DNA of 64,000 bases from assembly GCA_016209705.1 (NCBI GenBank), contig JACQVR010000134.1:64194-128193 (forward strand), written 5' to 3'. The stretch is from Planctomycetota bacterium (lineage in GTDB: Bacteria; Planctomycetota; MHYJ01; JACPRB01). Under the pieces are notes generated by a model, which did not search any database, had not been told where the DNA came from, and saw only the letters and a list, made by a program, of their open reading frames with translations. Shown in pieces: positions 1-64,000 of this stretch (position 1 is its first letter; the number at the start of each line of letters is the position of its first letter). Made by a program: the position numbers and the translations under genes.

Positions 1-2
1 TC

Positions 3-155
3 CGGCGTTTGGTGATCGAGGGCCGGTCGTCGATGGACATGAAGCGCTGCGCCTTTGAGCATGGCATGCTGACGCTGCGCCGGACGGGTCTGCTCAACGC
101 GATGCGCGGCCGGACCACGCTGGAAGAAGTCCTGCGCATGACGATGGCCGATTGA
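3..155 (+). CDS. C-terminal fragment of a type IV pilus / T2SS assembly ATPase (PilB/GspE family); the 5' part lies outside the window
   Basis: The open frame from position 3 translates to RRLVIEGRSSMDMKRCAFEHGMLTLRRTGLLNAMRGRTTLEEVLRMTMAD*, which matches the conserved C-terminal tail of GspE/PilB ATPases. It is followed 80 bp downstream by a GspF/PilC gene. Confidence 0.7.
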   Translation, partial: RRLVIEGRSSMDMKRCAFEHGMLTLRRTGLLNAMRGRTTLEEVLRMTMAD

Positions 156-237
156 AGCTCGTAGCTATCAGCCGTCAGCTATCAGCTGAAAGCACTGATT
201 GCTGAGAGCTGACCGCTGATAGCGTGTCGGAGAGAAT

Positions 238-1464
238 ATGGCGGTTTACACGTACGAAGCGCGGTCCACCGAAGGGCGGAAGATCGACGGAACCGTGAAA
301 GCCTCGGACCGGGCGTCCGCCCTCGACCAGCTCAAGAGGAAGAACCTGACCGTCCTCCAGCTCACGGAGGACAGCGGGCTGGCCGCCAAGCGCACGTTGT
401 TCGGGCGGGCGCCGCGGGCGAAGGTTCGCACCAAGGACATCGTCGTCTGGACGCGGCAGCTTTCCACGATGATCTCCGCGGGCATCTCCCTCTTGGAGGC
501 GCTGGAGATCCTGTGCGAGCAAACGACCGATCCCGGGTTCCGGCGCGTCATGGACCGCATCATCGAGCGGGTCCGTGGCGGCGCCGACTTCTCCACGGCC
601 CTGGGCGAACATTCGAAGATCTTCACGGCGATTTTCGTGAACATGATCAAGGCGGGCGAGGCCAGCGGCAACCTGGACGTCATTCTCCTCCGGCTCGCCG
701 AGTATCTGGAGGCGACCGAAGAGATCAAGCGCGAAGTCAAAGCCGCTTTGGTGTATCCGTGCGTCTCGCTGACCCTGATTCTGGCCATCACGATCGGCCT
801 CATCGTCGGAATCGTGCCGAAGTTCCAGGCGATCTTCGAACAGCTCGGCATGAAGGAGCTCCCGTTGCCCACGGCCGTCCTCCTGGCGATCAGCAACTTC
901 ATGCGCAACCAGTTCTTCTTGATGATCGGCATGATCATTGTTCTGGTCGTGACGTTCATCCTGCTAAAGCGGACCAAGCCCGGCACGCGGATCTGGCACA
1001 AGTTCCTCCTGACGATGCCGGTCTTCGGTCCGATCATCCGCAAGGTGGCGATCTCCCGCTTCTCGCGCACGTTCTCGACGCTGATCCAGAGCGGCGTCCC
1101 CATGCTGGGCGCGCTGGACATCGTGGCCGGCACCGCGGGCAACGTGATCATCGAGTCGGCCGTGCTGAAGGCCAAGGACGCGGTCAGCCGGGGGGAGACG
1201 CTCGGCGATCCGCTCGCCTCGACCCGCGTGTTCCCGCCGATGGTGACGCGCATGATCGCGATCGGAGAGAAGACGGGCGCGCTGGAAAAACTGCTCTCCA
1301 AGATTTCGGACTTCTACGATTCCGAAGTCCGCGCCGCGGTGAAGTCCCTGACCTCGCTGATCGAGCCGCTCATGATCGGCACGATGGGATTGATCGTCGG
1401 CGGCATCGTGCTGGCGATCTTCATGCCGATCATCGACATCCAGAGGAAGCTGGCCGGTTCGTGA
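238..1464 (+). CDS. Type IV pilus / type II secretion inner-membrane platform protein (GspF/PilC family)
   Basis: The 408-aa product has the PilC/GspF N-terminus (MAVYTYEARSTEGRKIDGTVKASDRASALDQLKRKNLTVLQ), two T2SSF-like repeats and three TM segments. A GGAGAG ribosome-binding site sits 4 nt upstream of the ATG. Confidence 0.85.
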   Translation: MAVYTYEARSTEGRKIDGTVKASDRASALDQLKRKNLTVLQLTEDSGLAAKRTLFGRAPRAKVRTKDIVVWTRQLSTMISAGISLLEALEILCEQTTDPGFRRVMDRIIERVRGGADFSTALGEHSKIFTAIFVNMIKAGEASGNLDVILLRLAEYLEATEEIKREVKAALVYPCVSLTLILAITIGLIVGIVPKFQAIFEQLGMKELPLPTAVLLAISNFMRNQFFLMIGMIIVLVVTFILLKRTKPGTRIWHKFLLTMPVFGPIIRKVAISRFSRTFSTLIQSGVPMLGALDIVAGTAGNVIIESAVLKAKDAVSRGETLGDPLASTRVFPPMVTRMIAIGEKTGALEKLLSKISDFYDSEVRAAVKSLTSLIEPLMIGTMGLIVGGIVLAIFMPIIDIQRKLAGS

Positions 1465-1763
1465 TGGCGTGGTGCCCGAGAGGTCACGGAAGAAGCGGAG
1501 CGCACGGAGAAATCCCGTCACCGGAGACACGGAGCCACGGAGAAAAATTGGGGAGATGTGGAGATTGCTGGAGCCATGGAGATCGAAAGGAGTCCGATGG
1601 AGCTAACGCTCCCAAAAATATCTCCCTATCTCCCCCCTATCTCCAGCTCTCCTTGAAGAATCTTCTCCGTGCCTTCGTGCCTCCGGGGTTTGTACGCTCT
1701 CCGTGAACTCCGACTCCTCTTTGTGCTCGAACTCGGAGATTTTGCAGCAGGTTCTGAGTCGCG

Positions 1764-3407
1764 ATGGCATCCAGGGTGTCCAGCCGCATCCTTCCTCGAG
1801 AGCCGGGGGCCGGAGGCCTCCTGACGTGGCTGCCTCTGCTGCGCCTGGCGGTCGCGGGGTTGGCCGCGTACGTCGTTTTCCGCCAGGATCCCAAGCATCC
1901 CTTCCAGCGTCCCGAGTTCCTCCTCCTCGTCGGCGCTTCGGTCATCAACCTGCCGTATCTGCTGCTTCAGACCATGACCCGCGATCGCCGCAAGCTGGTC
2001 ATGGCCCAGCTCGCGATCGACATCCTGACCATCTCGGGGCTGGTCTACATGGCGGGCCCTTTGAGCCCTCACGCTTATTTCTACTTCGCCGTCGTCATCC
2101 TCGTCGCGCTGTTCATCAGTCCGCGCGCGGGATTGGGGTTCGCCGCTTTTTCCAGCGCTTTCCTGGTGCTCATCACGTCGCTGTATTTCACGGCCGCTCA
2201 CTTCGCGGGCATCGAGCTGCCGTATCTCGCGTCGCTCGCCTCGGACGAGATCGTTCCGCTGTACGGGATGCCGGAGCTGATGCTCTTCTCCCTCCTGCTC
2301 TACGTGGCGGGATTGCACGCGGTCGCCTGGCTGGCGGGGCGGCTGTCGGAAGAGCTCAACCGCGTGCGCATCCTCAATACGGAGATCCTTCAGAACATGA
2401 CGGGCGGCGTCATCGCGGTCGATCTTCAAGGCGCCATCGCGTTCGTGAATCCCCAGGCGGCTTCGCTGCTCCAGATTTCGGAGCCTTCCGCGCGCGTGGC
2501 CGGCAGGTCCTATGCGGAAGCATTGCCTTCCGAGATCTCCGATCTGTTCCAGCGGTCCTTGGCCCGGAACGAGCACGTCGAGCAGGAGGTGCGGATCGGT
2601 TCGATCCCGATCGGAATCTCGCTCTCGCCTCTGAGCGATGAACGCAACGTCGGAAGGATCCGGGGCGTCGTGGCCATTCTCAACGACCTGACCTTGAGGC
2701 ACGAGATGGAGCGGATGGCGAAGCGGGCGGAGCGGTTTCGGGCTCTGCTCGAGATCAGCGCCAGCATCGCCCACGAGATTCGCAACCCCATCGCCTCGAT
2801 CCGCGGCGCCGCCCAGGAATTGTCGGCCGTTCCGGTGTCCGGCGAGGACAATCACGCCCTGCTCAACATCGTCATCCGCGAATCCGATCGGCTCGACAAG
2901 ATCGTTTCGGATTTCCTGGACTATGCCGGCGATCGACCCGAAGAGCTGAAGCTGTTGAACGTGGCCGACCTGCTCCAGGAGGTCGTCTTGCTTCTGCAAA
3001 CCCGGGCCGGCGCGGGGCGCGTTCAGATCCGCCTGGAAACGCCCCGGGAAGCGACCTGCCGCGGGGCGCACGACAAACTCAAGCAGGTGTTTCTGAATCT
3101 GGGCCTCAACGCGCTCGAAGCCGGGGGGGAGAAGGGCGGGACGCTGGCCGTGCGATGCTTCCACGCCCACTCTCCGAAAGGGGACCTCCGGGAAGGCGTG
3201 CTGGTCGAGTTCGAGGACAACGGCCCGGGAATCGCGCCGGAACATCTCGCTCGGCTGTTCACCCCGTTTTTCACTACGAAGCCCCGCGGCACCGGCATGG
3301 GGCTGGCGATCGCGCGCAAGATCGTGGAGGATCACGACGGGTCGATCGTCATGGACAGCCGGGTCGGAAAGGGGACCGTCGCGAGAGTATGGCTGCCGTC
3401 CATTTGA
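1764..3407 (+). CDS. Membrane sensor histidine kinase (PilS-like architecture: polytopic N-terminus, PAS, HisKA, HATPase_c)
   Basis: About six N-terminal TM helices precede an H-box (EISASIAHEIRNPIASIRGAAQEL) and the N, G1 and G2 boxes (GTGMGLAIARKIVEDHDGSIVM). It lies immediately downstream of pilB/pilC, and no cognate response regulator is adjacent. Confidence 0.8.
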   Translation: MASRVSSRILPREPGAGGLLTWLPLLRLAVAGLAAYVVFRQDPKHPFQRPEFLLLVGASVINLPYLLLQTMTRDRRKLVMAQLAIDILTISGLVYMAGPLSPHAYFYFAVVILVALFISPRAGLGFAAFSSAFLVLITSLYFTAAHFAGIELPYLASLASDEIVPLYGMPELMLFSLLLYVAGLHAVAWLAGRLSEELNRVRILNTEILQNMTGGVIAVDLQGAIAFVNPQAASLLQISEPSARVAGRSYAEALPSEISDLFQRSLARNEHVEQEVRIGSIPIGISLSPLSDERNVGRIRGVVAILNDLTLRHEMERMAKRAERFRALLEISASIAHEIRNPIASIRGAAQELSAVPVSGEDNHALLNIVIRESDRLDKIVSDFLDYAGDRPEELKLLNVADLLQEVVLLLQTRAGAGRVQIRLETPREATCRGAHDKLKQVFLNLGLNALEAGGEKGGTLAVRCFHAHSPKGDLREGVLVEFEDNGPGIAPEHLARLFTPFFTTKPRGTGMGLAIARKIVEDHDGSIVMDSRVGKGTVARVWLPSI

Positions 3408-3408
3408 T

Positions 3409-3466
3409 AGGAAGTACGGAGTAAGAAGTCAGACGGTGGGCGCGCACTTCCTACTTCGTACTACCT
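3409..3466. terminator. Putative bidirectional hairpin terminator between the convergent histidine-kinase and DUF885 genes
   Basis: AGGAAGTACGGAGTAAGAAGT (3409–3429) and ACTTCCTACTTCGTACTACCT (3446–3466) pair at 18 of 21 positions around a 16-nt GC-rich loop. The element sits exactly between the two stop codons, and there is no U-tract. Confidence 0.35.
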
Positions 3467-5150
3467 ACTCTCCATCCCACCGCTCGATCATCATCCGCAA
3501 GGTCGGCAGCGGAATTGCCCCGTGCCGCAGGACTTCGTGATGAAATCGGCGAATGTCGAACCGCGCCCCGAGCCGCACTTGCGCCTCGGCGCGCAACGCC
3601 TGGATCTCCCGCTGGCCGACCTTGTAGGCCAAAGCCTGGCCCGGCCAGATGATGTAGCGATCGATCTCGTTCAGGATCTCGACGTCCGAGAGCGCCAGAT
3701 GCTCGCGGAAGAACTCGATGGCGCGCTCTCTCGACCAGTCGAACGCGTGAAGGCCCGTATCGACGACCAATCGCGCCGCCCGCCAGGCTTGGTACGTGAG
3801 CATTCCGTATCGCTCGAGATCGTTTTCGTAGACACCCATCTCGTCGGCCAAACGTTCGGTGTAGAGCGCCCAACCTTCCACGAACGCCGTGAAACCGACG
3901 TGCCGCCGGAACTTCGGCAGGCCTTCCAGCTCCATGGCGAGCGCGATTTGCAAATGGTGCCCCGGAACCGCTTCGTGCACCGCCAGGGCGGCCATCGTAT
4001 AGCGGGGGCGGGTTTCGGGCCGGTAGCAATTCGCGTAGAAAATGCCGGGGCGGGATCCGTCTTCCGGCGGACTGTAATAGAAGGCCGCCACGCTGTCTTT
4101 CTCGCGATATTCTTCGATGGCCTTCACTTCGTAGCCCGTCTTCGGGAGGCGGTCGAAATACTGCGGGAGCTTTGCGTCCACGTGGCGCAGGATCCTGCGG
4201 AAGCCTTCGAGATATTCCTCCCGGGAGGTCGCGAAATTGGCCCGATCCGCGCGGAGTCGGGCCGCGAACTCCTTGAGGTCGTCCGTCTTGGCGATCGCGC
4301 GCATCTCCCGCTCGATCGCGGCGAGCTCGTCCAGGCCGATGCGATGCAGGTTCTCCGCCGTCGCGTCGAGCGACGTGTGATAGCGGATGCGGAAGCGGTA
4401 GGCCGCTTCGCCTCCGGGCAGGGCCGAGAGGCCCGGCGCCTCCCGAGGGCGGTACTCCGATTCCAGGAACGCTTTCAGCTTCTCAAACGCGGGGCGGACA
4501 TGCGTCGCCGCGCCCTCCGGATCGGCGGTCGAGATCGGCCAGTCGGTCACCCGCGCCGCCAGATGGGCCTTGAGCTGATCGAGAACGCGGTCGACGGCGA
4601 TCCGAGGGGCGACGCGCCCCTCTCGTAGCCCTTCTCGGAGGTTTGCGATATACTGATCCATGTAGCGGGGAAACGCCTGGAGCCGCGCGGCGAACGTGCG
4701 GCGGCCCTCCGTGTCTTTCAGGGGATGGTGATTGACGAGTTCGAAGAGCCACACGTGGGGACCTTCCATCTGATCCACGTCCCATTGATAGAACTTGTGA
4801 TCGAAGGCTTCGATCGAAAGCTCCAGCCTCCGTATCAGGATGTCCGCGGTCACGCGATCGGCGTCCGTGAGCGCGGTCACGGCGCGAGCGCGGATCAGAA
4901 AGCTTTCCAGCGCGCGGCGCTCGGCCGCGCGGCCTTCGGCACTGAGGTCCGGAAGGAGGTGGTCATAGCGGCGGTCGCCCAGGTACGTCGCCCATACCGG
5001 GTCCTGGCGGAGCCGGAACTCCCAGTATTCGTCGCACAACGCGGCCAGCTCCGGCGAGCGGTCGGGGGCGGCCGCGCGGCCGCCGCAGGCGGCGCTCCCG
5101 AGCGCCCGAAGGGCCGCCGCCCCGAGGCGGATCGAAAAAAAGCGATTCAA
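3465..5150 (-). CDS. DUF885-family lipoprotein (putative metallopeptidase-like)
   Basis: The 561-aa product has a signal peptide with lipobox (LGSAACGG) and the HEAVPGHH motif characteristic of DUF885 proteins. Confidence 0.7.
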   Translation of the reverse strand: MNRFFSIRLGAAALRALGSAACGGRAAAPDRSPELAALCDEYWEFRLRQDPVWATYLGDRRYDHLLPDLSAEGRAAERRALESFLIRARAVTALTDADRVTADILIRRLELSIEAFDHKFYQWDVDQMEGPHVWLFELVNHHPLKDTEGRRTFAARLQAFPRYMDQYIANLREGLREGRVAPRIAVDRVLDQLKAHLAARVTDWPISTADPEGAATHVRPAFEKLKAFLESEYRPREAPGLSALPGGEAAYRFRIRYHTSLDATAENLHRIGLDELAAIEREMRAIAKTDDLKEFAARLRADRANFATSREEYLEGFRRILRHVDAKLPQYFDRLPKTGYEVKAIEEYREKDSVAAFYYSPPEDGSRPGIFYANCYRPETRPRYTMAALAVHEAVPGHHLQIALAMELEGLPKFRRHVGFTAFVEGWALYTERLADEMGVYENDLERYGMLTYQAWRAARLVVDTGLHAFDWSRERAIEFFREHLALSDVEILNEIDRYIIWPGQALAYKVGQREIQALRAEAQVRLGARFDIRRFHHEVLRHGAIPLPTLRMMIERWDGE

Positions 5151-5201
5151 GGGAACCTTTCTATATTTTGGCGCGCGGTATATTTAAACTAAACGAACCC
5201 C

Positions 5202-5981
5202 ATGGACAACACTTCTTCCTTCATCGTCCTGGTGGACCCCGACCGCAAGTTGCTCCAGCAGCTTCAGATGTCCTTGAAGGAACAGGGATACGATGTGCTC
5301 GCGGTGACGGAAGCGGAGGCCGGTTTGTCCGCCATCCGCCAGCGAATGCCGGACATGGTCATCACCGAAGTGGTGCTGCCCAACCTGGACGGATGGAGCT
5401 TCATCACGCAGTTTCGGTCGCTTCCCGGAGCCGCGTTCATTCCGGTGGTCTTCCTGTCGAACCAGAACACCGTCAAGGACCGCATTCACAGCTTCCGGCT
5501 GGGAGCGGACGATTACCTGGGCAAGCCGTTCGATACCGAAGAGCTGATCATCCGGGTCGCCCGCGCGTTGGACCGCCGGCGCGGGATCGAGCACACGGCG
5601 CGGGCGCAACGGGCCGCGCGCAAGTCGCCCAGCGGCGTCGGCTTGCACGGGACGCTGGGAGAAATGGGTTTGGCCTCCCTGCTGACCATCCTGGAGATGG
5701 AGCGCAAGAGCGGCATCCTGGAAGTGCGCCATCCGCCGCGCGGCGAGACGGCGGCCGTCCTGTTCAAGAACGGGCGCATCGTCCAGGCGTGCGTGGACGG
5801 CAAGGTCTCCCTGAAAAACCACGAAGCCGTTTACTACCTGTCCGAATGGTCCGGCGGCAAATTCGAGTTCACCTCGCTTCCGGTGGACGTCGACGACGAA
5901 ATCAACGCGTCCACTTCCTCCCTGCTCCTGGAGGCCGCTCGGCGTCTGGATGAGAACCGGCGTCGGGAGACCCACTATTGA
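5202..5981 (+). CDS. Response regulator: receiver domain plus C-terminal DUF4388 domain
   Basis: An N-terminal REC domain (LVDPDRKLL...DMVITEVVLPNLDGW, with Asp and Lys present) is followed by a DUF4388-like block (GTLGEMGLASLLTILEMERKSGILEV). Confidence 0.75.
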   Translation: MDNTSSFIVLVDPDRKLLQQLQMSLKEQGYDVLAVTEAEAGLSAIRQRMPDMVITEVVLPNLDGWSFITQFRSLPGAAFIPVVFLSNQNTVKDRIHSFRLGADDYLGKPFDTEELIIRVARALDRRRGIEHTARAQRAARKSPSGVGLHGTLGEMGLASLLTILEMERKSGILEVRHPPRGETAAVLFKNGRIVQACVDGKVSLKNHEAVYYLSEWSGGKFEFTSLPVDVDDEINASTSSLLLEAARRLDENRRRETHY

Positions 5982-6742
5982 TGGAACGGACCCGCATCCT
6001 GGTGGTCGACGACGACGAGCTTTATCTTCGCCTGGTGAGCACGACGCTGACCGAACAGGGCTACGACGTCGTCATGGCGCAGGACGGCGTGGAAGCGTTG
6101 AACCAGATCAAGGAGCGACTGCCGGACCTGATCATCACCGACATCCTGATGCCCAAGATCGACGGCCATACCTTGATCATGCGCTTCCGCACGTTGCCGG
6201 GGTCCGCCTACGTGCCGGTCATCTTCCTTTCGGCCCGCGGCTCGACCGAGGATCGGATCTACGGGTTCCGGCTGGGCGCGGACGATTACCTGCCGAAGCC
6301 GTTTCATACCGAGGAACTGGTGCTGCGGATCGCCAAGGCGCTGGACCGCCGGCGGGGGATCGAGCGGAGCACGCGCGGCATGCGGGCGGGGCGCCGCACG
6401 CCGGGTTCGTCCGACCTGCACGGGACGCTGTCGGAGCTGGGCTTTCCCTCGGTGCTGACGCTGATGGACATGGAACGAAAAAGCGGCATCTTGGAGCTCC
6501 GGCACCCGGGGCGCGGAGAAACGGCCGCGCTGCTCATCCGGGAAGGGCAGGTGGTCCAGGCCAGCGTGGACGGGTTGGTCCCGATGAAGAACAAAGAGGC
6601 GATCTACTACTTGGCCGAATGGACCACCGGGCGCTTTGCCTTCACGGCGTTGCCGGTGAACGTTCCGGACGAGATCAAGACCCCGACGGCGGTGCTTCTG
6701 ATGGAAGCGGCGCGGCGTCTGGATGAACAAAAGGGGCCGTAG
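5978..6742 (+). CDS. Response regulator REC-DUF4388, a tandem paralog of the upstream gene
   Basis: Domain order is the same as in 5202–5981 with roughly 50% identity by eye. Its start codon overlaps the upstream stop (ATGA), suggesting translational coupling. Confidence 0.75.
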   Translation: MMERTRILVVDDDELYLRLVSTTLTEQGYDVVMAQDGVEALNQIKERLPDLIITDILMPKIDGHTLIMRFRTLPGSAYVPVIFLSARGSTEDRIYGFRLGADDYLPKPFHTEELVLRIAKALDRRRGIERSTRGMRAGRRTPGSSDLHGTLSELGFPSVLTLMDMERKSGILELRHPGRGETAALLIREGQVVQASVDGLVPMKNKEAIYYLAEWTTGRFAFTALPVNVPDEIKTPTAVLLMEAARRLDEQKGP

Positions 6743-6789
6743 CGGGCGCCCATTCGCGCGCCCGCCGCCCGAACGCGTCTGCGTCCATT

Positions 6790-6820
6790 GTTACAAATAA
6801 TTTTCAAAAATAATCGTAAC
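6790..6820. repeat. 31-nt palindromic element GTTACAAATAA-N-TAATCGTAAC (family copy A)
   Basis: Inverted 10-bp arms flank a central TTTTCAAAAA. The same unit recurs at 6857, 6888, 42422, 52244, 58233 and 58264. Confidence 0.6.
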
Positions 6821-6856
6821 AGAATGAATCGTAGCAGAAGGTGGTCGGCGCCGAAA

Positions 6857-6918
6857 GTTACGATAAATTCTCAAAACTTATTGTAACGTTACGAAATATT
6901 CTCAAAATTTATTGTAAC
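6857..6918. repeat. Two tandem 31-nt palindromic units (GTTACGATAAATTCTCAAAACTTATTGTAAC and GTTACGAAATATTCTCAAAATTTATTGTAAC)
   Basis: The two units form a perfect head-to-tail tandem whose junction TTGTAACGTTACGA is itself palindromic. The second unit ends exactly at the TAG stop of the convergent OMP gene. Confidence 0.65.
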
Positions 6919-8114
6919 TACCAGGTGAAGAGAAGGGAGAGGTACAGCACATGGCGGCGGTAGTCCAACGTTTCGCCGGTGCCCGCGGGGGGAGCGGCGA
7001 GCGTGGCTTCCTGCTGGGCGCGCTCGTATCCCAGGCGGAGCTTCCAACGGCGTGACAGCCAGTGATCCAGCGACAGGCCGGCGATGTGCTGAATGTCCTC
7101 GCGGTCCCGGTGCTCCACATCCAGGAGCAAGTCGGAATCGTAGGCGCGCCTGCGCCACAGATACTCCAAGCCGAGCATCGTCGAGGAGCCGAGGACGTAC
7201 TTCACCGTCAGGGAGACTTCATCGACCGAATGGCCGCGGTCCACCGGCGTCACGCCGCGCGCGTTGGGATCCGCGACGTCGCCGTCGCCGTTGAAGTCGA
7301 TTCCCACGTCGAATTCGTTGAATATGAGGACTTCGTTCGTGACGTCGGCGTCCACCGGCGCATGCTCGAACTGAAGCGCCACCCCCAGGCTTTCATACGC
7401 GACCTCGAGACCGAGCGCGAACCCCAGCGCTTCCTCGTCGCGGCCTGCGAACGGCGGATCGTACGTGCGGTCCCGGCGTTCCACGCGCGCGATGGCCAGG
7501 ATTTCCCTCAGCGATTGGCGGGGGCGATACAGGAGATGGTGGCGGTATTCCAGTTCCAGGACGATCTCCCGGTACCGTCCTGCGGAATAGACGCGTTCGT
7601 CGTCGGAAATGGCCTCGTCTCCATTCGCGTCGGAGGCGTTCGACAGGTAGTTCTTCTCGAAGAGATCGGGCAGAAAACGGAAGGCGATCCCCAGTTCTCC
7701 GCCGGAACTGATCCCCTGACGCGCGCCGAACGCCGCCGTCAAGTGGTTCATGACGGGATTCTGCGTCTGAAGGTGGAATGCCGTCTCGATCCAGAGTCCC
7801 GCGCGAAGGCCGAAGGGGCTCCTTCCGGCGGCATCCAGCCGCCAGCGGGTCGAGTTTCTGAATTCCTCCACGCTCTCCATGTCGTCGAATCGGCCCGACG
7901 CCCGGTCGTCGGCGCGGCCGTCTTCGAGTCGCGACGCGCTTCCATGGTCCAGCGCGAAAACGTTGTCCGAATAGACGAAGTCGTTGCTCAGCTCCATCTC
8001 GTAGCTCCAGCTCGACGGCGTCCGGGCGTACCAGGGCTTGTGTTGCTGGAGGTCCTGCGGCGGCGCGGCCGAGGACGCCGTCGCGACGCAGAAGACGAAG
8101 GCGATCGAGCTCAT
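6918..8114 (-). CDS. Outer-membrane beta-barrel protein (hypothetical)
   Basis: The product has a signal peptide (MSSIAFVFCVATASSAAP), alternating amphipathic strands and a C-terminal aromatic signature (...YLSLLFTW). Confidence 0.6.
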   Translation of the reverse strand: MSSIAFVFCVATASSAAPPQDLQQHKPWYARTPSSWSYEMELSNDFVYSDNVFALDHGSASRLEDGRADDRASGRFDDMESVEEFRNSTRWRLDAAGRSPFGLRAGLWIETAFHLQTQNPVMNHLTAAFGARQGISSGGELGIAFRFLPDLFEKNYLSNASDANGDEAISDDERVYSAGRYREIVLELEYRHHLLYRPRQSLREILAIARVERRDRTYDPPFAGRDEEALGFALGLEVAYESLGVALQFEHAPVDADVTNEVLIFNEFDVGIDFNGDGDVADPNARGVTPVDRGHSVDEVSLTVKYVLGSSTMLGLEYLWRRRAYDSDLLLDVEHRDREDIQHIAGLSLDHWLSRRWKLRLGYERAQQEATLAAPPAGTGETLDYRRHVLYLSLLFTW

Positions 8115-8505
8115 GGGTGCAGGGAAAATATGGGGGGCATGTTAAACGCGGAGCCCGGCCCCGTCGAACAATTTCTTCGATGGGGATTTTGCTTTGAGCC
8201 CTCCGGCCGCGCCATTCAAACTCCCTGCCTCCAGGTTACCCTCATAAGGACGAACCGTGAGTGCCAGAACCCTTCTCGCGTGGGCGGCGGCATGGCTGGC
8301 CTCTCCGACGCTCGCGCATTCCCAGGAGATTCTCGTGGGTCCCCGCGCCCGCGGCATGGGCGGGTTCGGCGGCCGCGCTCGCTCCCGCGGGATGCGAGCA
8401 AAGAGCGGATATCCTGTCGATTCCGATCTGGTCCATTCCTCTTCGCATCTCCGTGGCTTCCGGTTAGAAAAGTGCTTTCTTGCCCTTCTCAAGAAAGGAA
8501 GCGGT

Positions 8506-10500
8506 TTGACGGTTGAAACGCACCCGAGCGTCTGCCCCCTCGATTGCCCCGACGCGTGCAGCCTGGAAGTGAACGTCGATCATGGGCGTGTGACGGGCAT
8601 CGACGGGAGCCGGCGCAATCCGCTGACTCAGGCGTTCATCTGCGCCAAGGTCCGCCGCTACGCGCGACATGTCTATGGTTCCGAGCGACTTCTCCATCCC
8701 GGCGTGCGTCGGGGAAAGAAGGGAGAGGGCGAGTTCTCCTCGGTTTCCTGGGATGAAGCGTTGAACCTCGTCGCGGAACGGATGCGGCGCTCCGCGGGCG
8801 AAGCGATTCTCCCCTTTTCCTATGGCGGCTCCAACGGGTTCCTCTCCCAGGACACGACCGATGCGCGGCTCTTCCGCCGATTGGGAGCGTCCCGCTTGGC
8901 TCGCACCGTCTGCGCGGCGCCTTCCTCGCGCGCGGCCGTGGGACTCTACGGCAAGATGCCCGGCGTGGTGTTGACGGACTACGTTCACGCGCGGCTCATC
9001 GTCGTCTGGGGCGCCAACCCCGCCGTGTCGGGCATCCACTTGATGCCGATCATTCAGCAGGCCCGCGCCCGCGGCGCCAGCCTGGCGGTTGTCGATCCGC
9101 GGCGGACCAAGCTGGCCCAGCAAGCGGATCTGCATCTCGCGCTTCGCCCCGGCACGGACGTGGTGGTCGCGCTGGCGGTGATCCGATGGTTGTTTGCCGA
9201 GGGCGCCGCGGACCTGAAATTCCTGGCCGCCCATGCGGACGGGGTCGAGCGGCTGCGGGAACGCGCGCAGCCGTGGACGCTGAAGCGCGCCGCCGAAGTG
9301 GCCGACGTGAGGCCCGGCGACATCGAAGCGTTCGCCCGACGGTACGCCGAAACGACGCCTGCCGTGATCCGCTCCGGCTGGGGGCTGGAACGCAACCGGA
9401 ACGGCGGCTCGGCCGTCGCGGCCGTCCTGGCCCTTCCGGCCGTGGCCGGCAAGTTCGGCGTCCGGGGCGGCGGCTACACGATGAGCCAATCGGGGGCATG
9501 GAACCTGAACGCCGAAGCGGTGATCGGTGAGCCCGAGCCTCCTACGCGCGTGATCAACATGAACCGTCTGGGGCGGGGCCTTCGGACGGCCAAGCCGCCG
9601 ATTGAACTGCTCTTCGTCTACAACGCCAATCCGCTGGCCACGCTGCCCGATCAGGAAAACGTTCGAGCGGGCCTCCTCCGGGAAGGCCTTTTCACCGTAG
9701 TCTTTGAACAGGTCATGACCGATACGGCGCGCTATGCCGATGTCGTGCTGCCCGCCGCCACGTTCCTGGAGCGAGCGGAGTTATGCGCCGGCTACGGCGC
9801 CATGGTCTTGCAGGCCTCGGACGCGGTCATCGCTCCCGTCGGGGAATCGCGGTCCAATCACGAGGTCTTCGCCGAACTCTGCCGCCGGACGGGCGTCGCC
9901 CGGCCGGGCGAGCCGGAAAGCGAGGAAGCGTTCGCGAGGGCGATCGTGGGAGACCGCGAGGAGTTGCGCGCGGGAGGAATCACGTATCCTACGGTCGGAC
10001 CCGACCCGATCCAGTTCGTGAATAGTTTCCCGTTGACGCCCGACCGGAAGATCCATCTCTTTCCGGAGGACCTCGATCGCGAATCCCCTCAGGGATTGTA
10101 CGGATACCGGGAAGATCCCGCGTCCGAGCCTTATCCGCTCGCGCTCATTTCGCCGGCGTCGGATCGGACGATCAGTTCGACCCTGGGGCAGCTCCGACGC
10201 GAGCACGTGAAGCTGGAAATTCACCCGGTCGATGCGGCGTCGCGCGGGATTCGCGACGGGGACAGGGTCCGTGTTTTCAACGCGCAGGGTGAAGTCCATT
10301 GCTTCTGCCGGATCAACGCGGATCTCCGGCCCGGCGTCGCGTATCTGCCCAAGGGCCTCTGGAGCCATAACACGCTCAACGGCACGACGGCGAACGCTCT
10401 GGTTCCCGACGCGCTGACGGATTTGGGAGGGGGAGCCTGCTTCAATGACGCGCGCGTCCAGGTTGTCGCAACAGCTCTTGATCCCGACCGCCGAATGTAA
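8506..10500 (+). CDS. Molybdopterin-dependent oxidoreductase (MopB superfamily with an N-terminal 4Fe-4S domain)
   Basis: A CPLDCPDAC cysteine cluster is followed by molybdopterin oxidoreductase and C-terminal molybdopterin dinucleotide-binding regions. The probable start is TTG at 8506, with an AAGGAAG Shine-Dalgarno 6 nt upstream; the six-frame ORF opens further upstream at 8257. Confidence 0.75.
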   Translation: MTVETHPSVCPLDCPDACSLEVNVDHGRVTGIDGSRRNPLTQAFICAKVRRYARHVYGSERLLHPGVRRGKKGEGEFSSVSWDEALNLVAERMRRSAGEAILPFSYGGSNGFLSQDTTDARLFRRLGASRLARTVCAAPSSRAAVGLYGKMPGVVLTDYVHARLIVVWGANPAVSGIHLMPIIQQARARGASLAVVDPRRTKLAQQADLHLALRPGTDVVVALAVIRWLFAEGAADLKFLAAHADGVERLRERAQPWTLKRAAEVADVRPGDIEAFARRYAETTPAVIRSGWGLERNRNGGSAVAAVLALPAVAGKFGVRGGGYTMSQSGAWNLNAEAVIGEPEPPTRVINMNRLGRGLRTAKPPIELLFVYNANPLATLPDQENVRAGLLREGLFTVVFEQVMTDTARYADVVLPAATFLERAELCAGYGAMVLQASDAVIAPVGESRSNHEVFAELCRRTGVARPGEPESEEAFARAIVGDREELRAGGITYPTVGPDPIQFVNSFPLTPDRKIHLFPEDLDRESPQGLYGYREDPASEPYPLALISPASDRTISSTLGQLRREHVKLEIHPVDAASRGIRDGDRVRVFNAQGEVHCFCRINADLRPGVAYLPKGLWSHNTLNGTTANALVPDALTDLGGGACFNDARVQVVATALDPDRRM

Positions 10501-12000
10501 CATTCATGCGCCCCTTGCGATGAACGACACCCACGGCGAGCGCCACGCTGCACTACCAGTTTGTGTTTATCACGAAGTACTGCAAGCCGGTCTTGAAGGG
10601 CGAGGTTGCGGTGAGGGCGCGCGACTTGAGAGCTATAACCGAAAGTTGTGGATGGAAGGATAAGGAAAGACGGCGTACCCTTGGTGCTGGAAACAGGCAC
10701 CAGATCTCTTTTCAGAGAAAGGATACGCCGCATGGGAAACGCTACCGGTTCGAGGAGGTGGGGTCCAGAAACTTCGGCAGGTGAGGCGCTGACGGATATC
10801 CTGCGCCAGGGAGCGCAACGACTGCTGGCCACCGCCATCGAGACGGAGGTCGCGGAGTACATCGAGCGGCACACGCACCTGCGGGACGACAAAGGACATC
10901 GCCTGGTCGTTCGCAACGGCCACCTCCCGGAACGAACCCTCCAGACGAGTCTGGGAAGCATCCAGATCCACCAGCCGCGGGTGCGGGACCATCGGGTGGA
11001 TTCGGACGGCCAGGTGATGAGGTTCCAAAGCAAGCTTCTGCCGCCGTACCTACGCCGGACGAAGAGCGTGGAGGCGCTGATCCCGTGGCTGTACCTGAAG
11101 GGGATCTCGACGGGGGATTTTTCGGAAGCCCTCCAGGCTCTTCTGGGTTCGGAATCTCCTGGGCTTTCGGCGACTTCCATCGTGCGGTTGAAGCAAGTCT
11201 GGGAGGAGGACTACCAGGTCTGGAGCCGGCGGTCGCTGGAAGGCAAACGATACGTGTATTTCTGGGTCGACGGGATTCACTGCAACGTGCGGCTGGAGGA
11301 AGGCCGGCCGTGCATTCTGGTCGTCATAGGGGCCACGGCGGAGGGAAAGAAGGAATTGGTGGCGATTCAAGACGGCGAGCGCGAGAGCGAACAGTCGTGG
11401 TACGAGCTTCTTTTGGATTTGAAGAAGCGAGGGTTGACGGTCGATCCCAAGTTGGCCACGGGGGACGGGGCGCTGGGGTTTTGGAAGGCGCTGCCGAAAG
11501 TGTTTCCGAAAACGCAGCAGCAGCGGTGCTGGGTCCATAAGATGGTCAACGTGTTGGACAAGCTTTCCAAGAGGGAGCAGCCGGCGGCCAAGGGTCTTTT
11601 GCACGACATCTGGATGTCGTCCACGCGAGAGAAGGCCAATAAGGCGTTTGATCATTTTGTGGCCGTGTACGCCGCCAAATATCCAAAGGCCGTGGAATGC
11701 TTGAAGAAGGATCGAGAAGAGCTGTTGAGGTTTTATGACTTCCCCGCGGAGCACTGGATCCATCTGCGCACGACGAATCCCGTCGAATCCACATTCGCGA
11801 CGGTCCGCCTACGAACGACACGGACGAAGGGCTCGGGATCACGGGTCGCCTGTCTGACGATGGTCTTCAAGCTCGTACAGATGGCGGAAAAACACTGGCG
11901 GTCGCTGAACGGGGCCAAGCTGCTTCAGGACGTGGTGAAAGGAATTCCCTTTAAGGATGGCATCAAGGACGCCGCCTGACCTATGCCTTCATCCACAACA
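10501..12000 (+). mobile_element. IS256-family insertion sequence (boundaries approximate)
   Basis: It carries an IS256/mutator-type DDE transposase gene and sits directly downstream of the oxidoreductase stop. Its right edge abuts a truncated ISAzo13-family transposase remnant. Terminal inverted repeats could not be resolved by eye. Confidence 0.6.
10732..11979 (+). CDS. IS256-family transposase
   Basis: The product carries the mutator/IS256 family N-terminal pattern (GEALTDILRQGAQRLLATAIETEVAEYIERH...) and a DDE region. The start is placed at the ATG preceded by GAAAGGA; the six-frame ORF opens at 10648. Confidence 0.75.
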   Translation: MGNATGSRRWGPETSAGEALTDILRQGAQRLLATAIETEVAEYIERHTHLRDDKGHRLVVRNGHLPERTLQTSLGSIQIHQPRVRDHRVDSDGQVMRFQSKLLPPYLRRTKSVEALIPWLYLKGISTGDFSEALQALLGSESPGLSATSIVRLKQVWEEDYQVWSRRSLEGKRYVYFWVDGIHCNVRLEEGRPCILVVIGATAEGKKELVAIQDGERESEQSWYELLLDLKKRGLTVDPKLATGDGALGFWKALPKVFPKTQQQRCWVHKMVNVLDKLSKREQPAAKGLLHDIWMSSTREKANKAFDHFVAVYAAKYPKAVECLKKDREELLRFYDFPAEHWIHLRTTNPVESTFATVRLRTTRTKGSGSRVACLTMVFKLVQMAEKHWRSLNGAKLLQDVVKGIPFKDGIKDAA

Positions 12001-12242
12001 TTTGACAATATCTCCCCGCCCAGCCGTCGCATTCCCTCCAAGAAGGTCACATTGTCCAGGCTCTTCAACTCCTGAATGCCCTTCAGAATCGTCGGACGAG
12101 ACATTCCGGTTGCCTCTTGAACCCGTGTCACACCACCCCAACCCAGTTCGATCGCCTTCTGAGCCGCGTACCATCGACGCTGCGGTTCGTTGAGGCTTGG
12201 CAACAGTCTACACCAAAGCTCAAGTGTGCCCCCTCTCTTCAC
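11925..12242 (-). pseudogene. N-terminal remnant of an ISAzo13-family transposase, truncated (probably by the IS256 insertion)
   Basis: The translation (LNEPQRRWYAAQKAIELGWGGVTRVQEATGMSRPTILKGIQEL) matches the HTH-containing N-terminus of ISAzo13-type transposases. Only about 100 aa remain and the frame runs into the IS256 right end. An AT-rich patch at 12240–12300 marks the other edge. Confidence 0.5.
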
Positions 12243-12261
12243 ACTTCCAGTATATCATACT

Positions 12262-12513
12262 TTATAATTTGTATTGTTTATGTTGACGAGACCCCTTAGG
12301 ATGGATCGGCTGCGGTAGGGTCACCAGCCGCGCCCGCAGGAGGAAGACGCCGCCTCGATAGACGAAGACGCGCCAGAGGTCGAAGGGAATATAGCGGACC
12401 TCGATGACGTCGCTGGCCAGTTCGGGCGTAACCTCGAATTCGTTGCCGCAGAGGCTGAAGGTGTGAACTTTGGAGACGCTGAGGTGCTCGCGCCAGAGGA
12501 AGATCGTCTCCAA
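12262..12513 (-). CDS. Short hypothetical ORF, possibly a gene fragment adjoining the IS remnant
   Basis: The 83-aa product has no recognisable domain. It ends in the AT-rich junction next to the ISAzo13 remnant. Confidence 0.2.
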   Translation of the reverse strand: METIFLWREHLSVSKVHTFSLCGNEFEVTPELASDVIEVRYIPFDLWRVFVYRGGVFLLRARLVTLPQPIHPKGSRQHKQYKL

Positions 12514-12595
12514 AGCATAGGGATCGGCATAGCAGCGACGTCTACCGCTGGCTCGGGCGGCATCGACGCCGACGTTGCCAGATTCCGAGTCATCG

Positions 12596-13552
12596 TTAAA
12601 CCTGCTGCTTCATGAACTTGTGGCGCGCCTGCCAGCGGGCTTCTCCCTCCAGACCGGCCTTTAACGTGGCGCGGCGCTTGCCCAGATTGAGGCATGACCA
12701 TTGATATCGCTTCAGAAAGTTCCTGAAGGCCCTGTCAGGGTAGCGCGGCCGTCGTGTGAGAAGGCTCCACGCGAAACCAAGCCACATCGCGAGGCCGCCA
12801 ACCAGCCAAGGACGTGTCCTCATGCGGTAAAGGGAGCTGGCCGTCATGTAGACAAGTCCGGTACCCATGAAGTACTGTCCGTAACCGTGGCGCCATCGCC
12901 CCTTCACAATTCCCTTGTCGCTTGATCCCATGGGGCGCAGATGGACAAAGCGCAGCTCCGGTTCATCCCAACTGCACGCGATCCATCCCTGCATGCGGCA
13001 GCGATGACAATCGATGCCATCCCACATCACCTCACGTACAAAGCCGCCGATTGCTTCGAAGCACTCGCGGCGGTAAAACTTCGTCATCCCGACGGACATT
13101 TCGTCGCCGCAGCGTTCGCTCACGAGCCGGCCAGACTTCGCATCGACAAAATAGTGCTTGCCGCTGCACGTCCCCAGTCGCGGATTCGCTTCCATCCGGT
13201 CCAGAAGGATCGCGAAATACCTCGGCGGCAGCTCCAGATCTAGGTCCAGCTTGCAGAGATACTCGAACTGCGATAAATCGACGGTTTGGAGGCCGGCGTA
13301 AAAGGCGTCGATCACGCCGGGGCCGACGCTTCGACGGCCCCGATTCTCACGGCGCACGATCCGGAGGTAGGGAAGTAGACGCGCATACTCGGCAAGGATC
13401 TCGGGAGTTCGGTCCGTGGAACCATCGTCGACGATGACCCAGAGCGAAGGAGGCTTGGTCTGGCTCGCCACCGACTCCAGCGTGCGGCGCATGTAATCCT
13501 CCTCGTCCCGGCACGGGCTGATCACGCAATAGCGCCGTTTGGTCCCGCTCAT
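12596..13552 (-). CDS. Family 2 glycosyltransferase (GT-A fold)
   Basis: The product has GT2 signatures (CVISPCRDEEDYMRRTLESVASQT...WVIVDDGSTD). The start is taken at MSGTKRRY, where its ATG overlaps the upstream GT4 stop (ATGA). Confidence 0.75.
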   Translation of the reverse strand: MSGTKRRYCVISPCRDEEDYMRRTLESVASQTKPPSLWVIVDDGSTDRTPEILAEYARLLPYLRIVRRENRGRRSVGPGVIDAFYAGLQTVDLSQFEYLCKLDLDLELPPRYFAILLDRMEANPRLGTCSGKHYFVDAKSGRLVSERCGDEMSVGMTKFYRRECFEAIGGFVREVMWDGIDCHRCRMQGWIACSWDEPELRFVHLRPMGSSDKGIVKGRWRHGYGQYFMGTGLVYMTASSLYRMRTRPWLVGGLAMWLGFAWSLLTRRPRYPDRAFRNFLKRYQWSCLNLGKRRATLKAGLEGEARWQARHKFMKQQV

Positions 13553-14829
13553 CGGATGCGATTCCCCGATAAGGCATGATTCAGCCGAGCGACGTTCATG
13601 TCGAGCGAAAACTCGGCGGCGACCCGAGCCCGTCCCGCGGCTGCGACTTTGGCCCGAAGCGCCGGCTTGCGCTGCAGATCTTCGATCACTGCCTCCAGCA
13701 GATCCGGACGATCCGGAGGAACGAGTCGGCCCGTGATCCCGTCTTCCACGAGCTCTCGGAGGGAAGGAAGGTCTCCCGCCACGACCGGAAGTCCGCACGC
13801 CATGGCCTCCATGAGCACCACGGGGATCCCGTCCCGGTCGCCATTTTCATCGGTGCGACAAGGCAGGACGAACAGATCGGCTTGACTCATGAGTTCATGA
13901 ACTTGGGAATTCGGAACCGCCCCCAGCCATCGAAAGCGGTCGTCGCATCCGCATTGGCGCGCCAGATTCGTCAGCCGCGACCGTTCGGGGCCATCGCCGG
14001 CCACTACGACATGCCACGGCTTGCCGTGGCCGGGAGAATGGGATCCCACAGCGCGGATGAGGAGGTCGATCCCTTTCTTGGGAATGAGGCGTCCCACCGT
14101 AAGCAACGTGAAGGGACCGGCGTGTTCCTCGGCGCGGTCCGGCGGTTTCCACGCGGTGGTTTCCACACCGCAACGGATGATCGGGTAACATTCCGGATCC
14201 CGCGGGACGATCGCGCGATAGTACTCCCGATGCCACTCGCTGATGCAGGCTACGAACCGCGCCCGCTCCAATTTGCGGCGCAGCAGGGCGCGGCGCTGGA
14301 AGAGGTCATTCGCGTGTCCCGTAAAACTGAAAGGTATACCAAGCTGTAGGGCCGCGTACATGCCGACCGTGGTCGGGGCGTGCGCGAAGTGACAGTGGAT
14401 ATGTCCGACATGGCAGCGGCGAAGCCACGATGCCAATCCGATGCCAGCGGCAGCTTGGAGAGGAACCTTGAGTCGCTGAACGAACGGCGTGGGCTCCCCC
14501 GGCATGACCGTATCGCAGAACGCGCGCCAAAAAGTGCAGGTCGATCGCGCCGGACGGAACACGAATTCACGGAGCGTCGCGCGCAGGAGACGGAATCGAC
14601 TTTCGTAGACCACGAACGCGGTTCGTATCGGGTTTCCGTCTTCGTCCAGCACCGACTCGTCAGATCGATGTAGACCTCCAGCGAAAACCCGCCAGCCTCG
14701 TGATTTCAGAGCCTGGACCTCCCGCGAGACGAATGTCTCGCTCAGCGCGGGAAAAGTGCTGGAGAGGAATGCAATCTTTTGTTTGCTGGAATGCTCTCCA
14801 ATCGTGTCGAAAGCCGCTGCGCCTTTCAT
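13549..14829 (-). CDS. Family 4 glycosyltransferase (GT-B; resembles PEP-CTERM/EpsH1-associated sugar transferases)
   Basis: The C-terminal EGFG-like region (PVVLMEAMACGLPVVAGDLPSLRELVEDGITGRL) is typical of GT4 enzymes. The start is taken at MKGAAAF and overlaps the upstream GNAT stop by 4 nt. Confidence 0.75.
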   Translation of the reverse strand: MKGAAAFDTIGEHSSKQKIAFLSSTFPALSETFVSREVQALKSRGWRVFAGGLHRSDESVLDEDGNPIRTAFVVYESRFRLLRATLREFVFRPARSTCTFWRAFCDTVMPGEPTPFVQRLKVPLQAAAGIGLASWLRRCHVGHIHCHFAHAPTTVGMYAALQLGIPFSFTGHANDLFQRRALLRRKLERARFVACISEWHREYYRAIVPRDPECYPIIRCGVETTAWKPPDRAEEHAGPFTLLTVGRLIPKKGIDLLIRAVGSHSPGHGKPWHVVVAGDGPERSRLTNLARQCGCDDRFRWLGAVPNSQVHELMSQADLFVLPCRTDENGDRDGIPVVLMEAMACGLPVVAGDLPSLRELVEDGITGRLVPPDRPDLLEAVIEDLQRKPALRAKVAAAGRARVAAEFSLDMNVARLNHALSGNRIR

Positions 14830-15401
14830 CCGAGCGCCTCCCGCCGCGTCAGCGCCTTCAAGGTCGCGATGCGGCGAAAGCCCGCCTTCTCGATCGCCCG
14901 CATCGAGGCCGAGTTGTAGACCCGGCAATCCGCGTACGCCCGTCCCCCGGCCCGGAGCTCCCGCCGAACAATCTCTCTCATCAGCGCCGGAAAAAGCCCC
15001 CGGCCCCGCAAAGCCGGCAGCGTGCGGCCTCGGATGATGACCAGATCCGAGGGCTCCAACGGCACGAACCATCGCCGGAACTGAATCCCCCGGCGGGACA
15101 TGCAGGTGCAGGCGACTTCGCCTTCATCATAACCCACCCAATACACGGCCCCCATCCGGAGTTCTTCAACATCGCCTTCCCATGGAGAACGGCGAGCATA
15201 GTTCCGTAGCGCCTCGGGGACCCGCGACGGCACGTCTTCGACGTCCACGTACCGCTCCACGTGAAGTTCCACGGGTGCCGGAGCGGGCGCGAGCGCGTCA
15301 AACACGTAGACATGATTGCGCTTCCGGAACGTCTGATTGAAGACGTTGGCCAACCGGCGCCAAGCCCGACTCAAGAGGGCGCGTTTTCCGTTCCCCTTCA
15401 T
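14826..15401 (-). CDS. GNAT-family N-acetyltransferase
   Basis: A 191-aa product with a GNAT fold pattern (...RGRGLFPALMREIVRRELRAGGRAYADCRVYNSASMRAIEKAGFRRI). Confidence 0.65.
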   Translation of the reverse strand: MKGNGKRALLSRAWRRLANVFNQTFRKRNHVYVFDALAPAPAPVELHVERYVDVEDVPSRVPEALRNYARRSPWEGDVEELRMGAVYWVGYDEGEVACTCMSRRGIQFRRWFVPLEPSDLVIIRGRTLPALRGRGLFPALMREIVRRELRAGGRAYADCRVYNSASMRAIEKAGFRRIATLKALTRREALG

Positions 15402-15408
15402 GACTAGC

Positions 15409-16482
15409 TCACCGGTAGCGACTCCGGAACTCCAGTCCCTTGACGAGACGTCCGGGAATCCTGAGAACCGGGAGCAGAGGCGTGCGCCGCACCCAGGACT
15501 CCAGACCGTCGCGCCAGCGCTTCACGGAAAGGACGAGAGAAGGGATCTCGATGCGCCCCGCCGCCACCGGGATGAAGCCGCTGCGAAGGCGCCGCTTGAA
15601 CTCCTCATCGCCGTAACCAAGGTCGATCCGTCTCACGCCCAGGCGTGGAGCATGCTCGATCGCGAGATAGAGCAGAAGGAGGCCCGGGAAGTATTTCTCG
15701 AATTTCTCCGCGTGCCGCGGAAACCACCAGTGCCAGGCGTCGCGCGATCGCATTCCCATGTGGGCGGCCGCGAGTTCGCCGTCGAAATAGAGCGCCGACA
15801 GCATTCCCGCGAAGTCGTCGCCCTGCGCGGCGTGAATCCTGTAGATGAGCTCGCGCATCCAAGGGAAGGACCAATTGTCGATCGCCCCGACGGAACGATA
15901 TTGTCTGGACTTCCAAGCCAGCAGCGTATCCAGGACTCGGACGTCCGACACGTGAGCCACGAACTCCACTTTCTTGAAGGCCTCGTTCGCTTTGCGGCGG
16001 AAGACGCGCAATTTCCGCGGCTGGGAGGATCCGGCTTGACGAAGCCCGGCTTCGTATCCCTCCAGGCCGGTGGCGGTGTCCAGATAGTGCGACTCGGTCG
16101 TCCGCGCATGATACGGGGCGAACGCGGCCTGCGAGGCGAGCAGCGCGTGGAACTCCCACGACACGAGGCGGCAGGCCCGCATGAGCTCGGGAACGTCGCA
16201 ATACAGGTCTCGGCGCGCGATCAGGCCGTGAAAATCGGACAGTCTGCTTCCGGCGGGGTCTCCGAAGCCGAACCGGCGGCGCTGGTACGGAAAGAAGCCC
16301 TGAGGTTCGGCCCGGGGTCCCAGCACGGCGACAAACAGGCCGTCGCGCACGGCGGCGACGATGCGAGCGAAATCGGCGTTGAAATACGGGCTGTTCAATT
16401 CTTCGTTCTCGTTCTGCAACGACCGCCATCGGGCCCAGAGCGAGGAAGTCATGTCGCAGGCGTTCAGCACCGTGATTCTCAT
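15409..16482 (-). CDS. FemAB/CelD-like acyltransferase (of the PEP-CTERM-system-associated FemAB-related type)
   Basis: A 357-aa product with BioF2/CelD-like acetyltransferase features. Such proteins typically co-occur with exosortase EPS loci. Confidence 0.55.
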   Translation of the reverse strand: MRITVLNACDMTSSLWARWRSLQNENEELNSPYFNADFARIVAAVRDGLFVAVLGPRAEPQGFFPYQRRRFGFGDPAGSRLSDFHGLIARRDLYCDVPELMRACRLVSWEFHALLASQAAFAPYHARTTESHYLDTATGLEGYEAGLRQAGSSQPRKLRVFRRKANEAFKKVEFVAHVSDVRVLDTLLAWKSRQYRSVGAIDNWSFPWMRELIYRIHAAQGDDFAGMLSALYFDGELAAAHMGMRSRDAWHWWFPRHAEKFEKYFPGLLLLYLAIEHAPRLGVRRIDLGYGDEEFKRRLRSGFIPVAAGRIEIPSLVLSVKRWRDGLESWVRRTPLLPVLRIPGRLVKGLEFRSRYR

Positions 16483-16486
16483 TTTG

Positions 16487-17419
16487 TCATACCGAGGGAT
16501 CGGGCCGCCTGAACAGGGGAGCCCTTAGCCGTTTCCTGAGTTCATCTTTCGGAGACCTTAGGAACAAGATTCGCAACAGGTCGCGAGCTCCTTTGACCAC
16601 GAGTTCGCCGAACTCGGCGGCGGCCGCCGCCACGCGGCCGTAATGCTTGCCCAAGTAATAGTATCGGCTCCTGAAGTAATGGTCGCTCAGGCAGTCTCCC
16701 TCTCCAAGCGACGGATCGAAATGGCGGGCGCTCGATCCGACGAAATGAGTCGCCGAAGCCGCCCCGACCGCCCAGAGCTCCCATCCCGCGGCCCGCAAGC
16801 GCCTGCACAGATCGGTCTCCTCGAAGTAGAGGAAGAAGCGCGGGTCGAATCCGCCCACGCCGCGGAAGGCCTCGCTGCGCACGAGAATCACCGCGCCGCA
16901 CAGCCAGTCGGTGCGGAAGGGGGGCGCGCCAGGACGTACGCACGTCAACTTCGGCTGAAGGCGCCGGATTCCGGTCGCCGTCGCGACGACCGACCAAGGA
17001 GTAAAACTTCCTCCCGCGTGCTGCAATCGATCGCCGCGGCCCCACCGCGTGGCCGGCGCGGCGATCCCGACCACCGCTTTGGCCTCCAGGAACCGCAGCA
17101 GCTCGCGGATCGCGTCTTTTCCGATGACGACGTCCGGATTCATGAAGAGCACGTACGGAGTCCGGACCCGACCGAAACCAAGGTTGCAGCCGCGCCCGTA
17201 ACCGAGATTGCGCGGACTTCTCAGTAGCTCCACCCAGGGATGCTCGCGGGCCACACGATCGGCGGTATCGTCTGGGCTGGCGTTGTCTACCACGATGCAT
17301 TGAAGCAGGCGGTCCTCGTACGCCGGGTACAGCGCCGTCAGCGCGTTTCCCACCGTTTGAGACGAAGCATAGGTCACGATCACGACGGTCGCCGGAACAT
17401 TCTCGTACGCCTCTTTCAT
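16487..17419 (-). CDS. Family 2 glycosyltransferase
   Basis: The product carries the GT2 N-terminal pattern (TVVIVTYASSQTVGNALTAL...CIVVDNASPDDT...NLGYGRGCN). Confidence 0.75.
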   Translation of the reverse strand: MKEAYENVPATVVIVTYASSQTVGNALTALYPAYEDRLLQCIVVDNASPDDTADRVAREHPWVELLRSPRNLGYGRGCNLGFGRVRTPYVLFMNPDVVIGKDAIRELLRFLEAKAVVGIAAPATRWGRGDRLQHAGGSFTPWSVVATATGIRRLQPKLTCVRPGAPPFRTDWLCGAVILVRSEAFRGVGGFDPRFFLYFEETDLCRRLRAAGWELWAVGAASATHFVGSSARHFDPSLGEGDCLSDHYFRSRYYYLGKHYGRVAAAAAEFGELVVKGARDLLRILFLRSPKDELRKRLRAPLFRRPDPSV

Positions 17420-18570
17420 GCTCGCCCCGTCAGCAACCGCGACAGCCCCGGGTACGCTCCGCTCGTTACGAAGGCGAACCTGGCACCAAGATTCTGCGCG
17501 TCGATGCGTGGGAGCGCAAACCGGTCACTGCGAATGGTCACGAGGTAGTCGCTCCCCGAACCGAGCGCGGAATGGAATCCGCACCGCCGGACCTCTTCCT
17601 GTGCCTGCGGCGTCCACCGGTCGTAGGGATACGAAAAATGGCGAGGATCATGCCCGAGCTCGCGCCGGAGGTCCTCCGCGCAACTCGAAATGTCCCGCGC
17701 GGCGGTTTCCCTCGCGTGCGCGCTCAAGTCGATGTGGTCGCGGGAATGGCCTCCGATTTCAAAGCCGGGCGAAAGGCTCAAAAGGTTTCGAAGGTCGTTC
17801 CAGTCCATGACGAGTCGCGGCGAGGATCCGGCCGGAACGAGTTGCTCTTCCACGATCCGGAGCCCCGCCTCGCGATCTCGGGGCGAGCCATCCAGAAGCC
17901 GCATTTCGAGGCGCCGGAAGGCTTCAAGTTCCTCCTGAGGAACGGCCAAGTTAAATGTTTGCGGTTTGTGCCCGTCGAGAAACAACACGTTTCGAGTCCG
18001 GTGCCGAAAGGCGTGATACAGTTGATCCACCCAGGGATTCTGGACGCGCGTCACGTAACCTGTGGAGACGAAGAACGTCGCGGGGATTTCGTACTTCTTG
18101 AGGATCGGGCCGGCGATGGTGAGCTGGTCAAGGTATCCGTCGTCGAACGTGACGACGACGGTTCGCGGCGGAAGGTCGCGGCCTTGTTCCAGAGAGCGGA
18201 CGAGGTGGCTCAAGGAGACGGGCGTACGTCGAATCGAGAGGAAGCGCATCTGCTGCTCGAACGGTTCCGGCTCCATTTGATTGCGGGGATCGATCCATCG
18301 GCCCCGTTCCCGATCGGCCACGCTGTGGTAGGTGAGGATCGTCGTTCCCGTCACGTTTCGCTGGCGGACGTAGAGCGACGACACCTTCGCGGCCTCCAAG
18401 CAGACTTGGAAGGCGCCGAGACTTTCCCGCTTGAGGCGCCTCCAGAGATTCAACCGCGGCTTCGGCGGAACGGCCGAATGGTAGAACGATCCATTGCGCG
18501 AGCGCCCGCTCGCTTCCGACTCACCGGACCTGTTCATGGGGCCTGCTTTCGAGCTGATGAAGGTCGTCAT
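17416..18570 (-). CDS. Polysaccharide deacetylase family protein (NodB homology domain)
   Basis: NodB motifs are present (VVVTFDDGY, HSRDHIDLS), and the start overlaps the upstream stop. The arrangement is consistent with a PEP-CTERM-locus deacetylase subfamily member. Confidence 0.7.
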   Translation of the reverse strand: MTTFISSKAGPMNRSGESEASGRSRNGSFYHSAVPPKPRLNLWRRLKRESLGAFQVCLEAAKVSSLYVRQRNVTGTTILTYHSVADRERGRWIDPRNQMEPEPFEQQMRFLSIRRTPVSLSHLVRSLEQGRDLPPRTVVVTFDDGYLDQLTIAGPILKKYEIPATFFVSTGYVTRVQNPWVDQLYHAFRHRTRNVLFLDGHKPQTFNLAVPQEELEAFRRLEMRLLDGSPRDREAGLRIVEEQLVPAGSSPRLVMDWNDLRNLLSLSPGFEIGGHSRDHIDLSAHARETAARDISSCAEDLRRELGHDPRHFSYPYDRWTPQAQEEVRRCGFHSALGSGSDYLVTIRSDRFALPRIDAQNLGARFAFVTSGAYPGLSRLLTGRA

Positions 18571-19914
18571 TCAGCGAGTCTGACCGGCGGTCTGCGGTCG
18601 AGGCTGAGACGTCATGGGAGTCCATCCCGTCAGGGCCAACACGCCGCTGCCGCCCAATAGGTAGATCGGGTTCACCATCGCGTTGGGAATACAATCGATC
18701 AGGTACAACACCATGACCATCGCCAAGGCGGCGGCCGGTCCCGCCGCGGGCCGCGACCATTCCCGAAGCGGAACGGATCGGATCAGGGTCGCCGCCGGAG
18801 ACAAGAACACGACCAGCATCGCGCCCAGTCCGACCAGTCCGCGAGTGCCCAGTTCGATGATCCACCTCCCGTCGGTCACGGAGATGTCGTTCCCCCTCTC
18901 GTCATAGACCCGCGAGCGTCCCCAGCCGCCCCATCCGAATACCGGCCGTCGCCGCGCCTTGGCGGACAGCATATCTTCGTTGTGAAGTCGCGTCTGCAAG
19001 GAGCCGGCGCGTTCCGTGCTCAGGACGCTCGTCCCCGCAACCAGTTCCTCGCCTGACCAGAATCCCCCGGCGCGAAGCGCCATGTAGAGAGGGGCCGCCG
19101 CAGCGGCCGCGACCAGAACGGCGCGCGTCGGGACGGATCGAACCGACCATAGAACGATTAACCCCACCGCCAGAAGCACCAGGGCGCCGCTCGATTTGCA
19201 TAGAACGGCGGTGGCCAGCAGGGGAATGAGAAACCAGGGCAAGGGAATCCCCCGCAGGGAGCGAAGGGCGCCGCTCATCCAAAGCCACGCCCCCGCCAGC
19301 GCCGCCATGGACATCCACATGCCGACCATCAGGCCGTGTTCCATGAAAACGGTCGGACGCCACCCCGCGAAGCGATGCGTCTGGGCGAAGGAATGCTGGT
19401 GAAAGCCGTACACCATGCGATGGAGCTGGGGGCTCATGCGGATCTCGTAAAGACAGAATGGAATGTACACCAGACCCCCGATGAAAATGCCGATCGCCAG
19501 CTCGCGCAAGCCTTCCAGATCGCTGAAGTAGATCCGGCCGATCAGGTAAGGCAAGCCCCACATTACGATTTGGTTCAGAATGGCTGTCATGCCGTCGTAG
19601 AAGCCCAGTCCATTCGACAGCGATGAACCCAGGGGGCATAAACACCAAACCCCCATGGGAACGTCAACCCATCGAAACCTGAAGGAGAGCAGCCGATCGA
19701 GGTCGAAGATCACGACTCCTAAGAAGAGACTCAGGGACGTCGCCGACATTTTCGTCCAGTCCGGAAAGCCAGCAATCGGATACTTGGCCACCGGCAGGAA
19801 CAACCACGCGGTCAAGAACGCCGCGATCACCGCCCGCCGCGGCGAACGCGTGGCGCACAGCAAGATCACGACCAGCGGCCACCCGAAAAGCGCGATGGGA
19901 ACCGTGATGTTCAT
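18571..19914 (-). CDS. O-antigen polymerase/ligase-like polytopic membrane protein (Wzy family)
   Basis: A 447-aa product with about 10–12 TM helices and a large periplasmic loop, sitting within a polysaccharide locus. Confidence 0.6.
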   Translation of the reverse strand: MNITVPIALFGWPLVVILLCATRSPRRAVIAAFLTAWLFLPVAKYPIAGFPDWTKMSATSLSLFLGVVIFDLDRLLSFRFRWVDVPMGVWCLCPLGSSLSNGLGFYDGMTAILNQIVMWGLPYLIGRIYFSDLEGLRELAIGIFIGGLVYIPFCLYEIRMSPQLHRMVYGFHQHSFAQTHRFAGWRPTVFMEHGLMVGMWMSMAALAGAWLWMSGALRSLRGIPLPWFLIPLLATAVLCKSSGALVLLAVGLIVLWSVRSVPTRAVLVAAAAAAPLYMALRAGGFWSGEELVAGTSVLSTERAGSLQTRLHNEDMLSAKARRRPVFGWGGWGRSRVYDERGNDISVTDGRWIIELGTRGLVGLGAMLVVFLSPAATLIRSVPLREWSRPAAGPAAALAMVMVLYLIDCIPNAMVNPIYLLGGSGVLALTGWTPMTSQPRPQTAGQTR

Positions 19915-19926
19915 GCGGTTCCGGTC

Positions 19927-21447
19927 TCAAACGCGATTGTTCCGATCACTTGGTCCAGCGGCATAAGTCCTGGCCCGAAGCGCCCACAGGACCATCGGCA
20001 GCCATATCAGGACGAAGCAGCCCAGCGCTACGCCGATCTTGATTCCCGGGTCCCCGAGGACAAAGGCCTCACGATGCAGCGCCAGCGCCGCAAGACCGCT
20101 CGTGAGGATTGCCGACGACATGGCCAGGTCGATCGTCCAGCCCTTCAACCCGGATCGGTGAAGAGCCACGGTTCCGATAAGGTATCTCAAGATTTCCACA
20201 AGCGATAGCGCGACCAGGGCGCCCGGGAATCCCCACGTTACGAACGCCGGGGGCACGAAAAGCAGCATGGCGGCGATCTTTGCGACATTCTCAACGGCGA
20301 GCCATTTGGTTTGTCCCAGCGCCAACAACGCCACGCCATTGGAACCCTCGAGAATTTGAAACCAGGCTCCGATGGCGATGATTTGAAGGATCCAGCCCGC
20401 GTCCCAGTAACGCGGGTCGTAAAGCAATTGGATGACGTACGGCCCGCAGAGGATGAGGAACGCCAAGCCCGCGCCTCCACCGACGAGCAATCCCAGGCGA
20501 AGCCGGAGGAAAGCGCCGTGGGTTTTCCCCGCTCGACTGAAGGCGGGCAGCGCGACCGACATGGCGAACTTCAGGACGGTTTCCGTGGGGAGTCGGGCGA
20601 AATTGGCGCCGATCGCGTACACGCCCAGCAATCCGATCGGAATCATCTTGGCGAAGATCAGCTTGTCCGCCTGCATCGCCACGAACGTCGCGAGGCTCGA
20701 GACGAACACCCATTTGCCAAAGTGGAACAGTTCGCGCCGGGCCTCGCGATCCCAGTGCAAGCGGTTGCCGGGGCCGGGCAGCGCTGAATGGCTCAGGATC
20801 GCCTTGATCGCCGACGTCGCCAACCCTCCCACGATCAGGGCCCAGATGGATCGATACGCCAAAGCCAGGCCGATCATCACCAGGACGCCCAGCACCGAAG
20901 AGGCCAGAGTCAACACGATCGGCCGTCCCAGCGCGAGGTGGCGTTCGCGGCTGAAAAACTTGGTGGATTGCAGCCCCTCCAGCACAAGGGTCAATCCGGC
21001 CACTGGCAGGAGCTGAACGAAGAGAGGCTCGCCATAAAAACGGGCCACAGGCCAGGAAATGAGGCATGCGGCGACTCCCAGCGTCGCGCCCCGCAGTAGT
21101 CGTACGGTCCAAATGGTATTGAGAAACGCCGGATCGTCACCGCGCGCGTGTTGGATGATGAGCGGGCGAATGCCGACGTCCGAGAACATGCTCAGGCCTT
21201 GTATGAAGACCTGGACCACGGCCATGATCCCGAACGCTTCCGGAAAGAGCAGGCGGGTCAGGATCAGATTAGAGACGAGGCGGATGGCGTTGGACGCGCC
21301 TTCGCTTCCCAGCGTCCAAAGCGACGCGCGGATCGTGAGCTTTTTCAGCGGCGAACGCTCCGCTGTCGCCTGCTCCGGATGTGGCGCGGCAAGGGGACCG
21401 GTGGCCTGCGTATCGGGTCGGACCATCAACTTCTCACTGCGTGACAT
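19927..21447 (-). CDS. Polysaccharide flippase (Wzx / MOP superfamily)
   Basis: A 506-aa product with about 12–14 TM helices and the N-terminal Wzx-type pattern (ASNAIRLVSNLILTRLLFPEAFGIMAV). Confidence 0.7.
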   Translation of the reverse strand: MSRSEKLMVRPDTQATGPLAAPHPEQATAERSPLKKLTIRASLWTLGSEGASNAIRLVSNLILTRLLFPEAFGIMAVVQVFIQGLSMFSDVGIRPLIIQHARGDDPAFLNTIWTVRLLRGATLGVAACLISWPVARFYGEPLFVQLLPVAGLTLVLEGLQSTKFFSRERHLALGRPIVLTLASSVLGVLVMIGLALAYRSIWALIVGGLATSAIKAILSHSALPGPGNRLHWDREARRELFHFGKWVFVSSLATFVAMQADKLIFAKMIPIGLLGVYAIGANFARLPTETVLKFAMSVALPAFSRAGKTHGAFLRLRLGLLVGGGAGLAFLILCGPYVIQLLYDPRYWDAGWILQIIAIGAWFQILEGSNGVALLALGQTKWLAVENVAKIAAMLLFVPPAFVTWGFPGALVALSLVEILRYLIGTVALHRSGLKGWTIDLAMSSAILTSGLAALALHREAFVLGDPGIKIGVALGCFVLIWLPMVLWALRARTYAAGPSDRNNRV

Positions 21448-21529
21448 TTCGTGGCTCGGCTGATGGCGTTATCCTCGCCGGGCGTTCCCGGGTCTGGATC
21501 CGTTACGAAATTCCCGATCTTTTTTTTGT

Positions 21530-21612
21530 ATGAACCGCTAAAACGCCAAAGCGCCAAAAGAGCTCCAAAAAGTGCGTTCGATGGCGTTTTAGCGCTTTGG
21601 CGGTCTACGGCT
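21530..21612. repeat. ~78-nt palindromic (hairpin-forming) intergenic repeat, family copy 1
   Basis: TGAACCGCTAAAACGCCAAAGCGCC...GGCGTTTTAGCGCTTTGGCGG forms long inverted arms. Near-identical copies are at 23150–23228 and 28318–28396. Confidence 0.65.
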
Positions 21613-23127
21613 TCATTCCTTTGGAAAGACGAGCGCGGTCTGTTCCGCCGATGCGTTCTCCCACCGGAAGCGCTTCCGGCGGTCCAGTCGAACGTGGTTC
21701 ACCCTCTCGCGGTGAAGAATCTTCATCAGCGGCTCCCCGAATCCGCGCAGCCACATCCCGCGATCCGGCCGATCCGCCAAGCGGCCCGTCTCGGAAATGA
21801 AGAGCACTCCCGCGCTGTCGAGGTACGTCGTCCGGCTGGCGTCGATCACGAGCTCGCGGATCGAGCCGCTGCCCCAGTGGCGATGGACCTCCCGCTGCGC
21901 TGGCGGCGCCACGTCCCTTCCGAATTCCTCCGGCAGGAGGACCTGCAGGCGATGGCCGGTCCGGTTCACGCGCACGGCGAAGTGTTCCGCGGAGCGCAGG
22001 CGCTCCAAGCCGCGCTCCAGCTTGTCCATCGTCGGCGCCAGCTCGACATACCGATTCAACTGATAGAGCAAAATCAGCTCGCGGACGCGCGGAATCGCGG
22101 AAAAGAGATAGAGGCGGCGGTTCCGCCGGCGGCATACCCGTCCTAACCGGACCAAGGCTCCCAATTCCAGGCTGTTGAGCCAGCGCGTCCGCGACAAGTC
22201 CAGAACCAGCGAGCGTTCCTGCGTGACCGGTTCGTAAGTTCGGAAAAAGTCCTCCGCATCCGCCGCGCGGCGCAGGGGAGAGAACACCGCCCAGACGGCG
22301 CCCAAGGCCGCGATGCGCGCCGGGTCCGGCGGCTTCACGCGGCGCGCCTCGGCCGGTTTGAGCCGCAGCCACGCGAGCCGCGCCAGCATGCGCGCGAGGA
22401 AAAGAAGGTCTTCTGCGTAGCGCTTCGCCAACCGCCGCGGTTCCCGGGCCATGCGCCAGAACCATTCCATCCCGGCGTTCTGGATCCATTGAGGCGCGCG
22501 AACTTGCTCGCCCGCCAGGAAGTCTAGCGAAGCCCCCACCCCGATCGCCACCGGCGCGTTCATGTCGCGCAGGTGCAGCCGGATCCATTTCTCCTGCTTG
22601 GGCGCTCCGAACGCCACCAGCACGATGTCGGGCTTGGCCTCCTGGATGCGCCGCGCTATGCCCCGATGATCCATGTCCAGGAAAGGGGTGAGCGGCGGCG
22701 ATTCCCAGCCGGCCACGCGCAGGCCGGGGTATTGCTCTTGCAGAAGCCGCATCACCTTTTCCGCTACGCCGGGCGCCGATCCCACCGCGTACAGCGACAA
22801 GCCGTTGTCCCGGGCGGCTTCGGCGAGGCGGGGAACCAGATCGCTGCCGGCCACTCGATCCTTCAGCGCCGGCCCGAACCAGCGGGACAGCCAGACGAGC
22901 GGCATCCCGTCGGGCACGACCAGATCCCCTTCGAGCTGAATCCGGTGCATCTCCGGGTCGCGACGCGCCTGAAGCGCGAAATCCAGGTTCGCCGTCACGA
23001 CTTGCCCCGGAACCCCGGATCGCGCCCGATCCACGATCCACGCGACGGTTTCCTCCTGAGTCATGTTTTGGAGGGGAATGCCGAAGAGGACCAGAGGAGA
23101 TACGCCGCCGTTATTTTTCGAGGTCAT
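21613..23127 (-). CDS. WecB/TagA/CpsF-family glycosyltransferase fused to two C-terminal STAS (anti-sigma-factor-antagonist-like) domains
   Basis: The N-terminal ~250 aa match the WecB/TagA family (GAPKQEKWI...AIGVGASLDFLAG). These are followed by two STAS-like blocks (LVLDLSRTRWLNSLELGALVRLGRV...LYLFSAIPRVRELILLYQLNRYVEL and LVIDASRTTYLDSAGVLFISETG...MWLRGFGEPLMKILHRERVNHV). Confidence 0.65.
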   Translation of the reverse strand: MTSKNNGGVSPLVLFGIPLQNMTQEETVAWIVDRARSGVPGQVVTANLDFALQARRDPEMHRIQLEGDLVVPDGMPLVWLSRWFGPALKDRVAGSDLVPRLAEAARDNGLSLYAVGSAPGVAEKVMRLLQEQYPGLRVAGWESPPLTPFLDMDHRGIARRIQEAKPDIVLVAFGAPKQEKWIRLHLRDMNAPVAIGVGASLDFLAGEQVRAPQWIQNAGMEWFWRMAREPRRLAKRYAEDLLFLARMLARLAWLRLKPAEARRVKPPDPARIAALGAVWAVFSPLRRAADAEDFFRTYEPVTQERSLVLDLSRTRWLNSLELGALVRLGRVCRRRNRRLYLFSAIPRVRELILLYQLNRYVELAPTMDKLERGLERLRSAEHFAVRVNRTGHRLQVLLPEEFGRDVAPPAQREVHRHWGSGSIRELVIDASRTTYLDSAGVLFISETGRLADRPDRGMWLRGFGEPLMKILHRERVNHVRLDRRKRFRWENASAEQTALVFPKE

Positions 23128-23149
23128 GTCGATTCAAATTCCACTTGAT

Positions 23150-23228
23150 TGAACCGCCAAAACGCCAAAGCGCCAAAAGAACTCCAAAAAGTGAATCCGA
23201 TGGCGTTTTAGCGTTTTGGCGGTTCATG
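23150..23228. repeat. ~78-nt palindromic intergenic repeat, family copy 2
   Basis: TGAACCGCCAAAACGCCAAAGCGCC-loop-GGCGTTTTAGCGTTTTGGCGGTTCA, where the right arm is the reverse complement of the left. Confidence 0.65.
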
Positions 23229-23259
23229 CAAAAAGTGTGCGCTTATTTTCCAAGGGATT

Positions 23260-25437
23260 CTAATTTTGATGGCCGGTTCTGCCGGCCGCTTTTTTTTGCC
23301 GCGCCGCGCGCTCGTGTTCCCGCATCAGCTTCGCGAACGACCCGGCCTCGCTCCAGATCCGGACGCGGTTCACCACGGTCATGAGCACGTTCGCGCCCGC
23401 CTGGCGCAGAACCTTGTTCGCCCGCTCCACGTCGGCGAGCGAGGTCCTGGCGGCTTCCACGATCAACACCACCCCGCCGGCCCAACTGGCCAGATATTCC
23501 GCGTCCGCGGAAAGCAGGAGGGGAGGCGCGTCGATCAGGATCATGTCGTACCGATCCGCCACCTGGCGGAGTTGGGCGTCCAGATTCCCGCAATGAGCGA
23601 GGTTGGTCCGGTCCGCCGCCGCGCCCGTTGCGACGCGGTCCGGGAAGCGATCGTCGGCGGGGACGACGACGCTCGACATGGGCGCGGCGCCCGCCAGCGC
23701 GTCGGCCAGGCCGTGTTGCCCGTTGGGTCCCGCGAACCGGCGATCCGGCTTGAGCGCGTTGACCTCGACCGCCAGCGCGCGCACGCCCAGCGTCCCCAGC
23801 TCGCGCGCCACGTCCAGGACCAGTTGCGACGTCCCGCCGCCGGAGCGCGCGGACGTGAACACCACCCGCGTTCGCTGGTTGAGGCGCCGTTCCCGCTCCA
23901 GCAGGAGGGCGAGCCGCCGCACTTGGTCCTCGACGAACGTACCGCCGCGGCGCTTCCAATCGGGCAGCGAAAGGACGGCACCTTCGATGTCCGCCGAGTT
24001 CTGGACGCGCCGGTCGGAGATTTCCAGGAGCACGGGAACGGCGAACGCCAGGAAGAGTGCGAGGGCCGCGAACGCCCCGGCCCATTTGAGGAGCCGCCTC
24101 CACGGCGGCGTCTCGGCAAGGGACGCGGGCGCCACCACGTGGACATAGCCGGGGGACTGCGTCTCCAGACGCATGGAGTCGATCCGGTCCTGGACCGCGG
24201 CGAGCTGGCGCCGCAGGCGATCCACGTCCTGCCGCAACCCCTGGACTTCCGGATAGACCCGAACGGTCCTTTCGATCAGCGCGCCGGCTTTTTCGGTGAC
24301 GCTCTGCTCGTAGCGTTTCGCCTGATCCAGCTCGGCTTGGAGCGCCAGGCGCTCCTCCTTCATGCGCGCCTCATGTCGATGCACGATGCCGTCCCGGAGG
24401 CGTTCCAGCGTCTCTTTTTCGGCCCGCTCCAGCTCGATGTCGATCTCGGCCATCGCGGCCTCGATCGCCCGGCGCCCTTCGTGCTCGTTCGTCAAGCCTA
24501 GAAGCTTTCCTTTCAATTCGGCCTTGCGGGCGAGCAAGACCGTCCGGATCCCGGTCAACTCGACGTCCGCTGCGAGCTGATTGCGCGCCTCGAAGCCGGG
24601 ATCGACGGTCTCGAGGATCTCCTGCCGGGCCGCCAGACCCGCCAGGCTCGCTTCCGCCCGGATCGTGCGCGCCTGAGCTTCTCGCATCGCCAGTTCCGCT
24701 TCCTGGAGCACGGGGGGAATGGTTTCGGATTCCAGGCCTGCGATGCCTAGATCCTTCGCCCATCGCGCGAGTCGATCCGTTTTGGCGCGGATTTCCTCCT
24801 TGAGCTCCGCCACGCGTCGCTGAAGCACGTCTGTCCGCCCTTCGGCGCCGTACAGACCCGGCCCGCGGTTCCGCTCCAAGTAAGCATCGACCACGGCGTT
24901 GACAATCTCGATCAGGCCTTCCGGCCGGTCGCCTTCCAACGCCACCGTAATGTAGAGGGTTTCCGGAACCCGAGCCGTGACCAAGCTCGCGCTGAGACGG
25001 CCCGCGGCGTCGCGCAGGCTTTCCCCGGGTCGCTGCCAGACGGACCGCCGGTCGCCCAGGCGATCCAACGCCTCGAGGGCTACGTCCTCGCGGGCGAGCA
25101 TCAGAAGTTGCTGGTTGAGGAATTCTTGGTAGCGCGGCAATTGGGACTCCCGATCCGCCGCGAGGTTCTTGGCGGTGGGCGAGACCAGCAGGAGCGCTTC
25201 GGCGGTGTAGGTAGGCCGGTTCATGTGAAGCAACAGGGGGGCGGCGGCCGCGGCGACCAGAACGACCATCAGGAACGCGGCGAGCTTGTGACGCCGGAGG
25301 CTGGCGAAAACCCCTACGCGCCGGTGAGCTTCCGAAGCAGAGGCAGCGGATCCGTTCAAGGCCGGGTACGGCTCGGACATATCACTTCCTGTTGGAGTTC
25401 GCGGAGGAGTCGGAGTCCACGGATAAGGATTTAACAC
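23260..25437 (-). CDS. Polysaccharide co-polymerase / tyrosine autokinase (Wzc, GumC/EpsG-like PCP2a; Wzz domain, coiled coil and C-terminal P-loop domain)
   Basis: A 725-aa product with an N-terminal TM segment, a long coiled-coil periplasmic region, a second TM segment and a C-terminal CpsD-like ATPase region (VVFTSARSGGGTSQLVLDVARELG). Confidence 0.7.
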   Translation of the reverse strand: MLNPYPWTPTPPRTPTGSDMSEPYPALNGSAASASEAHRRVGVFASLRRHKLAAFLMVVLVAAAAAPLLLHMNRPTYTAEALLLVSPTAKNLAADRESQLPRYQEFLNQQLLMLAREDVALEALDRLGDRRSVWQRPGESLRDAAGRLSASLVTARVPETLYITVALEGDRPEGLIEIVNAVVDAYLERNRGPGLYGAEGRTDVLQRRVAELKEEIRAKTDRLARWAKDLGIAGLESETIPPVLQEAELAMREAQARTIRAEASLAGLAARQEILETVDPGFEARNQLAADVELTGIRTVLLARKAELKGKLLGLTNEHEGRRAIEAAMAEIDIELERAEKETLERLRDGIVHRHEARMKEERLALQAELDQAKRYEQSVTEKAGALIERTVRVYPEVQGLRQDVDRLRRQLAAVQDRIDSMRLETQSPGYVHVVAPASLAETPPWRRLLKWAGAFAALALFLAFAVPVLLEISDRRVQNSADIEGAVLSLPDWKRRGGTFVEDQVRRLALLLERERRLNQRTRVVFTSARSGGGTSQLVLDVARELGTLGVRALAVEVNALKPDRRFAGPNGQHGLADALAGAAPMSSVVVPADDRFPDRVATGAAADRTNLAHCGNLDAQLRQVADRYDMILIDAPPLLLSADAEYLASWAGGVVLIVEAARTSLADVERANKVLRQAGANVLMTVVNRVRIWSEAGSFAKLMREHERAARQKKAAGRTGHQN

Positions 25438-25548
25438 GGAGACACGGCGAAAAGTTCTCGGGAAACGCCCCTCGAAATGTTTCTCCGTGTCGCCGTGCCT
25501 CCGTGGTAATTCTTCTCGGTGATCTCCGACTCTTCCGTGAACTCGAAA

Positions 25549-26586
25549 TCAGCGCACGATGCTGCTTCGAACCGTGGCGCCCACGAAAAGCCACCCGTAA
25601 AGGTTTAGTTTCTCAAGAACATAGCCGATATCGGCCAGGCCGTTAGTAGGCACGTACAGGATGTCGCCTTTCTGAAGTCTCAAACCCTGGTTGCCCACCG
25701 CCATGACCTCGTCCAGCGAAATTTGGCTCTGAATGCCCAGGCTGGGGCGGATCAGATACATGCTCGAGGGGGCGGCGTCCCGCGTCGTCCCTCCCGCCAA
25801 CGCCAGCGCATCCAATAGCGACATGTCGGACGTCCAGCGGAAGAGACCGGGTTTCTGCACCTCGCCCAGCACATAGACCGGCGTGTCTCCTCGGTCGGGA
25901 ACGAAGACCAGATCGTCCGGCTTGAGGCGCAGATTGAACGCCAGGTCGGCGTCCTCCATGAGTCGCCGCAGGTCGATCCACGCCACGCGCTCCCGACCCC
26001 GAACGACGGCGCAGTGCGTCAGGTTGTGATTCGGTTCGGCGGCGAGACCACCGGCGCGCGCCAGCGCTTCCAGGAGCGTCGGAGGCGTGTCGAATTGCAG
26101 GACCCCGGGCGCGTTCACGCGGCCTAGAACCACGACCCGGTTGGAGACGTAGCGGTCGACCCGCACCGTGACGGTCAGATTGGCGTAGAATCGGGAGAGC
26201 GATTCCTTGATCGCCTTGGCCGCCTCGTCCCGCGTCATTCCGGCCACGCGGAGCGTTCCGGCGACCGGGAGCGTGATCGCCCCGTCCGGGCCGACGATTT
26301 GGGGGCCGGAAAGATCCGGACGGTCCCAAACTTGAACCGTGACGGCATCGCCTTCGCCGAGGCGATATTCCTTTTCGGGTACGGCGTCGAACTCTTTCAA
26401 GGCGTCGCCCGCCGTGAAGGGGAGAGGCGGCTCAGCAGGCCGCCTGAATTCAGGATGCAACGGTTCGCGTCCCTGACATCCGGCGGCCAGGACCGCGGTT
26501 CCCATGAAGAGTAAACAAAAGAATGAACGCGGCCCGTGTTTTTCGGAGGCGCCCGCCGGAGAGAGTACGCCCTTTATGACAATCAT
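25549..26586 (-). CDS. Polysaccharide export outer-membrane lipoprotein (Wza; Poly_export plus SLBB domains)
   Basis: The product has a lipoprotein signal (LAAGC) and Poly_export-type motifs (YRLGEGDAVTVQVWDRPDLSG...PDGAITLPVAG...GMTRDEAAKAI). Confidence 0.75.
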   Translation of the reverse strand: MIVIKGVLSPAGASEKHGPRSFFCLLFMGTAVLAAGCQGREPLHPEFRRPAEPPLPFTAGDALKEFDAVPEKEYRLGEGDAVTVQVWDRPDLSGPQIVGPDGAITLPVAGTLRVAGMTRDEAAKAIKESLSRFYANLTVTVRVDRYVSNRVVVLGRVNAPGVLQFDTPPTLLEALARAGGLAAEPNHNLTHCAVVRGRERVAWIDLRRLMEDADLAFNLRLKPDDLVFVPDRGDTPVYVLGEVQKPGLFRWTSDMSLLDALALAGGTTRDAAPSSMYLIRPSLGIQSQISLDEVMAVGNQGLRLQKGDILYVPTNGLADIGYVLEKLNLYGWLFVGATVRSSIVR

Positions 26587-26631
26587 GGGGGTGATGACCT
26601 TTGCATATATTCAATTTTTTTGCTGAATTCG

Positions 26632-28314
26632 TCAAGGAAAGTCTTGATGGCGTAACCCAGACATGGGTTCGTCGCCGCCTCGGCGATCGGGAGGGGCCAG
26701 GACCGCTTGGAATGACGCAAGGAAGTTTTCCAGCGCGCCGTCCCCCGATCCGGAGATGACCCGGAATATGAACCAGTCCGTGCGCCGTCCCGCCAGGCGC
26801 CGCAGGGTATCCCGCAGCAGCATATCCGCGAATGTCGCGTGGACTTCCGAGCCGTCGGTGAACCAGAAACAGAGGGTCGTTTCGGCGACGCCTTTGCGAA
26901 GGCGCATCAACGTCATCGGGACGGTCCGGCCGTTCCCCAGGGAACGCGCTTCCACGCCCGTCCGTATCGGTTCCCATCCGTCGCCCGTCAAGCAGTAAGC
27001 CGGAGGATGGGCCCGGTGGCGATCTCCACCCGTCGAACTCACAAGCACGTCCACCACGTCACCGGCTAGCGTGTATCGCCGGGCCCACACGCGTCCCCGA
27101 CCGAAGTGCTCCTCCTCGCTGCTCGGAATCTCGCGGTCGCGGCCGACCCACTCACCCTGGAGATAGCTCATCTCCAACCTGGTTTCATCGAATCCTTCCC
27201 ACGAAATTCCGTAGTAATAAGTCTGAAACGCCGCGAGGAGGGCGGTCAGAACCGCTTGAACGGGAAGGAGACGGGGAGCCCGCGGGGCAGGCGGGGCGGG
27301 CGTCAGCCTGAAATAGGGGATCCTCAGGGCGGCCAGGAGTCCCGCGGCCAGCGCGGCCTTGATCATCAGGCTCGCTTTCAAGGTCATGCCGACTCCCAAG
27401 CTCACCAAGCCGAGCTGGTACGACGTGGTGGGGAAACCCAGATACGCGACGAGAGCTAGAAGCGCCGCCGATCGAGCGAAACGAATTCCTTTGATCGATA
27501 GGCCGAGAGACAGCAACGCGCCCATCAGTGAGATCCCCTTGAGGATGTTCACGTCGATGAGCGTCGCGAGGAGCAGGGCCGCCAAGGACAGACCGAATCC
27601 AACCGTGCCCGCTCGCTCCCACGAGGCGTCGGAGGGCGCGCAGCGCCAGATCCATCCCGCCGCCACCGCCGCGATCGCCACGAACACGTAGCTGAACCGA
27701 TCCAGAGGACTCCGTCCCCACGCGTCCAAGCACCACATGATGAAGGGCGCGCCGAGAAAACCCAGCAGGAGCAGCAGCGCGACCGATATCCATGCGTTAC
27801 CGGCGGCCTGCCGCACCGAAGACCTCGCGAGGCGGCCGGCGATGGCGAAGCATCCCAGCATCGCCAGCGCGAACGCGACGAGACCGACGGCGACATGAAA
27901 CGCGCCGCCGGGTTCGCCTCCGATCGCATGGCCCGCGACCACCAGGACAGACACGCGCAACGCGTTGGCGAGAATCGCCAGTGGCAAGGCCAGCGCTACC
28001 GCTGCCGCGCGGCGCACGGGCGTCAGGCCGGGCTGGACTCCGCACCATGTGATCGCCACGAACAGGAGCGCTTGAAGCGTCGTGGAGCCGCTGCACGCTG
28101 GGACCACATCGAACGTCATGCGGGGCGTCGAGAGGATCGTCCCGTTGCGAGTCACGGCGAGCCCGCCTGCTCCGAGAAGAAAATGGGCGACGGCGGAGGA
28201 AATTTCCCGAAGCGGGAGGGCGATGAAGGGTTCCGCGAGTTCCAAGACGAGGAACACGCCGCCCGCCACCAGGCCGGCCAGGAGCCAGCGTCGTCCCTTC
28301 TCGGAAGACTTCAT
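26632..28314 (-). CDS. Exosortase (XrtA-like) fused to an EpsI-like C-terminal domain
   Basis: An 8-TM N-terminal domain carries the exosortase catalytic motifs (VVPACSGSTTL with Cys, and NALRV with Asn/Arg). A ~200-aa soluble C-terminal domain typical of exosortase-associated EpsI follows. Confidence 0.7.
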   Translation of the reverse strand: MKSSEKGRRWLLAGLVAGGVFLVLELAEPFIALPLREISSAVAHFLLGAGGLAVTRNGTILSTPRMTFDVVPACSGSTTLQALLFVAITWCGVQPGLTPVRRAAAVALALPLAILANALRVSVLVVAGHAIGGEPGGAFHVAVGLVAFALAMLGCFAIAGRLARSSVRQAAGNAWISVALLLLLGFLGAPFIMWCLDAWGRSPLDRFSYVFVAIAAVAAGWIWRCAPSDASWERAGTVGFGLSLAALLLATLIDVNILKGISLMGALLSLGLSIKGIRFARSAALLALVAYLGFPTTSYQLGLVSLGVGMTLKASLMIKAALAAGLLAALRIPYFRLTPAPPAPRAPRLLPVQAVLTALLAAFQTYYYGISWEGFDETRLEMSYLQGEWVGRDREIPSSEEEHFGRGRVWARRYTLAGDVVDVLVSSTGGDRHRAHPPAYCLTGDGWEPIRTGVEARSLGNGRTVPMTLMRLRKGVAETTLCFWFTDGSEVHATFADMLLRDTLRRLAGRRTDWFIFRVISGSGDGALENFLASFQAVLAPPDRRGGDEPMSGLRHQDFP

Positions 28315-28317
28315 AAT

Positions 28318-28396
28318 TGGTCACCGCAAAAGCGCCAAAACGCCCCCCGACGCCCCTTCTTGGTTTCTCCTGGCGCTTTGGCGCTTTGGCGGTTCA
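28318..28396. repeat. ~78-nt palindromic intergenic repeat, family copy 3
   Basis: ACCGCAAAAGCGCCAAAACGCC...GGCGCTTTGGCGCTTTGGCGGTT, lying between the prsT-like stop and the exosortase start. Confidence 0.6.
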
Positions 28397-28422
28397 AGTT
28401 CGTTCTTGGCGAATACCGGCGC

Positions 28423-31332
28423 TCATCGAGCTTGCAGCTCCGCGCGCAGCCGCTCGATCCGCCGCTCGATCGCCGGCCGCGCCAGATCTCCTTCCCGAAC
28501 TCCGGCGGTATCGGGGTGGTTCCGGCACGCCTCGTACGACGTCACGGCTTGGGCCAGACGGCCTGCCTTCTCATAGGCCGAGGCCAAAGCGTACAGCAGC
28601 TTCGCGGAGCGCTGCGTCAGCGCGGCGGAAGTCTTCAGCAGGTTGATGCATTCCCGTTCCCTTCCGCAGCGAAGTAGCGCCGTGGCGTACGTGTGGAGCA
28701 CAGAGGGATGATCCGGAATCAGCGCGCACGCCTTCTTGGCGGCCGCCAGCACCGCGGGCTCGTCGAACGTGTCGAGCTGGAGCGAGGCGTAGGCGAAATT
28801 GTTCAGAAGCTGCGGATTGTCCGGATCGGAGCAGAGCGCTCCGCGGTAACACGCCGCCGCGACGGCGATGAATCCTTGCTGTCGGGCGAGCTCCCCGAGC
28901 CGGCCCCAGCGGGCCGCGTTCAAGGAGTGGCGCTCCAAGGCCTCGATGACCCCGTCGGGACGGCCGTTCAGAAGGGTCAGCTCCGCCCAGTACACGGCCG
29001 CGTCGGGGTCGTCCAGCCGGCTCGCCAAACGCTCCATCGCCTCCGCCGGCCGGTCCTCTGTCAGCAGCATCCACGCCTCGCACACGATGACGCGGGCCGG
29101 TGAAAGTCGATCGGAGATTCGCTCCAGAGCGGCCTTCGCCTCGGCGATTCTTCCCAAACGCGCCAGGAGCACCATGCGCATGCTCTGGAACGAGACGTCG
29201 CCCGGATCGCCGCGGGTCAAGGCGGAATCGACGACCTCGAGAGCCTCCGCGATCGCGCCGCGCGCCATCTTGGCTCGCGCGAGCTGCCAGCGGACAGGCG
29301 TCGCTTCAGGTTGCGCCGCCGCGCAGCGCTTCAGAATCGCCTCGGCTTCTTCCGCACGGCCGAGCTCCAGCATGGCCACGCCGTGGAGAAAGCGCGCGTG
29401 GTCGTTGTCGGGAGCGAGGCCGAGAGCGCGATCGCTGGATGACAGGGCGCGGTCCGGCCGGCCCTCCTCCAGGTCCAGTTCCGCGAGGAGGATGTACGTG
29501 TAGGCGTGCGGCGGCCCGGCCGCGGCCGCCTGGGCATGCTCGCGCGCTGTTTTCCAGTCGCGGCGGCGCAACGCCAAGGTTGCGAGTCCCAGCCGCGCCA
29601 CCTGATTCTCGGGCTGCGCCCGGAGCGCCTCGGCGTACCATGTCGCGGCGTCGTCGGACCGGTCCAGGGACAGGAGAAGGTTGGCGTAGGCGACCATGGT
29701 TCCCGGCTCGCGGCGCTCGGAGAGCGTTCGTTCGTACAACGCCAGCGCTTCGGAGGCGCGGTCGAGCTTCACCAGCGCCGCGGCCTGGAAGGGCGCCAGC
29801 ACGCCGGGGGAAGCCCGGCTCGCGGCCGCCGCCGCGAGGACGCTTTCGTATTCCTCGCTGGCGAAAAGGACGGAGAGACGCGCGACCTCGACATCATTCC
29901 GATCCGGAAATTGGCGCGCGAGGCCGTCGAGAACGCTCGCGGCTTCGGCGAGGTTTCCCGCGCGAAAAGCCAGGAGACCGCCGGCAAGGAGGATCGCGGG
30001 GTCGTCTCCGTAACGCCGCTCCAGAAATTTCTGGGCCTCCGCCGCCTCGCGCGACAGCTTTTTCTCCACCGCGATGTCCCGGTAGAGTTCGAGGGAAACT
30101 TTGGAATAGAAGCGCCGCGCGTGCAACCGCTCGAGCACCGCGAAGGCTTCATCGGACTTTCCCGCGCGGCGCAGCGTTTGGGCGAGTTCGATCTGAACGG
30201 CGGGCGCCCGGCCGATCAAGCCGGGGATCGCCCGGTAGGCCGTGGCGGCGTCGGCCCATGCTTTCGCGCGCGCCAACTCCCGGGCCGTGGCCCATCCCAG
30301 CGCCGGGTGCGGGCCGATCAGCGCTCCCGCGCGCCGGAGCCATTCCGCGGACCTTTCACCCAGGCCGCGGAAATAGAGTCGCTCTCCCTCCAGCCACGGC
30401 CCGTCGCCTTGCGCCAGCTCGGCCAGCGCGTCGAGCGCCGCGAAGTCTCCTTGGGCAGCGCGGATGAAGCCGAGGGTAATGCGCGCCTGGCTGTGAAGCG
30501 CCTCCTTGTTCGTGTCGCCGGCGCGGTCCTTGAGGCTGTCCAGAAGGGTCGCCGCCTGTGGCATGCGATCTTGCGCCAGCAGGAACATCGCCTCGTTGAA
30601 CCGCAAATCCTCGCTGTCGCCATGCCGCGCGCGTCCTTCCGCGAAAACCGCTTTCGCCTCGTTCGCGTGGTCTCGGGACGCGGCCAAGGATGCCAGAAGG
30701 CCGTATCCTTCCGCGTCCAGAAAGTCTTTTTCCCGGCATGATTTCAGAAACGCTTCGGCGCGATCCGGCGTTCCCGCCGAGAGGTAGGCGACGGCGATCT
30801 TGTTGGCCAGGCCGGCGGATGGCGACCCTTCGAACAACTTGTTCCAGAGGCGAAGGCTTTCCGGAAAATCCGCCACCGCGTAGTGGAGATCTCCTTCGAG
30901 CTCCCGCCGCGCGGGATCGTCCGGAAGCTCGCGAAGCCGGTCGAGGTTGGGCCGAAGCCGCTCCGCTCGGTTTCCGGACGACGCGCGAACCAGGGCGAGG
31001 AGCACCTCCGCGTTCTTCAGGCCGTTCGCCCAGGCGCTTTTGATGTAAGGCAGCGCAACCGTACTCTGTCCCAGGCGAAGGGCGGCGTTTCCCGCGGCCC
31101 ACTGGTAGTGAGGATCTTCGGGCCTCGCCTTCGCGGCGCGCTCGAAATACGAGAACGCCTCTCGAAAGCGGCGCGCTTCGAATCGTTCCTCGCCCTGCGC
31201 AAAGGCTTGCTCCGCAGTCATGGGGGAAGAGGACCGTTTGCCGAGCAGAAGGTAGGCCGCGCCGGCCGCTCCCGCGAGGGCGAAACCTCCCAGAGACAGG
31301 CCGAGGATGAGTCTGAATTGGGGAGGACTCAT
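28423..31332 (-). CDS. Large TPR-repeat lipoprotein (PrsT-like, PEP-CTERM-system associated)
   Basis: A 969-aa product with a signal/TM N-terminus and continuous TPR repeats. It lies adjacent to the exosortase, as PrsT does in classical EpsH loci. Confidence 0.65.
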   Translation of the reverse strand: MSPPQFRLILGLSLGGFALAGAAGAAYLLLGKRSSSPMTAEQAFAQGEERFEARRFREAFSYFERAAKARPEDPHYQWAAGNAALRLGQSTVALPYIKSAWANGLKNAEVLLALVRASSGNRAERLRPNLDRLRELPDDPARRELEGDLHYAVADFPESLRLWNKLFEGSPSAGLANKIAVAYLSAGTPDRAEAFLKSCREKDFLDAEGYGLLASLAASRDHANEAKAVFAEGRARHGDSEDLRFNEAMFLLAQDRMPQAATLLDSLKDRAGDTNKEALHSQARITLGFIRAAQGDFAALDALAELAQGDGPWLEGERLYFRGLGERSAEWLRRAGALIGPHPALGWATARELARAKAWADAATAYRAIPGLIGRAPAVQIELAQTLRRAGKSDEAFAVLERLHARRFYSKVSLELYRDIAVEKKLSREAAEAQKFLERRYGDDPAILLAGGLLAFRAGNLAEAASVLDGLARQFPDRNDVEVARLSVLFASEEYESVLAAAAASRASPGVLAPFQAAALVKLDRASEALALYERTLSERREPGTMVAYANLLLSLDRSDDAATWYAEALRAQPENQVARLGLATLALRRRDWKTAREHAQAAAAGPPHAYTYILLAELDLEEGRPDRALSSSDRALGLAPDNDHARFLHGVAMLELGRAEEAEAILKRCAAAQPEATPVRWQLARAKMARGAIAEALEVVDSALTRGDPGDVSFQSMRMVLLARLGRIAEAKAALERISDRLSPARVIVCEAWMLLTEDRPAEAMERLASRLDDPDAAVYWAELTLLNGRPDGVIEALERHSLNAARWGRLGELARQQGFIAVAAACYRGALCSDPDNPQLLNNFAYASLQLDTFDEPAVLAAAKKACALIPDHPSVLHTYATALLRCGRERECINLLKTSAALTQRSAKLLYALASAYEKAGRLAQAVTSYEACRNHPDTAGVREGDLARPAIERRIERLRAELQAR

Positions 31333-31422
31333 GAAGGCGACCGGTTCTCTTTCGATAATAAAAGCCTCCCGAAGGAGGCTTTTATTGAAACTCTATTTCA
31401 CATCCGGCGCACGGCTTCACGA

Positions 31423-32169
31423 CTATGTGCGGGAGGCCTTTCGGTTTCGAATGTAAAGGCCCGCCAAACCAAGCCCCAAGAGAGCGAACGCCGCCGGTTC
31501 AGGAACGCCCGGGAAGCGGGGTTCGCTCAGGCTCGTCCCGTACTGGAAATAGACGTCGGCGATTTGAGACAGGTCCCACGAGGGATCCCAGCCGCTCAAC
31601 GTGAAGACGACCGAGTTCGAGATGATCGGCTCGTCGATCAGTCCGCCGTTGGCGGTGGCGGGATTGTCGCCCGCCGTCGTGATGCCGTAATTGACGCCAT
31701 CGGGCGAAGCCGGCGGATCGAGATCATCGCTTGAGAAGCGATCGCCCGGGCCGAACGTGTCGTCCGCTCCAGTCGAGCTGATACCGGAGTTCGAGCCGAA
31801 ATCCATCGCCAGGCTTCCGCTATAAGCCCACTCGCCGCTCACGTCGGGGAAAGCGGCGTCGCCGGCCGCCGTCGCGTTGTAGACGGTCGATCCCGCGGCG
31901 ACGACCGCGCTGACCGGGGTCAGCACGCCCGGTGCGCTGAAGAAAACGGCCGTCAGAATCTGGGAGCTGGTCGTCGGATCGCCGAGGGATGTGTTGGTCA
32001 AGGTAACGATCAGATTGGTTCCCGATGTCTCGAACGTGACGCTGGCCGACAATCCGCCCGGTCCGGTTCCCGTGTACGTGACGAAGTCCGCCCACGCGGC
32101 GGGCGCGGCCGAAAGATACGTTGCACCGACGATGAACGCCGTGACGACCGAAGCGACATGTCGCGACAT
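31423..32169 (-). CDS. PEP-CTERM sorting-domain surface protein (putative exosortase substrate)
   Basis: It has a signal peptide, a Thr/Ser/Gly-rich body and a C-terminal ...GVPEPAAFALLGLGLAGLYIRNRKASRT segment (PEP motif, TM helix, basic tail). Confidence 0.8.
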   Translation of the reverse strand: MSRHVASVVTAFIVGATYLSAAPAAWADFVTYTGTGPGGLSASVTFETSGTNLIVTLTNTSLGDPTTSSQILTAVFFSAPGVLTPVSAVVAAGSTVYNATAAGDAAFPDVSGEWAYSGSLAMDFGSNSGISSTGADDTFGPGDRFSSDDLDPPASPDGVNYGITTAGDNPATANGGLIDEPIISNSVVFTLSGWDPSWDLSQIADVYFQYGTSLSEPRFPGVPEPAAFALLGLGLAGLYIRNRKASRT

Positions 32170-32282
32170 ACGCGCCTCTCCAAAGTTCAGGTTTAACTTT
32201 TTTACGTAAAAGCCGGGCGTCTTGTCAATAGAAATATGATGAAAACATCACCTAAGGCTTGGCCCGCGGACACCGGTACCGC

Positions 32283-33449
32283 TCAGATCAGGAACAACTC
32301 CGCGCGGACGCCAAGCCGCTCCAGGTCCGCTTGGATTTCTTCCTTGTAGATCGGGTTCATGACGATGACCGCGTCGGGACGATATCGCCGCAGAAACTCC
32401 GGCGAGACAATTTCGTGGCCCGAGCCCGCCAAGTACTTTCCATGTTTGTGGGGATTGATATCCACGACGTACTCCAGCTCGTCTCGAATCTCGAGCGTGG
32501 TGAGGTAGGAGACCGCCTTCGATCCCGAACCCCAAACGACGGCGCGCCGGCCCGCCGATCGAAAGCGGTCCAGTTGCCCCCGAAGGCCATCCAGCCTGTC
32601 CGCCACCCACGACTTGAAAAGCTCGATGTCCACGCGCGTCTTCTCGACGGGTTCTTCAATTTCAAAACGCTTTCCATCCGTTCCAGGCCGTGCCTCGATC
32701 ACGAGATATTGGTCGTCGAAGACCTTGTGCAGATCCAGGATCTGGAAGCCGCAGGCGCGGAAAAGACGCGCCAGCGAACCGAGCGTGAAGTACGAGCAGT
32801 GCTCGTAATAGATGTCCCAGAAGGCGTGCTCGGTCAAGACTCTTCCAACATCGGGAACCTCGAAGAAGACGATCGTATCGGGACGGCGATCCAAGGATCG
32901 GCGGATCATCCCGACGAATTCCCGCACGTCGGGAATATGCTCGAGCGTGTGCCGGCAGCAGACGTAGTCGGCCTTCAGATCGCCGAATTTTTCGGAATAC
33001 AGTTCCTGGATAAACTGGATCCGCGCGGCCGTTTCGGCATCGGTGCGCTCCGGCCGGTAACTTGGGTCGATGCCGATTCCGCGATTGTTTCCCATGGCGC
33101 ACATTTGGGACAGGAACTCTCCCTTCCCGCAGCCGATTTCCAGAAGGACCTTGCCGCGGAGGCCATACTTTTCAATCTGGTCGGCGCACAAATCCGTGGC
33201 AAACCGGCGGAACCGCTCGGAAAAGCCCTGCGTTTCTTCGTACTCTGGGGTGTAGCTCAACCGGGCGGGGTCGAAGCGCGTGTTCATGATGAACCCGCAA
33301 TCGCCACAGAATCCGAGGGCCAGGGAACCCCGAGGGAACTTCAGCGCGGCCTCCCGTGTGGAGACCATGAGGCAACTATGAACGGGAACCGGCCCGGTTT
33401 CGTAGAAGAGCTCTACGGCGTTCGAGCCGCAGCTCCGGCATGGCGTCAT
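32283..33449 (-). CDS. Class I SAM-dependent C-methyltransferase with N-terminal Zn-ribbon and C-terminal C-methyltransferase domain (sugar C-methyltransferase-like), paralog 1
   Basis: A CxxC...CxxC zinc ribbon (CRSCGS...CGDCG) is followed by a SAM motif (LLEIGCGKGEF) and a C-methyltransferase C-terminal domain. Confidence 0.7.
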   Translation of the reverse strand: MTPCRSCGSNAVELFYETGPVPVHSCLMVSTREAALKFPRGSLALGFCGDCGFIMNTRFDPARLSYTPEYEETQGFSERFRRFATDLCADQIEKYGLRGKVLLEIGCGKGEFLSQMCAMGNNRGIGIDPSYRPERTDAETAARIQFIQELYSEKFGDLKADYVCCRHTLEHIPDVREFVGMIRRSLDRRPDTIVFFEVPDVGRVLTEHAFWDIYYEHCSYFTLGSLARLFRACGFQILDLHKVFDDQYLVIEARPGTDGKRFEIEEPVEKTRVDIELFKSWVADRLDGLRGQLDRFRSAGRRAVVWGSGSKAVSYLTTLEIRDELEYVVDINPHKHGKYLAGSGHEIVSPEFLRRYRPDAVIVMNPIYKEEIQADLERLGVRAELFLI

Positions 33450-33464
33450 GGCGCGAGCGTGACC

Positions 33465-34697
33465 TTAAACGATTTCAGGAGAGGGGATGGGAATAATGAA
33501 CTTTCCGCCCCGTTTTCGATAATCCTCCTGCTGCTTGATGATCTCGTCCTTGAAGTTCCAGGTGAGCAGCAGCACGTAATCCGGAGCGTCTTCCAGCAGG
33601 CGCTTCGGATGGGCGATGGGCAGGTGCACTCCGGGCATGAGGAGGCCCTGCTTGTGCACATTGCGATCCACGACATAGTCGAGAAGGTCACGCCCGATGC
33701 CCACATAATTGAGAAGGATTGCCCCCTTGGCGGCCGCTCCATAGCCGGCCAGCCTCGCCCCTTTCGCCTTGAGTTCGCGGAGCAGCGACCCCAGCTTTTC
33801 CTTGATGGAGGCGACCCGCCCGGAAAACCCGGCGTAATAATCCAGCGACGTGAGTCCCTGCTCCGTTTCACGACGCACGTAGGCGTCCACGGACTCCCGG
33901 CGGCCGGGAAGCCGTTCCACGAACAACCTCAGCGATCCCCCATGAATGGACAAGGGTTCCACGTGGTTCAAATGGAGATCGTGCCGCCGGAACAACGCCC
34001 TCAAGGAGCTCACGGAGAAGTAGCACAGATGCTCGTGGTAGATGGTGTCGAACTGGCACTGATCGATCAGGTTGGCGACGTACGGAACCTCGAGGACGGC
34101 GAAACCGTGATCCTTCAGAAGGATACGGATCCCGTCGACGAAGCCGCCCGTATCGGCCACGTGCGCCAAGACATTGTTCGCGTGGATCACGTCCGCGCGC
34201 TTGCCTTCCTCGCTCAACCGGACGGCCAGATCGCGGCCGAAGAACTCCAGGAGGGTCGGAACCCCTCGGGCGCGGGCCGCTCGGACCGGGCCTTCGCAGG
34301 GATCGATGCCCAGGACGGGGATCCCGCGTTCCACGTAATACTGAAGAAGATACCCGTCGTTGCTGGCCAACTCGACGACGAGGCTTCTCGAATCCAATCC
34401 GCGCTCGGCGATGCGCGCTTCGACGTTCTTTTTCGAGTGGGCCAGCAGCGCGTCCGAAAAGGAGGAGAAATAGGGATAATCGGCATTGAAGAGTTCCTCC
34501 GGCGGAACCGTTCTGCGGATCTGGACGAGCGTACAATCCGTGCAGAACGCCACGTCGAGAGGATGCCTCGGTTCCGGACGGCCCTCTTCCTCCGGACGGA
34601 TGAGGCGGTCCGCGATCGGCAAATCCCCCAACCGTAGAAACGTCGTCAGCCGGGAGGAGTCGCAGCCGCGGCAACGGTTTCGATCGTTCGAGTTCAA
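33465..34697 (-). CDS. SAM-dependent C-methyltransferase, paralog 2
   Basis: Same architecture as paralog 1 (CRGCDS...CTDC zinc ribbon; [14 protein letters not shown] motif). Confidence 0.7.
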
Positions 34698-34772
34698 GGA
34701 GGAGGATCATATCGTGCGGGGGAGCGAAGTTCCACAAGTTTTGTGACGTTCCCTCAATGCTTGAAAAAAAAA

Positions 34773-34787
34773 TGGAACCTGGTATGC
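34773..34787 (+). promoter_or_regulatory. Candidate sigma-54 (-24/-12) promoter upstream of rfbF
   Basis: TGGAAC-N5-ATGCT has the GG and GC dinucleotides at the canonical spacing, about 55 nt upstream of the rfbF ATG. Confidence 0.3.
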
Positions 34788-34840
34788 TTGGCGGCCTGGG
34801 GCCGGGACGGCGGAATGCATCGAATCCTGAAGGGCGGGGA

Positions 34841-35614
34841 ATGAAAGTCGGAATTCTGGCGGGTGGAGTCGGAACGCGTCTGTCGGAAGAGACCGAGGTC
34901 AAGCCCAAGCCGATGGTGGAGATCGGTGGGAAACCGATCTTATGGCACATCATGAAGATCTATGCGGCGCAGGGGTACAAGGATTTCGTCATCGCGCTGG
35001 GCTACAGAGGCGAGTACATCAAACGTTACATGCTCGACTTCTGCTCCTTGAGCTCGAATCTCACCGTCAACGTTCGCACGGGTGTCGTGGAGAAGGAGAC
35101 GAATGACGGCATCGACGATTGGAGCGTCCGCCTGATCGACACGGGTCTGGAGACGGCCACGGGCGGCCGGATCAAGCGTTTGGCGCCGTACCTGCAAGGG
35201 GAGGGGACGTTCCTGCTCACCTGGGGAGACGGCGTCTTCGACATCGATCTCGGGAAGCTGCTCGCCTTCCATCGTGACCACGGGAAGCTGGCGACGATCG
35301 CCGCCGTTCGCCCTCCAGCGCGCTTCGGCATGATGGAACTGGACGAGGAACGGGTCGTCCGGTACACCGAGAAACCGCAGATCGGAGAGGGTTGGATCAG
35401 CGGGGGGGTTTTCGCCCTCGAACCCGGCATCTTCTCCTACATAGAGGACGACCGTACCCAATGGGAAAAGCAACCGCTGGAGCGGCTCGCAGAAGAGGGG
35501 GAACTGATGGCCTTTAAGCACTACGGCTTCTGGCAATGCATGGACACCCTCCGGGACAAGAAGCATCTCGAGCAGATGTGGGAGTCCAATCCGCCCTGGA
35601 AAATCTGGAGGTAG
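34841..35614 (+). CDS. rfbF: Glucose-1-phosphate cytidylyltransferase
   Basis: MKVGILAGGVGTRLSEETEVKPKPMVEIGGKPILWHIMKIYAAQGYKDFVIALGY... is close to RfbF/DdhA over the full ~257 aa. Confidence 0.85.
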   Translation: MKVGILAGGVGTRLSEETEVKPKPMVEIGGKPILWHIMKIYAAQGYKDFVIALGYRGEYIKRYMLDFCSLSSNLTVNVRTGVVEKETNDGIDDWSVRLIDTGLETATGGRIKRLAPYLQGEGTFLLTWGDGVFDIDLGKLLAFHRDHGKLATIAAVRPPARFGMMELDEERVVRYTEKPQIGEGWISGGVFALEPGIFSYIEDDRTQWEKQPLERLAEEGELMAFKHYGFWQCMDTLRDKKHLEQMWESNPPWKIWR

Positions 35615-35617
35615 CTT

Positions 35618-36718
35618 GTGAAAGTTCTCGTTACCGGCCATGAGGGTTATATCGGGAGTGTCTTGGTGCCGATGCTCCACAGCCACGGCCATGAGGTCGT
35701 GGGGTTGGACAGCGGACTCTTCCGTGTCTGTCTGTTCAACGAACCTCTGCTGAAGGTGAAGAGCCTCACGCTCGACATTCGCGACGTGCGCGAAGAGGAT
35801 CTTCGCGGGTTCGATGCGATCATTCACCTGGCGGGGATCTCCAACGATCCGTTGGGCGATCTCAACCCTAAATGCACCTACGACATCAATCACCGCGCGT
35901 CGGTGCGATTGGCGGAGGTGGCCAAGAAGGCCGGTGTGCCGCGGTTCCTTTATTCCTCTTCGTGCAGTTTGTATGGATCGGCCGGTCGCGATTTCGTGGA
36001 TGAGAACGCTCCGTTCCATCCCGTGACCCCGTATGGGGAATCAAAGGTGAAAGTCGAACTCGACGTCGTCGCGATGGCGGACGACACGTTCTGTCCCACG
36101 TATCTGCGCAACGCCACCGCCTATGGGGTCTCGCCGCGGCTTCGGGGAGACCTCGTAGTGAACAACCTGAGCGGGTACGCGTACACGATCGGAACCGTGC
36201 TCCTCAAGAGCGACGGGACCCCGTGGCGCCCTCTGGTCCACATCGAAGACATCTCCCGCGCATTCCTCGCCGTGCTCCACGCTCCGTGGGATGCCGTGTA
36301 CAACGCCGCCTTCAACGTCGGCTCCACCGAAGAGAACTATCAGATTCGCGACGTGGCACGGATGGTGCAAGAGGTCTTCCCGGGCAGCGTCATCGCCTTC
36401 GGGCCGGGCGCCGGCCCCGACAAGCGGGACTACCGGGTGAACTGCGACAGGATCCAAACGGTCCTGCCGGAATTCAAACCTCAGTGGACGGTGCGCCGGG
36501 GGATCGAGGAACTCTGCGAGGCCTTCAAGAAGAAGCGGCTTACGCGGGAGGAATTTGAGAGCTCCCGCTATCTGCGGATCAAACACGTGCTCGACCTGCG
36601 GCAACGTGGCGAGTTGGATGAAAACTTGCGGTGGACGAAGGCGGTCGCGGCGGGGGCTTCCGCGGGGCCGGCGGATCCTTCCCCGGGCGTGACCCCCGCG
36701 GGTACAAGACGGGATTAA
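35618..36718 (+). CDS. NAD-dependent epimerase/dehydratase family protein (extended SDR)
   Basis: The product has a GxxGxxG motif ([10 protein letters not shown]) and a YxxxK catalytic motif (PYGESK). It sits immediately downstream of rfbF, 3 bp apart. Confidence 0.75.
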
Positions 36719-36768
36719 GAACCTATCTTCGCAGGCATCGTGGCCGCGGCGGTGAAGAAACCGGCCCA

Positions 36769-37956
36769 ATGGATCGCTACGACCTGATCATTATCGGCGG
36801 CGGGGTGATCGGCGTCGCCGCGGCGCGCGCCGCGGCGAAGAAGCGGTCGGGTTTGTCCATCTGCCTCTTGGAAAAAGAATCGGAGCTCGCCGCGCATCAG
36901 AGCGGCCGCAATAGCGGCGTGGCGCACGCCGGATACATCCCCAAACCCGGAACGCTGAAAGCAAAATTCGTCGTCGAGGGCTCCCGCCGGTTGCGCGCAT
37001 TCTGCCGGGACCGGGCGGTTCCTCTCGTCGAGGACGGCATTTTGGTGGTGGGGCGGCGCGACCAGGAGCGGACGTTGCGCGAACTGATCGACCGCGGCAC
37101 GCGGAACGGCGCTCAGGTGGAGTGGGTGGAGGGTACGCGGCTGCGGGAACTGGAATCTCACGCGCGGGCCGAGTGCGGCGTCTTCGCGCGCGAAGGGGCG
37201 AGCTTCGACGCGCGCGCCTACGTCCGCGCGTTGTCCCGGGAGGCCGGCGCCGACATCGCGCTTTCGGAACCGGCGCTCCGATGCCGCGAAACGTCCCGCG
37301 GGGTCGAAATCCAGACGCCACGCCGCACGCTGTCGGCCCGTGCGTTGCTCAATGCCGCGGGCCTTCACGCCGACCGGATCGCGCATCAATTTGGGGTAGG
37401 CCGGCAGTACGCGATCGTTCCGTTCCGCGGGGAGTATTGGGAGCTGACCGGTCCGTCCCGAGACCTGGTGCGGTCTCACCTATATCCATGTCCCGATCTC
37501 CGCTTTCCATTCCTCGGCGTTCATCTATCACGCAAGACGAATGGCCGCGTCGTGGCCGGCCCCGGCGCGGTATTGGCGCCGGGTCGGGAGGCCTATCGCC
37601 GATTTGAATTCGGCGGTCGCGATGTTCTCGACATGGTCCGCTGGCGGGGTTTGAGACGGATGGCGCAGTCAAGCGTGTTCCGGGAGCTGGTCCGGCGCGA
37701 ATGGCGCAAGAGCCTGTTCCCATCCGCGGTGCTCGCCGAGATCCGGCGTCTGGTGCCTGAGGTTCGGGGCGCCGACCTGACTCCTTATCCCTCGGGGATT
37801 CGGGCGCAACTCGTCTCCCGCGAAGGCGATCTCGTGGACGATCTGGTCGTCTTGGAAACGGCGCGTACCGTCCATGTGTTGAACGCCGTCAGTCCGGCGC
37901 TGACCTGCTCGCTTCCATTCGCGGACTACCTGGAGCGGATGCTTCAGGACAAATAG
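36769..37956 (+). CDS. FAD-dependent oxidoreductase, L-2-hydroxyglutarate oxidase (LhgO)-like
   Basis: MDRYDLIIIGGGVIGVAAARA...LLEKESELAAHQSGRNSGVAHAGYIPKPGTLKAKF matches the LhgO/DAO family N-terminus. Confidence 0.65.
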   Translation: MDRYDLIIIGGGVIGVAAARAAAKKRSGLSICLLEKESELAAHQSGRNSGVAHAGYIPKPGTLKAKFVVEGSRRLRAFCRDRAVPLVEDGILVVGRRDQERTLRELIDRGTRNGAQVEWVEGTRLRELESHARAECGVFAREGASFDARAYVRALSREAGADIALSEPALRCRETSRGVEIQTPRRTLSARALLNAAGLHADRIAHQFGVGRQYAIVPFRGEYWELTGPSRDLVRSHLYPCPDLRFPFLGVHLSRKTNGRVVAGPGAVLAPGREAYRRFEFGGRDVLDMVRWRGLRRMAQSSVFRELVRREWRKSLFPSAVLAEIRRLVPEVRGADLTPYPSGIRAQLVSREGDLVDDLVVLETARTVHVLNAVSPALTCSLPFADYLERMLQDK

Positions 37957-37970
37957 ATCGTCGGCGGATG

Positions 37971-38960
37971 CTACCGGTTTGTGACATTCCGGGAAGGATT
38001 CGAATCCCGTGCCGCCGGCGAGGCCTCGGATGGAATGCTCGCGCTGCCGTCGTTCGGAGGGTTGATGAGGCGAACGAGCCGCCGCCTCAGGAATCCGAGA
38101 CCCCGCCGCATGAAGCGGAATAGGCTCTCAAAGACGAAGTGACAGACAATCGTTGCTTGGCAGCACAGCTTGAGCCCGGGCCCGAAGGACTGCTTTCGCA
38201 CCAGAGACGCGAATCCAAGGTACATGTCGGTTCGGGAGTAGGTCATGTCTCTGGTAAAGCTGCTGTGGTATCGAGGGAGGAGGATTTCGGGCCCTTCTCC
38301 CGCCCGGCGCCTAGTTACAAGACATTCATGGACGTGGCAGAAGGGGCCCAGGAGGCAGAGCTCAATGGCGAGGTGGCGGTCGGTCCAGGGATCGATGGGA
38401 AGCAGATTGGTCCTGTGCAGGCTAGAGCTTCGCAACATGCTGTAGATCGGGTCGAAAAAGAGCCGATCCGCCCGCATGAACCACAACGCCCGCGAGAGAC
38501 GCCTCCAGACATAGGGGGAATCCACCCGTCTGCCCGTGTATTCTCGGAAGTGGACGGTATTGTCGTCATCCACTAGGCGCCAGAGCGTCGTGACTCCGAC
38601 CGCTTCTGTGTGGGCGTCCAAACTCGCGACGCACTTCCGCAGATAGGAAGGTTCCAGCCGGTCATCCACCCCGAGCCACCGGAAATACTCCCCGCGGGAG
38701 AGTCCGAAGACCCGGTTGAAGTTTCCGATCTGACCGAGATCTGCGTCGTTCCGGTGATAGCAGAAGTGGCGATCCCGGGCGGTGAATTCCCTGGCGATCG
38801 CCTCCGTCTTGTCAGTCGAGGCGTTGTCGGAGATGATGGCCTCATAATCGTCGTAGTCCTGGCACGCGATGGACTCCAGGGCCGCCCTCAAGAATCGTTC
38901 GCCATTTCGGACGGGAATCCCGATGCTGACTTTCGGCCGGCATCCGGCATCCTTGCTCAA
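37971..38960 (-). CDS. Family 2 glycosyltransferase
   Basis: GT2 signatures: VSIGIPVRNGERFLRAALESIACQDYDDYEAIISDNASTD. Confidence 0.75.
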   Translation of the reverse strand: MSKDAGCRPKVSIGIPVRNGERFLRAALESIACQDYDDYEAIISDNASTDKTEAIAREFTARDRHFCYHRNDADLGQIGNFNRVFGLSRGEYFRWLGVDDRLEPSYLRKCVASLDAHTEAVGVTTLWRLVDDDNTVHFREYTGRRVDSPYVWRRLSRALWFMRADRLFFDPIYSMLRSSSLHRTNLLPIDPWTDRHLAIELCLLGPFCHVHECLVTRRRAGEGPEILLPRYHSSFTRDMTYSRTDMYLGFASLVRKQSFGPGLKLCCQATIVCHFVFESLFRFMRRGLGFLRRRLVRLINPPNDGSASIPSEASPAARDSNPSRNVTNR

Positions 38961-39323
38961 GGTGTGTTCTCCTCTGCGGTTGGTGGACTTCAGGGTGTGA
39001 TCAAAATCGGTTTCCTCTCTAACGCGGAGGCTATCATAGCTTCAACGCTGCTTCGGGCCAATCGCCGGATGTCGCGCAAGGCAGCGAAGCTGGGATCTCA
39101 TCTGGCATTCCGGCTTGCTTTCTTCATGGACATCCCCTCGAATCGGCTCATATTACCCATAGCGAAACTTGGTGTACTGTGCCATTCGCAAGCATCCTGG
39201 CTTGAGCGGGTTACGACAGCTCCCCCCATGAGATATCCAACACGATGGTCAATAAGGCGTTGTAGCATTTGTAAGTACCGAGCAAATCAGGACAGTGGAC
39301 ATCTCCAAGGAGAGGCGGTAGAA

Positions 39324-40613
39324 ATGGCCAAGGTAGCGTCCCCTATTCCCCATGCAGCGGGAAAGATCATGGTTGGCGTCGGTATTGAATGCCGAGGCCA
39401 GCGTCCTTCTCGTGTCGGCGCGAAGCTGAAAGGAGTCCTTAACGTGGCTGCCTGCCCGTTGTGCGCGTCCGGCGACGTATCGTTTTTTTTCGAAATGAAG
39501 GATGTGCCGACTGGCATCAATTTCCCGTGCGCGAGCGCGAGAGAAGCGTTGGACGGTCCCCGCGGGGACATCCGTCTGGCCTTCTGCCCGCGATGCGGAC
39601 TCATCAGCAACATCGATTTCGATTCGACGCGACTCCGGTATGGAGTCGGCTACGAGAACACACTTCACTTTTCCGAAGTCTTTCGGAGGTATGCTGAAGC
39701 CACCGCGGACCGACTGATCGCCCAGTTCGAGCTTCGCGGCAAGGACATAATCGAGATCGGTTGTGGGCGCGGCGATTTTCTGCGCTTGCTGTGCGAGCGG
39801 GGCGGGAACCGCGGGGTCGGTTTCGATCCAAGCCATGCTGGATCGTCCGAGGGCCCTCCTCCCTTGGATCGGATTCGATTCGTCCCCGACGCCTACTCGG
39901 AGCGTTACGTCGATTACGCCGCCGATTTTGTCGTGAGCCGGCACACCCTTGAGCACGTCCAGCAGCCGGCGGATCTGCTGGGGCCGCTTCGGCGGTCGAT
40001 CGGGGACCGTCTCGATACCGCGGTCTTCTTCGAGGTACCTAACACAACTTTCATCCTTAGAAATCGATACGTCTGGGACATCATCTACGAACACCCCTGC
40101 TACTTCACGGGGCCCTCGCTCAGGGCTGCCTTTGAACGTTCGGGTTTCCGGGTTCTCGAAACCTACGATGCGTTTGAGGGGCAATATCTGTGCGTCGAGG
40201 CGTATCCGTCAGAAGGCGATGAGCGTACCGAGACCGGGGTCGAAGGGCTCGACCAGGTCCGTTCGGACATCGAATCGTTCGAGATGGCTTATCAGCGCTA
40301 TGTGGCCGAATGGAAGGACAATCTGCGCTCCCTCGCGACGGCGCGAAACCGGGTCGTCTTGTGGGGGGCCGGATCGAAGGGCATCACCTTCTTGAACCTC
40401 TTTCGCGGCGCCGCCCCGATTCGCCACGTCGTCGATATCAATCCCTTGAAACACGGCAGCTTTGTCGCCGGCAGCGGGCAAGAGATCGTGCCGCCCGAAT
40501 TTTTGGTCGATCATCCCGTCGACACCGTCATTGTGGCGAACCCGATTTATGGACGGGAAGTGACGGCGGCGACTCATCGGCTCGGTCTGAGCCCCGAGTT
40601 CCTATATCTTTGA
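39324..40613 (+). CDS. SAM-dependent C-methyltransferase, paralog 3
   Basis: Same Zn-ribbon, methyltransferase and C-methyltransferase C-terminal architecture (CPLCAS...CPRCG; IIEIGCGRGDF). The start is placed at the ATG with an AAGGAGAG ribosome-binding site; the six-frame ORF opens at 38610. Confidence 0.7.
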   Translation: MAKVASPIPHAAGKIMVGVGIECRGQRPSRVGAKLKGVLNVAACPLCASGDVSFFFEMKDVPTGINFPCASAREALDGPRGDIRLAFCPRCGLISNIDFDSTRLRYGVGYENTLHFSEVFRRYAEATADRLIAQFELRGKDIIEIGCGRGDFLRLLCERGGNRGVGFDPSHAGSSEGPPPLDRIRFVPDAYSERYVDYAADFVVSRHTLEHVQQPADLLGPLRRSIGDRLDTAVFFEVPNTTFILRNRYVWDIIYEHPCYFTGPSLRAAFERSGFRVLETYDAFEGQYLCVEAYPSEGDERTETGVEGLDQVRSDIESFEMAYQRYVAEWKDNLRSLATARNRVVLWGAGSKGITFLNLFRGAAPIRHVVDINPLKHGSFVAGSGQEIVPPEFLVDHPVDTVIVANPIYGREVTAATHRLGLSPEFLYL

Positions 40614-40858
40614 AGTTGAAACCATCGGGAATTCGAGCCGCCGTCTCGACTCGATGACGCGCGTTCAGCCCATGGCGAAACACTTCCGCCGGTTCGAATG
40701 AAACTTTATTTAACTTACCCGGGCGCATGATACGCTCTTCCTTCCCGTTGCGAGGAAAAGTCTCTGGAAGGGCGAATCGAGCGGAGCACGTCGGCTGGGC
40801 GCCTCCTTTTTGTCGTCTGGATCCGGAAGTTCTTCGGTCGTAGGGCAATGAGGAGAAC

Positions 40859-40886
40859 TTGACGTGGCAAGGGTGGATTATATAAA
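40859..40886 (+). promoter_or_regulatory. Candidate sigma-70-type promoter upstream of the priming sugar transferase
   Basis: TTGACG, a 16-nt spacer and TATAAA lie in a locally AT-rich ~330-bp leader, about 65 nt upstream of the start at 40950. Confidence 0.3.
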
Positions 40887-40949
40887 ATTGAACTTTATGG
40901 ATCAGGGGCGGGAAACCGGCTTGACGACCAAGCCACCAAGGATCCGGGC

Positions 40950-42377
40950 ATGTTGAAGCAATATGCCAAAGTTGTTCAAGCCGTGTTGTTCCTGAGCGAT
41001 CTTGCGATCACCGGCGTCGCGTTTTTCGGCGCGTACGTACTTTTTCAATCTCACATCGCCTCGTTGCCCTACTTCGGCCGCCTGGGCGACTTGAATGAAT
41101 ATCTGTGGCTGTTGCTCCTGATCCTGCCCGTATGGGCGCTGTTGCTTCAGGCGGGCGGGGTGTACCACCGCTCGCAGCGGATCGCGCCGCTGGCGGGGGA
41201 GCTGTGGAGAACGGCGCGGGCGGTTCTCTTGGGCGGCCTGGTTCTGTTCGCGTTCATCGCGCTGGCGAAGTTGAGCCACATCTCTCGCCCGTTCATCCTC
41301 TTCTTCATGGTCCTGGACATCGGTTTTCTGTTGTTTTTCAAGACGGCCGTTCGGGTGTTCGCCAGGTCGATGCGGGCTCGCGATCTCAACGTCCGGACCG
41401 TCCTGATCGTGGGCACGGGGAAGACCGCGCTGGAGATCGCGAACCGGATCGCCGCCAACCGCCAGTGGGGATTCAGGCTGCTGGGGTATGTCGCCGAGGA
41501 CACGGGGCCGTCCGATCTGATCGGCGATCGACGCCCCGTGCTGGGCGCCCTGGCGGACATTTCACGGCTGCTGCGCGAGCACGTGGTGGACGAGGTCATC
41601 GTGGCGGTGGAGCGGGAGCAGATTCCCGAGATGGAAGGGCTGTTCCTCCTGTGCGAGACGCTGGGGGTGAACGCGCGGCTGGCGGTGGAGTTCTTTCCGC
41701 ATCGAATCGCGCGCGTGGATCTCGAGGATCTGGACGGGATCCCCATGCTGACGTTTTCGACCACGCCCAAGAACGTCTGGGCGCTGGCGACCAAGCGGGC
41801 GGTCGACATCGCGGCGGCGTCGATATTCCTGGCGGCCTTCTCCTGGCTTTACCTGTTGATCGCGCTCCTGGTGCGGGCGACGTCGCCGGGGCCGATCTTC
41901 TTCCGCCAGCAGCGCGTGGGCCTCAACGGACGGCGGTTCACGTTCTACAAGTTCCGCTCCATGATCGCGGATGCGGAACAGCGGCGCACCCAGGTGGCCC
42001 ACCTCAACGAAATGGACGGACCCGTATTCAAGATACACAACGATCCGCGAGTCACTCCCGTGGGGCGCTTTTTGCGGAAATTCAGCCTCGACGAGTTCCC
42101 CCAGATGTGGAACGTGCTTCGGGGGGACATGAGCCTGGTGGGACCGCGTCCGCCTCTGCCGTCCGAAGTGGACCTGTACGAGCTGTGGGAGCGCCGCCGG
42201 CTGAGCGTCCGGCCGGGACTCACCTGCCTCTGGCAAGTGGAGGGGCGCAACGGGATCGGGTTCAAGGAATGGATGAAACTCGATCTGGCGTACATCGACA
42301 ACTGGTCGCTGGCGCTGGACCTGAAGATCCTCTTGAAGACCGTTCCGGTGATCCTGACGGGGCGGGGGGCGAGTTAG
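40950..42377 (+). CDS. Polyprenyl-phosphate sugar phosphotransferase (WbaP/EpsL-type priming bacterial sugar transferase)
   Basis: N-terminal TM helices, a central CoA-binding-like region and the C-terminal bacterial sugar transferase domain (PGPIFFRQQRVGLNGRRFTFYKFRSM...DEFPQMWNVLRGDMSLVGPRP). Confidence 0.85.
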   Translation: MLKQYAKVVQAVLFLSDLAITGVAFFGAYVLFQSHIASLPYFGRLGDLNEYLWLLLLILPVWALLLQAGGVYHRSQRIAPLAGELWRTARAVLLGGLVLFAFIALAKLSHISRPFILFFMVLDIGFLLFFKTAVRVFARSMRARDLNVRTVLIVGTGKTALEIANRIAANRQWGFRLLGYVAEDTGPSDLIGDRRPVLGALADISRLLREHVVDEVIVAVEREQIPEMEGLFLLCETLGVNARLAVEFFPHRIARVDLEDLDGIPMLTFSTTPKNVWALATKRAVDIAAASIFLAAFSWLYLLIALLVRATSPGPIFFRQQRVGLNGRRFTFYKFRSMIADAEQRRTQVAHLNEMDGPVFKIHNDPRVTPVGRFLRKFSLDEFPQMWNVLRGDMSLVGPRPPLPSEVDLYELWERRRLSVRPGLTCLWQVEGRNGIGFKEWMKLDLAYIDNWSLALDLKILLKTVPVILTGRGAS

Positions 42378-42421
42378 CCGTGATTCGTTCCGTGATGATT
42401 TCCGTTACGGCCACTCTCCTG

Positions 42422-42452
42422 TGTTACGATTAATTCTCAAAATTATTTGTAA
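42422..42452. repeat. 31-nt palindromic element GTTACGATTAATTCTCAAAATTATTTGTAAC (family copy C)
   Basis: Same unit as at 6857/6888. It lies between convergent genes and overlaps the 3' end of the MBL-rhodanese ORF. Confidence 0.6.
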
Positions 42453-43507
42453 CAGTCCCTCCAGCGGGCCATGCCTCCGGTGAGGACGCGGACGTTGGCG
42501 TGACCGGCCCCCAGCAGGATCTGCGCCGCCACCGCCGCTCGCATGCCTACCTTGCAGATCGTGATCACCTCGCGATCCTTGAATGGGGCGAGCTCGCCGA
42601 CGCGCTCCTCCAGCGAGCCGAGCGGGATGTGCGTGATTCCGTTCAGGTGGCCGAGCTCCCCCTCGAGCTCCTCGGGCTCGCGGACATCGAGAAGGATCAA
42701 TCCCGCCGGACGTTCCAGCCGCGCTCGCAACTCCTCGGCGGTGATCGAGGGCGCCGGAAAAGCGGCGGTATCCGCAGCGACCTCGCAGGCGCACCCCTCC
42801 TGGGGGATCCAGACGGCCTTGGGATCGCGGGTTCCCTCGTGGTTGGCCTTGAGCACCGCCTTCATCCAATCGGCGGGTCCGAGGCGCAGGGTCTCGAGGT
42901 ACCGGATGAACTCCGCCTTCTCGCGGCGACTGAGGTGGGGGTTCCGCTTGCCCTGGACGGCGAGCGTCGTGGGACGCCGGCCGCGATACTCGTGACCCGG
43001 ATAAACCACGAGATGATCGGGAAGGCCGAGGATCCGCTGCAAGCTGTCCCAGTGCTCGCCGGGATCGCCGCCGGGAAGGTCGTCACGGCCCGCTCCTCCG
43101 TCGTCCAGAAAGAGCGTATCTCCGGTGAGGATCCGATCGGGAAAGACGAGGCAGATGGAGTCCTTCGTATGGCCCGGCGTGTGCAGGACCGTGACGTCCA
43201 GATCTCCCAACGGCGAGGCCGATCCTTCGACGATGCGGGACGTCACCGACCGGGGAGAACCGCGGACGTGCATCACGTACGCGCAGCCGGTCGCCTCCTT
43301 CAGCGCGGTGCCGGCGGATAGATGATCCGCGTGGGTGTGGGTGTCGATGACGTGCGTCAACTTCAGGCGCTCGTTCTCGATCAGCGCGAGATAGTCTTCC
43401 AAGGCGTCCAACACGGGATCCACGAGGACTGCGTCGGCGGCTCCCTCCGGGCGGATCAGATACGTCTGGCAACCCCGGGAATTGAAAGCCTGGAATCGCA
43501 TTCCCAT
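42443..43507 (-). CDS. MBL-fold persulfide dioxygenase (ETHE1-like) fused to a C-terminal rhodanese domain
   Basis: A metallo-beta-lactamase metal-binding motif (HTHADH) is followed by a rhodanese catalytic-cysteine region (VITICKVGMRAAVAAQIL). Confidence 0.7.
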   Translation of the reverse strand: MGMRFQAFNSRGCQTYLIRPEGAADAVLVDPVLDALEDYLALIENERLKLTHVIDTHTHADHLSAGTALKEATGCAYVMHVRGSPRSVTSRIVEGSASPLGDLDVTVLHTPGHTKDSICLVFPDRILTGDTLFLDDGGAGRDDLPGGDPGEHWDSLQRILGLPDHLVVYPGHEYRGRRPTTLAVQGKRNPHLSRREKAEFIRYLETLRLGPADWMKAVLKANHEGTRDPKAVWIPQEGCACEVAADTAAFPAPSITAEELRARLERPAGLILLDVREPEELEGELGHLNGITHIPLGSLEERVGELAPFKDREVITICKVGMRAAVAAQILLGAGHANVRVLTGGMARWRDCYK

Positions 43508-43511
43508 GACA

Positions 43512-43898
43512 CTACCAATACCAGATCCGGTCGTGGCGTGCGAATAGATCGGGGATGGCGCTTTTCTTCACGACCTCCACGCCGCTCATCAGCCGATCCT
43601 TCGGCACGCCCCGGGAGGCGAGATCTTCCTCGACGGCGTAGAGGTCGATGCCTTTGCCCTTCAGCATCTCGAGGTCGTCGAGGATCCGAGGCGGCGGATC
43701 GAGCGCGAGGTCGCCGATTCGGAGTCCGCCGGCGTCCTGGCCCCGGACCAGATAGTTGACCGCGTTGCCGCGGAGGAGGATCGATTGTTCCAGGTTTCCC
43801 TGCACCTTCATCGCCAGCGAGAACCAAAGGGCGACGTCGTCTTGTTCTTCCAGCGTCGCGTGATAGGCCCGCTCCACGACGTTCAGAGTTTTTCCCAT
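43512..43898 (-). CDS. DsrE/DsrF-like sulfur-relay family protein
   Basis: A 128-aa product of YchN-like size with a DsrF/TusC-like pattern. It sits in an operon with two further DsrE/H-like genes. Confidence 0.5.
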   Translation of the reverse strand: MGKTLNVVERAYHATLEEQDDVALWFSLAMKVQGNLEQSILLRGNAVNYLVRGQDAGGLRIGDLALDPPPRILDDLEMLKGKGIDLYAVEEDLASRGVPKDRLMSGVEVVKKSAIPDLFARHDRIWYW

Positions 43899-43901
43899 GG
43901 C

Positions 43902-44300
43902 TCACCTCGTCGGAATGACCAGGACATTCGTGCTCGCGGCGGCCGCTTTCACGAAGTCGCCCGGCGTGCCGCGCTTGGCGCCCGCAACCATGTTTCCCTC
44001 GCTGCCGCGCTCGTCCGCGCACAGGCCGCAGTAGGTCCATTCGAGCTGGCCCTGCGCCAGAAGCCCTTCGACCCACGCCTTCGTCGTGGGATGGTTCTGC
44101 ACCTTGACGTCCGCGCATCCCTTCGGCGCGTTGGCGTGCGGCTTCTGCGTCGCGACGGTCAGCGACACGGCTCCTTCGTACGCGAAGACGCTGACCTTGA
44201 TCCCTTTCTTCTGCGCCTCGCTGATGATCCGAAACGCGGTCGTGGTCGTCTCCGACTCGTACGGCGGATCCATCAGCAGGAGCGTGAGCTGTTTTTGCAT
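43902..44300 (-). CDS. DsrE/TusD-like sulfur-relay family protein
   Basis: The start is taken at MQKQLTLLLMDPPYESETTTTAFRI (133 aa) with a GGGAGG ribosome-binding site. A conserved cysteine lies in the region ...WTYCGLCADERG. Confidence 0.55.
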   Translation of the reverse strand: MQKQLTLLLMDPPYESETTTTAFRIISEAQKKGIKVSVFAYEGAVSLTVATQKPHANAPKGCADVKVQNHPTTKAWVEGLLAQGQLEWTYCGLCADERGSEGNMVAGAKRGTPGDFVKAAAASTNVLVIPTR

Positions 44301-44314
44301 CGCACCCTCCCGAA

Positions 44315-44638
44315 TCAATGCCAGAGCGTCCGGACGTCCGGCTGCGCCAGCAGGTCCACGAAGTCGCCCATTCCCGCGACCTTGACGTCCGGCACGAGGT
44401 CGCCGTCGACGATGCCTCGCTGGCGAAGCGAGAAATCGTCCGCGAGAACCGAGACCCCGGCGAGCTGCGGGACCCGGCCGCCCGAGAAGCCGCGGCGCGC
44501 GGCGAAGACGCCGTTCTGCACCAGGACGAGCGTGACGTCGTGCCCCGCTCCCTTCAGATCCCGTGCCAGATCGTAGAACTCGTTCACCGCGGTCGCTTCC
44601 TGCGGATCGCGGGATTCCCACAGCAGATAGCGGGTCAT
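44315..44638 (-). CDS. DsrH/TusB-like small sulfur-relay protein
   Basis: The start is taken at MTRYLLWESRDP (107 aa) with a GAGGAGGAGG ribosome-binding site. It is the first gene of the minus-strand operon. Confidence 0.45.
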   Translation of the reverse strand: MTRYLLWESRDPQEATAVNEFYDLARDLKGAGHDVTLVLVQNGVFAARRGFSGGRVPQLAGVSVLADDFSLRQRGIVDGDLVPDVKVAGMGDFVDLLAQPDVRTLWH

Positions 44639-44727
44639 AGATCCTCCTCCTCGAAGCGCGTGATGGGAGGAGTGTACCGCGGCAACCCAAGCATGGGTAA
44701 AGAAATTCGCCGCCTCGCCAGGAAAGG

Positions 44728-45240
44728 TTACCGCGGTGGCGCGCCGCTTTCGTCGGGCGGGCGATTCAGGAATCCGCGGCACGCGCGGGCGCCGCAGCGG
44801 CAGGCGAGGAGCGGGGTATCCCCGGTGATGCGGTAGTCGAGAAGAAGTTCCTCACCGGCCTCGATGGGGCGCAGGCTGACGAGCAGGACGCGTCCCTTGC
44901 GGACGCGCGCGACGAGGTTGGGTTCGCAGCCATGGTTGATGAATTCGGCGCCGCTTCCCCGGATGGCTCCATCGATGGCCCGCCGCCGGCTGACCCAGAA
45001 GACATACATTCGGGGACGCAGGCGTCTCCGGTACACCTCGTCCCGGCCGATCCGCTCCCCCGTATATTCGATCACCCGCCGTCGCGCGGGAATCGGTTCG
45101 GCCGCGAAGAGGCCCCAGCGATCGATGCGCGACCGGCCGAACTTCAGCTTGTAGCGGCACGCGGCGGGATCCAGGCGCGGCACCACCTCGGGTCCGCCGG
45201 GGAGGAGCACCTCGCGGACGAAGGCGGTCCGTTCGGCCAT
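44728..45240 (-). CDS. SET-domain protein (putative protein-lysine methyltransferase)
   Basis: SET motifs are present (GSGAEFINHGCEPNLVARV...GEELLLDY) plus a Cys-rich post-SET region (CRCGARACRG). Confidence 0.75.
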   Translation of the reverse strand: MAERTAFVREVLLPGGPEVVPRLDPAACRYKLKFGRSRIDRWGLFAAEPIPARRRVIEYTGERIGRDEVYRRRLRPRMYVFWVSRRRAIDGAIRGSGAEFINHGCEPNLVARVRKGRVLLVSLRPIEAGEELLLDYRITGDTPLLACRCGARACRGFLNRPPDESGAPPR

Positions 45241-45246
45241 GGCGCA

Positions 45247-45669
45247 TCAGAACCAACTTTTGCCCCCGGCCGGCGCGCCGGGGGTCTTGCCGGCTCCGAT
45301 CTTGCCCCAGGGATCGGTGGAGGTTTTGCCGCCGGCGGCCTTTCCGGATGGGCCGGCGCCCCACTTCCCGGGCGCGGACTTCGCGGCCCCAGCCGCAAGC
45401 GGGAATTGTGGGTAGGGGTCGAAAGCTTGGAGCGCTTTGAGTGATTTCCCGCCGGCGTCGACCCTTCCATCGCTCCAATTGAAGGACGCCTTCTGGAATC
45501 TGTGGATGGCGTTGATGGTTTTGGGGCCCACGATGCCGTCGACGGCCAATTCGGGAGAGGGTCCGCCCTGGGTGGCGGGCACGCAGTTGAGAAGATACTG
45601 GACCGTCATGACGTCGGAAGGGTGGTTCAATCCTCCCTGTCCGACCGACCCCGTGATGTGTTTCGCCAT
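45247..45669 (-). CDS. Small protein with an N-terminal peptidoglycan-binding-like domain and a Gly/Lys/Pro-rich repetitive tail
   Basis: A PG_binding_1-like segment (LAVDGIVGPKTINAIHRFQ) is followed by GKWGAGPSGKAAGGK... low-complexity repeats. Confidence 0.5.
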   Translation of the reverse strand: MAKHITGSVGQGGLNHPSDVMTVQYLLNCVPATQGGPSPELAVDGIVGPKTINAIHRFQKASFNWSDGRVDAGGKSLKALQAFDPYPQFPLAAGAAKSAPGKWGAGPSGKAAGGKTSTDPWGKIGAGKTPGAPAGGKSWF

Positions 45670-45702
45670 GTCATGCTCCCTGTTCTATAGGGCGAAGGCG
45701 AG

Positions 45703-45775
45703 TGCCGGGAGACGGATTCGAACCGTCAGCCTACGGCTTATGAAACCGCCGCTCTAACCGTTGAGCTATCCCGGC
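45703..45775 (-). tRNA. tRNA-Met (anticodon CAT; elongator type because G1-C72 is paired; could alternatively be tRNA-Ile2/lysidine)
   Basis: The reverse complement folds as a cloverleaf: acceptor GCCGGGA/TCCCGGC, D-arm GCTC...GAGC, anticodon stem GCGGT/GCCGT with loop TTCATAA, and T-arm GACGG-TTCGAAT-CCGTC. CCA is not encoded. Confidence 0.85.
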
Positions 45776-45919
45776 GCCTTCGGACGTCACACGTTACCTT
45801 GACGTGCTTCGTTCGGCAAGTTCATCCGGACGCGGGCGTTCCCGCGCTTTCCTTTTCCCCGGCTTTCGCGTAGAAGAACATAGCGCCGGACGTCCCGATC
45901 GCGAAAGGAGCTCAAGAAC

Positions 45920-48391
45920 GTGCCGCACTCCTGTCCGCGGAACTGGACCCTGGGGCTCGGACTCCTGTGTCTCGCCGCCATCCGCTTGGAGTGCGCCTCC
46001 CCCGCGCTCCAGGCTCCTGAAGCGCTCCACCTCCAGCAAGAACCGCGTTCCGTCGCCCGCGATAGGCTGGGCGATCCGCTGCCTCCCGGCGCGATAGCCC
46101 GCTTGGGTACCACTCGCCTCCGCCACCTGGGCCCGGTGTACCGCGTCGCGTTCGCGCCCGACGGCCGGACGTTCGCGTCGGCCAGCGGCGATCGCACCGT
46201 GCGCCTCTGGGACGCCGTCACCGGAGAGGAGCGGTTGAAGCTCACGGGACACGAAGATTTCGTCTCGGCGCTCGCGTTTTCCCGGGACGGGAAGAGGCTC
46301 GCGTCGGGGGGCTTGGACGCGTTCGTGCGCGTCTGGGATCTCGCCGGCGGAAAGGAACTTTTCAAGCTGCCGGGACACAACCGTCCGGTGCAAACCGTCG
46401 CCTTTTCGGCGGACGGCAAGAAACTGGCCGTGGGAATGGAAGGGGCGGTGTTCTTGTGGGACGCCCACTCCGGCAAGGAAATCGTGAAGCCGGAGGAATT
46501 CGCCGATGAGCGCGTTTCCAGCCTGGCGCTTTCGGCGGACTGCGCCACGGTCGCGTTGGGCGCGTGGTCGGGCGACGTGCGCCTGAACGACGTCGTCTCC
46601 GGCGACGAGCGGATGCGGTTGCTCGGGCACGACAAGCCGATCCGCGGCATCGCGTTTTCCCTGGACGGCACGCTCCTCGCGACGGCCAGCAGCGATCGCA
46701 CGGTTCGCCTGTGGAACGCGCAGACGGGTCGGGAGATCCGAGCGCTGGAGGACGCCGACGAGGCGTATTCCGTCGCCTTCTCTCCGGACGGAGCGACCGT
46801 GGCGGCCGGAACCAAGCAGGGCCGAATCACGCTGTGGGATCACGGCACGGGCCGGGAAGCGCGGAGATTCTCCGCGCACGAGGGCGCGATCTTTTCGCTC
46901 GCCTTTTCTCCCAATGGGAGCGCGCTGCTTTCCGGCGGTCTCGATCAGGTCGTCCATCTGTGGCGCGTGGCGTCCGGAGAAGAAGGGATCCCGCGGCCCG
47001 GCCACGCGGGCGCGGTGTCGGGCATCGCGGTCCATCCGCAGACGAATCGCCTGGCGTCGGCGGGCCACGATCAGACGGTTCGTCTCTGGGACGCGGGAAC
47101 GGGAAAGCAACTCTGGAAGGGGATGGGCCATGAGGGGCGCGTTCATGCCGTCGCCTTCTCCCCGCGGGGAGTGACGCTCGCGTCGGGCGGAGAGGACCGG
47201 ACGATTCGCCTGTGGGACGTGTCCTCCGGAAAGGAGCGGCGGGCGCTCGAGGGGCACGAGGCGCCCGTCGGATGCGTGGCGTTTTCCCCGTACGGCGCCA
47301 CGCTGGCGTCCGGCTCCGCGGACCAGACCGTTCGCCTGTGGGAGGTGGAGACGGGCCGGGAACTGCGCGTCCTGAAGGCTCGATCGAGCATGGTCATCGT
47401 TCATTCGGTGGCCTTCTCTCCCGACGGCAAATGGTTGGCGTCGGCAAGCCTGGACCGGGTGGTCCGCGTATGGAATGTGGAAACGGGGGAGGAGGCGCGC
47501 GCGCTCAAAGGACACGAAGGCAACGTGACGTGCGTGGTTTTTTCTCCCGACGGGATGACGCTCGCCTCCGCCGCGGACGGCGCGATCCGCCTGTGGGAAT
47601 CCGCGACGGACCGCCTGCTGCTCACGATGCGGGGGCATGAGGGGGCGATCGCGTCGGTGTCATTTTCCTCCGACGGGAAGTGGATCGCTTCCGCCGGTTA
47701 CGATCGCACCGTCCGGCTGTGGGACGTGGCGACGGGAAAGCAACTGTGGCAACGCGAAGGCCACGCGAAGGAAATCACCGGCGTCTGCGTGTGGGGAACG
47801 GAACACGTCGCCTCCGCGAGCGCCGACACGACGATCCTGATTTGGGATCTGGCGCCGGAGTCCGTTGCGCCCGGTCGCCTGCCGGCCGAAGACGCGGAGC
47901 GGTTGTGGAAAGACCTCGCCGGGGAAGACGGTCCGCGGGCTTATAAGGCGATGTGGCGCCTGGCCGCCGCCGCGGACCAGGCGATCGATCTGATCCGAGG
48001 ACGGCTGGACCAGGAGCGCCCGTCGGCGGAGGAAGTGGAGCGGCTACTGGAGGAACTGGATCACGAAGATGTGGCGGTGCGGGATCGCGCCGCCCGGCGC
48101 TTGGTGGAGTTCGAAGCGGAAGAAGCGCTGCGCGGGCGGCTTGAGCGAGACCCCGGGCCCGAGCTGCGCGCGCGCATCGAGACGCTGCTGGAAGATCTGA
48201 GGCAGCGGCGGGAGACTCCGATCGCCGCCGACGCGCCGTCGCTCCAGCGGATCCGGGCTATCCAGGTTTTGGAACGGGTCGGAACGCCGGAAGCGCTCGA
48301 AGCGCTGGAGCGGCTGGCCGGTCACGCGCCCTGGGCGGGGGTGCGGCGGGACGCGAAAGCCGCGTCGGCCCGGCTCAAGGCACGCCGTTAG
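45920..48391 (+). CDS. Secreted WD40-repeat protein (~14 WD repeats) with a C-terminal HEAT-like repeat region
   Basis: The gene uses a GTG start with an AAAGGAG ribosome-binding site. A signal peptide is followed by repeated ...SASxDxTVRLWD... WD40 units and a C-terminal PBS-lyase/HEAT-like segment. Confidence 0.8.
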   Translation: MPHSCPRNWTLGLGLLCLAAIRLECASPALQAPEALHLQQEPRSVARDRLGDPLPPGAIARLGTTRLRHLGPVYRVAFAPDGRTFASASGDRTVRLWDAVTGEERLKLTGHEDFVSALAFSRDGKRLASGGLDAFVRVWDLAGGKELFKLPGHNRPVQTVAFSADGKKLAVGMEGAVFLWDAHSGKEIVKPEEFADERVSSLALSADCATVALGAWSGDVRLNDVVSGDERMRLLGHDKPIRGIAFSLDGTLLATASSDRTVRLWNAQTGREIRALEDADEAYSVAFSPDGATVAAGTKQGRITLWDHGTGREARRFSAHEGAIFSLAFSPNGSALLSGGLDQVVHLWRVASGEEGIPRPGHAGAVSGIAVHPQTNRLASAGHDQTVRLWDAGTGKQLWKGMGHEGRVHAVAFSPRGVTLASGGEDRTIRLWDVSSGKERRALEGHEAPVGCVAFSPYGATLASGSADQTVRLWEVETGRELRVLKARSSMVIVHSVAFSPDGKWLASASLDRVVRVWNVETGEEARALKGHEGNVTCVVFSPDGMTLASAADGAIRLWESATDRLLLTMRGHEGAIASVSFSSDGKWIASAGYDRTVRLWDVATGKQLWQREGHAKEITGVCVWGTEHVASASADTTILIWDLAPESVAPGRLPAEDAERLWKDLAGEDGPRAYKAMWRLAAAADQAIDLIRGRLDQERPSAEEVERLLEELDHEDVAVRDRAARRLVEFEAEEALRGRLERDPGPELRARIETLLEDLRQRRETPIAADAPSLQRIRAIQVLERVGTPEALEALERLAGHAPWAGVRRDAKAASARLKARR

Positions 48392-48405
48392 CTCGGATGC
48401 CCGAT

Positions 48406-49170
48406 CTATGGCAGCATCCCTTCCCAGTGGTAGGGAAGATCCCGCATCCGGCCGGGACGGTCGGAGGTCCTCAACGCGGCGACCATGTCGTTTACGATGC
48501 TGCGCTGAAGCGCGATCGCGTGGGCCGGTCCCAGGGTGCGGCCGAAGGGGAAGTTGATGAAGAGCGGGCGGGGGACCCGAATCTGGGCCGCGATTTCCTT
48601 GACGGTCACGAGCGTGACCGTCGAGAGCCCGGAGCGCTCGAGTTCGCGCGATATTTCCGCCGCCGTTTGATTGCAGGCGAAGTTCGCCGGCACGATGAAG
48701 ACGACGTCGATGGCGTAGTCTTCGCGCATTTTCCGGCCGACCTCGCGGGCATTGTCCCGCAGCGCGTTCACGTCGTCGCACAGCCCGTAGAAGGAGAAGA
48801 ACGTTTCGCTCACGCCCGCGAGCACGCGCTCTTCCGCCAGTTCCTTGATTCGATCCACCGGCGCGACGACGTTGAGGTCTTCCTCCGCTTCCCGAGGATC
48901 GAAGTTGGTGAAATCGAATGTCAGCGTCGCTCGGGAGACGTACATCGAGATCTCGCGGAAGTCGGGGCTTCCGTGCAGGCGGTCCGCCGCGTATTCCACC
49001 TGGGTCTTCAGGCGCAGGCCGGCCGTCGTGACCAGGGCGCCCTGGCACATGGGGAGCGAGCGGTGCAGCGGCGTCCAGGGCGTGGGTTCCGTCTGAAAGA
49101 AGCCGAACTCGGCGGCGCGGCGCTCCAGAGCGTGACGGCGGTCGGCGGGATAGAAGGCGAACTCGGTCAT
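48406..49170 (-). CDS. Hypothetical protein (possible GrdB/PrdB-like fold)
   Basis: A 254-aa product with protein-like composition, taken from MTEFAFYPADRRHA. The opposite-strand ORF 48397–49242 looks like a shadow of it. Confidence 0.4.
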   Translation of the reverse strand: MTEFAFYPADRRHALERRAAEFGFFQTEPTPWTPLHRSLPMCQGALVTTAGLRLKTQVEYAADRLHGSPDFREISMYVSRATLTFDFTNFDPREAEEDLNVVAPVDRIKELAEERVLAGVSETFFSFYGLCDDVNALRDNAREVGRKMREDYAIDVVFIVPANFACNQTAAEISRELERSGLSTVTLVTVKEIAAQIRVPRPLFINFPFGRTLGPAHAIALQRSIVNDMVAALRTSDRPGRMRDLPYHWEGMLP

Positions 49171-49389
49171 GGCGGCGGACTCCAAAGAGAAGCCCCAACA
49201 AAAGAACGCAAGACGCGTGCGGAGCTTATGAAGGCCGCCTGAAGCCGGCAGGAAAACTCCGAACTGCGCCCTCTCTCTCCCTTCCACAATAAATCTAACA
49301 TGAGATGGCGCGGAAGCAAGGCCGAATCGAGAAAAAAATCGTTGGCGCGCCGGACGGCGGCTTATAATTTCATGCCGGGCACCGGAGCG

Positions 49390-50079
49390 ATGGTTCGGCT
49401 GGCATGGCTGTCGATTTTGACCGGATGCGCGGCGGCAAGCTCACGGCCGTCCGGGCCTTTTGACATTCCCCGGGAATCGTTGGGGGAGGACGCGGTCGCG
49501 GTTCTGGATGAGCCGTCCGCGGTGGTCGATCTGCCGCTCACGCGCGTCGAGAGCCGGCCGGACATCTACGAGTTCCTCCTCGAAGAGCTGCCGTTCACCG
49601 CCGGCGTGCTTCGTGAACTGGGACGGGCGACGTACCGGATCCGGCGGGAAGCGCGGCCGGAGGGCGAGCCGGAGACGATCGTCTTCGACGACGGCGAAGG
49701 CATCGAGGTGCGCGCCGAACTGGTGCTTCGAGAGCGGACGCGGTGGATCTACGTCACCGACGGGCGATACGATCTGGGCCTCTTTTCCGTATGGAGCCGC
49801 GGCGTCGTCATCGTCGTGTATGAAGCGCGGGACGGAGCGCTCTGGACTCGGGCGCGCGTATATGCCAGATTGAAGGGGAAAGTCTTCGAACTGGGCGCGC
49901 TGGTCCTGGGCCTGCTTGAAAGCACGATCCGTTCGAAGGCGCTCGTGTTCGTCGATGCGGCGCGGGAAGTGGCGGAGCTGACGGCCGCCGATCCGGAGCG
50001 GCTCTATCGGAACGTGAAGGGTTCGCGCGAAGTGGACGCCGGCGTGCTCGAGGAGTATCGGCGGCGTTTCTTGAAATAA
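49390..50079 (+). CDS. Hypothetical lipoprotein
   Basis: Carries a lipobox (MVRLAWLSILTGCAAAS) and has no recognisable domain. Confidence 0.5.
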   Translation: MVRLAWLSILTGCAAASSRPSGPFDIPRESLGEDAVAVLDEPSAVVDLPLTRVESRPDIYEFLLEELPFTAGVLRELGRATYRIRREARPEGEPETIVFDDGEGIEVRAELVLRERTRWIYVTDGRYDLGLFSVWSRGVVIVVYEARDGALWTRARVYARLKGKVFELGALVLGLLESTIRSKALVFVDAAREVAELTAADPERLYRNVKGSREVDAGVLEEYRRRFLK

Positions 50080-50095
50080 TTGTTCTTTCAAAATC

Positions 50096-50735
50096 TGGCG
50101 GCGCCGTGACGGCGGCCGAGACGATCGCCCCCGCCCTTTCTCAAGCATTTTGCTGCTTCAATGCGTCTGGACCCCAAAGGAGGGTTGAGCTGTGCGGGAG
50201 ATAAGTGCTCAAGAAAGGGCGGGGGAGGAAAGTCCGGGCTCCACAGGGCGGGATGGTTCCTAACGGGAACCGGCTTCGCGCGGAAGCGCGAAGTCAGGGA
50301 AAGTGCCACAGAAAACAAACCGCCCCGCCCTTTCTTCAGCGTTTGCTTCTTCCGACGGGACCCCTCCGGAAGGGTGTATTTCCGTTCCGGAGAAAAAAAA
50401 TGCTCAAGAAAGGGCGGGGCAAGGGTGAAACGGTGCGGTAAGAGCGCACCGCGCCTCCGGCGACGGAGGCGGCACGGCAAACCCCATCCGGAGAAAGTCC
50501 AAATAGGTGCGCGGATGAAGGCCGGCCCGGCCGAGAGCGCACGGGTAGGACGTTGGAGGCCGCGCGCGAGCGCGGTCCTAGACGGATGATCGTCACCCCG
50601 CCCTTTCTTCAGCGAAACGCTTAGAGGAGAGCGCGCCCTTTCGGAGGGATGTCGCTTCGACGAAGTTTTCGCGTTGGAGAAAGGGCGGGGAACAGGACCC
50701 GGCTTATGAAGCCGCCGTCACCGCGCCGCTCATCA
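50096..50735 (+). ncRNA. rnpB: RNase P RNA (bacterial type A) with three greatly expanded peripheral hairpins
   Basis: The conserved regions are present: GGAAAGTCCGGGCTCC (CR-I), AAGGGTGAAACGGTGCGGTAAGAGCGCACC (CR-II/III), GTCCAAATAGG (CR-IV) and ACAGGACCCGGCTTA (CR-V). P1 is formed by GGCGGCGCCGTGACGGCGGC (5') and GCCGCCGTCACCGCGCCGC (3'). Roughly 100-nt hairpins occupy the P3, P12 and P18 positions. Confidence 0.8.
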
Positions 50736-50790
50736 TGCAAGGTCCCGGAACGTATATAAGGGTGAGGCGGCATTGCATCTGGAGGAAACC

Positions 50791-51483
50791 ATGAAGCGGC
50801 TGATCGGTTGGATGGCGCCGGCGGCGGCGCTCCTGGCGCTCGCTCTCTCGGCGAACGCTCAGGACGATAAAGAGGCGCTCAAGAAGAAGATTTTGGAGTC
50901 CGTCGAGAAGAAGCTGAAGGAGGAAGAGGAGCGCATTCTCAAAGAGGTCGCGAAGCTCATCGACGATGAGCTGGGCAAGGGGATGGGCAAGAAGTCCGAC
51001 GACAAGCCCAAGGAAGATCCCCCTCCGGCCAAGAAGGCGGGTTACCTCGGCATCCAGGCGGAAGAAGTTTCCCGCGAGGAGTGCGAGGAGCTGAAGATCG
51101 AAGGCGGGGTCCGCGTCTACGCGGTGCATCCCGACAGCCCGGCCCAGAAGGGAGGGGTGGAGGAAGGCGACATCATCGTCGAGATCGACGGCGAGAAGAT
51201 TCTCGATTTCGCGACGCTGCGGCCCGTGCTGCTCAAGAAGGGAGCCGGCGCCGGCGTGACGATGAAGGTGCTGAGAAGCAAGAAGTCGCGCGAGATCAAA
51301 GTGACGCTGGGCGTCCATCCGGAGGAGCAGTCGCGCGGCGTTCCGGAACAGCGCCCGAAGTCGGACCGGAAGGCCGAAGCCAAGAAGACCGAGGAGCCCT
51401 CCAAGGACGAATCCTCGAAAACCTCGAAAGGCGACCAGGATCTCCGCGAACGCCTGCGGAAGTTCCTGGAGAAGCAGAAGTAG
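50791..51483 (+). CDS. Secreted PDZ-domain protein with Lys/Glu-rich flanks
   Basis: A signal peptide (MKRLIGWMAPAAALLALALSANA) is followed by a PDZ core (GYLGIQAEEVSREECEELKIEGGVRVYAVHPDSPAQKGGVEEGDIIVEIDGEKI). Confidence 0.65.
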   Translation: MKRLIGWMAPAAALLALALSANAQDDKEALKKKILESVEKKLKEEEERILKEVAKLIDDELGKGMGKKSDDKPKEDPPPAKKAGYLGIQAEEVSREECEELKIEGGVRVYAVHPDSPAQKGGVEEGDIIVEIDGEKILDFATLRPVLLKKGAGAGVTMKVLRSKKSREIKVTLGVHPEEQSRGVPEQRPKSDRKAEAKKTEEPSKDESSKTSKGDQDLRERLRKFLEKQK

Positions 51484-51659
51484 CGGCGGAAACGAATCGC
51501 GGATTCGGCCTCCCGCCCGAATCCCCCTGGCTTTTTTCACGCGAACCTTTCGCGCCGGTGTGTTACTCTATCCGCTAGACGTTCGGGGCGATCCGACGTC
51601 AAATAATCGTTGGCCGAGTGACCCGTGATCGCCTGCTCTGGGGTGGAGAACGCCGTTCG

Positions 51660-52253
51660 ATGCCGGATCCCGCGGAAGTCGATCTGATCCAACGCTGCCA
51701 GAAGGGCCATGAAGGCGCGTTCCGCGAATTGATGGAACGCTACCAACGTCGGACCTACTGGATCGCGCACAACATGCTCAACAATTACGATCTCGCCCAG
51801 GACATTTCTCAGGAAGCGTTCATCCGCGTCTTCCGCAATCTGCGCAACTTCGACGTAAAGAAAAACTTCTACACGTGGCTCTACCAGATCGTCGTGAATC
51901 TGTGCATCGACCATCTGCGCAAGATGTCGCACGGGCGGACGGTGGATCTGGACGAGGTGGGAGGGTTGCCGGACGACGAGAAGCGGAACCCGCATGAAGA
52001 GTCCGGTCGCGCCGAGTTGCGCGGCCGGGTCCAGAAGACGCTGGATCGCCTTCCGCCGAAGTACAAGGCGGTCATCATGCTGCGCGACATCCAGGGCTTT
52101 TCCTGCGAGGAGATCAGCGAGATCGTCGGCTGCACGAACGCGACGACGCGGTGGCGCCTGCACCGGGCGCGCAAGCTCTTCAAGGCGTTGTGGACGGGCA
52201 AGCGCGTCGAAGCGGCCCGCGACGACGACGGCGACGCCGACCTGTTACAATAA
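51660..52253 (+). CDS. ECF-type RNA polymerase sigma-70 family factor (sigma-24/RpoE-like)
   Basis: Contains sigma region 2 (YWIAHNMLNNYDLAQDISQEAFIRVFRNLRNFD) and region 4 (LPPKYKAVIMLRDIQGFSCEEISEIVGCTNATTRWRLHRARK). Confidence 0.85.
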   Translation: MPDPAEVDLIQRCQKGHEGAFRELMERYQRRTYWIAHNMLNNYDLAQDISQEAFIRVFRNLRNFDVKKNFYTWLYQIVVNLCIDHLRKMSHGRTVDLDEVGGLPDDEKRNPHEESGRAELRGRVQKTLDRLPPKYKAVIMLRDIQGFSCEEISEIVGCTNATTRWRLHRARKLFKALWTGKRVEAARDDDGDADLLQ

Positions 52254-52274
52254 GTTTTGAGAATATATTGTAAC
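52244..52274. repeat. 31-nt palindromic element GTTACAATAAGTTTTGAGAATATATTGTAAC (family copy D, inverted orientation)
   Basis: It overlaps the sigma-factor stop codon and lies between the sigma and anti-sigma genes. Its centre is the reverse complement of the TTCTCAAAA centre seen in the other copies. Confidence 0.6.
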
Positions 52275-52361
52275 GGGCGGCTTCCCCGGGAGCGGGGTCC
52301 GCGAGGTTTCCAACATTTCGGGTGGAGTTCCGTACCACCTACAGAGCCGGAGACTTATTTC

Positions 52362-52979
52362 ATGGGTTGCGAGGACATGAAGGACCTGCTGGCGCTGGAA
52401 GCCGGCGGGGATGCTCAGCCGGATGAACGGATCGCCGTCGAATCTCATATTGCGGTGTGTCCCGAGTGCGCGCGCGAATTGACGGATTATCGCCAACTGC
52501 GCGCCGCCCTGGCTGAATTGCGCGAAGGCGCGGTGCCGTCCAGAACGTTCGAGCGGATCCGCGGGCAGGTCGGCAGCGCCATGAAGTTCACCATCGTCCA
52601 GCGCTCCACCGCCTCATGGTTCGTGCGCGCCGCCGCCGTGCTCGTCGTGGGCGTATCGGTGGGCTTCTCCAGCGCTTCGATCTATCGCCAGGTCACCCAG
52701 CTTCGGCCCGCGGTGGAAGCGGAGGATGGCGTCGCGGACCAGGACCTGGAAATGGAAAAGGGCGCCAGCAACGTTTCCGGCAGGCCCTATCGGACCGCCG
52801 CCGGAGCGCGCGGTTTCGGCATCATTTCGCCGCCCTCGGTACTGGATCCGCTCCGCGGCGGCTTCACGTTCCGCATCGACCGGACGCCGGAAGCCAAGGT
52901 GAATGATTCTTCTAAAGACGGCGTCTACTACCTCCCGCGCGTCGAAAGCTTCCCCGATCCTCATGAGGTGGATTTCTAA
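52362..52979 (+). CDS. Anti-sigma factor (zf-HC2 zinc-finger type, single TM segment)
   Basis: A H-x3-C-x2-C motif (HIAVCPECAREL) is followed by a TM helix (WFVRAAAVLVVGVSVGF). It lies directly downstream of the ECF sigma gene. Confidence 0.7.
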   Translation: MGCEDMKDLLALEAGGDAQPDERIAVESHIAVCPECARELTDYRQLRAALAELREGAVPSRTFERIRGQVGSAMKFTIVQRSTASWFVRAAAVLVVGVSVGFSSASIYRQVTQLRPAVEAEDGVADQDLEMEKGASNVSGRPYRTAAGARGFGIISPPSVLDPLRGGFTFRIDRTPEAKVNDSSKDGVYYLPRVESFPDPHEVDF

Positions 52980-52998
52980 AGCGGGTCCTGGAACCAGC

Positions 52999-54090
52999 AT
53001 GAACGCGCTCCTGTGGATGGCGCTGTCGGCCGGCGTCGCGTCGGCCGCGCAAGAGCCCCCCCCCTCCCAGGAGGAACCCAGCGCGCTCGAAAGGATCGAA
53101 CGCGACGTCGCCGCCGTCGTCGAGCGCGCGCGCAAATCCGTCGTTCAAGTCACGGTCCGTTGCGCCGCCATGGTCGACCGCATGCCGGTCTCCGAGACGG
53201 TGAAGCTTTCGGGCGTCGTCTATTCGGAGGACGGCGTCATCCTTACTGACGCTGGCGGCCTGGATTCGGCCGTCGAAGTGCGGGTGACGCTGCCGGAAGG
53301 ACACGAGACGTTCGCGACGGTCGTGGCGGTGGATCCCCAGACCTCGATCGGCGTCTTGCGCATCAAGGCCACGGGACTGACGCCGGCCGAATTTACGGAC
53401 TCCCCGGAAATCCGGCAGGGCAGTTTCGCCGTGGTCGTCGGAAATCCCATGGGTCTGCGCGGATCCTCCTCGGTTGGCTTCCTGAGCGGCACGGGACGCT
53501 CCATTGTGTGCCGCGGCCGCCGCTTCGACGACATGCTTCAACTCACGACTTCCGTCCAGCCGGGCGACTGCGGCGGCTTCGTCGCCGACGCGCGCGGCCG
53601 TCTGATCGGCATGGTGCATTCCAACCACGTCAGCCGCGCGCTCGATCCCGCGAGCATGAGCATCCTGATGCTCCTGGGCAAGAACGGGGCCAATTTCATG
53701 CAAGCCGGAATCCAGATGACGGCGTTCGCCACGCCTTCCAGCGTCGTGCGGATGGTCGCCGAACGGATCCTGAAATACGGCCGCATGGTTCGCGGTTGGG
53801 CCGGGCTGTCGGTGCGGCCGATCGATCTGTCGAAGCGGGAGCAGCTCGATCTTCCGCCGGGCCACGGCGGAGAAATCTTCTCGGTCGACAAGTCCGGTCC
53901 GGCCCGCAAAGCGGGCCTCAAGCGCGGCGACATCCTCCTGTCGTTCGACGGCGAACCGGTGAGCGATCTTCAGGCGCTTCGGTGGAAGGTCCAGCGGATC
54001 GAGGAGCCGCGCGACGTGAAAGTCGTCATCCTGCGCGGCGACGAACGCCTCGAAAAGAACCTTCGAGTGGAGCTTGAACCCCAGCCGTGA
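52999..54090 (+). CDS. HtrA/DegP-like trypsin-fold protein with PDZ domain whose catalytic triad is degenerate (predicted non-catalytic)
   Basis: A signal peptide is followed by an HtrA scaffold in which TNNH is replaced by TDAGG (no His), the Asp position by Ser, and GNSGG by GDCGG (Ser to Cys). The PDZ domain is intact. Confidence 0.7.
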   Translation: MNALLWMALSAGVASAAQEPPPSQEEPSALERIERDVAAVVERARKSVVQVTVRCAAMVDRMPVSETVKLSGVVYSEDGVILTDAGGLDSAVEVRVTLPEGHETFATVVAVDPQTSIGVLRIKATGLTPAEFTDSPEIRQGSFAVVVGNPMGLRGSSSVGFLSGTGRSIVCRGRRFDDMLQLTTSVQPGDCGGFVADARGRLIGMVHSNHVSRALDPASMSILMLLGKNGANFMQAGIQMTAFATPSSVVRMVAERILKYGRMVRGWAGLSVRPIDLSKREQLDLPPGHGGEIFSVDKSGPARKAGLKRGDILLSFDGEPVSDLQALRWKVQRIEEPRDVKVVILRGDERLEKNLRVELEPQP

Positions 54091-55220
54091 ACCGGGTTGC
54101 GTCGGCTTTGGCGTTTCTGGTGCTGCTGGCGGCCGGGATCGCGGGCGGAGTAGGCCTGAGCCAACGCTTGGAGCCGCCCCCGTTTCATCCCTCCGCCGCG
54201 GACACCGCCGCGGCGCTTCAGGCGGCCTTCAACCGCGCGGCCGAAACGGCCATGCGCTCCGTCGTTCACATTTCCACCAAGGTCCAATTCGCGTCCCGGG
54301 AGAACGTCGGCTCGGGCATCATCGTCAGCGATCAGGGTCACATCGTGACCAACGAGCACGTCATCCGGCTGGTCAAGGAGATCGTCGTGAGGTTCGTCGA
54401 CGGCGCCGAATATGAAGCCACTCTGGTGGGACGGGATCCAGAATCCGATCTGGCCGTCGTGAAGATCGATCCCGAAGGCCGCCCGCTGACGCCGATCGCC
54501 TTCGCCGATTCCGAGGCCGTGCGGGTGGGGGACGTCGTGTTCGCGATCGGCAGCCCGTTCGGATACAACCACACGGTCACCGGCGGCATCGTCAGCGCCA
54601 AGCATCGCCGGACCGAGCTCAATCAGCCGTACGAAGATTTCATCCAGACCGACGCGGCCATCAATCCCGGGAATTCCGGCGGCGCGCTCGTGAACCTGAA
54701 CGGCGAGCTGGTGGGACTCAATACCGCGATCGTCTCCCAGACGCGCGCCAGCGAGGGTATCGGATTGGCGATCGCTTCGGACCTCGTGAAATGGGTGCAG
54801 CAACGGCTGATCCGCGACGGGCGGGTGAAGCGTGGGTATCTGGGCATCGATTCCCTGGACGTCAATCCGAAAATCGTTCGCCAGGACGACCGGGTCCGCG
54901 GCCACCGCCGGTTCAAGGGCATTCAGGACATGAAGGACCTCCTGGAGGAGCTTGGGTTATCGGAAGCCCGCGGCGTGATCATCACGCGCGTGGAGGACCG
55001 CTCTCCAGCGGCCTCGGTGCCGCTGCAACCTCTGGATGTGCTGACGGAGATCGACGGCAAGCCGATCCGCAATCGCCATCAACTCTTCTTCCAAGTGGCC
55101 GAACTCGAGCCCGGCAAGAGAGTCAAATTGAAATACGTCCGCGATCGCCGCTTGCTGGAAGCGGAAGTCGAGCTGGCCGAGCGCCGTCCCGTCGACCCGT
55201 GGGGCGGCCCGCAGCGATAG
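54087..55220 (+). CDS. HtrA/DegQ-family serine protease with PDZ domain (canonical triad)
   Basis: A GTG start overlaps the upstream stop (GTGA). The catalytic residues are present: HIVTNEHVI, DLAVVKI and NPGNSGGALVNLNGELVGLNTAI. Confidence 0.85.
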   Translation: MNRVASALAFLVLLAAGIAGGVGLSQRLEPPPFHPSAADTAAALQAAFNRAAETAMRSVVHISTKVQFASRENVGSGIIVSDQGHIVTNEHVIRLVKEIVVRFVDGAEYEATLVGRDPESDLAVVKIDPEGRPLTPIAFADSEAVRVGDVVFAIGSPFGYNHTVTGGIVSAKHRRTELNQPYEDFIQTDAAINPGNSGGALVNLNGELVGLNTAIVSQTRASEGIGLAIASDLVKWVQQRLIRDGRVKRGYLGIDSLDVNPKIVRQDDRVRGHRRFKGIQDMKDLLEELGLSEARGVIITRVEDRSPAASVPLQPLDVLTEIDGKPIRNRHQLFFQVAELEPGKRVKLKYVRDRRLLEAEVELAERRPVDPWGGPQR

Positions 55221-55229
55221 ATGGAAGGG

Positions 55230-56078
55230 TCAGTTTCCTCCCTTCGTTTCCTCCACGACCAGGCGCCGGTAGCGCTCCATCAGAAGCCGCGTCAGCGCGC
55301 CCGGGCGCCCGGCGCCGATCTTCCGCGATTCCACGCGCGTCACGGGAACCAATTCGATCAGCGCGTTCGTGATGAACGCTTCCTCGGCGCGGTCAAGCTC
55401 CTTCAGATCCAGGCGGCGCTCGACCGTGCGAAGGCCCAATGAGCGGGCGATCTCGATGACGGCGGCGCGCGTCACGCCGGGCAGAATGGGCCCGAGCGAC
55501 GGCGTATGGAGCGCGCCGTCTTGAACGAGAAAGAGGTTGCTGGCGCATCCCTCCAGCAGCTCGCCGGAAAGCCCGATCAGGATCGTATCCGCGAAGCCGC
55601 CTTTCCAGGCCGCCTCGTGCCCGCGCACGTGTTCGAGATAGTTGAGCGTCTTGTGGCCGTGGAGCGGGACGCGGGGGTCGCGCCGCCATTCCGCGATCCG
55701 GACGCGCGCGCCGCGCGTGAGCCACGAGGGGGGAAGCGGTCGAAGCGGCCGCGCGCGGATCATGAAACGCGACGCGGCGGCCTCTTCGCCGCCCGTCAGG
55801 ACCAGGCGCAGGGACGCGTCCGGCCGGCGGCTCCGGACCAGGAGCTGCCGTGCCGCGCGCTCGATCGCGTCGTCGCCAAGGGGAAGCTTCAAGTCGAAGC
55901 GGCGCGCCGAACGTCGCATCCGGGCGAGATGCCGATCGATCCGGAACGGAACGCCTCCGTAAGCGCGCGTGACTTCGAAAAGGCCGTAGCCGTACTGGAC
56001 CGCGCGGTCAAGGGCGGGAACGAACGCGCGGTCGGCCCGCACGATGCGCCCGTCCAGCCAGACGAATTCGATGCTCAT
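55230..56078 (-). CDS. pabC: Class IV aminotransferase, probably aminodeoxychorismate lyase
   Basis: A 282-aa product with the class IV fold pattern (YGYGLFEVTRAY...). It lies in the same minus-strand operon as pabB. Confidence 0.6.
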   Translation of the reverse strand: MSIEFVWLDGRIVRADRAFVPALDRAVQYGYGLFEVTRAYGGVPFRIDRHLARMRRSARRFDLKLPLGDDAIERAARQLLVRSRRPDASLRLVLTGGEEAAASRFMIRARPLRPLPPSWLTRGARVRIAEWRRDPRVPLHGHKTLNYLEHVRGHEAAWKGGFADTILIGLSGELLEGCASNLFLVQDGALHTPSLGPILPGVTRAAVIEIARSLGLRTVERRLDLKELDRAEEAFITNALIELVPVTRVESRKIGAGRPGALTRLLMERYRRLVVEETKGGN

Positions 56079-56497
56079 GCGAACTCGATCACCCGAAGGC
56101 CCTCCGCGCGCGCCGCTTTGGCCTGCGGGCCGTCTCCCGTGACGAAGCGGATCTTGCGGGCGGACTCCCTGGCGAGGACCATGGCGGAAGCGATGTGGAC
56201 GGCGTCGATCCCCTTGAGCGCATGGTGCCGTACGAGCCGGACGGCCAGATCGATCTGTCCGATGTCCACGGGCACCAGATTGAAGTTTCTCAGATCCGTC
56301 CGGATCCGCTCCAGAAGCGCTTCCCGCATGCGGCGGTCGGATCCGGCCCGGCGCGTCACCGCCCCGGCGACTTCCGGCAGGAGCAGGACGGAGGCGAGGT
56401 GCGTTCGAGTTCGCGTCAGGAAATTATGGGCGCGTTCATGATCGGGTTCCCGCTCGACATAGGCCCGGACGAGAGCGCTCGTGTCCCAGAAGATCAT
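56075..56497 (-). CDS. vapC: Type II toxin-antitoxin system toxin, PIN domain
   Basis: The product begins MIFWDTSALVRAY..., carries the conserved PIN acidic residues, and is ~140 aa. Its start overlaps the antitoxin stop (ATGA) and its stop overlaps the pabC start. Confidence 0.7.
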   Translation of the reverse strand: MIFWDTSALVRAYVEREPDHERAHNFLTRTRTHLASVLLLPEVAGAVTRRAGSDRRMREALLERIRTDLRNFNLVPVDIGQIDLAVRLVRHHALKGIDAVHIASAMVLARESARKIRFVTGDGPQAKAARAEGLRVIEFA

Positions 56498-56778
56498 TCT
56501 CGGTCCGCGATGACCTGGTCCGACAACCCTTCGAGGGGAAAACCCTTGAAGGGCCGGATGCGCCCGCCTTGGCCGAGAATGAGCTTTCCTTCCGATGCGA
56601 GACGGCGAAGTTTCCACTCCAGCGCGGATTCACCGCGGATCCGGGTCGTGGCTTTTACGAGAACGGCTACGGGTTTGCCCCGGGATGTGACCAGCACCCG
56701 CTGGCCTTCCTCTACGGCCCTCAGCGCGCCGCCGAGGTTGGCTTGCAGTTCCCGAACGCCGTACGTCACGTAGCTCAT
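56494..56778 (-). CDS. Type II antitoxin (Phd/YefM-like)
   Basis: A 94-aa product (MSYVTYGVRELQANLGGALRAVEEGQRVLVTSRGKPVAVLV) lying directly upstream of vapC. Confidence 0.6.
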   Translation of the reverse strand: MSYVTYGVRELQANLGGALRAVEEGQRVLVTSRGKPVAVLVKATTRIRGESALEWKLRRLASEGKLILGQGGRIRPFKGFPLEGLSDQVIADRE

Positions 56779-56796
56779 GCATATGCAGTATATGCA
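56778..56796 (-). promoter_or_regulatory. Palindromic candidate operator abutting the antitoxin start
   Basis: TGCATATGCA is self-complementary and is followed by a GTATATGCA half-repeat. This is a typical position for TA autoregulation. Confidence 0.3.
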
Positions 56797-56831
56797 ACTC
56801 GACGCGCGAATCCAAGAAAATGCGATCGAGC

Positions 56832-58232
56832 TTAAGGATCCGTCGGCAGATCCAGCCCCAGGGCCCGCACGATGCCGGTCGCCTTGACCAGAGTCTCGTG
56901 GAACTCCTGCTCGGGATCGCTGTCGGCGACGATCCCCCCTCCGACCTGAAACCAGAGGTCCTCGCCGTGCCGCTCCACGATGCGGATGGCGATCGACAGC
57001 GCGACCCGTCCGTCGAATCCGATCCACCCGATCGCCCCCGTGTAGGCCGCGCGGCGCGTGGGCTCGATCTCGTCGATGATCTCCATGGCGCGGATCTTGG
57101 GCGCGCCGGTGATCGATCCTCCCGGAAACGTGGCGCGCAGCAGGTCGATCGCGTCCGCGTCGCGCCGGAGGCGGCCCTCGACGGTCGCCACGAGGTGATG
57201 GACGGTCGGATGCGTTTCGAGCGCTTTGGGCTGCGTCACCTTCACGCTGCCGAATTCGCACACGCGGCCGAGGTCGTTGCGCTCCAAGTCGACAATCATG
57301 GCCAGCTCAGCGTCGTCTTTGGGACTGGAAAGCAGCTCGGCCCGCAGGCGCTCGTCCTCCGCGGGATCCGCGCCGCGGGAGCGCGTTCCCTTGATCGGAC
57401 GCGTCACGACGTGCCGCTCCCGCGCGTGCAGGAAGAGCTCGGGAGAGGAACTGACCACGGCCCGCGCGCCCATCGATAGAAGGGCGGAGTAGGGGGCCGG
57501 GCTGGACGATCGGAGCCGCGCGTAGATGTCGAACGGGTCGAGCCGCATTCGGGCGTGAAAGCGTTGAGACAGGTTGACTTGATAAATATCGCCGGCGGCG
57601 ATGTATTCCCGGGCGCGCCGGACGGCGGCCAGGTACCCCTCGCGGGTGAAGTTGGACGCGACGGGCCGGTCACAGGCCCGCGGCGAGAGGGGCGGCCACG
57701 ATCCGAAATGCTCGTCGTACGCCCGCGGATCGATCGCGCGCGGTGGATCCCGCGGCGCCAGCTCGACCAGTCGTGCCCGGTTCGCGGCCCGGTCCAGCAC
57801 GAGCGCCCGATCATAGAAGGCCAGAAACAGGTCCGGGAAACCGCGATCATCCACGGCCTGGCGAGGGAGGGACTCGATCCTTCCGCCGAGATCATAGCCG
57901 AGATATCCCACCGCGCCGCCGGCGAAGGGCAGTCCCGTGTCGTCGTCCGAGACGGCGTGTTCCGCCAGCGCGGCGCGCAGAACCTCGAAGGGATCGCCCC
58001 GAAGCGTCCGCTTCCGGCCCGCGCGCCATTCCTCGATTCGATCGCCCTTGGCGATCCAGACCCGCGCCGGATTGGAGCCGAGAATCGTCCACGGCCGATC
58101 CGGCTGCGTCGGGTCGGTGTAGTCCAGGATGAACGGAAACGGTTGCCGCGCGAGGGTGGGCCAGATCGAAAGCGCGTCGCTCGGCAGCGTGACTCCCGCG
58201 GCGACGGGCCGGAACCGGAACGCAGAGGCCAT
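56832..58232 (-). CDS. pabB: Aminodeoxychorismate synthase component I (chorismate-binding enzyme)
   Basis: Chorismate-binding motifs are present (GDIYQVNLSQRF...PELFL...GSITGAPKIRAMEII...AYTGAIGW). Confidence 0.8.
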   Translation of the reverse strand: MASAFRFRPVAAGVTLPSDALSIWPTLARQPFPFILDYTDPTQPDRPWTILGSNPARVWIAKGDRIEEWRAGRKRTLRGDPFEVLRAALAEHAVSDDDTGLPFAGGAVGYLGYDLGGRIESLPRQAVDDRGFPDLFLAFYDRALVLDRAANRARLVELAPRDPPRAIDPRAYDEHFGSWPPLSPRACDRPVASNFTREGYLAAVRRAREYIAAGDIYQVNLSQRFHARMRLDPFDIYARLRSSSPAPYSALLSMGARAVVSSSPELFLHARERHVVTRPIKGTRSRGADPAEDERLRAELLSSPKDDAELAMIVDLERNDLGRVCEFGSVKVTQPKALETHPTVHHLVATVEGRLRRDADAIDLLRATFPGGSITGAPKIRAMEIIDEIEPTRRAAYTGAIGWIGFDGRVALSIAIRIVERHGEDLWFQVGGGIVADSDPEQEFHETLVKATGIVRALGLDLPTDP

Positions 58233-58294
58233 GTTACAATAAGTTTTGAAAATTATTTGTAACGTTACGATTAATTCTCAAAACTTATTGTAAC
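58233..58294. repeat. Two tandem 31-nt palindromic units (GTTACAATAAGTTTTGAAAATTATTTGTAAC and GTTACGATTAATTCTCAAAACTTATTGTAAC)
   Basis: The pair begins one base after the pabB start codon and ends at the TAG stop of rocA. Confidence 0.65.
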
Positions 58295-59922
58295 TACTTC
58301 TTGCCGGCCCTGGCCGCGGATTTCCTGGCGGGGGAGAAGCGGGGGGACGGCGACTCGGGCGGCGGGCCGGCGACTTTCTGGCTGATCGTCTTGGCCTGCA
58401 TGAACAGCAGCAGGTAATCGCGGCCGCCGGCCTTGGAGTCCGTGCCGCTCATGTTGAATCCGCCGAACGGATGGACGCCGACCATGGCGCCGGTGCACTT
58501 GCGGTTGATGTACAGGTTGCCGCAGTGGAACTCGCGCATCGCCCGCTCGATCCGCTCCGGGCGGTTGGAGTAAACGGCGCCGGTCAGCCCGTACTCGGTG
58601 GCGTTGGCGATGCGCAGCGCGTCGCCGAAATCCTTCGCCTTGATCACGGAGAGCAGCGGGCCGAAGATTTCTTCGGTCGCGATGCGGGCCTTTTCGGACA
58701 CGTTGGCGACGACGGTCGGGGGGATGAAATACCCGTCCCCTTTCTCCTTCGATGGCCGGCCGCCGAGGACGATTTTGCCTTCCTTCTTGGCGATGTCGAT
58801 GTAGCCGAGGACCTTCCGATACTGGCTCTCGTCCGCCACGGGTCCCATCTGGCAGTCCAAACTGCGAACGTCGCCGACCTTGAGTTGCCCGGCCTTCTTG
58901 ACGACCAGATCCAGCAGTTTCTCGTAGTTCCGTTCGGTGACGATGAGGCGCGAACACGCCGAACACTTCTGGCCCTGGAAGCCGAACGCCGATTGCACCG
59001 CGCCGTCCGCGGCCGCTTCGAGATCCGCGTCGTCGTCCACGACGATGGCGTCCTTGCCGCCCATCTCGGCCACGACGCGCTTGAGCCACTTCTGGCCCGA
59101 CTGCACTTTCGCGGCCCGTTCGTAGATGCGCACTCCGACGTCGCGGGACCCGGTGAAGGCGACGAAGCGGGTCAGCGGCGAGTCGACGAGATAATCGCCC
59201 ACCTCGGAGCCGGCGCAGGGCACGTAATGGAGCACGCCGTCGGGGATTCCACCGCTGATCAGCACCTCGAACACCTTGTAGGCCGTGAGCGGCGTGACGC
59301 TCGCGGGTTTCATGAGCACGGTGTTTCCCGTGACCAGGGCCGCGGAGGTCATGCCGGTCAGGATGGCGTTGGGAAAGTTCCACGGCGCGATCACCACGCC
59401 GACGCCCAGCGGGATGTACTCCAGGCGGTTCTTTTCACCGGGGAGGCGAGCCAGCGGCTGCTCTTCGGCATACCGCAGCATCTCGCGCCCGTAGAACTCG
59501 AGGAAGTCGATCGCCTCGGCGGTGTCCCCGTCCGCTTCCGCCCACGACTTCCCGACTTCGAGCACCATGGTGGCGTTGAACTCGTATCGCCGCCGGCGCA
59601 TGCCCTCGGCGGCCTTGAACAGGCATTCCGCGCGCTTCGCCGCGGGCACCTGCTTCCACGATTCGAACGCCTGCGTGGCGACTTTCAGGGCGCGTTCCGC
59701 CAGCGACTTGTCCGCCCGGCTCACCACCGCCAGGACTTCCTTCGGCGCCGAGGGGTTCGTGGACTGGATCTGATGCTTCGTCTTGATGCGGTCGCCGCCG
59801 ATGACGACCGGGATTTCACGCCCTCCCTCGCGCTGCACGGCGGCGATCGCGGCCTCCATGGAACGGCGCACATCCGGCTTGGCAAAGTCGAGGAGCGGCT
59901 CGTTTTTGAACTCGGAGACCAT
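58294..59922 (-). CDS. rocA: L-glutamate gamma-semialdehyde (1-pyrroline-5-carboxylate) dehydrogenase
   Basis: Strong similarity along its length to RocA/PruA (EAIDFLEFYGREML, KVQSGQKWLKRVVAEMGGKDAIVVD, GNLYINRKCTGAMVGVHPFGGFNMSGTDSKAGG). The start is at MVSEF with a GGGAGG ribosome-binding site. Confidence 0.85.
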   Translation of the reverse strand: MVSEFKNEPLLDFAKPDVRRSMEAAIAAVQREGGREIPVVIGGDRIKTKHQIQSTNPSAPKEVLAVVSRADKSLAERALKVATQAFESWKQVPAAKRAECLFKAAEGMRRRRYEFNATMVLEVGKSWAEADGDTAEAIDFLEFYGREMLRYAEEQPLARLPGEKNRLEYIPLGVGVVIAPWNFPNAILTGMTSAALVTGNTVLMKPASVTPLTAYKVFEVLISGGIPDGVLHYVPCAGSEVGDYLVDSPLTRFVAFTGSRDVGVRIYERAAKVQSGQKWLKRVVAEMGGKDAIVVDDDADLEAAADGAVQSAFGFQGQKCSACSRLIVTERNYEKLLDLVVKKAGQLKVGDVRSLDCQMGPVADESQYRKVLGYIDIAKKEGKIVLGGRPSKEKGDGYFIPPTVVANVSEKARIATEEIFGPLLSVIKAKDFGDALRIANATEYGLTGAVYSNRPERIERAMREFHCGNLYINRKCTGAMVGVHPFGGFNMSGTDSKAGGRDYLLLFMQAKTISQKVAGPPPESPSPRFSPARKSAARAGKK

Positions 59923-59979
59923 GATGCCTCCCGGGGGAAGGGCCTTAGGGTACAATGAAATTTTCCAGGGTCAAGGAGA

Positions 59980-60732
59980 ATGAAAAAGTCGCTTTCCAGG
60001 GCGCCGGGACGCCCCTACAATGCGCCGGCGATGAGCTTTCAGGCCGCCCGCGCAACGCCGCGGAACCGCCCGGTGATCACGCTCGACGGACCGGCCGGAG
60101 CGGGGAAAACCACGGTCGCCAAGCGCCTGGCTCAAGCACTGGGATTCCGATTTCTCGATACCGGCTCCATGTATCGCGCCTGTACGTGGAAGGCGCTGGA
60201 AGAGGGCGTGGATGTGCGCGATCCGGCCGCGCTCGTCGATATGATCCGCCGCTCCCGACTGGAGCTCGACGGCGACCGCATTCGGATAGACGGTCGCGAC
60301 ATCACCGAGGCCGTCCGATCCGAGCGGATCACCCGCGCCGCCGCTTTCCTCGCGGATCCGCCGGAAGTTCGGACGGAACTCGTTCGCCGCCAGCGCGACT
60401 TCGGACAGGCGGGCGGACTCGTGACCGAAGGGCGGGATCAGGGTTCGGTCGTCTTTCCGGACGCCGAGCACAAGTTCTACCTGGATGCCTCCATCGACGT
60501 CCGGGCGCGGCGCCGCCATCGGGAGTTGACGGAACGGGGCGAACGCGTCGATTATGAGGAAGTCCGCCGCGGGATCGCCGAACGGGACGAGAAGGACCGC
60601 ACGCGTTCCGTGGGAGCCTTGCGAAAACCCGCGGACGCGGTCGTGATCGATACGTCGTCGCTTTCCATCGATGAAGTCGTGTCGAACCTGCTCGCGCGCC
60701 TTGGGACCGGAAGGGCGGGTTCCAACGCATGA
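59980..60732 (+). CDS. cmk: Cytidylate kinase
   Basis: PVITLDGPAGAGKTTVAKRLAQALGFRFLDTGSMYRA... and KFYLDASIDVRARRR match Cmk. An alternative start at 60031 (MSFQ) is possible. Confidence 0.85.
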   Translation: MKKSLSRAPGRPYNAPAMSFQAARATPRNRPVITLDGPAGAGKTTVAKRLAQALGFRFLDTGSMYRACTWKALEEGVDVRDPAALVDMIRRSRLELDGDRIRIDGRDITEAVRSERITRAAAFLADPPEVRTELVRRQRDFGQAGGLVTEGRDQGSVVFPDAEHKFYLDASIDVRARRRHRELTERGERVDYEEVRRGIAERDEKDRTRSVGALRKPADAVVIDTSSLSIDEVVSNLLARLGTGRAGSNA

Positions 60733-63700
60733 AGGGAGTTCGCTTTCGCCACATACGCTGGCTCCTCGCGGGCGTGGGTCTCCTGGTCGCGGTTTCGGCC
60801 GGGGCCTACGCCGGGCGCTGGGCGCTCCTGGAATCCAAAGTGCGCCGGGAGCTTCGAACGCTGGCGACCGACCTCTTCCAGGCGGACGATGTTCAAGCCC
60901 GCGTCCTCCAGGGGACGCTCGTTTCCTCGCTCGAAGCGCGAGACGTGGTGATCCGTCCGGGACGCGAGTCGTTTTTCCGCGAGTTCACCGTCCGAGAGCT
61001 TCGCGTCCGGTACGGACCTTTCGGAACGTCCGCGCTGGAGGTCTTCATTTCCGGCGCGCGTCTTGCGCTGGCTCCCTCCGAAGGTCCTTCTCCTCCCGTT
61101 CACGAGATCGTCCGGTCCTTTCTCTCCGGCGCGCGCGACGCTCGATTTCCGGGCCGGCTGGAAGCGCGAGATTCCGTCGTGACGTTGGCCGACGGCGCCC
61201 GCATCGATTTGATTCACGCGGTGTGGGCGGCGGAATCGGGCGCGGCGCACGTTCGGACCGAGGCGTTCGGAGACGTTCACGTCTCGGTGACGTTCGACCG
61301 GAACGAGCGGTTGGACGTGTTCGCCACGGCGAGCGGAGGCCCGGTTCGCTCCGCGAGCGTTTATCTCGGGGGCGGCCCGACGTCCGCGCGTCCGTTGAGG
61401 ATCGACGCCGAGACGTCCCACGGCAGGATCTCATGGTCCGGCGAGGCGATCGTGGATGCGCGGGGGTTCCTGGATCGCGTCACGGGACGCCTGCGATGGA
61501 AGGGCATCACGGCGCGCACGGACGCCGAACTGATCTCGGGAGACGTTTCCTGCGACGTCGAGGGTGAATTTCAAATTCGCGAGGAGGATGTCTCGGCGGC
61601 CGTCTCGGTCCGGGCGCGGGCGCGAGGTCCGCTCGGCGGTCCTCCGGAGGATTGGATGATTCAAGAGGCGGCTCTCCGCTCCACCGACGGCGTCTTTCGC
61701 GGCATGCCGTTCGACGAAGTCGCGGTGTCCGCCGAATCCGGCCCCGCATCGAGGTTTCCCGTTCGCCTGCGGGTGAAGCGGAACGGCGACCGCGTGGAGG
61801 CGGAGGGACAGGCGGGCTGGCGCAAAGATCTGGAATTCGACCTCGATGTGGAGGCCGCCATCAAAGACGGACATCCCTACGTCGCCTTGTGGGACACGGA
61901 TCTCGACGTGCGCGGAACGGATGTGAGACTGGAGGGTTGGCTGCGGCGGCGCGGCGGCCGGTTTGAAGGCGGCGCGTCGATCCTCGGAGGGGCGGGTGAG
62001 GCGTTCGGCCTTGCATGGGACGCGCTTCGAGTGGAGGGAGCGTTCTCCTCGGACCACGCGGAAATCGTCCGGCTGGATCTCTCGGGCCGTCAATGGCCGG
62101 ACCCCGTGATCGTCTGGGCCAAGGGAGATTTCCGGGACGGGCGCCTCCGGAACGCGGAGGCTCGGCTCGAAGTCGGTGGGGATCGGCTCCATGGAGCCGC
62201 CTTATTATCGGCCGCGGACGAGTTCGAAGCCCGCTTCCGTTTTGATGGAGGTCTGACGTGGCTCGGACTCCCCACATCGGAACGCCCGATGCGAATTGAA
62301 GGCACGGCCTCGGGATCGAGGGAGCGTTTTCGCGTGCGGGCGGACACGACGTTCGGACGGCTCGACGCGGCGGTTCAACGGCACGCCGAAGCGTGGAACG
62401 TGGAGGTCGAACCGTCGACGCTGTCGGTTTCGGAGCATGAGCGCCTCGATCTGGGACGGGTGCGTCTTGAATGGCGGCCGGGCTCGTTCCGGCTGGACGA
62501 GGTCGAACTCTCTTCGAAACGCCGCGAGGCCGCCTTGAAGCTGCGCGGGGGCGCGACGTGGACGGAGCGTGAAGTTCAAGCGCGTCTCGAAGGACTCGAG
62601 GCGCGCGTTCGGAGTCGGGAGATCGATGGATTCACCCTGGACGTTTCCATGATCCGGAGCTCCGGGCTCTTCACGGTGAACTTTCAATGGGGGCGTGACG
62701 AAGGAGACTTCGCGCGGTTTTCCGGAACGTGGGGAGATTCGGTGGATCTCCGCTTCCAGGCCAGGGTCCGCAACGTCGATTCGCCGGTGGTGTGCGAGTT
62801 CGTTCCGGAATGGCCGGCGCGGGGGTCATTGAATGTGGATGCGCGGGTGAGCGGCGCTCCGGGAGGGCCTGACGTGACCGGCGCGCTGGACCTCGGCGAT
62901 GTTGAGATATCGGGGACGCCGATCGGAAGCCTTCACATACCGATCTCCTCGGAAAGCGGCGCGCTCGTGATTCCGGAGCGAACGCACCAGACTTTGAAAG
63001 GGCCGCTGACGTTCGCCGCCCGGATCCCCTGGAGCCGGGCGGACTCCGCGCCGGCGGGGGCCCATGTGGAGGGGCCGATGTCCAGCGCATGGATCTCATT
63101 GCTCCCGGAGGACGTTCGTCCCTGGGTACCCCCGGGGCATGCGCGCGTGGTCGCCTCGGCAAAAGCCGACTTCTCGGACTGGAAGGTGGCGCTTTCGTAC
63201 GCCGGCGATCGCCACGAGTTCCCCGCGCCGCTGGGATCCTTGGCGGAGTTTCGCCTGGAGGCGGAGCTCGACGCGACCCGCCTGCGGATCGCCTCGCTGA
63301 CGGCGAAGTTGGGGCAAGGACCGTTGAAGGCGGAGGGATGGATCGGCGTGTGGGGCGAGGGGCTGCCCCTCATGATTTCAATCAAGGGGCGAGATCTTTT
63401 GGTCGTGCAGGGCGATTTGGTCCGGGTCCGGATCGATCCCGACGTGGTGCTCACCCACGTCGAAGGGGGCCCGTTCAAGGTGGCCGGGAAAGTGGAGATC
63501 CCGCTGGTGCTTTACTATGCGGAATTCGCGCCCGCGGCGGCCACCGGAAGAAAGACGTCGGAAAGACTGCTGCCGCCGGGACTGCGCTTGATGGGCGCGG
63601 AGACGGGCGGGTTCGTGATCACGGGCCTCGAGGGAATGGAGCGGGTGGAACTCGATCTGGAGGCCGTGAGCACGGGTGAAGTCCGCATCCAGAACAGCGT

Positions 63701-64000
63701 CGTCGGCGCCCTGTTGAAAGCGCGCCTTCGCTGCCGCGGCACGGGGGCGGAACCCATCGTCAGCGGGACGATCGAGGCGCGGCGAGGCGAAGTGCGCCTG
63801 ACGACCGGGCTTTTCATTCGCATCGTGTCGGGCCAGGTGGACCTTCCGAGTGAACCGTCGAAGGAACCCTCGGTGCTCTTCGAAGGTCAGGTCGGACGGG
63901 GCGCCGAATCCATCACGATTCTGATGACCGGATCGCTGGAGCGGCCCAACCTAACGTTGCATTCCGATCCGCCCAAAAGCCAGGAAGAGCTGCTCGCGCA
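60729..64000 (+). CDS. TamB/AsmA-like translocation-and-assembly-module protein (DUF490); the 3' end lies outside the window
   Basis: The ATG overlaps the cmk stop (ATGA). An N-terminal TM anchor (WLLAGVGLLVAVSAGAYA) is followed by a long, beta-rich, Gly/Arg-rich open frame that continues to the window edge. This ORF is absent from the six-frame track, presumably because it has no stop codon in the window. Confidence 0.6.
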   Translation, partial: MKGVRFRHIRWLLAGVGLLVAVSAGAYAGRWALLESKVRRELRTLATDLFQADDVQARVLQGTLVSSLEARDVVIRPGRESFFREFTVRELRVRYGPFGTSALEVFISGARLALAPSEGPSPPVHEIVRSFLSGARDARFPGRLEARDSVVTLADGARIDLIHAVWAAESGAAHVRTEAFGDVHVSVTFDRNERLDVFATASGGPVRSASVYLGGGPTSARPLRIDAETSHGRISWSGEAIVDARGFLDRVTGRLRWKGITARTDAELISGDVSCDVEGEFQIREEDVSAAVSVRARARGPLGGPPEDWMIQEAALRSTDGVFRGMPFDEVAVSAESGPASRFPVRLRVKRNGDRVEAEGQAGWRKDLEFDLDVEAAIKDGHPYVALWDTDLDVRGTDVRLEGWLRRRGGRFEGGASILGGAGEAFGLAWDALRVEGAFSSDHAEIVRLDLSGRQWPDPVIVWAKGDFRDGRLRNAEARLEVGGDRLHGAALLSAADEFEARFRFDGGLTWLGLPTSERPMRIEGTASGSRERFRVRADTTFGRLDAAVQRHAEAWNVEVEPSTLSVSEHERLDLGRVRLEWRPGSFRLDEVELSSKRREAALKLRGGATWTEREVQARLEGLEARVRSREIDGFTLDVSMIRSSGLFTVNFQWGRDEGDFARFSGTWGDSVDLRFQARVRNVDSPVVCEFVPEWPARGSLNVDARVSGAPGGPDVTGALDLGDVEISGTPIGSLHIPISSESGALVIPERTHQTLKGPLTFAARIPWSRADSAPAGAHVEGPMSSAWISLLPEDVRPWVPPGHARVVASAKADFSDWKVALSYAGDRHEFPAPLGSLAEFRLEAELDATRLRIASLTAKLGQGPLKAEGWIGVWGEGLPLMISIKGRDLLVVQGDLVRVRIDPDVVLTHVEGGPFKVAGKVEIPLVLYYAEFAPAAATGRKTSERLLPPGLRLMGAETGGFVITGLEGMERVELDLEAVSTGEVRIQNSVVGALLKARLRCRGTGAEPIVSGTIEARRGEVRLTTGLFIRIVSGQVDLPSEPSKEPSVLFEGQVGRGAESITILMTGSLERPNLTLHSDPPKSQEELLA

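Follow-up and report, generated by a model that had tools for sequence, protein, structure and literature searches.

A 31-nt AT-rich palindromic repeat at gene ends of an uncultured planctomycete, probably a lineage-private REP/MITE-like element

The window analysed here, a stretch of 64,000 nt, contains a 31-nt palindromic unit that recurs at several places, and it raises the question of whether such a unit is the site of a dimeric DNA-binding regulator or a miniature REP-like mobile element, the two readings offered by an earlier note on this DNA. The DNA comes from the MAG of an uncultured member of the Planctomycetes. A pattern scan with GTTACRAWWWATTYTCAAAAHTWWTYGTAAC (at most 2 mismatches) finds 7 copies at 5 loci (Table 1), compared with 0 in 100 dinucleotide-preserving shuffles. 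All copies listed in the earlier note are present, one of them displaced by a single nucleotide (c4 had been placed at 42422–42452). The unit is about 80% A+T; the GC content of the window is 64%, not the 67% previously given for the genome.

The core ATTYTCAAAA lies on the + strand in 5 copies and on the - strand in 2, so that both orientations do occur, the assignment of c1 being ambiguous because it is the most symmetric copy. Two pairs of units have zero spacing, one head-to-tail (6857–6918) and one inverted (58233–58294). The unit had been described as 10-bp inverted arms around an 11-bp core. Consistent complementarity is confined to the outer 7 bp of the arms (GTTACRA/TYGTAAC), while the three positions further in are simply A or T. 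A more accurate description is an imperfect 15-1-15 palindrome with C16 at its centre. An alignment of nine copies, the seven of the window and two on the Logan contig L021 (see below), has 20 invariant columns that include the asymmetric core; the termini GTTACRA and TYGTAAC are invariant or nearly so and enclose a non-coding core as terminal inverted repeats. Pairs of copies show 1–7 differences, and the scan finds no decayed or intermediate sites, the next best site having 9 mismatches. The palindromic symmetry is register-specific (85.6% of cells paired, versus 32–57% when the partner is slid); covariation for a hairpin is not seen in the alignment, the observed score being matched or exceeded in 223 of 500 shuffles. 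Single units fold with -0.8 to -7.8 kcal/mol around a 'loop' of 11–17 nt. Of the Rfam 15 covariance models, only those for RNase P RNA and for a single tRNA reach the gathering score in the window, and the units are left unmatched.

Table 1. Repeat units, adjoining genes and transposon-related features of the window
Feature	Position	Strand	Remarks
Unit c1	6790..6820	+	GTTACAAATAATTTTCAAAAATAATCGTAAC; solitary; between convergent genes
Local 13-nt duplication	6812..6839	+	AATCGTAACAGAA (6812–6824) and AATCGTAGCAGAA (6827–6839); covers right end of c1 and flank
Unit c2	6857..6887	+	paired head-to-tail with c3
Unit c3	6888..6918	+	ends on the G of the 398-aa gene's TAG stop
398-aa gene	6918..8114	-	no Pfam match
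Y1 (HUH) transposase remnant	10533..10630	+	decayed, ~30 aa, N-terminal, IS200/IS605-type; Pfam Y1_Tnp, PDB 2ec2
IS256-family element, TIRs	10630..10662 and 11982..12014		interrupts the Y1 remnant
Unit c4	42423..42453	+	between convergent genes
Unit c5	52244..52274	-	between ECF sigma gene and zf-HC2 anti-sigma gene
pabB-like gene, ATG	58230..58232	-	chorismate-binding
Unit c6	58233..58263	-	inverted partner of c7; adjoins the pabB-like ATG
Unit c7	58264..58294	+	ends on the G of the pruA TAG stop
pruA	58294..59955	-	co-directional with pabB

All copies are extragenic or overlap at most 11 nt of the 3' end of a gene. Non-coding sequence makes up about 7% of the window, and a random 31-nt placement is equally extragenic in 6.5% of cases, which for five loci gives a p of about 1e-6. 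A stop codon is touched at 4 of the 5 loci, versus about 15% expected for extragenic placements (binomial probability about 0.002). The polarity of the unit is identical at all five gene ends touched, and most copies have stop codons in all three frames in this polarity. The occupied gaps comprise 2 convergent, 2 co-directional and 0 divergent ones, and the flanking genes show no functional relation among loci. No unit or array is bordered by a target-site duplication (longest flank identity 0–1 nt) or has a conserved 4–5-nt target on its 5' side; the flanking base is A or T at 11 of 12 ends.

Unit c1 lies 47 nt past the stop codon of a response-regulator/DUF4388 gene, and the 13-nt duplication at this copy probably arose by slippage, later than the insertion. 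The gene abutting c3 had been labelled 'OMP'; it has no Pfam match. It had also been stated that two tandem arrays end on the TAG of a convergent gene: c3 and c7 indeed end on a TAG, but pruA and pabB are co-directional. Unit c4 encloses the TAA stop (42443–42445) and the last 2.7 codons (C-Y-K) of a minus-strand MBL-fold/rhodanese gene. Unit c5, located between sigma and anti-sigma genes as reported, provides Leu-Gln codons and the TAA stop (52251–52253) for the ECF sigma gene, and lies 88 nt from the anti-sigma start. The 61 nt that separate the TAG of pruA from the ATG of pabB are taken up entirely by units c6 and c7, which as a pair form a 62-nt hairpin (-26 kcal/mol, z about -9.6).

The gene order pruA-pabB-pabC is kept in four relative lineages (L008–L012, L013, L014 and L015/16), whose pruA is 74–78% identical to that of the window at the protein level, a distance at which an 'insertion' could in principle be a replaced fast-evolving spacer. 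Their pruA-pabB spacers measure 8–46 nt, are GC-rich and lack the unit, versus 2 x 31 nt in the window. The sigma gene ends in ...CTG TAG in relative L013 versus ...CTG TTA CAA TAA in the window, and the ECF sigma proteins of relatives terminate in ...EEL* or ...DELV*. In the relatives examined the unit is absent from the orthologous pruA-pabB and sigma/anti-sigma junctions, the comparison that had been suggested earlier, and relative to these genomes the units appear as lineage-specific insertions.

Unit c4 is recovered in Logan assemblies of SRR12113390 and SRR12113401 (99.98–100% identity to the window), and its sequence agrees base for base between the independent assemblies of the two sequencing runs. 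Contig L021 is 100% identical to window positions 9480–6856, c2/c3 included, and departs from the window arrangement precisely at the outer edge of c2 (6856/6857). It continues with a T, two new units and an SCO1/DUF420-like gene whose stop lies inside a unit and whose codon bias is that of this genome, the array consisting of 4 units. The same organism has additional copies elsewhere, and nine are known in about 68 kb of source genome read. Recurrence beyond the window, whose lack the earlier note would have taken as refutation, is seen in this indirect way, by two copies on an independent contig. A search for the pattern in 185,579 species genomes, in JGI metagenomes and in viral contigs, collections that do not include the source MAG, returns chance matches only.

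We consider it probable that the units are a lineage-private, non-autonomous miniature palindromic repeat of REP/MITE-like type, dependent on a hypothetical mobilising enzyme. Their arrangement is modular, with 31 nt as the repeating length, and the genes at which they sit are unrelated. The miniature REP-like reading in the earlier note gains support from insertions absent in relatives, extragenic placement, dimers and arrays, and the further copies on L021. Units would have been inserted at or just inside gene 3' ends, singly or as zero-spaced head-to-tail or inverted multimers, and may spread via an enzyme acting in trans, for which the invariant termini (GTTAC/GTAAC) and the core (ATTYTCAAAA) would be the recognition sequences. 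A candidate mobiliser is a single-strand HUH/Y1-type transposase, which would agree with ends able to form hairpins and with the missing target-site duplications. Copies would survive only at low-harm sites, namely gene ends, where a stop codon brought by the AT-rich unit would follow within about 10 nt. The large hairpin and promoter-like sequence between pruA and pabB are likely side effects, as is the use of units as recombination substrates. The lack of decayed copies and the A/T-only variation of the inner arms would also fit selection for a host function.

REPs are mobilised by RAYT transposases of the Y1/HUH superfamily, whose genes are flanked by the repeats, and HUH-mobilised elements (IS200/IS605, REP/RAYT) are devoid of target-site duplications. 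No RAYT is present among the roughly 50 window genes scanned. The decayed Y1 remnant scores an E of 0.012 for Pfam Y1_Tnp, below cut-off, and of 0.0055 for PDB 2ec2; it is possibly relevant to the units as a candidate, with no sequence link to them seen. The IS256-like element is the only intact IS in the window, and its TIRs are unrelated to the unit ends.

The unit resembles REP/BIME/REPIN elements in its length (31 nt, within the 20–40 nt class), its imperfect palindrome and its multiple copies. It shares with them an extragenic or gene-end position as singles, dimers and clusters (one head-to-tail pair, one inverted pair, one 4-unit array), the lack of target-site duplications and termini that give stop codons to flanking ORFs; the long hairpin of the inverted c6/c7 dimer is REPIN-like. 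Classical REPs occur in dimers and clusters, supply stop codons to flanking ORFs and form species-specific families, which have been reported in Planctomycetes, including R. baltica (PMC3733652). By the classical criteria, i.e. the GTAG and CGTC super-families (Di Nocera 2013), the unit differs in having no unpaired GTAG/CGTC tag: GTAG stands at 2 of 12 outer ends, where it merely reflects TAG stops, and CGTC at 0 of 12. The unit is AT-rich and forms very weak single hairpins with 7 consistently paired bp, whereas REP stems are G+C-rich, and its dimers are always zero-spaced. Because its two termini are identical (GTTAC, whichever strand is read), only the core tells head from tail. Classical REPs number tens to thousands per genome, next to the nine copies known here from about 68 kb.

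Bacterial MITEs (Correia/NEMIS of Neisseria) likewise combine terminal inverted repeats with a short non-coding core; they are non-autonomous, lie between genes, are restricted to particular lineages, can change how neighbouring ORFs end and can carry promoter-like sequences. They usually measure about 100–400 bp and share their ends with a parent IS, whereas the unit has 31 bp and no target-site duplication; it is not a conventional MITE. MIRUs, reportedly described by Supply and colleagues in 1997 as short tandem units in intercistronic operon gaps whose ends overlap flanking stop and start codons, are similar to the c6/c7 pair, which overlaps or adjoins the flanking codons of pruA and pabB. 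They are 40–100 bp direct, non-palindromic, GC-rich repeats, whereas our units are palindromic, AT-rich, found in both orientations and also located between convergent genes. PATEs, derived from IS200/IS605 and mobilised by Y1/HUH enzymes, share the lack of target-site duplications, the hairpin-capable ends and the dispensability of long TIRs, and a tnpA remnant is found in the window; PATEs are longer, and a sequence link between the remnant and the units is not seen. The DNA uptake sequences of Neisseria (DUS) and Pasteurellaceae (USS) are also short, over-represented, lineage-specific and often arranged as inverted pairs downstream of genes, but they originate in situ and are common within genes, whereas here whole 31-nt modules appear to have been inserted, none of them inside a coding sequence.

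It is conceivable, if rather doubtful, that the units represent a new super-family that integrates in fixed polarity at last codons or stops and brings its own in-frame stop. Untagged and AT-rich, with symmetric termini and zero-spaced concatemers, it would move by a mechanism distinct from REP/RAYT and from MITEs that form target-site duplications, perhaps through an HUH enzyme with a preference for A/T flanks, or through a system that reads AT-rich stop-codon contexts in a GC-rich chromosome.

The placement could also reflect selection by the host for a 31-bp functional DNA or RNA element kept at 3' ends, for example the site of a nucleoid-associated or termination-related protein, an insulator or stabiliser of mRNA 3' ends, or a spare stop module. 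It would have multiplied by duplication, recombination or gene conversion and not by transposition. Such a signal is compatible with the uniform polarity at the five gene ends, with the all-three-frame stops of most copies, and with the lack of decayed copies; the 20 invariant positions and A/T-only variation elsewhere suggest a constraint on sequence or AT-richness. Canonical intrinsic terminators are moreover absent from the regions scanned (0 versus 5.7 and 1.8 expected from shuffles) and from every unit, so other end signals might serve. The stems of the unit are, however, A+T-rich and without a T-run, where an intrinsic terminator has a G+C-rich hairpin and a U-tract; single units are very weak hairpins, the strand transcribed with the abutting gene is the weaker-folding one, and no covariation is found. 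None of the relatives examined has the unit at these gene ends, and it is missing from every other genome and metagenome scanned, although a useful signal is expected to be older and wider, and most gene ends of the window do without it (about 50 genes, with the stops of 4 touching a unit). We regard host selection as unlikely.

Control of adjacent genes by a dimeric transcription factor binding the 10-11-10 palindrome would account for the register-specific symmetry, for c5 between sigma and anti-sigma genes and for c6/c7 directly upstream of pabB. The c6/c7 pair contains one sigma-70-like match (TTGAGA, 18 nt, AATAAT; 10/12) facing pabB, its -10 element ending ~20 nt upstream of the ATG. The flanking genes are functionally incoherent and two of the five loci are convergent, with no promoter to control, which makes an operator unlikely; no unit lies in a divergent promoter gap, and the units overlap stop codons rather than promoters. 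An asymmetric conserved core with about 20 of 31 positions invariant exceeds operator-type conservation, multimers are zero-spaced in both relative orientations, and the sites are absent in relatives with the same operon structure. The regulator reading of the earlier note is accordingly very improbable. The same match, and the replacement of the entire pruA-pabB spacer by units adjoining the ATG, could suggest a portable module that provides promoters or unstructured translation-initiation regions to downstream genes in a GC-rich, Shine-Dalgarno-poor genome, as could c5 upstream of the anti-sigma gene. A promoter-like match is found at 1 of 5 loci only (for a sigma-70-type pattern, from which the planctomycete consensus may differ), two convergent loci have no downstream gene and c5 is 88 nt away from the anti-sigma start, so that we give this idea hardly any weight. 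A sequencing or assembly artefact (adapter or k-mer chimeras), brought to mind by a MAG source and a unit as long as the common assembler k = 31, is rejected as practically negligible, since independent assemblies of two runs are identical at c4 and also through c2/c3, the copies differ among themselves, and random chimeras would not be expected to show precise extragenic placement with frames kept by unit-supplied stops.

Small palindromic repeats affect operon expression, mRNA ends and genome rearrangement, and most descriptions come from Proteobacteria, where they are G+C-rich hairpins with GTAG/CGTC tags. New here is an AT-rich, tagless family in a GC-rich genome that lies against stop codons or takes their place, always in one polarity, and is private to one uncultured planctomycete lineage. 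The units change the annotated C-termini of the ECF sigma, MBL-rhodanese and SCO1-like proteins, separate pruA and pabB, which are tightly linked in related genomes, and may break or mis-join assemblies made with k = 31. If their spread can be tied to an enzyme, the family would widen the sequence range of REP-type elements and provide a clear example of insertions that are tolerated at gene ends alone.

The 31-nt unit forms a real and non-random family. A degenerate-pattern search of the window (up to 2 mismatches) returns exactly seven sites, all of which had been listed in the earlier note, compared to 0 in 100 dinucleotide-preserving shuffles; the next best site for the unit has 9 mismatches. 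Six of the start coordinates were already correct, and the copy placed at 42422 begins one base later, at 42423. Direct reading bears out the two tandem pairs, which are zero-spaced (6857-6918, head-to-tail, and 58233-58294, inverted). Both orientations occur, as had been claimed, with five copies '+' and two '-' when oriented by the core (consensus GTTACRAWWWATTYTCAAAAHTWWTYGTAAC). The units are indeed AT-rich and make up the window's most prominent AT-rich islands; the GC content of the window is 64% rather than 67%.

Features of the window, with positions in window coordinates
Feature	Position	Strand	Context or evidence
Units c1, c2, c3 (locus 1)	starts 6790, 6857, 6888 (degenerate-pattern search)		response regulator with DUF4388 and 398-aa gene without annotation, convergent (Pfam scan)
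Unit c4 (locus 2)	start 42423 (degenerate-pattern search)		sugar transferase and MBL-fold/rhodanese gene, convergent (Pfam scan)
Unit c5 (locus 3)	start 52244 (degenerate-pattern search)		ECF sigma gene, then its zf-HC2 anti-sigma gene (Pfam scan)
Units c6, c7 (locus 4)	starts 58233, 58264 (degenerate-pattern search)		pruA, then pabB-like gene, both minus strand (Pfam scan)
Y1 transposase remnant, ~30 aa, IS200/IS605-type N-terminus	10533-10630		directly upstream of the IS256-family element
IS256/Mutator-family element, intact	TIRs (terminal inverted repeats) 10630-10662 and 11982-12014		
IS256/Mutator-family transposase	10648-11979		PF00872, E 1e-62
HTH fragment	~12020-12200	-	beside the IS256-family element
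Mu-transposase C-terminal fragment	12262-12513		PF09299, E 1.7e-4
tRNA-Met (CAT)	45702-45775	-	Rfam
Bacterial RNase P RNA class A	50186-50639	+	230 bits

The window also harbors a large exopolysaccharide / PEP-CTERM-exosortase cluster (~12600-42400), including glycosyltransferases, a Wzx-like flippase, Poly_export/SLBB, the exosortase EpsH, a TPR protein, a PEP-CTERM protein and sugar-nucleotide enzymes. Lower GC content (0.59-0.60) is found around this cluster at 10-14, 32-36 and 38-42 kb. Three AT-rich islands in its intergenic gaps (31379-31404, 40692-40718 and 40872-40905) have a TGAAACTYTATTT-like word in common, possibly a promoter element or another regulatory motif; these islands are unrelated to the 31-nt unit.

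Across nine copies, namely the seven of the window and two on a contig of the same organism from the Logan assemblies, 20 columns are invariant (1-5, 7, 11-13, 15-20 and 27-31). Positions 8-10 and 22-25 vary between A and T only, and positions 6, 14, 21 and 26 are R, Y, H and Y, respectively. The palindrome is register-specific, with 85.6% of cells paired versus 32-57% when the partner is slid, a level that column composition accounts for (83.5% on average in shuffles). Covariation is at chance level (223 of 500 shuffles reach the observed score) and inner-arm pairing is close to it (16 of 27 cells), which speaks against selection on the unit hairpin. A single unit folds only weakly (-0.8 to -7.8 kcal/mol); the inverted pair folds into a hairpin of 62 nt at about -26 kcal/mol and contains one sigma-70-like match (TTGAGA, 18 nt, AATAAT) facing pabB. 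Rfam yields no match at the units, its only matches in the window being the RNase P RNA and the tRNA, and none of the units coincides with a terminator-like site. Canonical intrinsic-terminator-like sites number 0 in both 6000-8000 and 51500-59000, versus 1.8 and 5.7 expected in shuffles; G+C-hairpin/U-tract terminators may be little used by this genome.

The units are placed at gene ends. Non-coding sequence makes up about 7% of the window in a gene map that combines Pfam matches, GC by codon position and the genes called on Logan contigs. The units overlap coding sequence by at most 11 nt; only 6.5% of random 31-nt placements do as well, and for extragenic placement at five independent loci (c1 and c2/c3 counted separately) p is ~1e-6. 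A stop codon is touched at 4 of the 5 loci: the terminal bases of c3 and c7 are each common to a TAG stop, and the TAA codons of the MBL-rhodanese gene and the sigma gene lie inside c4 and c5, respectively. For extragenic placements, stop-touching is expected at ~15% (0.0097/0.065), corresponding to a binomial probability of ~0.002. All five unit-touching gene ends show one polarity (sense strand GTTACAWWA...TTTTGAGAAT; two-sided p = 0.06), in which most copies carry stop codons in all three frames. Divergent gaps contain no units, which is not significant with five loci. Pfam indicates no common function among the flanking genes. We note two amendments to the earlier gene assignments: the gene labelled 'OMP' (6918-8114, minus) is an ORF of 398 aa with good codon bias but no Pfam match to support that label, and the layout at rocA (pruA) is not convergent, as pruA and the pabB-like gene are both encoded on the minus strand.

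Comparison of orthologous intergenic regions, suggested in the earlier note, shows the unit to be lineage-specific. The order cmk / pruA-pabB-pabC ... ECF sigma/anti-sigma/proteases is conserved in four relative lineages (pruA 74-78% identical). Their pruA-pabB spacers comprise 8, 9, 21 and 46 nt, and the unit is absent from all of them; in the window, AAGAAGTAG leads straight into two units ending at the ATG. The sigma protein of relatives terminates in ...DELV* and ...EEL*. Its gene ends in GAA CTG TAG in one relative (L013) versus GAC CTG TTA CAA TAA in the window, so that two codons (Leu-Gln) and the stop come from the unit. The MBL-rhodanese protein has a complete domain followed by a short tail (CYK*), part of which is encoded by the unit; in homologues the tail varies but is similarly long. 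A profile of the unit copies finds no match in ~60 kb of relatives' DNA, and decayed copies are found neither in the window nor in the relatives' loci. The absence from the relatives' junctions and DNA indicates that the units are lineage-specific insertions at gene ends.

Another relative lineage carries a different AT-rich insert at the pruA-pabB junction (L015 7764-7802 / L016 2402-2440), made up of approximately four tandem 8-mers (AAGCTATA AGCTATA AGCTTCA AGCTTTA); AT-rich repeats may be readily tolerated at this junction. A Phd/YefM antitoxin and PIN-domain toxin pair is located between pabB and pabC in the window (56075-56778, minus). Since pabB and pabC are adjacent in the relatives L008, L013 and L014, the toxin-antitoxin pair is a further insertion into this operon that is specific to the lineage.

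The main rival explanation is a gene-end signal selected by the host. In its favour are the single polarity, variation confined to A/T and the fact that no copies are decayed; against it stands the absence of the unit from all relatives and from most gene ends. A role as operator is disfavoured, both by the genomic context of the units and by their lack of conservation in relatives.

An assembly artefact is refuted: the locus-2 region including its unit recurs with 99.98-100% identity in the Logan assemblies of SRR12113390 and SRR12113401, and c2 and c3 are reproduced on another Logan contig, so the units are real DNA. The latter contig (L021, SRR12113390) matches window 9480-6856 base for base, c3 and c2 included, and leaves the window sequence at the exact edge of c2, continuing with a T, two new units (c8 and c9) and a SCO1/DUF420-like gene with the codon bias of this genome (GC3 0.83), whose last two codons and TAA lie inside c9. 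The 398-aa gene and c3/c2 are thus joined to different neighbours on L021 (2626-3707) and in the window (6743-6856), where c1 and the response-regulator gene take the place of the two new units and the SCO1/DUF420-like gene. The junction is either a k = 31 graph join through an identical unit elsewhere or a real rearrangement at the units; under both readings, the organism has copies beyond those of the window. Other Logan contigs of this organism extend the sequence by 2.9 kb past the window, where no unit occurs, and L024 ends before reaching locus 1.

A scan with the pattern GTTAC-N5-ATTYTCAAAA-N6-GTAAC gave 1 match in 185,579 species genomes and 6 in JGI metagenomes (neither set includes the source genome), all chance matches in low-GC, unrelated contexts, and 0 in IMG/VR viral contigs; plasmid records show no similarity to the 4-unit array. 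The family is hence not detectable in the species representatives or the JGI metagenomes.

No target-site duplication (TSD) is found at the units, nor a conserved target word beside them, only a preference for A or T at the flanking base (11 of 12 ends, p ~1e-4). Of the 12 outer ends, only two have GTAG, in both cases at a TAG stop, and none has CGTC. A 13-nt direct duplication (AATCGTAACAGAA / AATCGTAGCAGAA, 6812-6839) extends from the right end of c1 into its flank.

Insertion-sequence debris is clustered at 10500-12520. The IS256-family element is rejected as parent of the units, its TIRs being unrelated to them. It cuts off the Y1 remnant, whose matches (Pfam Y1_Tnp, E 0.012, below cut-off; PDB 2ec2, E 0.0055) show at most that HUH transposases were present in this genome at some time. 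TTAC and TCAA, the cleavage words of IS608, both lie within the unit, a resemblance that may be coincidental.

Several resemblances to other kinds of site were considered and set aside as probably coincidental. The E. coli Ter core (GTTGTAAC) resembles the unit end ATTGTAAC, but copy number, both orientations and phylum speak against it. The AAC and GTT core sites of integron attC stand in opposite order in the unit; the ATAA...TTAT motif recalls Xer/dif, but the 11-nt centre is too long. The LacI-type operator resemblance concerns the TGTAACGTTACA junction, a sequence found only in dimers, and Fur/Zur boxes would be in the wrong genomic context.

REPs are 20-40 nt long, form HH, TT and HT dimers and clusters, may provide flanking ORFs with their stop codon, and are present in Planctomycetes (PMC3733652; PMC3184786). 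The units are most likely a lineage-private REP-like repeat, a reading we consider probable. They would be small, non-autonomous elements of REP type, as suggested by modular insertions absent from relatives, placement at the ends of unrelated genes, occurrence as dimers and arrays, termini and a core that do not vary, the lack of a TSD, and additional copies elsewhere in the organism. The unit differs from the classical REP super-families in the tag (GTAG/CGTC) and the G+C-rich stems, and from MITEs in TSD and size. Given these differences, the family appears to behave like REPs while forming a variant of its own, with a putative mobilising enzyme.

Follow-up and report, generated by a model that had tools for sequence, protein, structure and literature searches.

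Characterized C-methyltransferases of the TylC3 type act in antibiotic pathways, on dTDP-4-keto-2,6-dideoxy (or 3-amino) sugars formed via a 4,6-dehydratase; RmlC-type epimerases, like them, need a 4-keto substrate. Bacterial lhgO genes are usually met in glutarate/lysine catabolism (csiD-lhgO-gabDTP) or metabolite repair. In Sinorhizobium meliloti, ddhA-ddhB-SMb21418 represents the classical arrangement, with RfbF and a dehydratase followed by a 3-C-methyltransferase (PMC4053727). A different chemistry is found in Campylobacter jejuni Cj1427, whose tightly held NADH is re-oxidized by α-ketoglutarate (α-KG), giving L-2-hydroxyglutarate (L-2-HG) (PMC10680097). Similarly, WbpB, a nucleotide-sugar 3-dehydrogenase from Pseudomonas aeruginosa, has tightly bound NADH and converts 2-ketoglutarate to D-2-HG; it is inhibited by D-2-HG and needs D2HGDH for normal O-antigen, and no clustering of the D2HGDH gene (PA0317) with wbpB is reported (PMC8651671).

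Gene content and distribution of the cassette

The genes described here occupy positions 32283-40613 of the window, by which we mean the whole 64,000-nucleotide stretch of DNA that was analyzed, and sit in a Planctomycetes MAG, inside an EPS locus of the exosortase/Wzx-Wzy kind. The initial annotation had recognized this setting, which is borne out by an exosortase fused to an EpsI-like domain (26632-28314, minus strand; PF09721, 102 bits; DUF3485, 50 bits; signature TIGR04178, 46 bits with a cut-off of 23), an XDD4-family exosortase-dependent surface protein directly adjoining MT-A (31423-32169, minus strand; NF045504, 207 bits against 40), a polyprenyl glycosylphosphotransferase that primes the EPS pathway (40950-42377, plus strand; TIGR03025, 433 bits against 296; CoA_binding_3 and Bac_transf domains), and by a PrsT-like TPR protein, Wza, a Wzc-like kinase, Wzx and a Wzy-like protein. 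The genes it had listed were likewise found where it had placed them: the methyltransferases MT-A (32283-33449, 388 aa) and MT-B (33465-34697, 410 aa), both on the minus strand and divergent from rfbF, and, on the plus strand, rfbF (ORF 34757-35614), an SDR (35618-36718), an LhgO-like gene (36769-37956) and MT-C (39444-40613, called as 389 aa). Absent from its list was the gene between LhgO and MT-C (37971-38960, minus strand), which encodes a GT2 glycosyltransferase (PF00535, 88 bits) that may transfer the modified sugar. The window contains neither a second SDR nor RmlC or an aminotransferase.

The sugar was proposed to be CDP-activated, and we concur, because RfbF/DdhA scores above the equivalog cut-off for glucose-1-phosphate cytidylyltransferase (TIGR02623, 339.4 against 300.25 bits). 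The ORF opens at 34757, and the probable start at 34841 (MKVGILAGG) gives a protein of 257 aa, the length seen in homologues. Its orthologues (57-69% identical, 258 aa) lie directly upstream of the SDR.

Across more than 15 phyla, 43 of 67 informative loci show the colinear order RfbF-SDR-MT-B-MT-A(-MT-C), and the SDR clade is present in at least 600 species. Thus, three methyltransferases are the usual content of the cassette and not, as first supposed, unusual for one locus. MT-A is the orthologue of the gene after MT-B in colinear cassettes (45-61% identity at the same position) and MT-C that of the final gene; in about 26 other loci the cassette comes with a GT2 homologue, and a second SDR is missing from most type-1 cassettes. 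In 16 other loci, an RmlC-type 3,5-epimerase gene (PF00908, 211 bits) lies with the SDR. The window region is best explained as a scrambled copy of a common five-gene cassette (RfbF, Cj1427-like SDR, MT-B, MT-A and MT-C, usually then GT2). Widespread yet unstudied, this cassette probably makes a CDP-activated hexose with C-methyl branching, for use in a surface polysaccharide.

The SDR and the proposed pathway

Cj1427 is the best PDB sequence match of the SDR (6vo6, E = 2e-37, 132 bits; next match, 67 bits), although the identity is only 30-32%. It is also the top match in structure comparison (6vo6/6vo8, entry title confirmed; TMt 0.85), with GalE-type 4-epimerases and MoeE5 scoring almost as high by structure alone. 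Both proteins share the signature SPR(L/M)RxD(L/V)xVN. The SDR falls far short of every dehydratase and epimerase equivalog: 27.3 bits against a cut-off of 278 for CDP-glucose 4,6-dehydratase (TIGR02622), 49 against 365 for dTDP-glucose dehydratase, 20 against 415 for Gmd, and 97 against 262 for GalE, the best-scoring NCBIfam model. Its invariant motifs are TGHxGYIG, SSSCSxYG and YGESK, and the SSSCS, read directly from the sequence, occupies the position at which dehydratases have an Asp/Glu acid/base pair. There is thus no support for casting the SDR as the CDP-glucose 4,6-dehydratase, nor for a ‘deoxysugar’ product; the enzyme is closest to Cj1427, a non-dehydrating C4-dehydrogenase of the ping-pong type, so its product is likely a 4-keto hexose with the 6-OH kept. 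From the C-methyltransferase or RmlC-type neighbors, we infer that the SDR releases a keto-sugar.

Cys116 is invariant in the SDR and absent from Cj1427, which hints at extra or different chemistry, for example epimerization.

With moderate confidence, we propose the following model. RfbF, given its equivalog membership, would make CDP-glucose. The SDR, a putative CDP-glucose C4-dehydrogenase, would oxidize C4 with tightly held NAD+, like Cj1427, and release CDP-4-keto-glucose without removing the 6-OH. MT-B, by homology and by its catalytic residues, would methylate C3 via an enolate beside the ketone, as do TylC3, TcaB9 and MtmC, while MT-A and MT-C may add further methyl groups, C5 being the other enolizable carbon; GT2 would then move the sugar into exosortase-linked EPS. 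The enzyme-bound NADH could be passed to α-KG, giving L-2-HG, a chemistry shown for Cj1427, or it could return to the methylated keto-sugar, which is possible because the cassette has no separate 4-ketoreductase. LhgO would convert L-2-HG to α-KG, delivering electrons to quinone or O2. In this scheme, the α-KG/L-2-HG pair would act as a catalytic redox shuttle: it would maintain the active, NAD+ form of the SDR, draw the otherwise unfavorable sugar oxidation forward and clear an inhibitory metabolite.

Alternative roles for the methyltransferases, LhgO and the SDR

MT-B is a canonical NDP-hexose 3-C-methyltransferase of the TylC3/TcaB9/MtmC type, with PF08421 (78 bits), PF13489 (60 bits) and PF08484 (195 bits) all over their cut-offs, strong PDB matches to MtmC (4rv9, E = 4e-87) and to entries for KijD1/TcaB9 (E = 1e-69 to 1e-77), and, in the alignment, conservation of the catalytic residues of TcaB9. 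MT-A (four-Cys Zn ribbon, class I SAM domain and C-terminal Methyltransf_14) matches MtmC over its full length (E = 1e-26, 97 bits), and the MT-C match to MtmC has E = 7e-18 (68 bits). In both, the Zn-ribbon Pfam match is under threshold but all four Cys align. In addition to these, MT-A conserves the equivalents of Y76/H181/Y222/E224/H225, and MT-C those of Y76, H181, E224 and H225, with Ile at the Y222 position. The two are 42% identical to each other and each only 25-29% identical to MT-B. For all three, the best PDB matches are sugar 3-C-methyltransferases. Comparison with characterized enzymes thus upholds the C-methyl branching pathway put forward initially; three enzymes of TylC3-family fold are indeed present, but only MT-B is canonical, MT-A and MT-C being divergent.

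This divergence (97 and 68 bits to MtmC) leaves room for another function. MT-A and/or MT-C might O-methylate the nucleotide sugar or act on the completed polymer, for instance by capping chain ends, and we regard this as a real, if lesser, possibility. Only C3 and C5 are enolizable beside a C4 ketone, yet cassettes hold up to five methyltransferase genes (L031), and some adjoin Wzm/Wzt(Wzt_C) ABC exporters, which recognize chain-end caps. However, both proteins keep the Zn ribbon and the nucleotide-sugar-binding C-terminal domain, as well as the H181/E224/H225 set that TcaB9 uses for enolate chemistry. C-methylation by all three remains our preferred reading.

The FAD enzyme is, by sequence, a genuine LhgO: it scores 361.8 bits against a cut-off of 299 for NF008726, matches the dmL2HGDH structure 8w75 with E = 1e-65, and conserves all six residues that contact 2-OG/L-2-HG in dmL2HGDH (equivalents of S88, H92, Y289, L299, H302 and R393). 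A flavoenzyme acting directly on a nucleotide sugar was rejected on this evidence, and with it the notion of a new sugar oxidase; the initial annotation had itself named conserved substrate-binding residues as an argument against its reading. Its place in the pathway is nonetheless supported by linkage. The gene and that of the SDR share a strand, with 51 bp between SDR stop and LhgO start; no terminator-like site was found in that gap, and the two are probably co-transcribed. Furthermore, LhgO (469-590 bits) occurs in 7 of 80 SDR-centered loci from five or six phyla, four of them without a methyltransferase; this amounts to seven in 1.31 Mb, where chance would give at most 0.44 (Poisson probability ≤4e-7). 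Overall, LhgO genes adjoin Cj1427-like SDRs of three clades, with gaps of 39-274 bp in six cases. In a reverse search, an SDR sharing 55% identity with Cj1427 itself was found to have LhgO 65 bp upstream (L102, and L166 at 514 bits). A Cj1427-like SDR of a third clade, in a heptose cluster with GmhA (L160), has LhgO 46 bp upstream, and in L106/L107 the neighbor of LhgO is a window-clade SDR. The likely reason for this recurrence is that this type of SDR makes L-2-HG as a by-product.

Alternatively, LhgO could be a housekeeping gene that is here by chance, with a redox-neutral SDR whose bound NADH reduces the methylated product and for which α-KG has no role. LhgO is missing within 10 kb of about 90% of homologous cassettes; therefore, recycling there is either served by an unlinked gene or not obligatory. 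Moreover, the closest homologue of the window LhgO (63%, L086), although also in a polysaccharide locus, has no such SDR within 7 kb, and self-reduction is plausible in a cassette without a separate reductase. Chance is difficult to reconcile with adjacency in at least seven loci from several phyla and beside SDRs of three clades, among them a close relative of Cj1427, nor does it account for the short gaps here and elsewhere, and we consider it unlikely. A redox-neutral cycle and an α-KG reset are, in any case, compatible with each other. LhgO most likely recycles the by-product of the cassette’s sugar-oxidizing SDR.

Less probable still is a role for the SDR as plain CDP-hexose 4-epimerase or 4-ketoreductase, with the keto-sugar for the methyltransferases supplied by an unlinked enzyme. 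GalE-type epimerases are its close structural neighbors and GalE its top NCBIfam model, albeit far below cut-off. An essential unlinked oxidase is, however, unlikely for a self-contained cassette that passes from phylum to phylum as RfbF-SDR-MT-B at 57-69% identity; nor does this reading suit the type-2 loci, where the SDR is directly followed by an RmlC-type epimerase, an enzyme that requires a free 4-keto sugar, or explain the LhgO association. Finally, the original reading takes the SDR for a CDP-glucose 4,6-dehydratase and the product for a 6-deoxysugar that is C-methylated more than once, and has the LhgO-like enzyme act directly on the nucleotide sugar. It follows the classical S. meliloti gene order (PMC4053727) but is already largely refuted by the dehydratase scores, the SSSCS motif and the LhgO assignment, and we give it very little credence.

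Comparison with described systems

The window SDR resembles Cj1427 in being an extended SDR without dehydratase residues and in the shared signature. Enzymes needing a free 4-keto sugar come after both in their clusters, and the succession of Cj1427 and Cj1430 is mirrored by the SDR loci with an RmlC-type epimerase. LhgO genes occur next to SDRs of either clade, in keeping with L-2-HG being a co-product. They differ in substrate, which is GDP-heptose for Cj1427 and, as predicted from RfbF, CDP-glucose here, and in the active-site loop, which is TNS in Cj1427 and SSSCS with the invariant Cys here, along with the glycine motif TGHxGYIG. Cj1427 also has a dedicated NADPH 4-reductase, Cj1428, with no equivalent in the window cassette, and a cupin epimerase downstream, where the window SDR has C-methyltransferases.

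MT-B has the three-domain architecture and catalytic residues of TylC3/TcaB9/MtmC/KijD1, and the fold and key residues recur in MT-A and MT-C, which form separate, uncharacterized clades. In contrast to the antibiotic pathways, this one would use CDP as its nucleotide, probably keep the 6-OH and feed its product into a polysaccharide. As in S. meliloti SMb21416-21418, a glucose-1-phosphate cytidylyltransferase is combined with a keto-sugar-forming SDR and a 3-C-methyltransferase; the window SDR is not a 4,6-dehydratase, so a 6-deoxysugar is not expected.

The window LhgO agrees with E. coli LhgO (YgaF) and eukaryotic L2HGDH in passing the equivalog cut-off and in its FAD motif and six substrate-contacting residues, but its gene is embedded in a nucleotide-sugar operon. 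A functional parallel is WbpB/WlbA with D2HGDH, in which 2-ketoglutarate resets an NADH-bound nucleotide-sugar dehydrogenase and a flavoenzyme must re-oxidize 2-hydroxyglutarate for normal polysaccharide output. WbpB, of GFO/IDH/MocA fold, oxidizes C3 and makes D-2-HG, whereas the window enzyme has the SDR fold and presumably yields L-2-HG, and here the recycling gene lies inside the sugar operon.

Gene content of the locus and its surroundings

All genes named in the initial annotation were recovered by ORF listing and HMM scans, boundaries included; what it had left out is a GT2 glycosyltransferase gene (37971–38960, reverse strand). Two sugar C-methyltransferase-like genes, MT-A (32283–33449) and MT-B (33465–34697), are read from the reverse strand. 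They are followed on the forward strand by the glucose-1-phosphate cytidylyltransferase RfbF (ORF from 34757, likely start 34841, end 35614), an extended SDR (35618–36718) and LhgO, a flavoenzyme of the L-2-hydroxyglutarate oxidase type (36769–37956). The GT2 gene separates LhgO from a third methyltransferase-like gene, MT-C (39444–40613, forward strand). A protein identical to the SDR is recorded from a Planctomycetes MAG; an exact search with MT-A returned no record. RfbF scores 339.4 bits on TIGR02623, against an equivalog cut-off of 300.25, and covers positions 1–255 of the 255 in the model; its predicted product is CDP-glucose. LhgO starts 51 bp past the SDR on the same strand, and the gap holds no terminator-like site. 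A promoter and terminator scan gave counts near the shuffle level (promoter-like sites, 5 against 2.5 ± 1.5; terminator-like sites, 7 against 9.6 ± 3.4), and no shared operator was evident by eye in the divergent intergenic regions at 34698–34840 and 38961–39443.

Long ‘shadow’ ORFs, the largest of 792 aa, run antisense over the real genes (32259–34637 on the forward strand; 34940–36019, 36041–36769, 36715–37479 and 39249–40184 on the reverse strand). Their homologues in other loci (clusters 3–5) likewise run antisense to conserved genes. They are artefacts of high G+C, which misled a simple GC3-based gene caller.

The surroundings were rightly described as an exopolysaccharide (EPS) locus of the exosortase (PEP-CTERM) type. 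They encode an exosortase–EpsI fusion, a PrsT-like TPR protein, an XDD4 exosortase-dependent protein, Wza, a Wzc-like kinase, a WecG–STAS protein, Wzx, a Wzy-like protein, a deacetylase, GT2 and GT4 enzymes and a priming phosphoglycosyl transferase (PGT). In the fusion (26632–28314, reverse strand), an EpsI/DUF3485 domain is joined to an exosortase part that covers only the C-terminal half of the exosortase model (positions 115–252); every exosortase subtype model, XrtA included, scored under its cut-off. The WecG/TagA-family glycosyltransferase (21613–23127, reverse strand) carries a C-terminal STAS domain of the anti-sigma-antagonist type, an unusual architecture that suggests regulatory input to EPS assembly. 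At the left edge lie an IS256-family transposase (10648–11979, forward strand, 314 bits) and a gene-poor stretch of lower G+C (12000–13500), with a DMSO-reductase-family molybdoenzyme (8257–10500) upstream. Just downstream of the EPS priming transferase, the reverse strand at 42443–45240 encodes a Lactamase_B–rhodanese protein, three small DsrE/DsrH-like proteins and a SET-domain protein.

The methyltransferases and a recurrent cassette

MT-B carries three Pfam domains, all over threshold: the N-terminal zinc ribbon PF08421 (77.6 bits against a cut-off of 31.3), the class I SAM domain PF13489 (60 bits) and the C-terminal Methyltransf_14 domain PF08484 (195 bits against 23.5). It matches MtmC with an E value of 4e-87, and TcaB9 and the ‘sugar 3-C-methyl transferase’ entries 5t64/5t6b, which we take to be KijD1, with values of 1e-69 to 1e-77. 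On homology it is assigned as a canonical sugar 3-C-methyltransferase. MT-A and MT-C share 42% identity; compared along the whole protein, each has 25–29% identity with MT-B, and among PDB entries only these sugar C-methyltransferases match the two significantly from end to end. They score 92 and 81 bits on the SAM domain and 55 and 37 bits on PF08484. On PF08421 both fall below the cut-off (19.7 and 12.4 bits), although four cysteines in each line up with the zinc ligands of TcaB9. The precomputed assignment of MT-A/C homologues to PF22674 (‘C2185-like_N’) was dropped, our own scan giving 14 bits against a cut-off of 27.

Aligned with TcaB9 and MtmC, all three proteins retain every one of the four zinc-ligand cysteines, together with residues matching Y76, H181, E224 and H225. 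The equivalent of Y222 is kept in MT-A and MT-B; MT-C has Ile there and Tyr one residue on. We take these five TcaB9 residues to be catalytic, with roles as in the mutagenesis literature. Given the shared zinc cysteines and TcaB9 residues, the three proteins do not group with polyketide or tRNA methyltransferases, and their reading as sugar enzymes stands. C-methylation of an NDP-4-keto sugar is the predicted reaction of all three. That at least one of MT-A and MT-C is not a C-methyltransferase of a nucleotide sugar strikes us as somewhat unlikely.

Scanning one genome per species with the SDR returned at least 600 loci, so that the SDR clade marking the cassette occurs in at least 600 species; the best 80 of these at least 600 loci were analysed by tblastn with the window proteins. 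SDR identity is 56–71% across phyla; a search for SDR homologues gave 65–71%, again across phyla. Among the 67 loci of the best 80 that extend at least 4 kb downstream, 43 contain RfbF (57–69% identity), the SDR and MT-B (50–65%) in this order. Further genes of the MT-A/C type number two in 23 of the 43, one in 12, none in 7 and four in one. A GT2 akin to that of the window often lies downstream of the cassette, and precomputed gene calls give the same gene order in Dehalococcoidia and Alphaproteobacteria MAGs. Since MT-B and further MT-A/C-type genes recur across loci, three methyltransferases are normal content for a conserved cassette, and not, as had been claimed, unusual for one locus.

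The window copy is rearranged: MT-A and MT-B are inverted, and LhgO and GT2 are inserted ahead of MT-C. Its G+C is about 0.59–0.61 (32000–36000 and 38000–42000), with 0.65 in the 36–38 kb bin and 0.64–0.68 in the flanks. Together with the 57–71% identity across phyla, the lower G+C is consistent with horizontal acquisition. The cassette is a highly conserved and probably horizontally mobile unit whose product is predicted to be a new sugar, a branched, non-deoxy, polymethylated hexose.

Two of the homologous loci deserve separate mention. One from Acidimicrobiia (L031, 11091–17295) has five methyltransferase genes in a row, namely MT-B, MT-A and three of the MT-C type; five exceeds the two enolisable positions beside a C4 ketone. 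The other, from a Euryarchaeota MAG (L055, 10001–13940), encodes an SDR of the window clade (59% identity), an MT-B-like gene, a divergent nucleotidyltransferase, a PIG-L deacetylase, an RmlC-like gene and a DUF4910 protein. The clade of this SDR is thus not confined to bacteria.

A Cj1427-like SDR

The initial annotation proposed that the SDR might serve as the missing CDP-glucose 4,6-dehydratase. The scores and residues do not bear this out, and the assignment was rejected: the SDR reaches 27.3 bits on TIGR02622 (cut-off 278.45) and stays under all other dehydratase and epimerase equivalogs as well (dTDP-glucose dehydratase, 49 of 365 bits; Gmd, 20 of 415; GalE, 97 of 262). Read directly, its loop is SSSCS in place of what we take to be the T-D-E motif of dehydratases. 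The 64-kb window holds no other candidate for the dehydratase, and a second SDR, a cupin epimerase and an aminotransferase are all absent from it; most cassettes with methyltransferases (type 1) lack a second SDR too.

The closest solved relative of the SDR is 6vo6/6vo8 (132 bits, against 67 for the next match), and Foldseek places the same entries, titled Cj1427, first for the AlphaFold model (pLDDT 83; TMt 0.85). Both proteins share the DKRDY motif and the signature RxATxxGxSPRxRxDxxVN, which to our knowledge is absent from GalE. They differ in that Cj1427 has a TNS loop whereas the SDR has an invariant SSSCSxYG and a TGHxGYIG glycine motif. Furthermore, the substrate of Cj1427 is GDP-D-glycero-D-manno-heptose, whereas the nucleotidyltransferase partnering the SDR is RfbF, for CDP-glucose. 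Because of this partner, and because GmhA, HddA and HddC are absent from the window, orthology with Cj1427 was rejected. By sequence, the SDR is expected to act like Cj1427 without being its orthologue.

Cj1427 is the GDP-heptose C4-dehydrogenase of C. jejuni, in which tightly bound NADH is oxidised by α-ketoglutarate to give L-2-hydroxyglutarate (L-2-HG), and the 4-keto sugar that it releases goes on to the epimerase Cj1430 and the reductase Cj1428 (PMC10680097). By analogy, the SDR is predicted to follow the same ping-pong scheme, to hold NADH tightly and to have it re-oxidised by α-ketoglutarate, yielding L-2-HG; the repeated presence of LhgO beside such SDRs speaks for this indirectly. A released keto-sugar used downstream is suggested by gene context. 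The SDR is followed by C-methyltransferases in the 43 loci, and in 16 others (type 2) it is accompanied by an RmlC-type 3,5-epimerase (PF00908, 211 bits) and a different nucleotidyltransferase; C-methyltransferases and RmlC-type epimerases both need a 4-keto substrate.

Two SDR residues, C116 and H8, were singled out. All 16 homologues aligned have Cys116, part of the SSSCSxYG loop, and 71 or more of the 83 locus SDRs carry the motif; Cj1427 has TNS at this site. We take the position to be that of the acid/base cysteine in GDP-fucose synthase and GDP-mannose 3,5-epimerase, a hint that the SDR may epimerise as well.

LhgO and a putative redox shuttle

LhgO scores 361.8 bits on NF008726, above the equivalog cut-off of 299. 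In dmL2HGDH, S88, H92, Y289, L299, H302 and R393 contact 2-oxoglutarate/L-2-HG, and their mutation abolishes or impairs activity (PMC10726252). All six are kept in the window LhgO and in every SDR-adjacent LhgO (that of L040 is cut by the contig end). On score and residues alike, a role as sugar oxidase was rejected; the flavoenzyme is best assigned as a true LhgO rather than a novel sugar oxidase, and it is predicted to oxidise L-2-HG to 2-oxoglutarate. Of the two points that the initial annotation had named as speaking against its view of this gene, conserved LhgO substrate-binding residues and unrelated expression, the first holds; the gene is, however, no unrelated neighbour.

LhgO lies in the cassette or its flank in 7 of the 80 SDR-centred loci (L012, L040, L043, L045, L065, L066 and L078), from Acidimicrobiia, Gemmatimonadaceae, Solirubrobacterales, Acidobacteriaceae, Cyanobacteria and Anaerolineae. 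Methyltransferases are missing from four of the seven, so LhgO tracks the SDR. The seven enzymes score 469–590 bits on the LhgO model. They are only 34–40% identical to the window LhgO and occupy differing positions, which suggests independent recruitment. Seven LhgO genes in 1.31 Mb compare with at most 0.44 expected if every genome is taken as 3 Mb with one LhgO (Poisson P ≤ 4e-7).

The reverse search, in which 80 loci from a metagenome scan with the window LhgO were searched for cassette proteins, yielded further pairs. In L102, LhgO is followed after 65 bp by an SDR with 55% identity to Cj1427 and a TNS loop, then by a GT2; L166, its 83%-identical relative, has the same arrangement, with a flavoenzyme that reaches 514 bits against the LhgO model. 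In L160, a 46-bp gap separates LhgO from a Cj1427-like SDR of a third clade, clustered with genes for a SIS protein resembling GmhA and for a Gmd-like SDR. L106/L107 carry an SDR of the window clade and LhgO in divergent orientation, next to an MT-B-like gene. LhgO is absent from three other sampled loci of the Cj1427 clade; thus, the association is recurrent yet facultative, at about one locus in 10.

The true Cj1427 clade itself occurs in a conserved cluster of Chlamydiae-like bacteria and a Gammaproteobacteria MAG (L166, L167 and L169; 6001–12900), comprising the SDR, a protein of ~500–540 aa (GT2-like), a B12-binding radical-SAM enzyme, a GHMP kinase and TPP-dependent E1/transketolase subunits, with an extra second epimerase in L166. 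Where this cluster lacks LhgO, a 287–291-aa protein without a family match takes its position. Its gene set does not resemble that of the capsule heptose pathway in C. jejuni.

A protein of ~330 aa is found in six SDR loci (L012, 13462–14436; L040, 2377–3366; L045, 12198–13238; also L014, L018 and L073); three of the seven loci with LhgO contain it. It weakly matches 2OG-FeII_Oxy_5 (20 bits against 27) and CytC3 (E 0.29), a sub-threshold likeness to Fe(II)/2OG oxygenases too faint to build on. As L-2-HG inhibits 2OG oxygenases, the pairing may be meaningful.

Taking together gene identities (by curated cut-offs), conserved residues, synteny and the recurrence of LhgO, we infer the catalytic steps, where on the sugar they act and which sugar results, as follows. 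RfbF would supply CDP-glucose, and the SDR would oxidise it at C4 to a released CDP-4-keto-glucose that keeps its 6-OH. MT-B would methylate C3, and MT-A and MT-C would put on further methyls; C5 is the other enolisable position, and O-methylation is conceivable for these two. The NADH of the SDR would be returned to the methylated keto-sugar or passed to α-ketoglutarate, LhgO would convert the resulting L-2-HG back to α-ketoglutarate, and GT2 would put the sugar into EPS. We tentatively propose, as a possibility rather than a probability, that the α-ketoglutarate/L-2-HG pair is a dedicated, operon-encoded redox shuttle, carrying hydride from the SDR as a nicotinoprotein sugar dehydrogenase through α-ketoglutarate and LhgO to the respiratory chain or O2. 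It would drive synthesis of a CDP-4-keto-hexose that retains its 6-hydroxyl; two to five methylations would turn this into a branched, polymethylated hexose as yet undescribed, borne on the surface glycans of some hundreds of species of bacteria and of some archaeal species.

A housekeeping LhgO placed by chance beside a redox-neutral SDR is an unlikely account, though one supported by the ~90% of cassettes that have no LhgO and by L086, where the nearest homologue of the window LhgO (63% identity) has no Cj1427-like SDR within 7 kb; however, L086 too lies in a polysaccharide locus. In that locus (1–15182, with AsnB and a priming PGT), the LhgO gene overlaps PMT_2 and Capsule_synth genes, and 5 kb off lies an oxidoreductase of the GFO/IDH/MocA fold, to which WbpB/WlbA belongs, which also recycles NADH with 2-KG. 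It is less probable again, and quite doubtful, that the SDR is a plain epimerase or reductase with the oxidase unlinked. The original reading as dehydratase, deoxysugar and sugar oxidase, whose named genes are indeed present, is highly improbable on the HMM scores and residues of both enzymes.

If the shuttle exists, it would give an in vivo rationale for the odd α-ketoglutarate dependence of Cj1427-type dehydrogenases, so far resting on in vitro work, and would mean that bacteria sometimes encode the enzyme that clears L-2-HG in the same operon. For glycochemists, the cassette marks out a hexose that is probably new: branched, polymethylated and not a deoxysugar. For annotation, an ‘L-2-hydroxyglutarate oxidase’ in a glycan locus would flag an adjoining nucleotide-sugar dehydrogenase that recycles α-ketoglutarate.

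A full-text literature search, mostly outside subscription papers, turned up no account of the cassette, of LhgO within a glycan cluster or of L-2-HG recycling tied to enzymes of the Cj1427 type; provisionally, the cassette and the LhgO link are unreported. Cj1427-type dehydrogenases, TylC3-type methyltransferases and 2-HG-coupled nucleotide-sugar oxidation are known already. In P. aeruginosa, WbpB holds NADH tightly, converts 2-KG to D-2-HG, by which it is inhibited, and needs D2HGDH for normal O-antigen (PMC8651671). The WbpB–D2HGDH pair is thus a direct experimental precedent for the D-isomer, to which the SDR and LhgO would, if the proposal is true, be the gene-clustered counterpart for the L-isomer.

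Follow-up and report, generated by a model that had tools for sequence, protein, structure and literature searches.

Correia, ERIC and RUP elements, Rickettsia palindromic elements (RPE) and REPINs are non-coding inverted repeats of ~100–150 bp that are co-transcribed as hairpins. Some of these palindromic MITEs lie within genes (RPE); some undergo RNase III cleavage or serve as terminators or stabilisers. They are genus- or species-specific, present in high copy, and usually accompanied by target duplications or linked to a known transposase or RAYT. In RNase P RNA, heptanucleotide repeats (STRRs) reportedly occupy P12 in heterocyst-forming cyanobacteria, as Vioque is said to have described in 1997. 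The IVSs of rRNA are ~100-nt stem-loops that replace peripheral helix tips, occur sporadically in close relatives while being shared by distant taxa, and leave the host RNA functional; their defining feature is excision by RNase III without religation. The rRNA genes of CPR bacteria contain many short, ORF-less, non-intron insertions at stem-loop tips, interpreted as IVSs that spread horizontally and are cleaved by RNase III (PMC11270868). For the RNase P RNAs of the Planctomycetes-Verrucomicrobia-Chlamydiae (PVC) group, PMC9945441, citing Butler & Fuerst 2004, names P9, P16.1, P18.1 and P19 as unusual peripheral expansions.

The rnpB gene described here, found in a 64-kb window (64,000 nucleotides, the whole stretch of DNA analysed), carries three long hairpins at P3, P12 and the P19 position. 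They belong to an apparently undescribed cross-phylum hairpin family, F1. F1 has the structural hallmark of IVSs, an extended stem-loop that replaces the tip of a stable-RNA helix and is sporadic among relatives, and the copies in 16S h26 (L012) and 23S H63 (L028) sit exactly as IVSs do. It differs from them in that one ribozyme, RNase P RNA, here hosts three copies, in that it also occurs in a riboswitch, tRNA leaders and mRNA spacers, and in 13–15-bp arms that are identical across phyla; RNase III excision is putative for F1. With STRRs, F1 shares residence as a repeat family in the dispensable P12 of rnpB, apparently without destroying function, but STRRs are tandem 7-mers abundant throughout the genome, whereas F1 is a single ~96-nt inverted-repeat hairpin at low copy in three or four helices. 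Like palindromic MITEs, F1 is a small non-coding inverted-repeat hairpin element with terminal inverted repeats; in contrast to them it has neither target-site duplications nor many dispersed copies per genome, no transposase was found, and it spans phyla and concentrates in translation-apparatus RNAs. Its low copy number and its absence from the sampled flanks are unlike a proliferating MITE. As in the PVC expansions, the window rnpB has an extra helix between the 3′ strands of P2 and P4. In PMC9945441, P19 and the other expansions are presented as known PVC features and as lineage-specific, whereas F1 is one sequence module recurring across helices and in other RNAs.

The interval 50097–50730 on the plus strand matches RF00010 (RNaseP_bact_a) in Infernal with 230.6 bits (gathering score 100, E=1.2e-73) over model positions 1–367. 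It scores above the gathering score across the full model, and the conserved P4 strands and the closing helices P1 and P2 are all present, which places it in RF00010. The features of the gene are as follows; energies and z-scores refer to isolated folding, and hairpin bit scores to R1, a covariance model built from the hairpin family.

50097–50730, plus strand: rnpB, bacterial type-A RNase P RNA, ~634 nt including three inserted hairpins (Infernal RF00010 and the ends of the P1 helix)
50098–50116, plus strand: 5′ strand of P1, pairing with 50711–50729; a 19-nt inverted repeat, 95% complementary, with arms 594 nt apart
50120–50126, plus strand: 5′ strand of P2, GACGAUC, partner GAUCGUC at 50588–50594; complementarity read from the sequence
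50128–50225, plus strand: hairpin copy 1, P3; arms 50129–50141 and 50212–50224; -56.1 kcal/mol, z=-6.4; R1 58.6 bits
50226–50242, plus strand: 5′ strand of P4, AGGAAAGUCCGGGCUCC, directly 3′ of hairpin copy 1
50322–50420, plus strand: hairpin copy 2, P12; arms 50323–50335 and 50407–50419; -60 kcal/mol, z=-7.35; R1 49.1 bits
50558–50577, plus strand: the true P18, an ordinary short helix, GGCCGCGC-GCGA-GCGCGGUC, from the Infernal consensus-structure line; conserved in relatives
50596–50690, plus strand: hairpin copy 3, P19 position; arms 50596–50608 and 50678–50690; -55.8 kcal/mol, z=-5.5; R1 54.3 bits
50692–50706, plus strand: 3′ strand of P4, ACAGGACCCGGCUUA, fitting the RF00010 consensus ACAGAACCCGGCUUA; no variation in the alignment with relatives

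The gene is alignable end to end with the syntenic rnpB genes of relatives, and the locus looks like a functional type-A RNase P RNA gene. An initial annotation of the window had recognised a type-A rnpB core, which the full-model match confirms. It had also dismissed the overlapping ORFs as spurious, rightly so; these run over the RNA gene on both strands. The Infernal search it proposed establishes the type-A identity but does not by itself give the boundaries: Infernal's own span is 50186–50639, with P1, P3 and the 3′ end misplaced because of the long inserts. The length of ~634 nt follows instead from P1, which closes the molecule. A promoter and terminator scan around the gene returned nothing, and Tandem Repeats Finder detected no tandem array in 48000–53000, so that an array of the STRR type does not apply. 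In the surroundings, the sole tRNA of the window, tRNA-Met(CAT) (45702–45775, minus strand), adjoins the gene for an 823-aa WD40-repeat protein (45920–48391), and a cluster encoding an ECF sigma factor, a zf-HC2 anti-sigma factor and an HtrA-like protease lies downstream of rnpB (51618–54090).

All three hairpins, 95–97 nt long, share 13 identical basal pairs, CCCCGCCCUUUCU/AGAAAGGGCGGGG, with inner arm spacings of 70, 71 and 69 nt in copies 1, 2 and 3. The exact sequence CCCCGCCCTTTCT occurs six times in the 64-kb window, three times per strand and always inside rnpB; allowing up to 2 mismatches adds a single match at an unrelated site. Likewise, an R1 search of the window recovers only the three rnpB copies, even at E<=10. 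Folded in isolation, each hairpin reaches -56 to -60 kcal/mol (z -5.5 to -7.4), a stability equalled by 0/200 shuffles.

P18 is the helix 5′ of the P2 3′ strand, and its GNRA loop docks in P8. The three long hairpins on a common stem reported in the initial annotation are present, but of its assignments to P3, P12 and P18 only the first two stand. Copy 2 is placed by Infernal as an insertion in the P12 loop, from J11/12 CACAGAAAAC to J12/13 AAGGGUGAAA. Copy 3 is ruled out as P18, as it lies 3′ of the P2 3′ strand (50588–50594 in the Infernal structure annotation) and a separate P18 exists; its place between the 3′ strands of P2 and P4 is that of P19, where relatives have a mini helix, CCC-GAAA-GGG. 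The potential for alternative pairing between helices, which the same annotation had raised, is borne out by the minimum-free-energy fold of the whole RNA, in which the P12 5′ arm pairs with the P19 3′ arm. Inter-helix pairing is predicted to be competitive in energy, and since the cross-paired form is the thermodynamic optimum, mis-pairing is a real risk, presumably avoided by co-transcriptional local folding.

The protein encoded upstream of rnpB marks the source as a Planctomycetes MAG. Its homologues, at 46–52% identity, stand beside rnpB in the same gene order in relatives, namely an AlaX-like gene, a hypothetical gene and rnpB. In these relatives (L038 and L039–L041), P3 measures ~30 nt and P12 ~40 nt, P19 is the mini helix, and F1 arms are absent from rnpB. 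The three window hairpins are therefore lineage-specific gains, which answers a question raised by the initial annotation, and because the relatives' P3 stems have no F1 arms, the window P3 copy is itself a gain. In another related planctomycete (L036:4868–5145), P3 and P12 of rnpB are both ~90 nt long and have in common a different 20-nt 5′ arm, ATCGCGTTGGAGAGTGARAG, while their 3′ arms pair differently; a tandem array of GAGGGAAA follows that gene at ~5400–5465. Degenerate short repeats (GAAG/ACGAAC-rich tracts) lie on both sides of rnpB in L039 (3380–3580 and 4140–4240).

Within the window gene, the interiors of P3 and P12 are significantly similar (p=0.001), those of P12 and P19 marginally so, and those of P3 and P19 not significantly. 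The residual likeness points to a single origin followed by long divergence of these sequences, and the P3/P12 homology would fit duplication and divergence as well as separate insertions.

Outside the window, F1 was sought by an exact-arm scan, CCCGCCCTTTCT-N55-85-AGAAAGGGCGGG, of 185,579 genomes, one per species (596 Gb). The scan returned 35 loci, against 0.07–0.24 expected by chance, on contigs with a GC content of 0.30–0.64 labelled as Patescibacteria (many lineages), Saccharibacteria, Verrucomicrobiota, Brocadiaceae, Elusimicrobia, Omnitrophota, Clostridia and 'Gammaproteobacteria' MAGs; arm invariance among them is true by construction, as the search demanded exact arms. The RNA hosts are the following.

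rnpB: L001 (four copies) and L025 (P12)
16S rRNA, h26: L012
23S rRNA, H63: L028
FMN aptamer, variable P3 loop: L035
tRNA leaders and trailers: L005, L006, L024, L029 and L032

In the Saccharibacteria rnpB (L025), F1 forms P12 and P3 is unrelated. The Curtissbacteria 16S gene with F1 in h26 also has a group I intron (L012:2575–2811; RF00028, 50.3 bits). Among the tRNA-associated copies, one lies directly against the RNase P cleavage site at the 5′ end of tRNA-Arg (L024), one is 46 nt upstream of tRNA-Val (L005) and one follows tRNA-Asp (L006), while two (L029, L032) enclose a complete tRNA. In L032 (620–790), F1 takes the place of the anticodon loop in a Saccharibacteria tRNA-like gene whose acceptor, D and T arms are intact and whose CCA is encoded; the F1 interior is a complete tRNA-Val(CAC), a tRNA nested in a tRNA-like gene. 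In L029 (2340–2620), two consecutive tRNA-Arg(TCG) each lie within long complementary stems that start with CCCCGCCC, end with GGGCGGGG, and resemble the processing stems around tRNAs.

Thirteen further copies are in short spacers, at S3|L16, L15|SecY, S15, L1, S6, S4, SSB|EF-P, EF-P, KhpA, HPF, Dus, LeuRS and HisRS. In total, translation-apparatus genes host or adjoin 23/35 loci; given the abundance of translation genes in CPR genomes, part of this enrichment is expected. The orthologous loci L018 and L031 retain both arms perfectly, while interior and flanks have diverged. In these related Patescibacteria (L018:700–860, L031:290–450), a tiny lysine-rich ORF (MAKKK...KKK*) precedes F1 and a U-tract upstream of a hibernation-factor gene, and F1 with its U-tract appears to act as the terminator of this ORF. 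Common interiors occur in two pairs of loci (L024 with L033, L004 with L034) and are probably the product of duplicative spread within a genome. Since near-identical modules recur in RNAs and operons of several phyla, F1 looks like an undescribed hairpin element of translation-machinery RNAs.

Most F1-carrying genomes have one exact-arm locus in the scan, and 1–4 copies are present as far as sampled. Using R1, no further copies were detected in the window, in 246 kb of genome loci (L008 excepted) or in 616 kb of metagenome loci; in all three sets the few-kb flanks of the rnpB genes are free of F1. Clustering of ORFs within 2.5 kb of all 35 copies, whose arm spacing was searched up to 85 nt, revealed no recurrent protein family or transposase. 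Direct repeats do not flank F1 copies, and viral contigs gave 0 matches. No Rfam 15 family reaches its gathering score on any hairpin of the window or of 41 loci; at E<=0.5 the hairpins give only chance plant-miRNA matches, and self-cleaving ribozyme models match neither hairpins nor loci. In the full-text literature the arm sequence yields only chance matches in unrelated papers, and searches of the literature on rnpB, MITEs, palindromic elements, IVSs and CPR bacteria turned up no account of F1 or of such elements in rnpB. As to other known classes, the interiors are not decayed tRNAs, as tRNA models match only those of L029 and L032; integron attC sites do not apply, with the arms perfectly paired, free of extrahelical bases and outside any cassette context; and the arms are not themselves the palindromic REPs of a REPIN. 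A candidate resemblance links the 5′ arm with the 3′ end of 16S and the anticodon arm of tRNA-Glu.

A metagenome scan anchored at the P3/P4 junction yielded two kinds of sequence. The first comprises numerous short P3 helices of ordinary type that already have GGGCGGGG as their 3′ strand, exemplified by L121 (CCCCGCCCUU-CGAG-AAGGGCGGGG) and L161; the first 8–10 pairs of the F1 arm thus coincide with a common native P3 stem. Where the full 10-bp base is present, P3 measures 24 to 101 nt, most often 93–97 nt. Consequently, F1 insertion and extension of the native helix are indistinguishable for P3 alone. The second kind consists of ~21 rnpB genes of Verrucomicrobia type with near-identical cores and a ~95-nt F1 hairpin in P3, to which further copies are added in some genes.

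F1 at P3 alone: L058, L060, L061 and L091
Extra F1 at P8.1: L042, L131, L156 and L001
Extra F1 at P12: L116 and L001
Extra F1 at P19: L052, L090, L096, L103 and L001

These genes have one to four copies at P3, P8.1, P12 and P19, and presence varies among near-identical cores, a patchwork that is best read as gain and loss among close relatives. Comparison of filled with empty sites reveals that the whole native helix tip is replaced rather than interrupted, always in sense orientation and without target duplication. Copies that occupy one site in different genomes are clear orthologues, while copies at different sites of one gene are only weakly alike; hence there is no ongoing homogenisation in this set, contrary to the concerted evolution offered as one option by the initial annotation. 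Its other option, three independent insertions of one palindromic element, is the better description because the identical-arm hairpin recurs in unrelated RNAs and phyla; the single element stands, whereas the independence of the insertions is unproven. In some of these genes P8.1 and P12 have in common other hairpins, each pair within one rnpB: F2, an AT-rich palindromic hairpin (GATTTCAAATTTGAAATC), and F3 (TGTAGCGGCGGTCTGTGA). The F2 and F3 loci are L065, L052, L058 and L148 (P8.1 and P12), as well as L090 and L116, and neither hairpin was found in the sampled flanks. On one truncated contig (L085:1–125), where P3 is a 101-nt F1-like hairpin, an extra F1-type 3′ arm, CAAAAGGGCGGGG, lies directly upstream of P1, which suggests a further F1 copy just outside the gene.

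In 33 rnpB-hosted copies, 96% of the cells of the basal 21 bp are paired, and 71 cells have changed on both sides, against 22.5 in shuffles (as high in 0/500). On the sense strand, G-U pairs far outnumber A-C mismatches, and the helix is therefore maintained as RNA. This comparative record shows the F1 stem to be under selection as RNA. The terminal arms are perfect over 13–15 bp, often extended to (A)AAC...GTT(T), and in the P8.1, P12 and P19 copies of the Verrucomicrobia type, which were found without sequence bias, variation is concentrated at arm position 4 and the neighbouring pairs are fixed. Across subfamilies only the basal ~21 bp are alignable and no conserved interior fold was found; YUGAC-N7-GUCAG, seen by eye, is a candidate sub-family interior motif. 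Element length has an interquartile range of 96–99 nt. Interior GC follows that of the host (r=0.63, p=2e-5) with the arms fixed, which probably reflects long residence in the host. The combination of identical arms in different phyla with host-adapted interiors is hard to explain by a purely selfish element, short of frequent transfer or a common factor that reads the arms.

We consider it somewhat likely that the rnpB helix tips were replaced by IVS-like F1 cassettes that are copied into helix tips of stable RNAs and into operon spacers. The tips of the solvent-exposed P3, P12 and P19 would each have been exchanged for one ~96-nt cassette. Such a cassette consists of an invariant basal clamp of 13–15 bp, whose 5′ strand is pyrimidine, (A)CCCCGCCCUUUCU, and whose 3′ strand is purine, AGAAAGGGCGGGG(U), of a further 6–9 semi-conserved pairs, and of a free interior. 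Copying would take place at the DNA level, both inside a gene and from genome to genome, into stable-RNA helix tips and short spacers of highly expressed operons. The cassettes would be transcribed with the host RNA and fold locally as rod-like extensions, and RNase III may cut them, by analogy with IVSs. RNase P would tolerate the cassette because the GC clamp makes it fold autonomously, and the catalytic core would still fold because this GC-rich clamp insulates the insert.

How far F1 behaves as an IVS in the full sense bears directly on the host RNA. If RNase III cuts the stems and the interiors are released, up to four fragments held together non-covalently would make up mature RNase P RNA. 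Each stem offers at least 21–22 nearly continuous pairs, a typical RNase III substrate. The rRNA copies L012 and L028 occupy helix tips like known IVSs, the short ORF-less rRNA insertions of CPR bacteria are probable RNase III-cleaved IVSs (PMC11270868), and whole tRNAs lie inside L029 and L032 just as rRNAs lie inside their processing stems. Cutting would nevertheless harm the FMN aptamer copy and the operon-spacer copies, and the selection on pairing fits retention equally, so that we regard genuine IVSs as possible but doubtful. Rather unlikely, in our assessment, is an origin within the gene without any mobile element, in which the arms would be no more than RNase P RNA's conserved P3 stem and an extended P3 (or P12) hairpin would have been copied to other tips of the gene, microhomology at the C-rich/G-rich helix bases having primed template switching or gene conversion. 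The native P3 stem does supply 8–10 of the basal pairs (L121, L161) on helices of 24–101 nt, and replacement of whole tips in sense orientation without target duplication would agree with it, as would the absence of copies outside rnpB in the PVC flanks sampled and the likeness still detectable between the window P3 and P12 interiors. Moreover, three other hairpin sequences each occupy two helices of one rnpB (P3/P12 in L036; F2 and F3 in P8.1/P12). What such an origin leaves unexplained is the recurrence of 13–17-nt arms and the ~96-nt length in 16S, 23S, a riboswitch, tRNA leaders and mRNA spacers of other phyla, the Saccharibacteria gene with F1 in P12 and an unrelated P3 (L025), and the window's relatives, whose P3 without F1 arms marks the window P3 copy as a gain.

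The conservation of the arms in sequence, beyond pairing, could alternatively mean that the invariant basal helix is a sequence-specific handle for a single trans-acting factor, be it RNase P itself or an RNA-binding or processing protein; the targets of this factor would be RNase P RNA, rRNA, tRNA precursors and ribosomal-protein mRNAs, and three handles would render this RNase P RNA multivalent. Drifting interiors at a constant length of ~96 nt, the fixed pairs adjacent to arm position 4 in the unbiased Verrucomicrobia-type copies, the 23/35 loci in or beside translation-apparatus genes, the copy at the tRNA-Arg cleavage site (L024) and a copy number unlike that of selfish repeats all agree with such a function. 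We nonetheless judge it improbable: a candidate factor or co-located gene was not found, close relatives do well without the hairpins, arm invariance stems partly from the ascertainment of copies, and L017, L018 and L031 look like plain terminators with a U-tract. Finally, collapsed repeats or chimeric joins are conceivable because the source is a metagenome-assembled genome and repeats are prone to mis-assembly. Such an artefact is hardly credible, given three copies with different interiors at structurally sensible sites of an intact gene on a 131-kb contig, and the same architecture in independent assemblies, including loci that are identical between samples (L103/L124, L049/L138, L046/L150).

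For the copied, IVS-like cassette that we favour, the consequences reach beyond this locus. RNase P RNA is a textbook ribozyme whose peripheral helices are usually seen as lineage decorations that evolve vertically; here, whole helices would have been swapped for copies of a portable hairpin, repeatedly within a single molecule. In practice, such inserts mislead covariance-model annotation of rnpB ends and helices and spawn false ORFs. A more far-reaching notion, which we hold to be a long shot, is that F1 is no passenger but a sequence-specific RNA handle, common to RNase P RNA, rRNAs, tRNA precursors, a riboswitch and ribosomal-protein operon transcripts and read or cut by one conserved factor, tying together the biogenesis of the translation apparatus across phyla, or else a new kind of hairpin element that copies itself specifically into the helix tips of stable RNAs; if the latter is true, the RNase P ribozyme of this organism could be naturally fragmented into four pieces. 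The finding makes it conceivable that the host RNAs have a processing or recognition signal in common, or that RNase P RNA is split in nature. It also ties short, uncharacterised insertions in CPR rRNA genes to a defined sequence family, and it would offer a concrete, testable route by which structured RNAs gain expansion segments.
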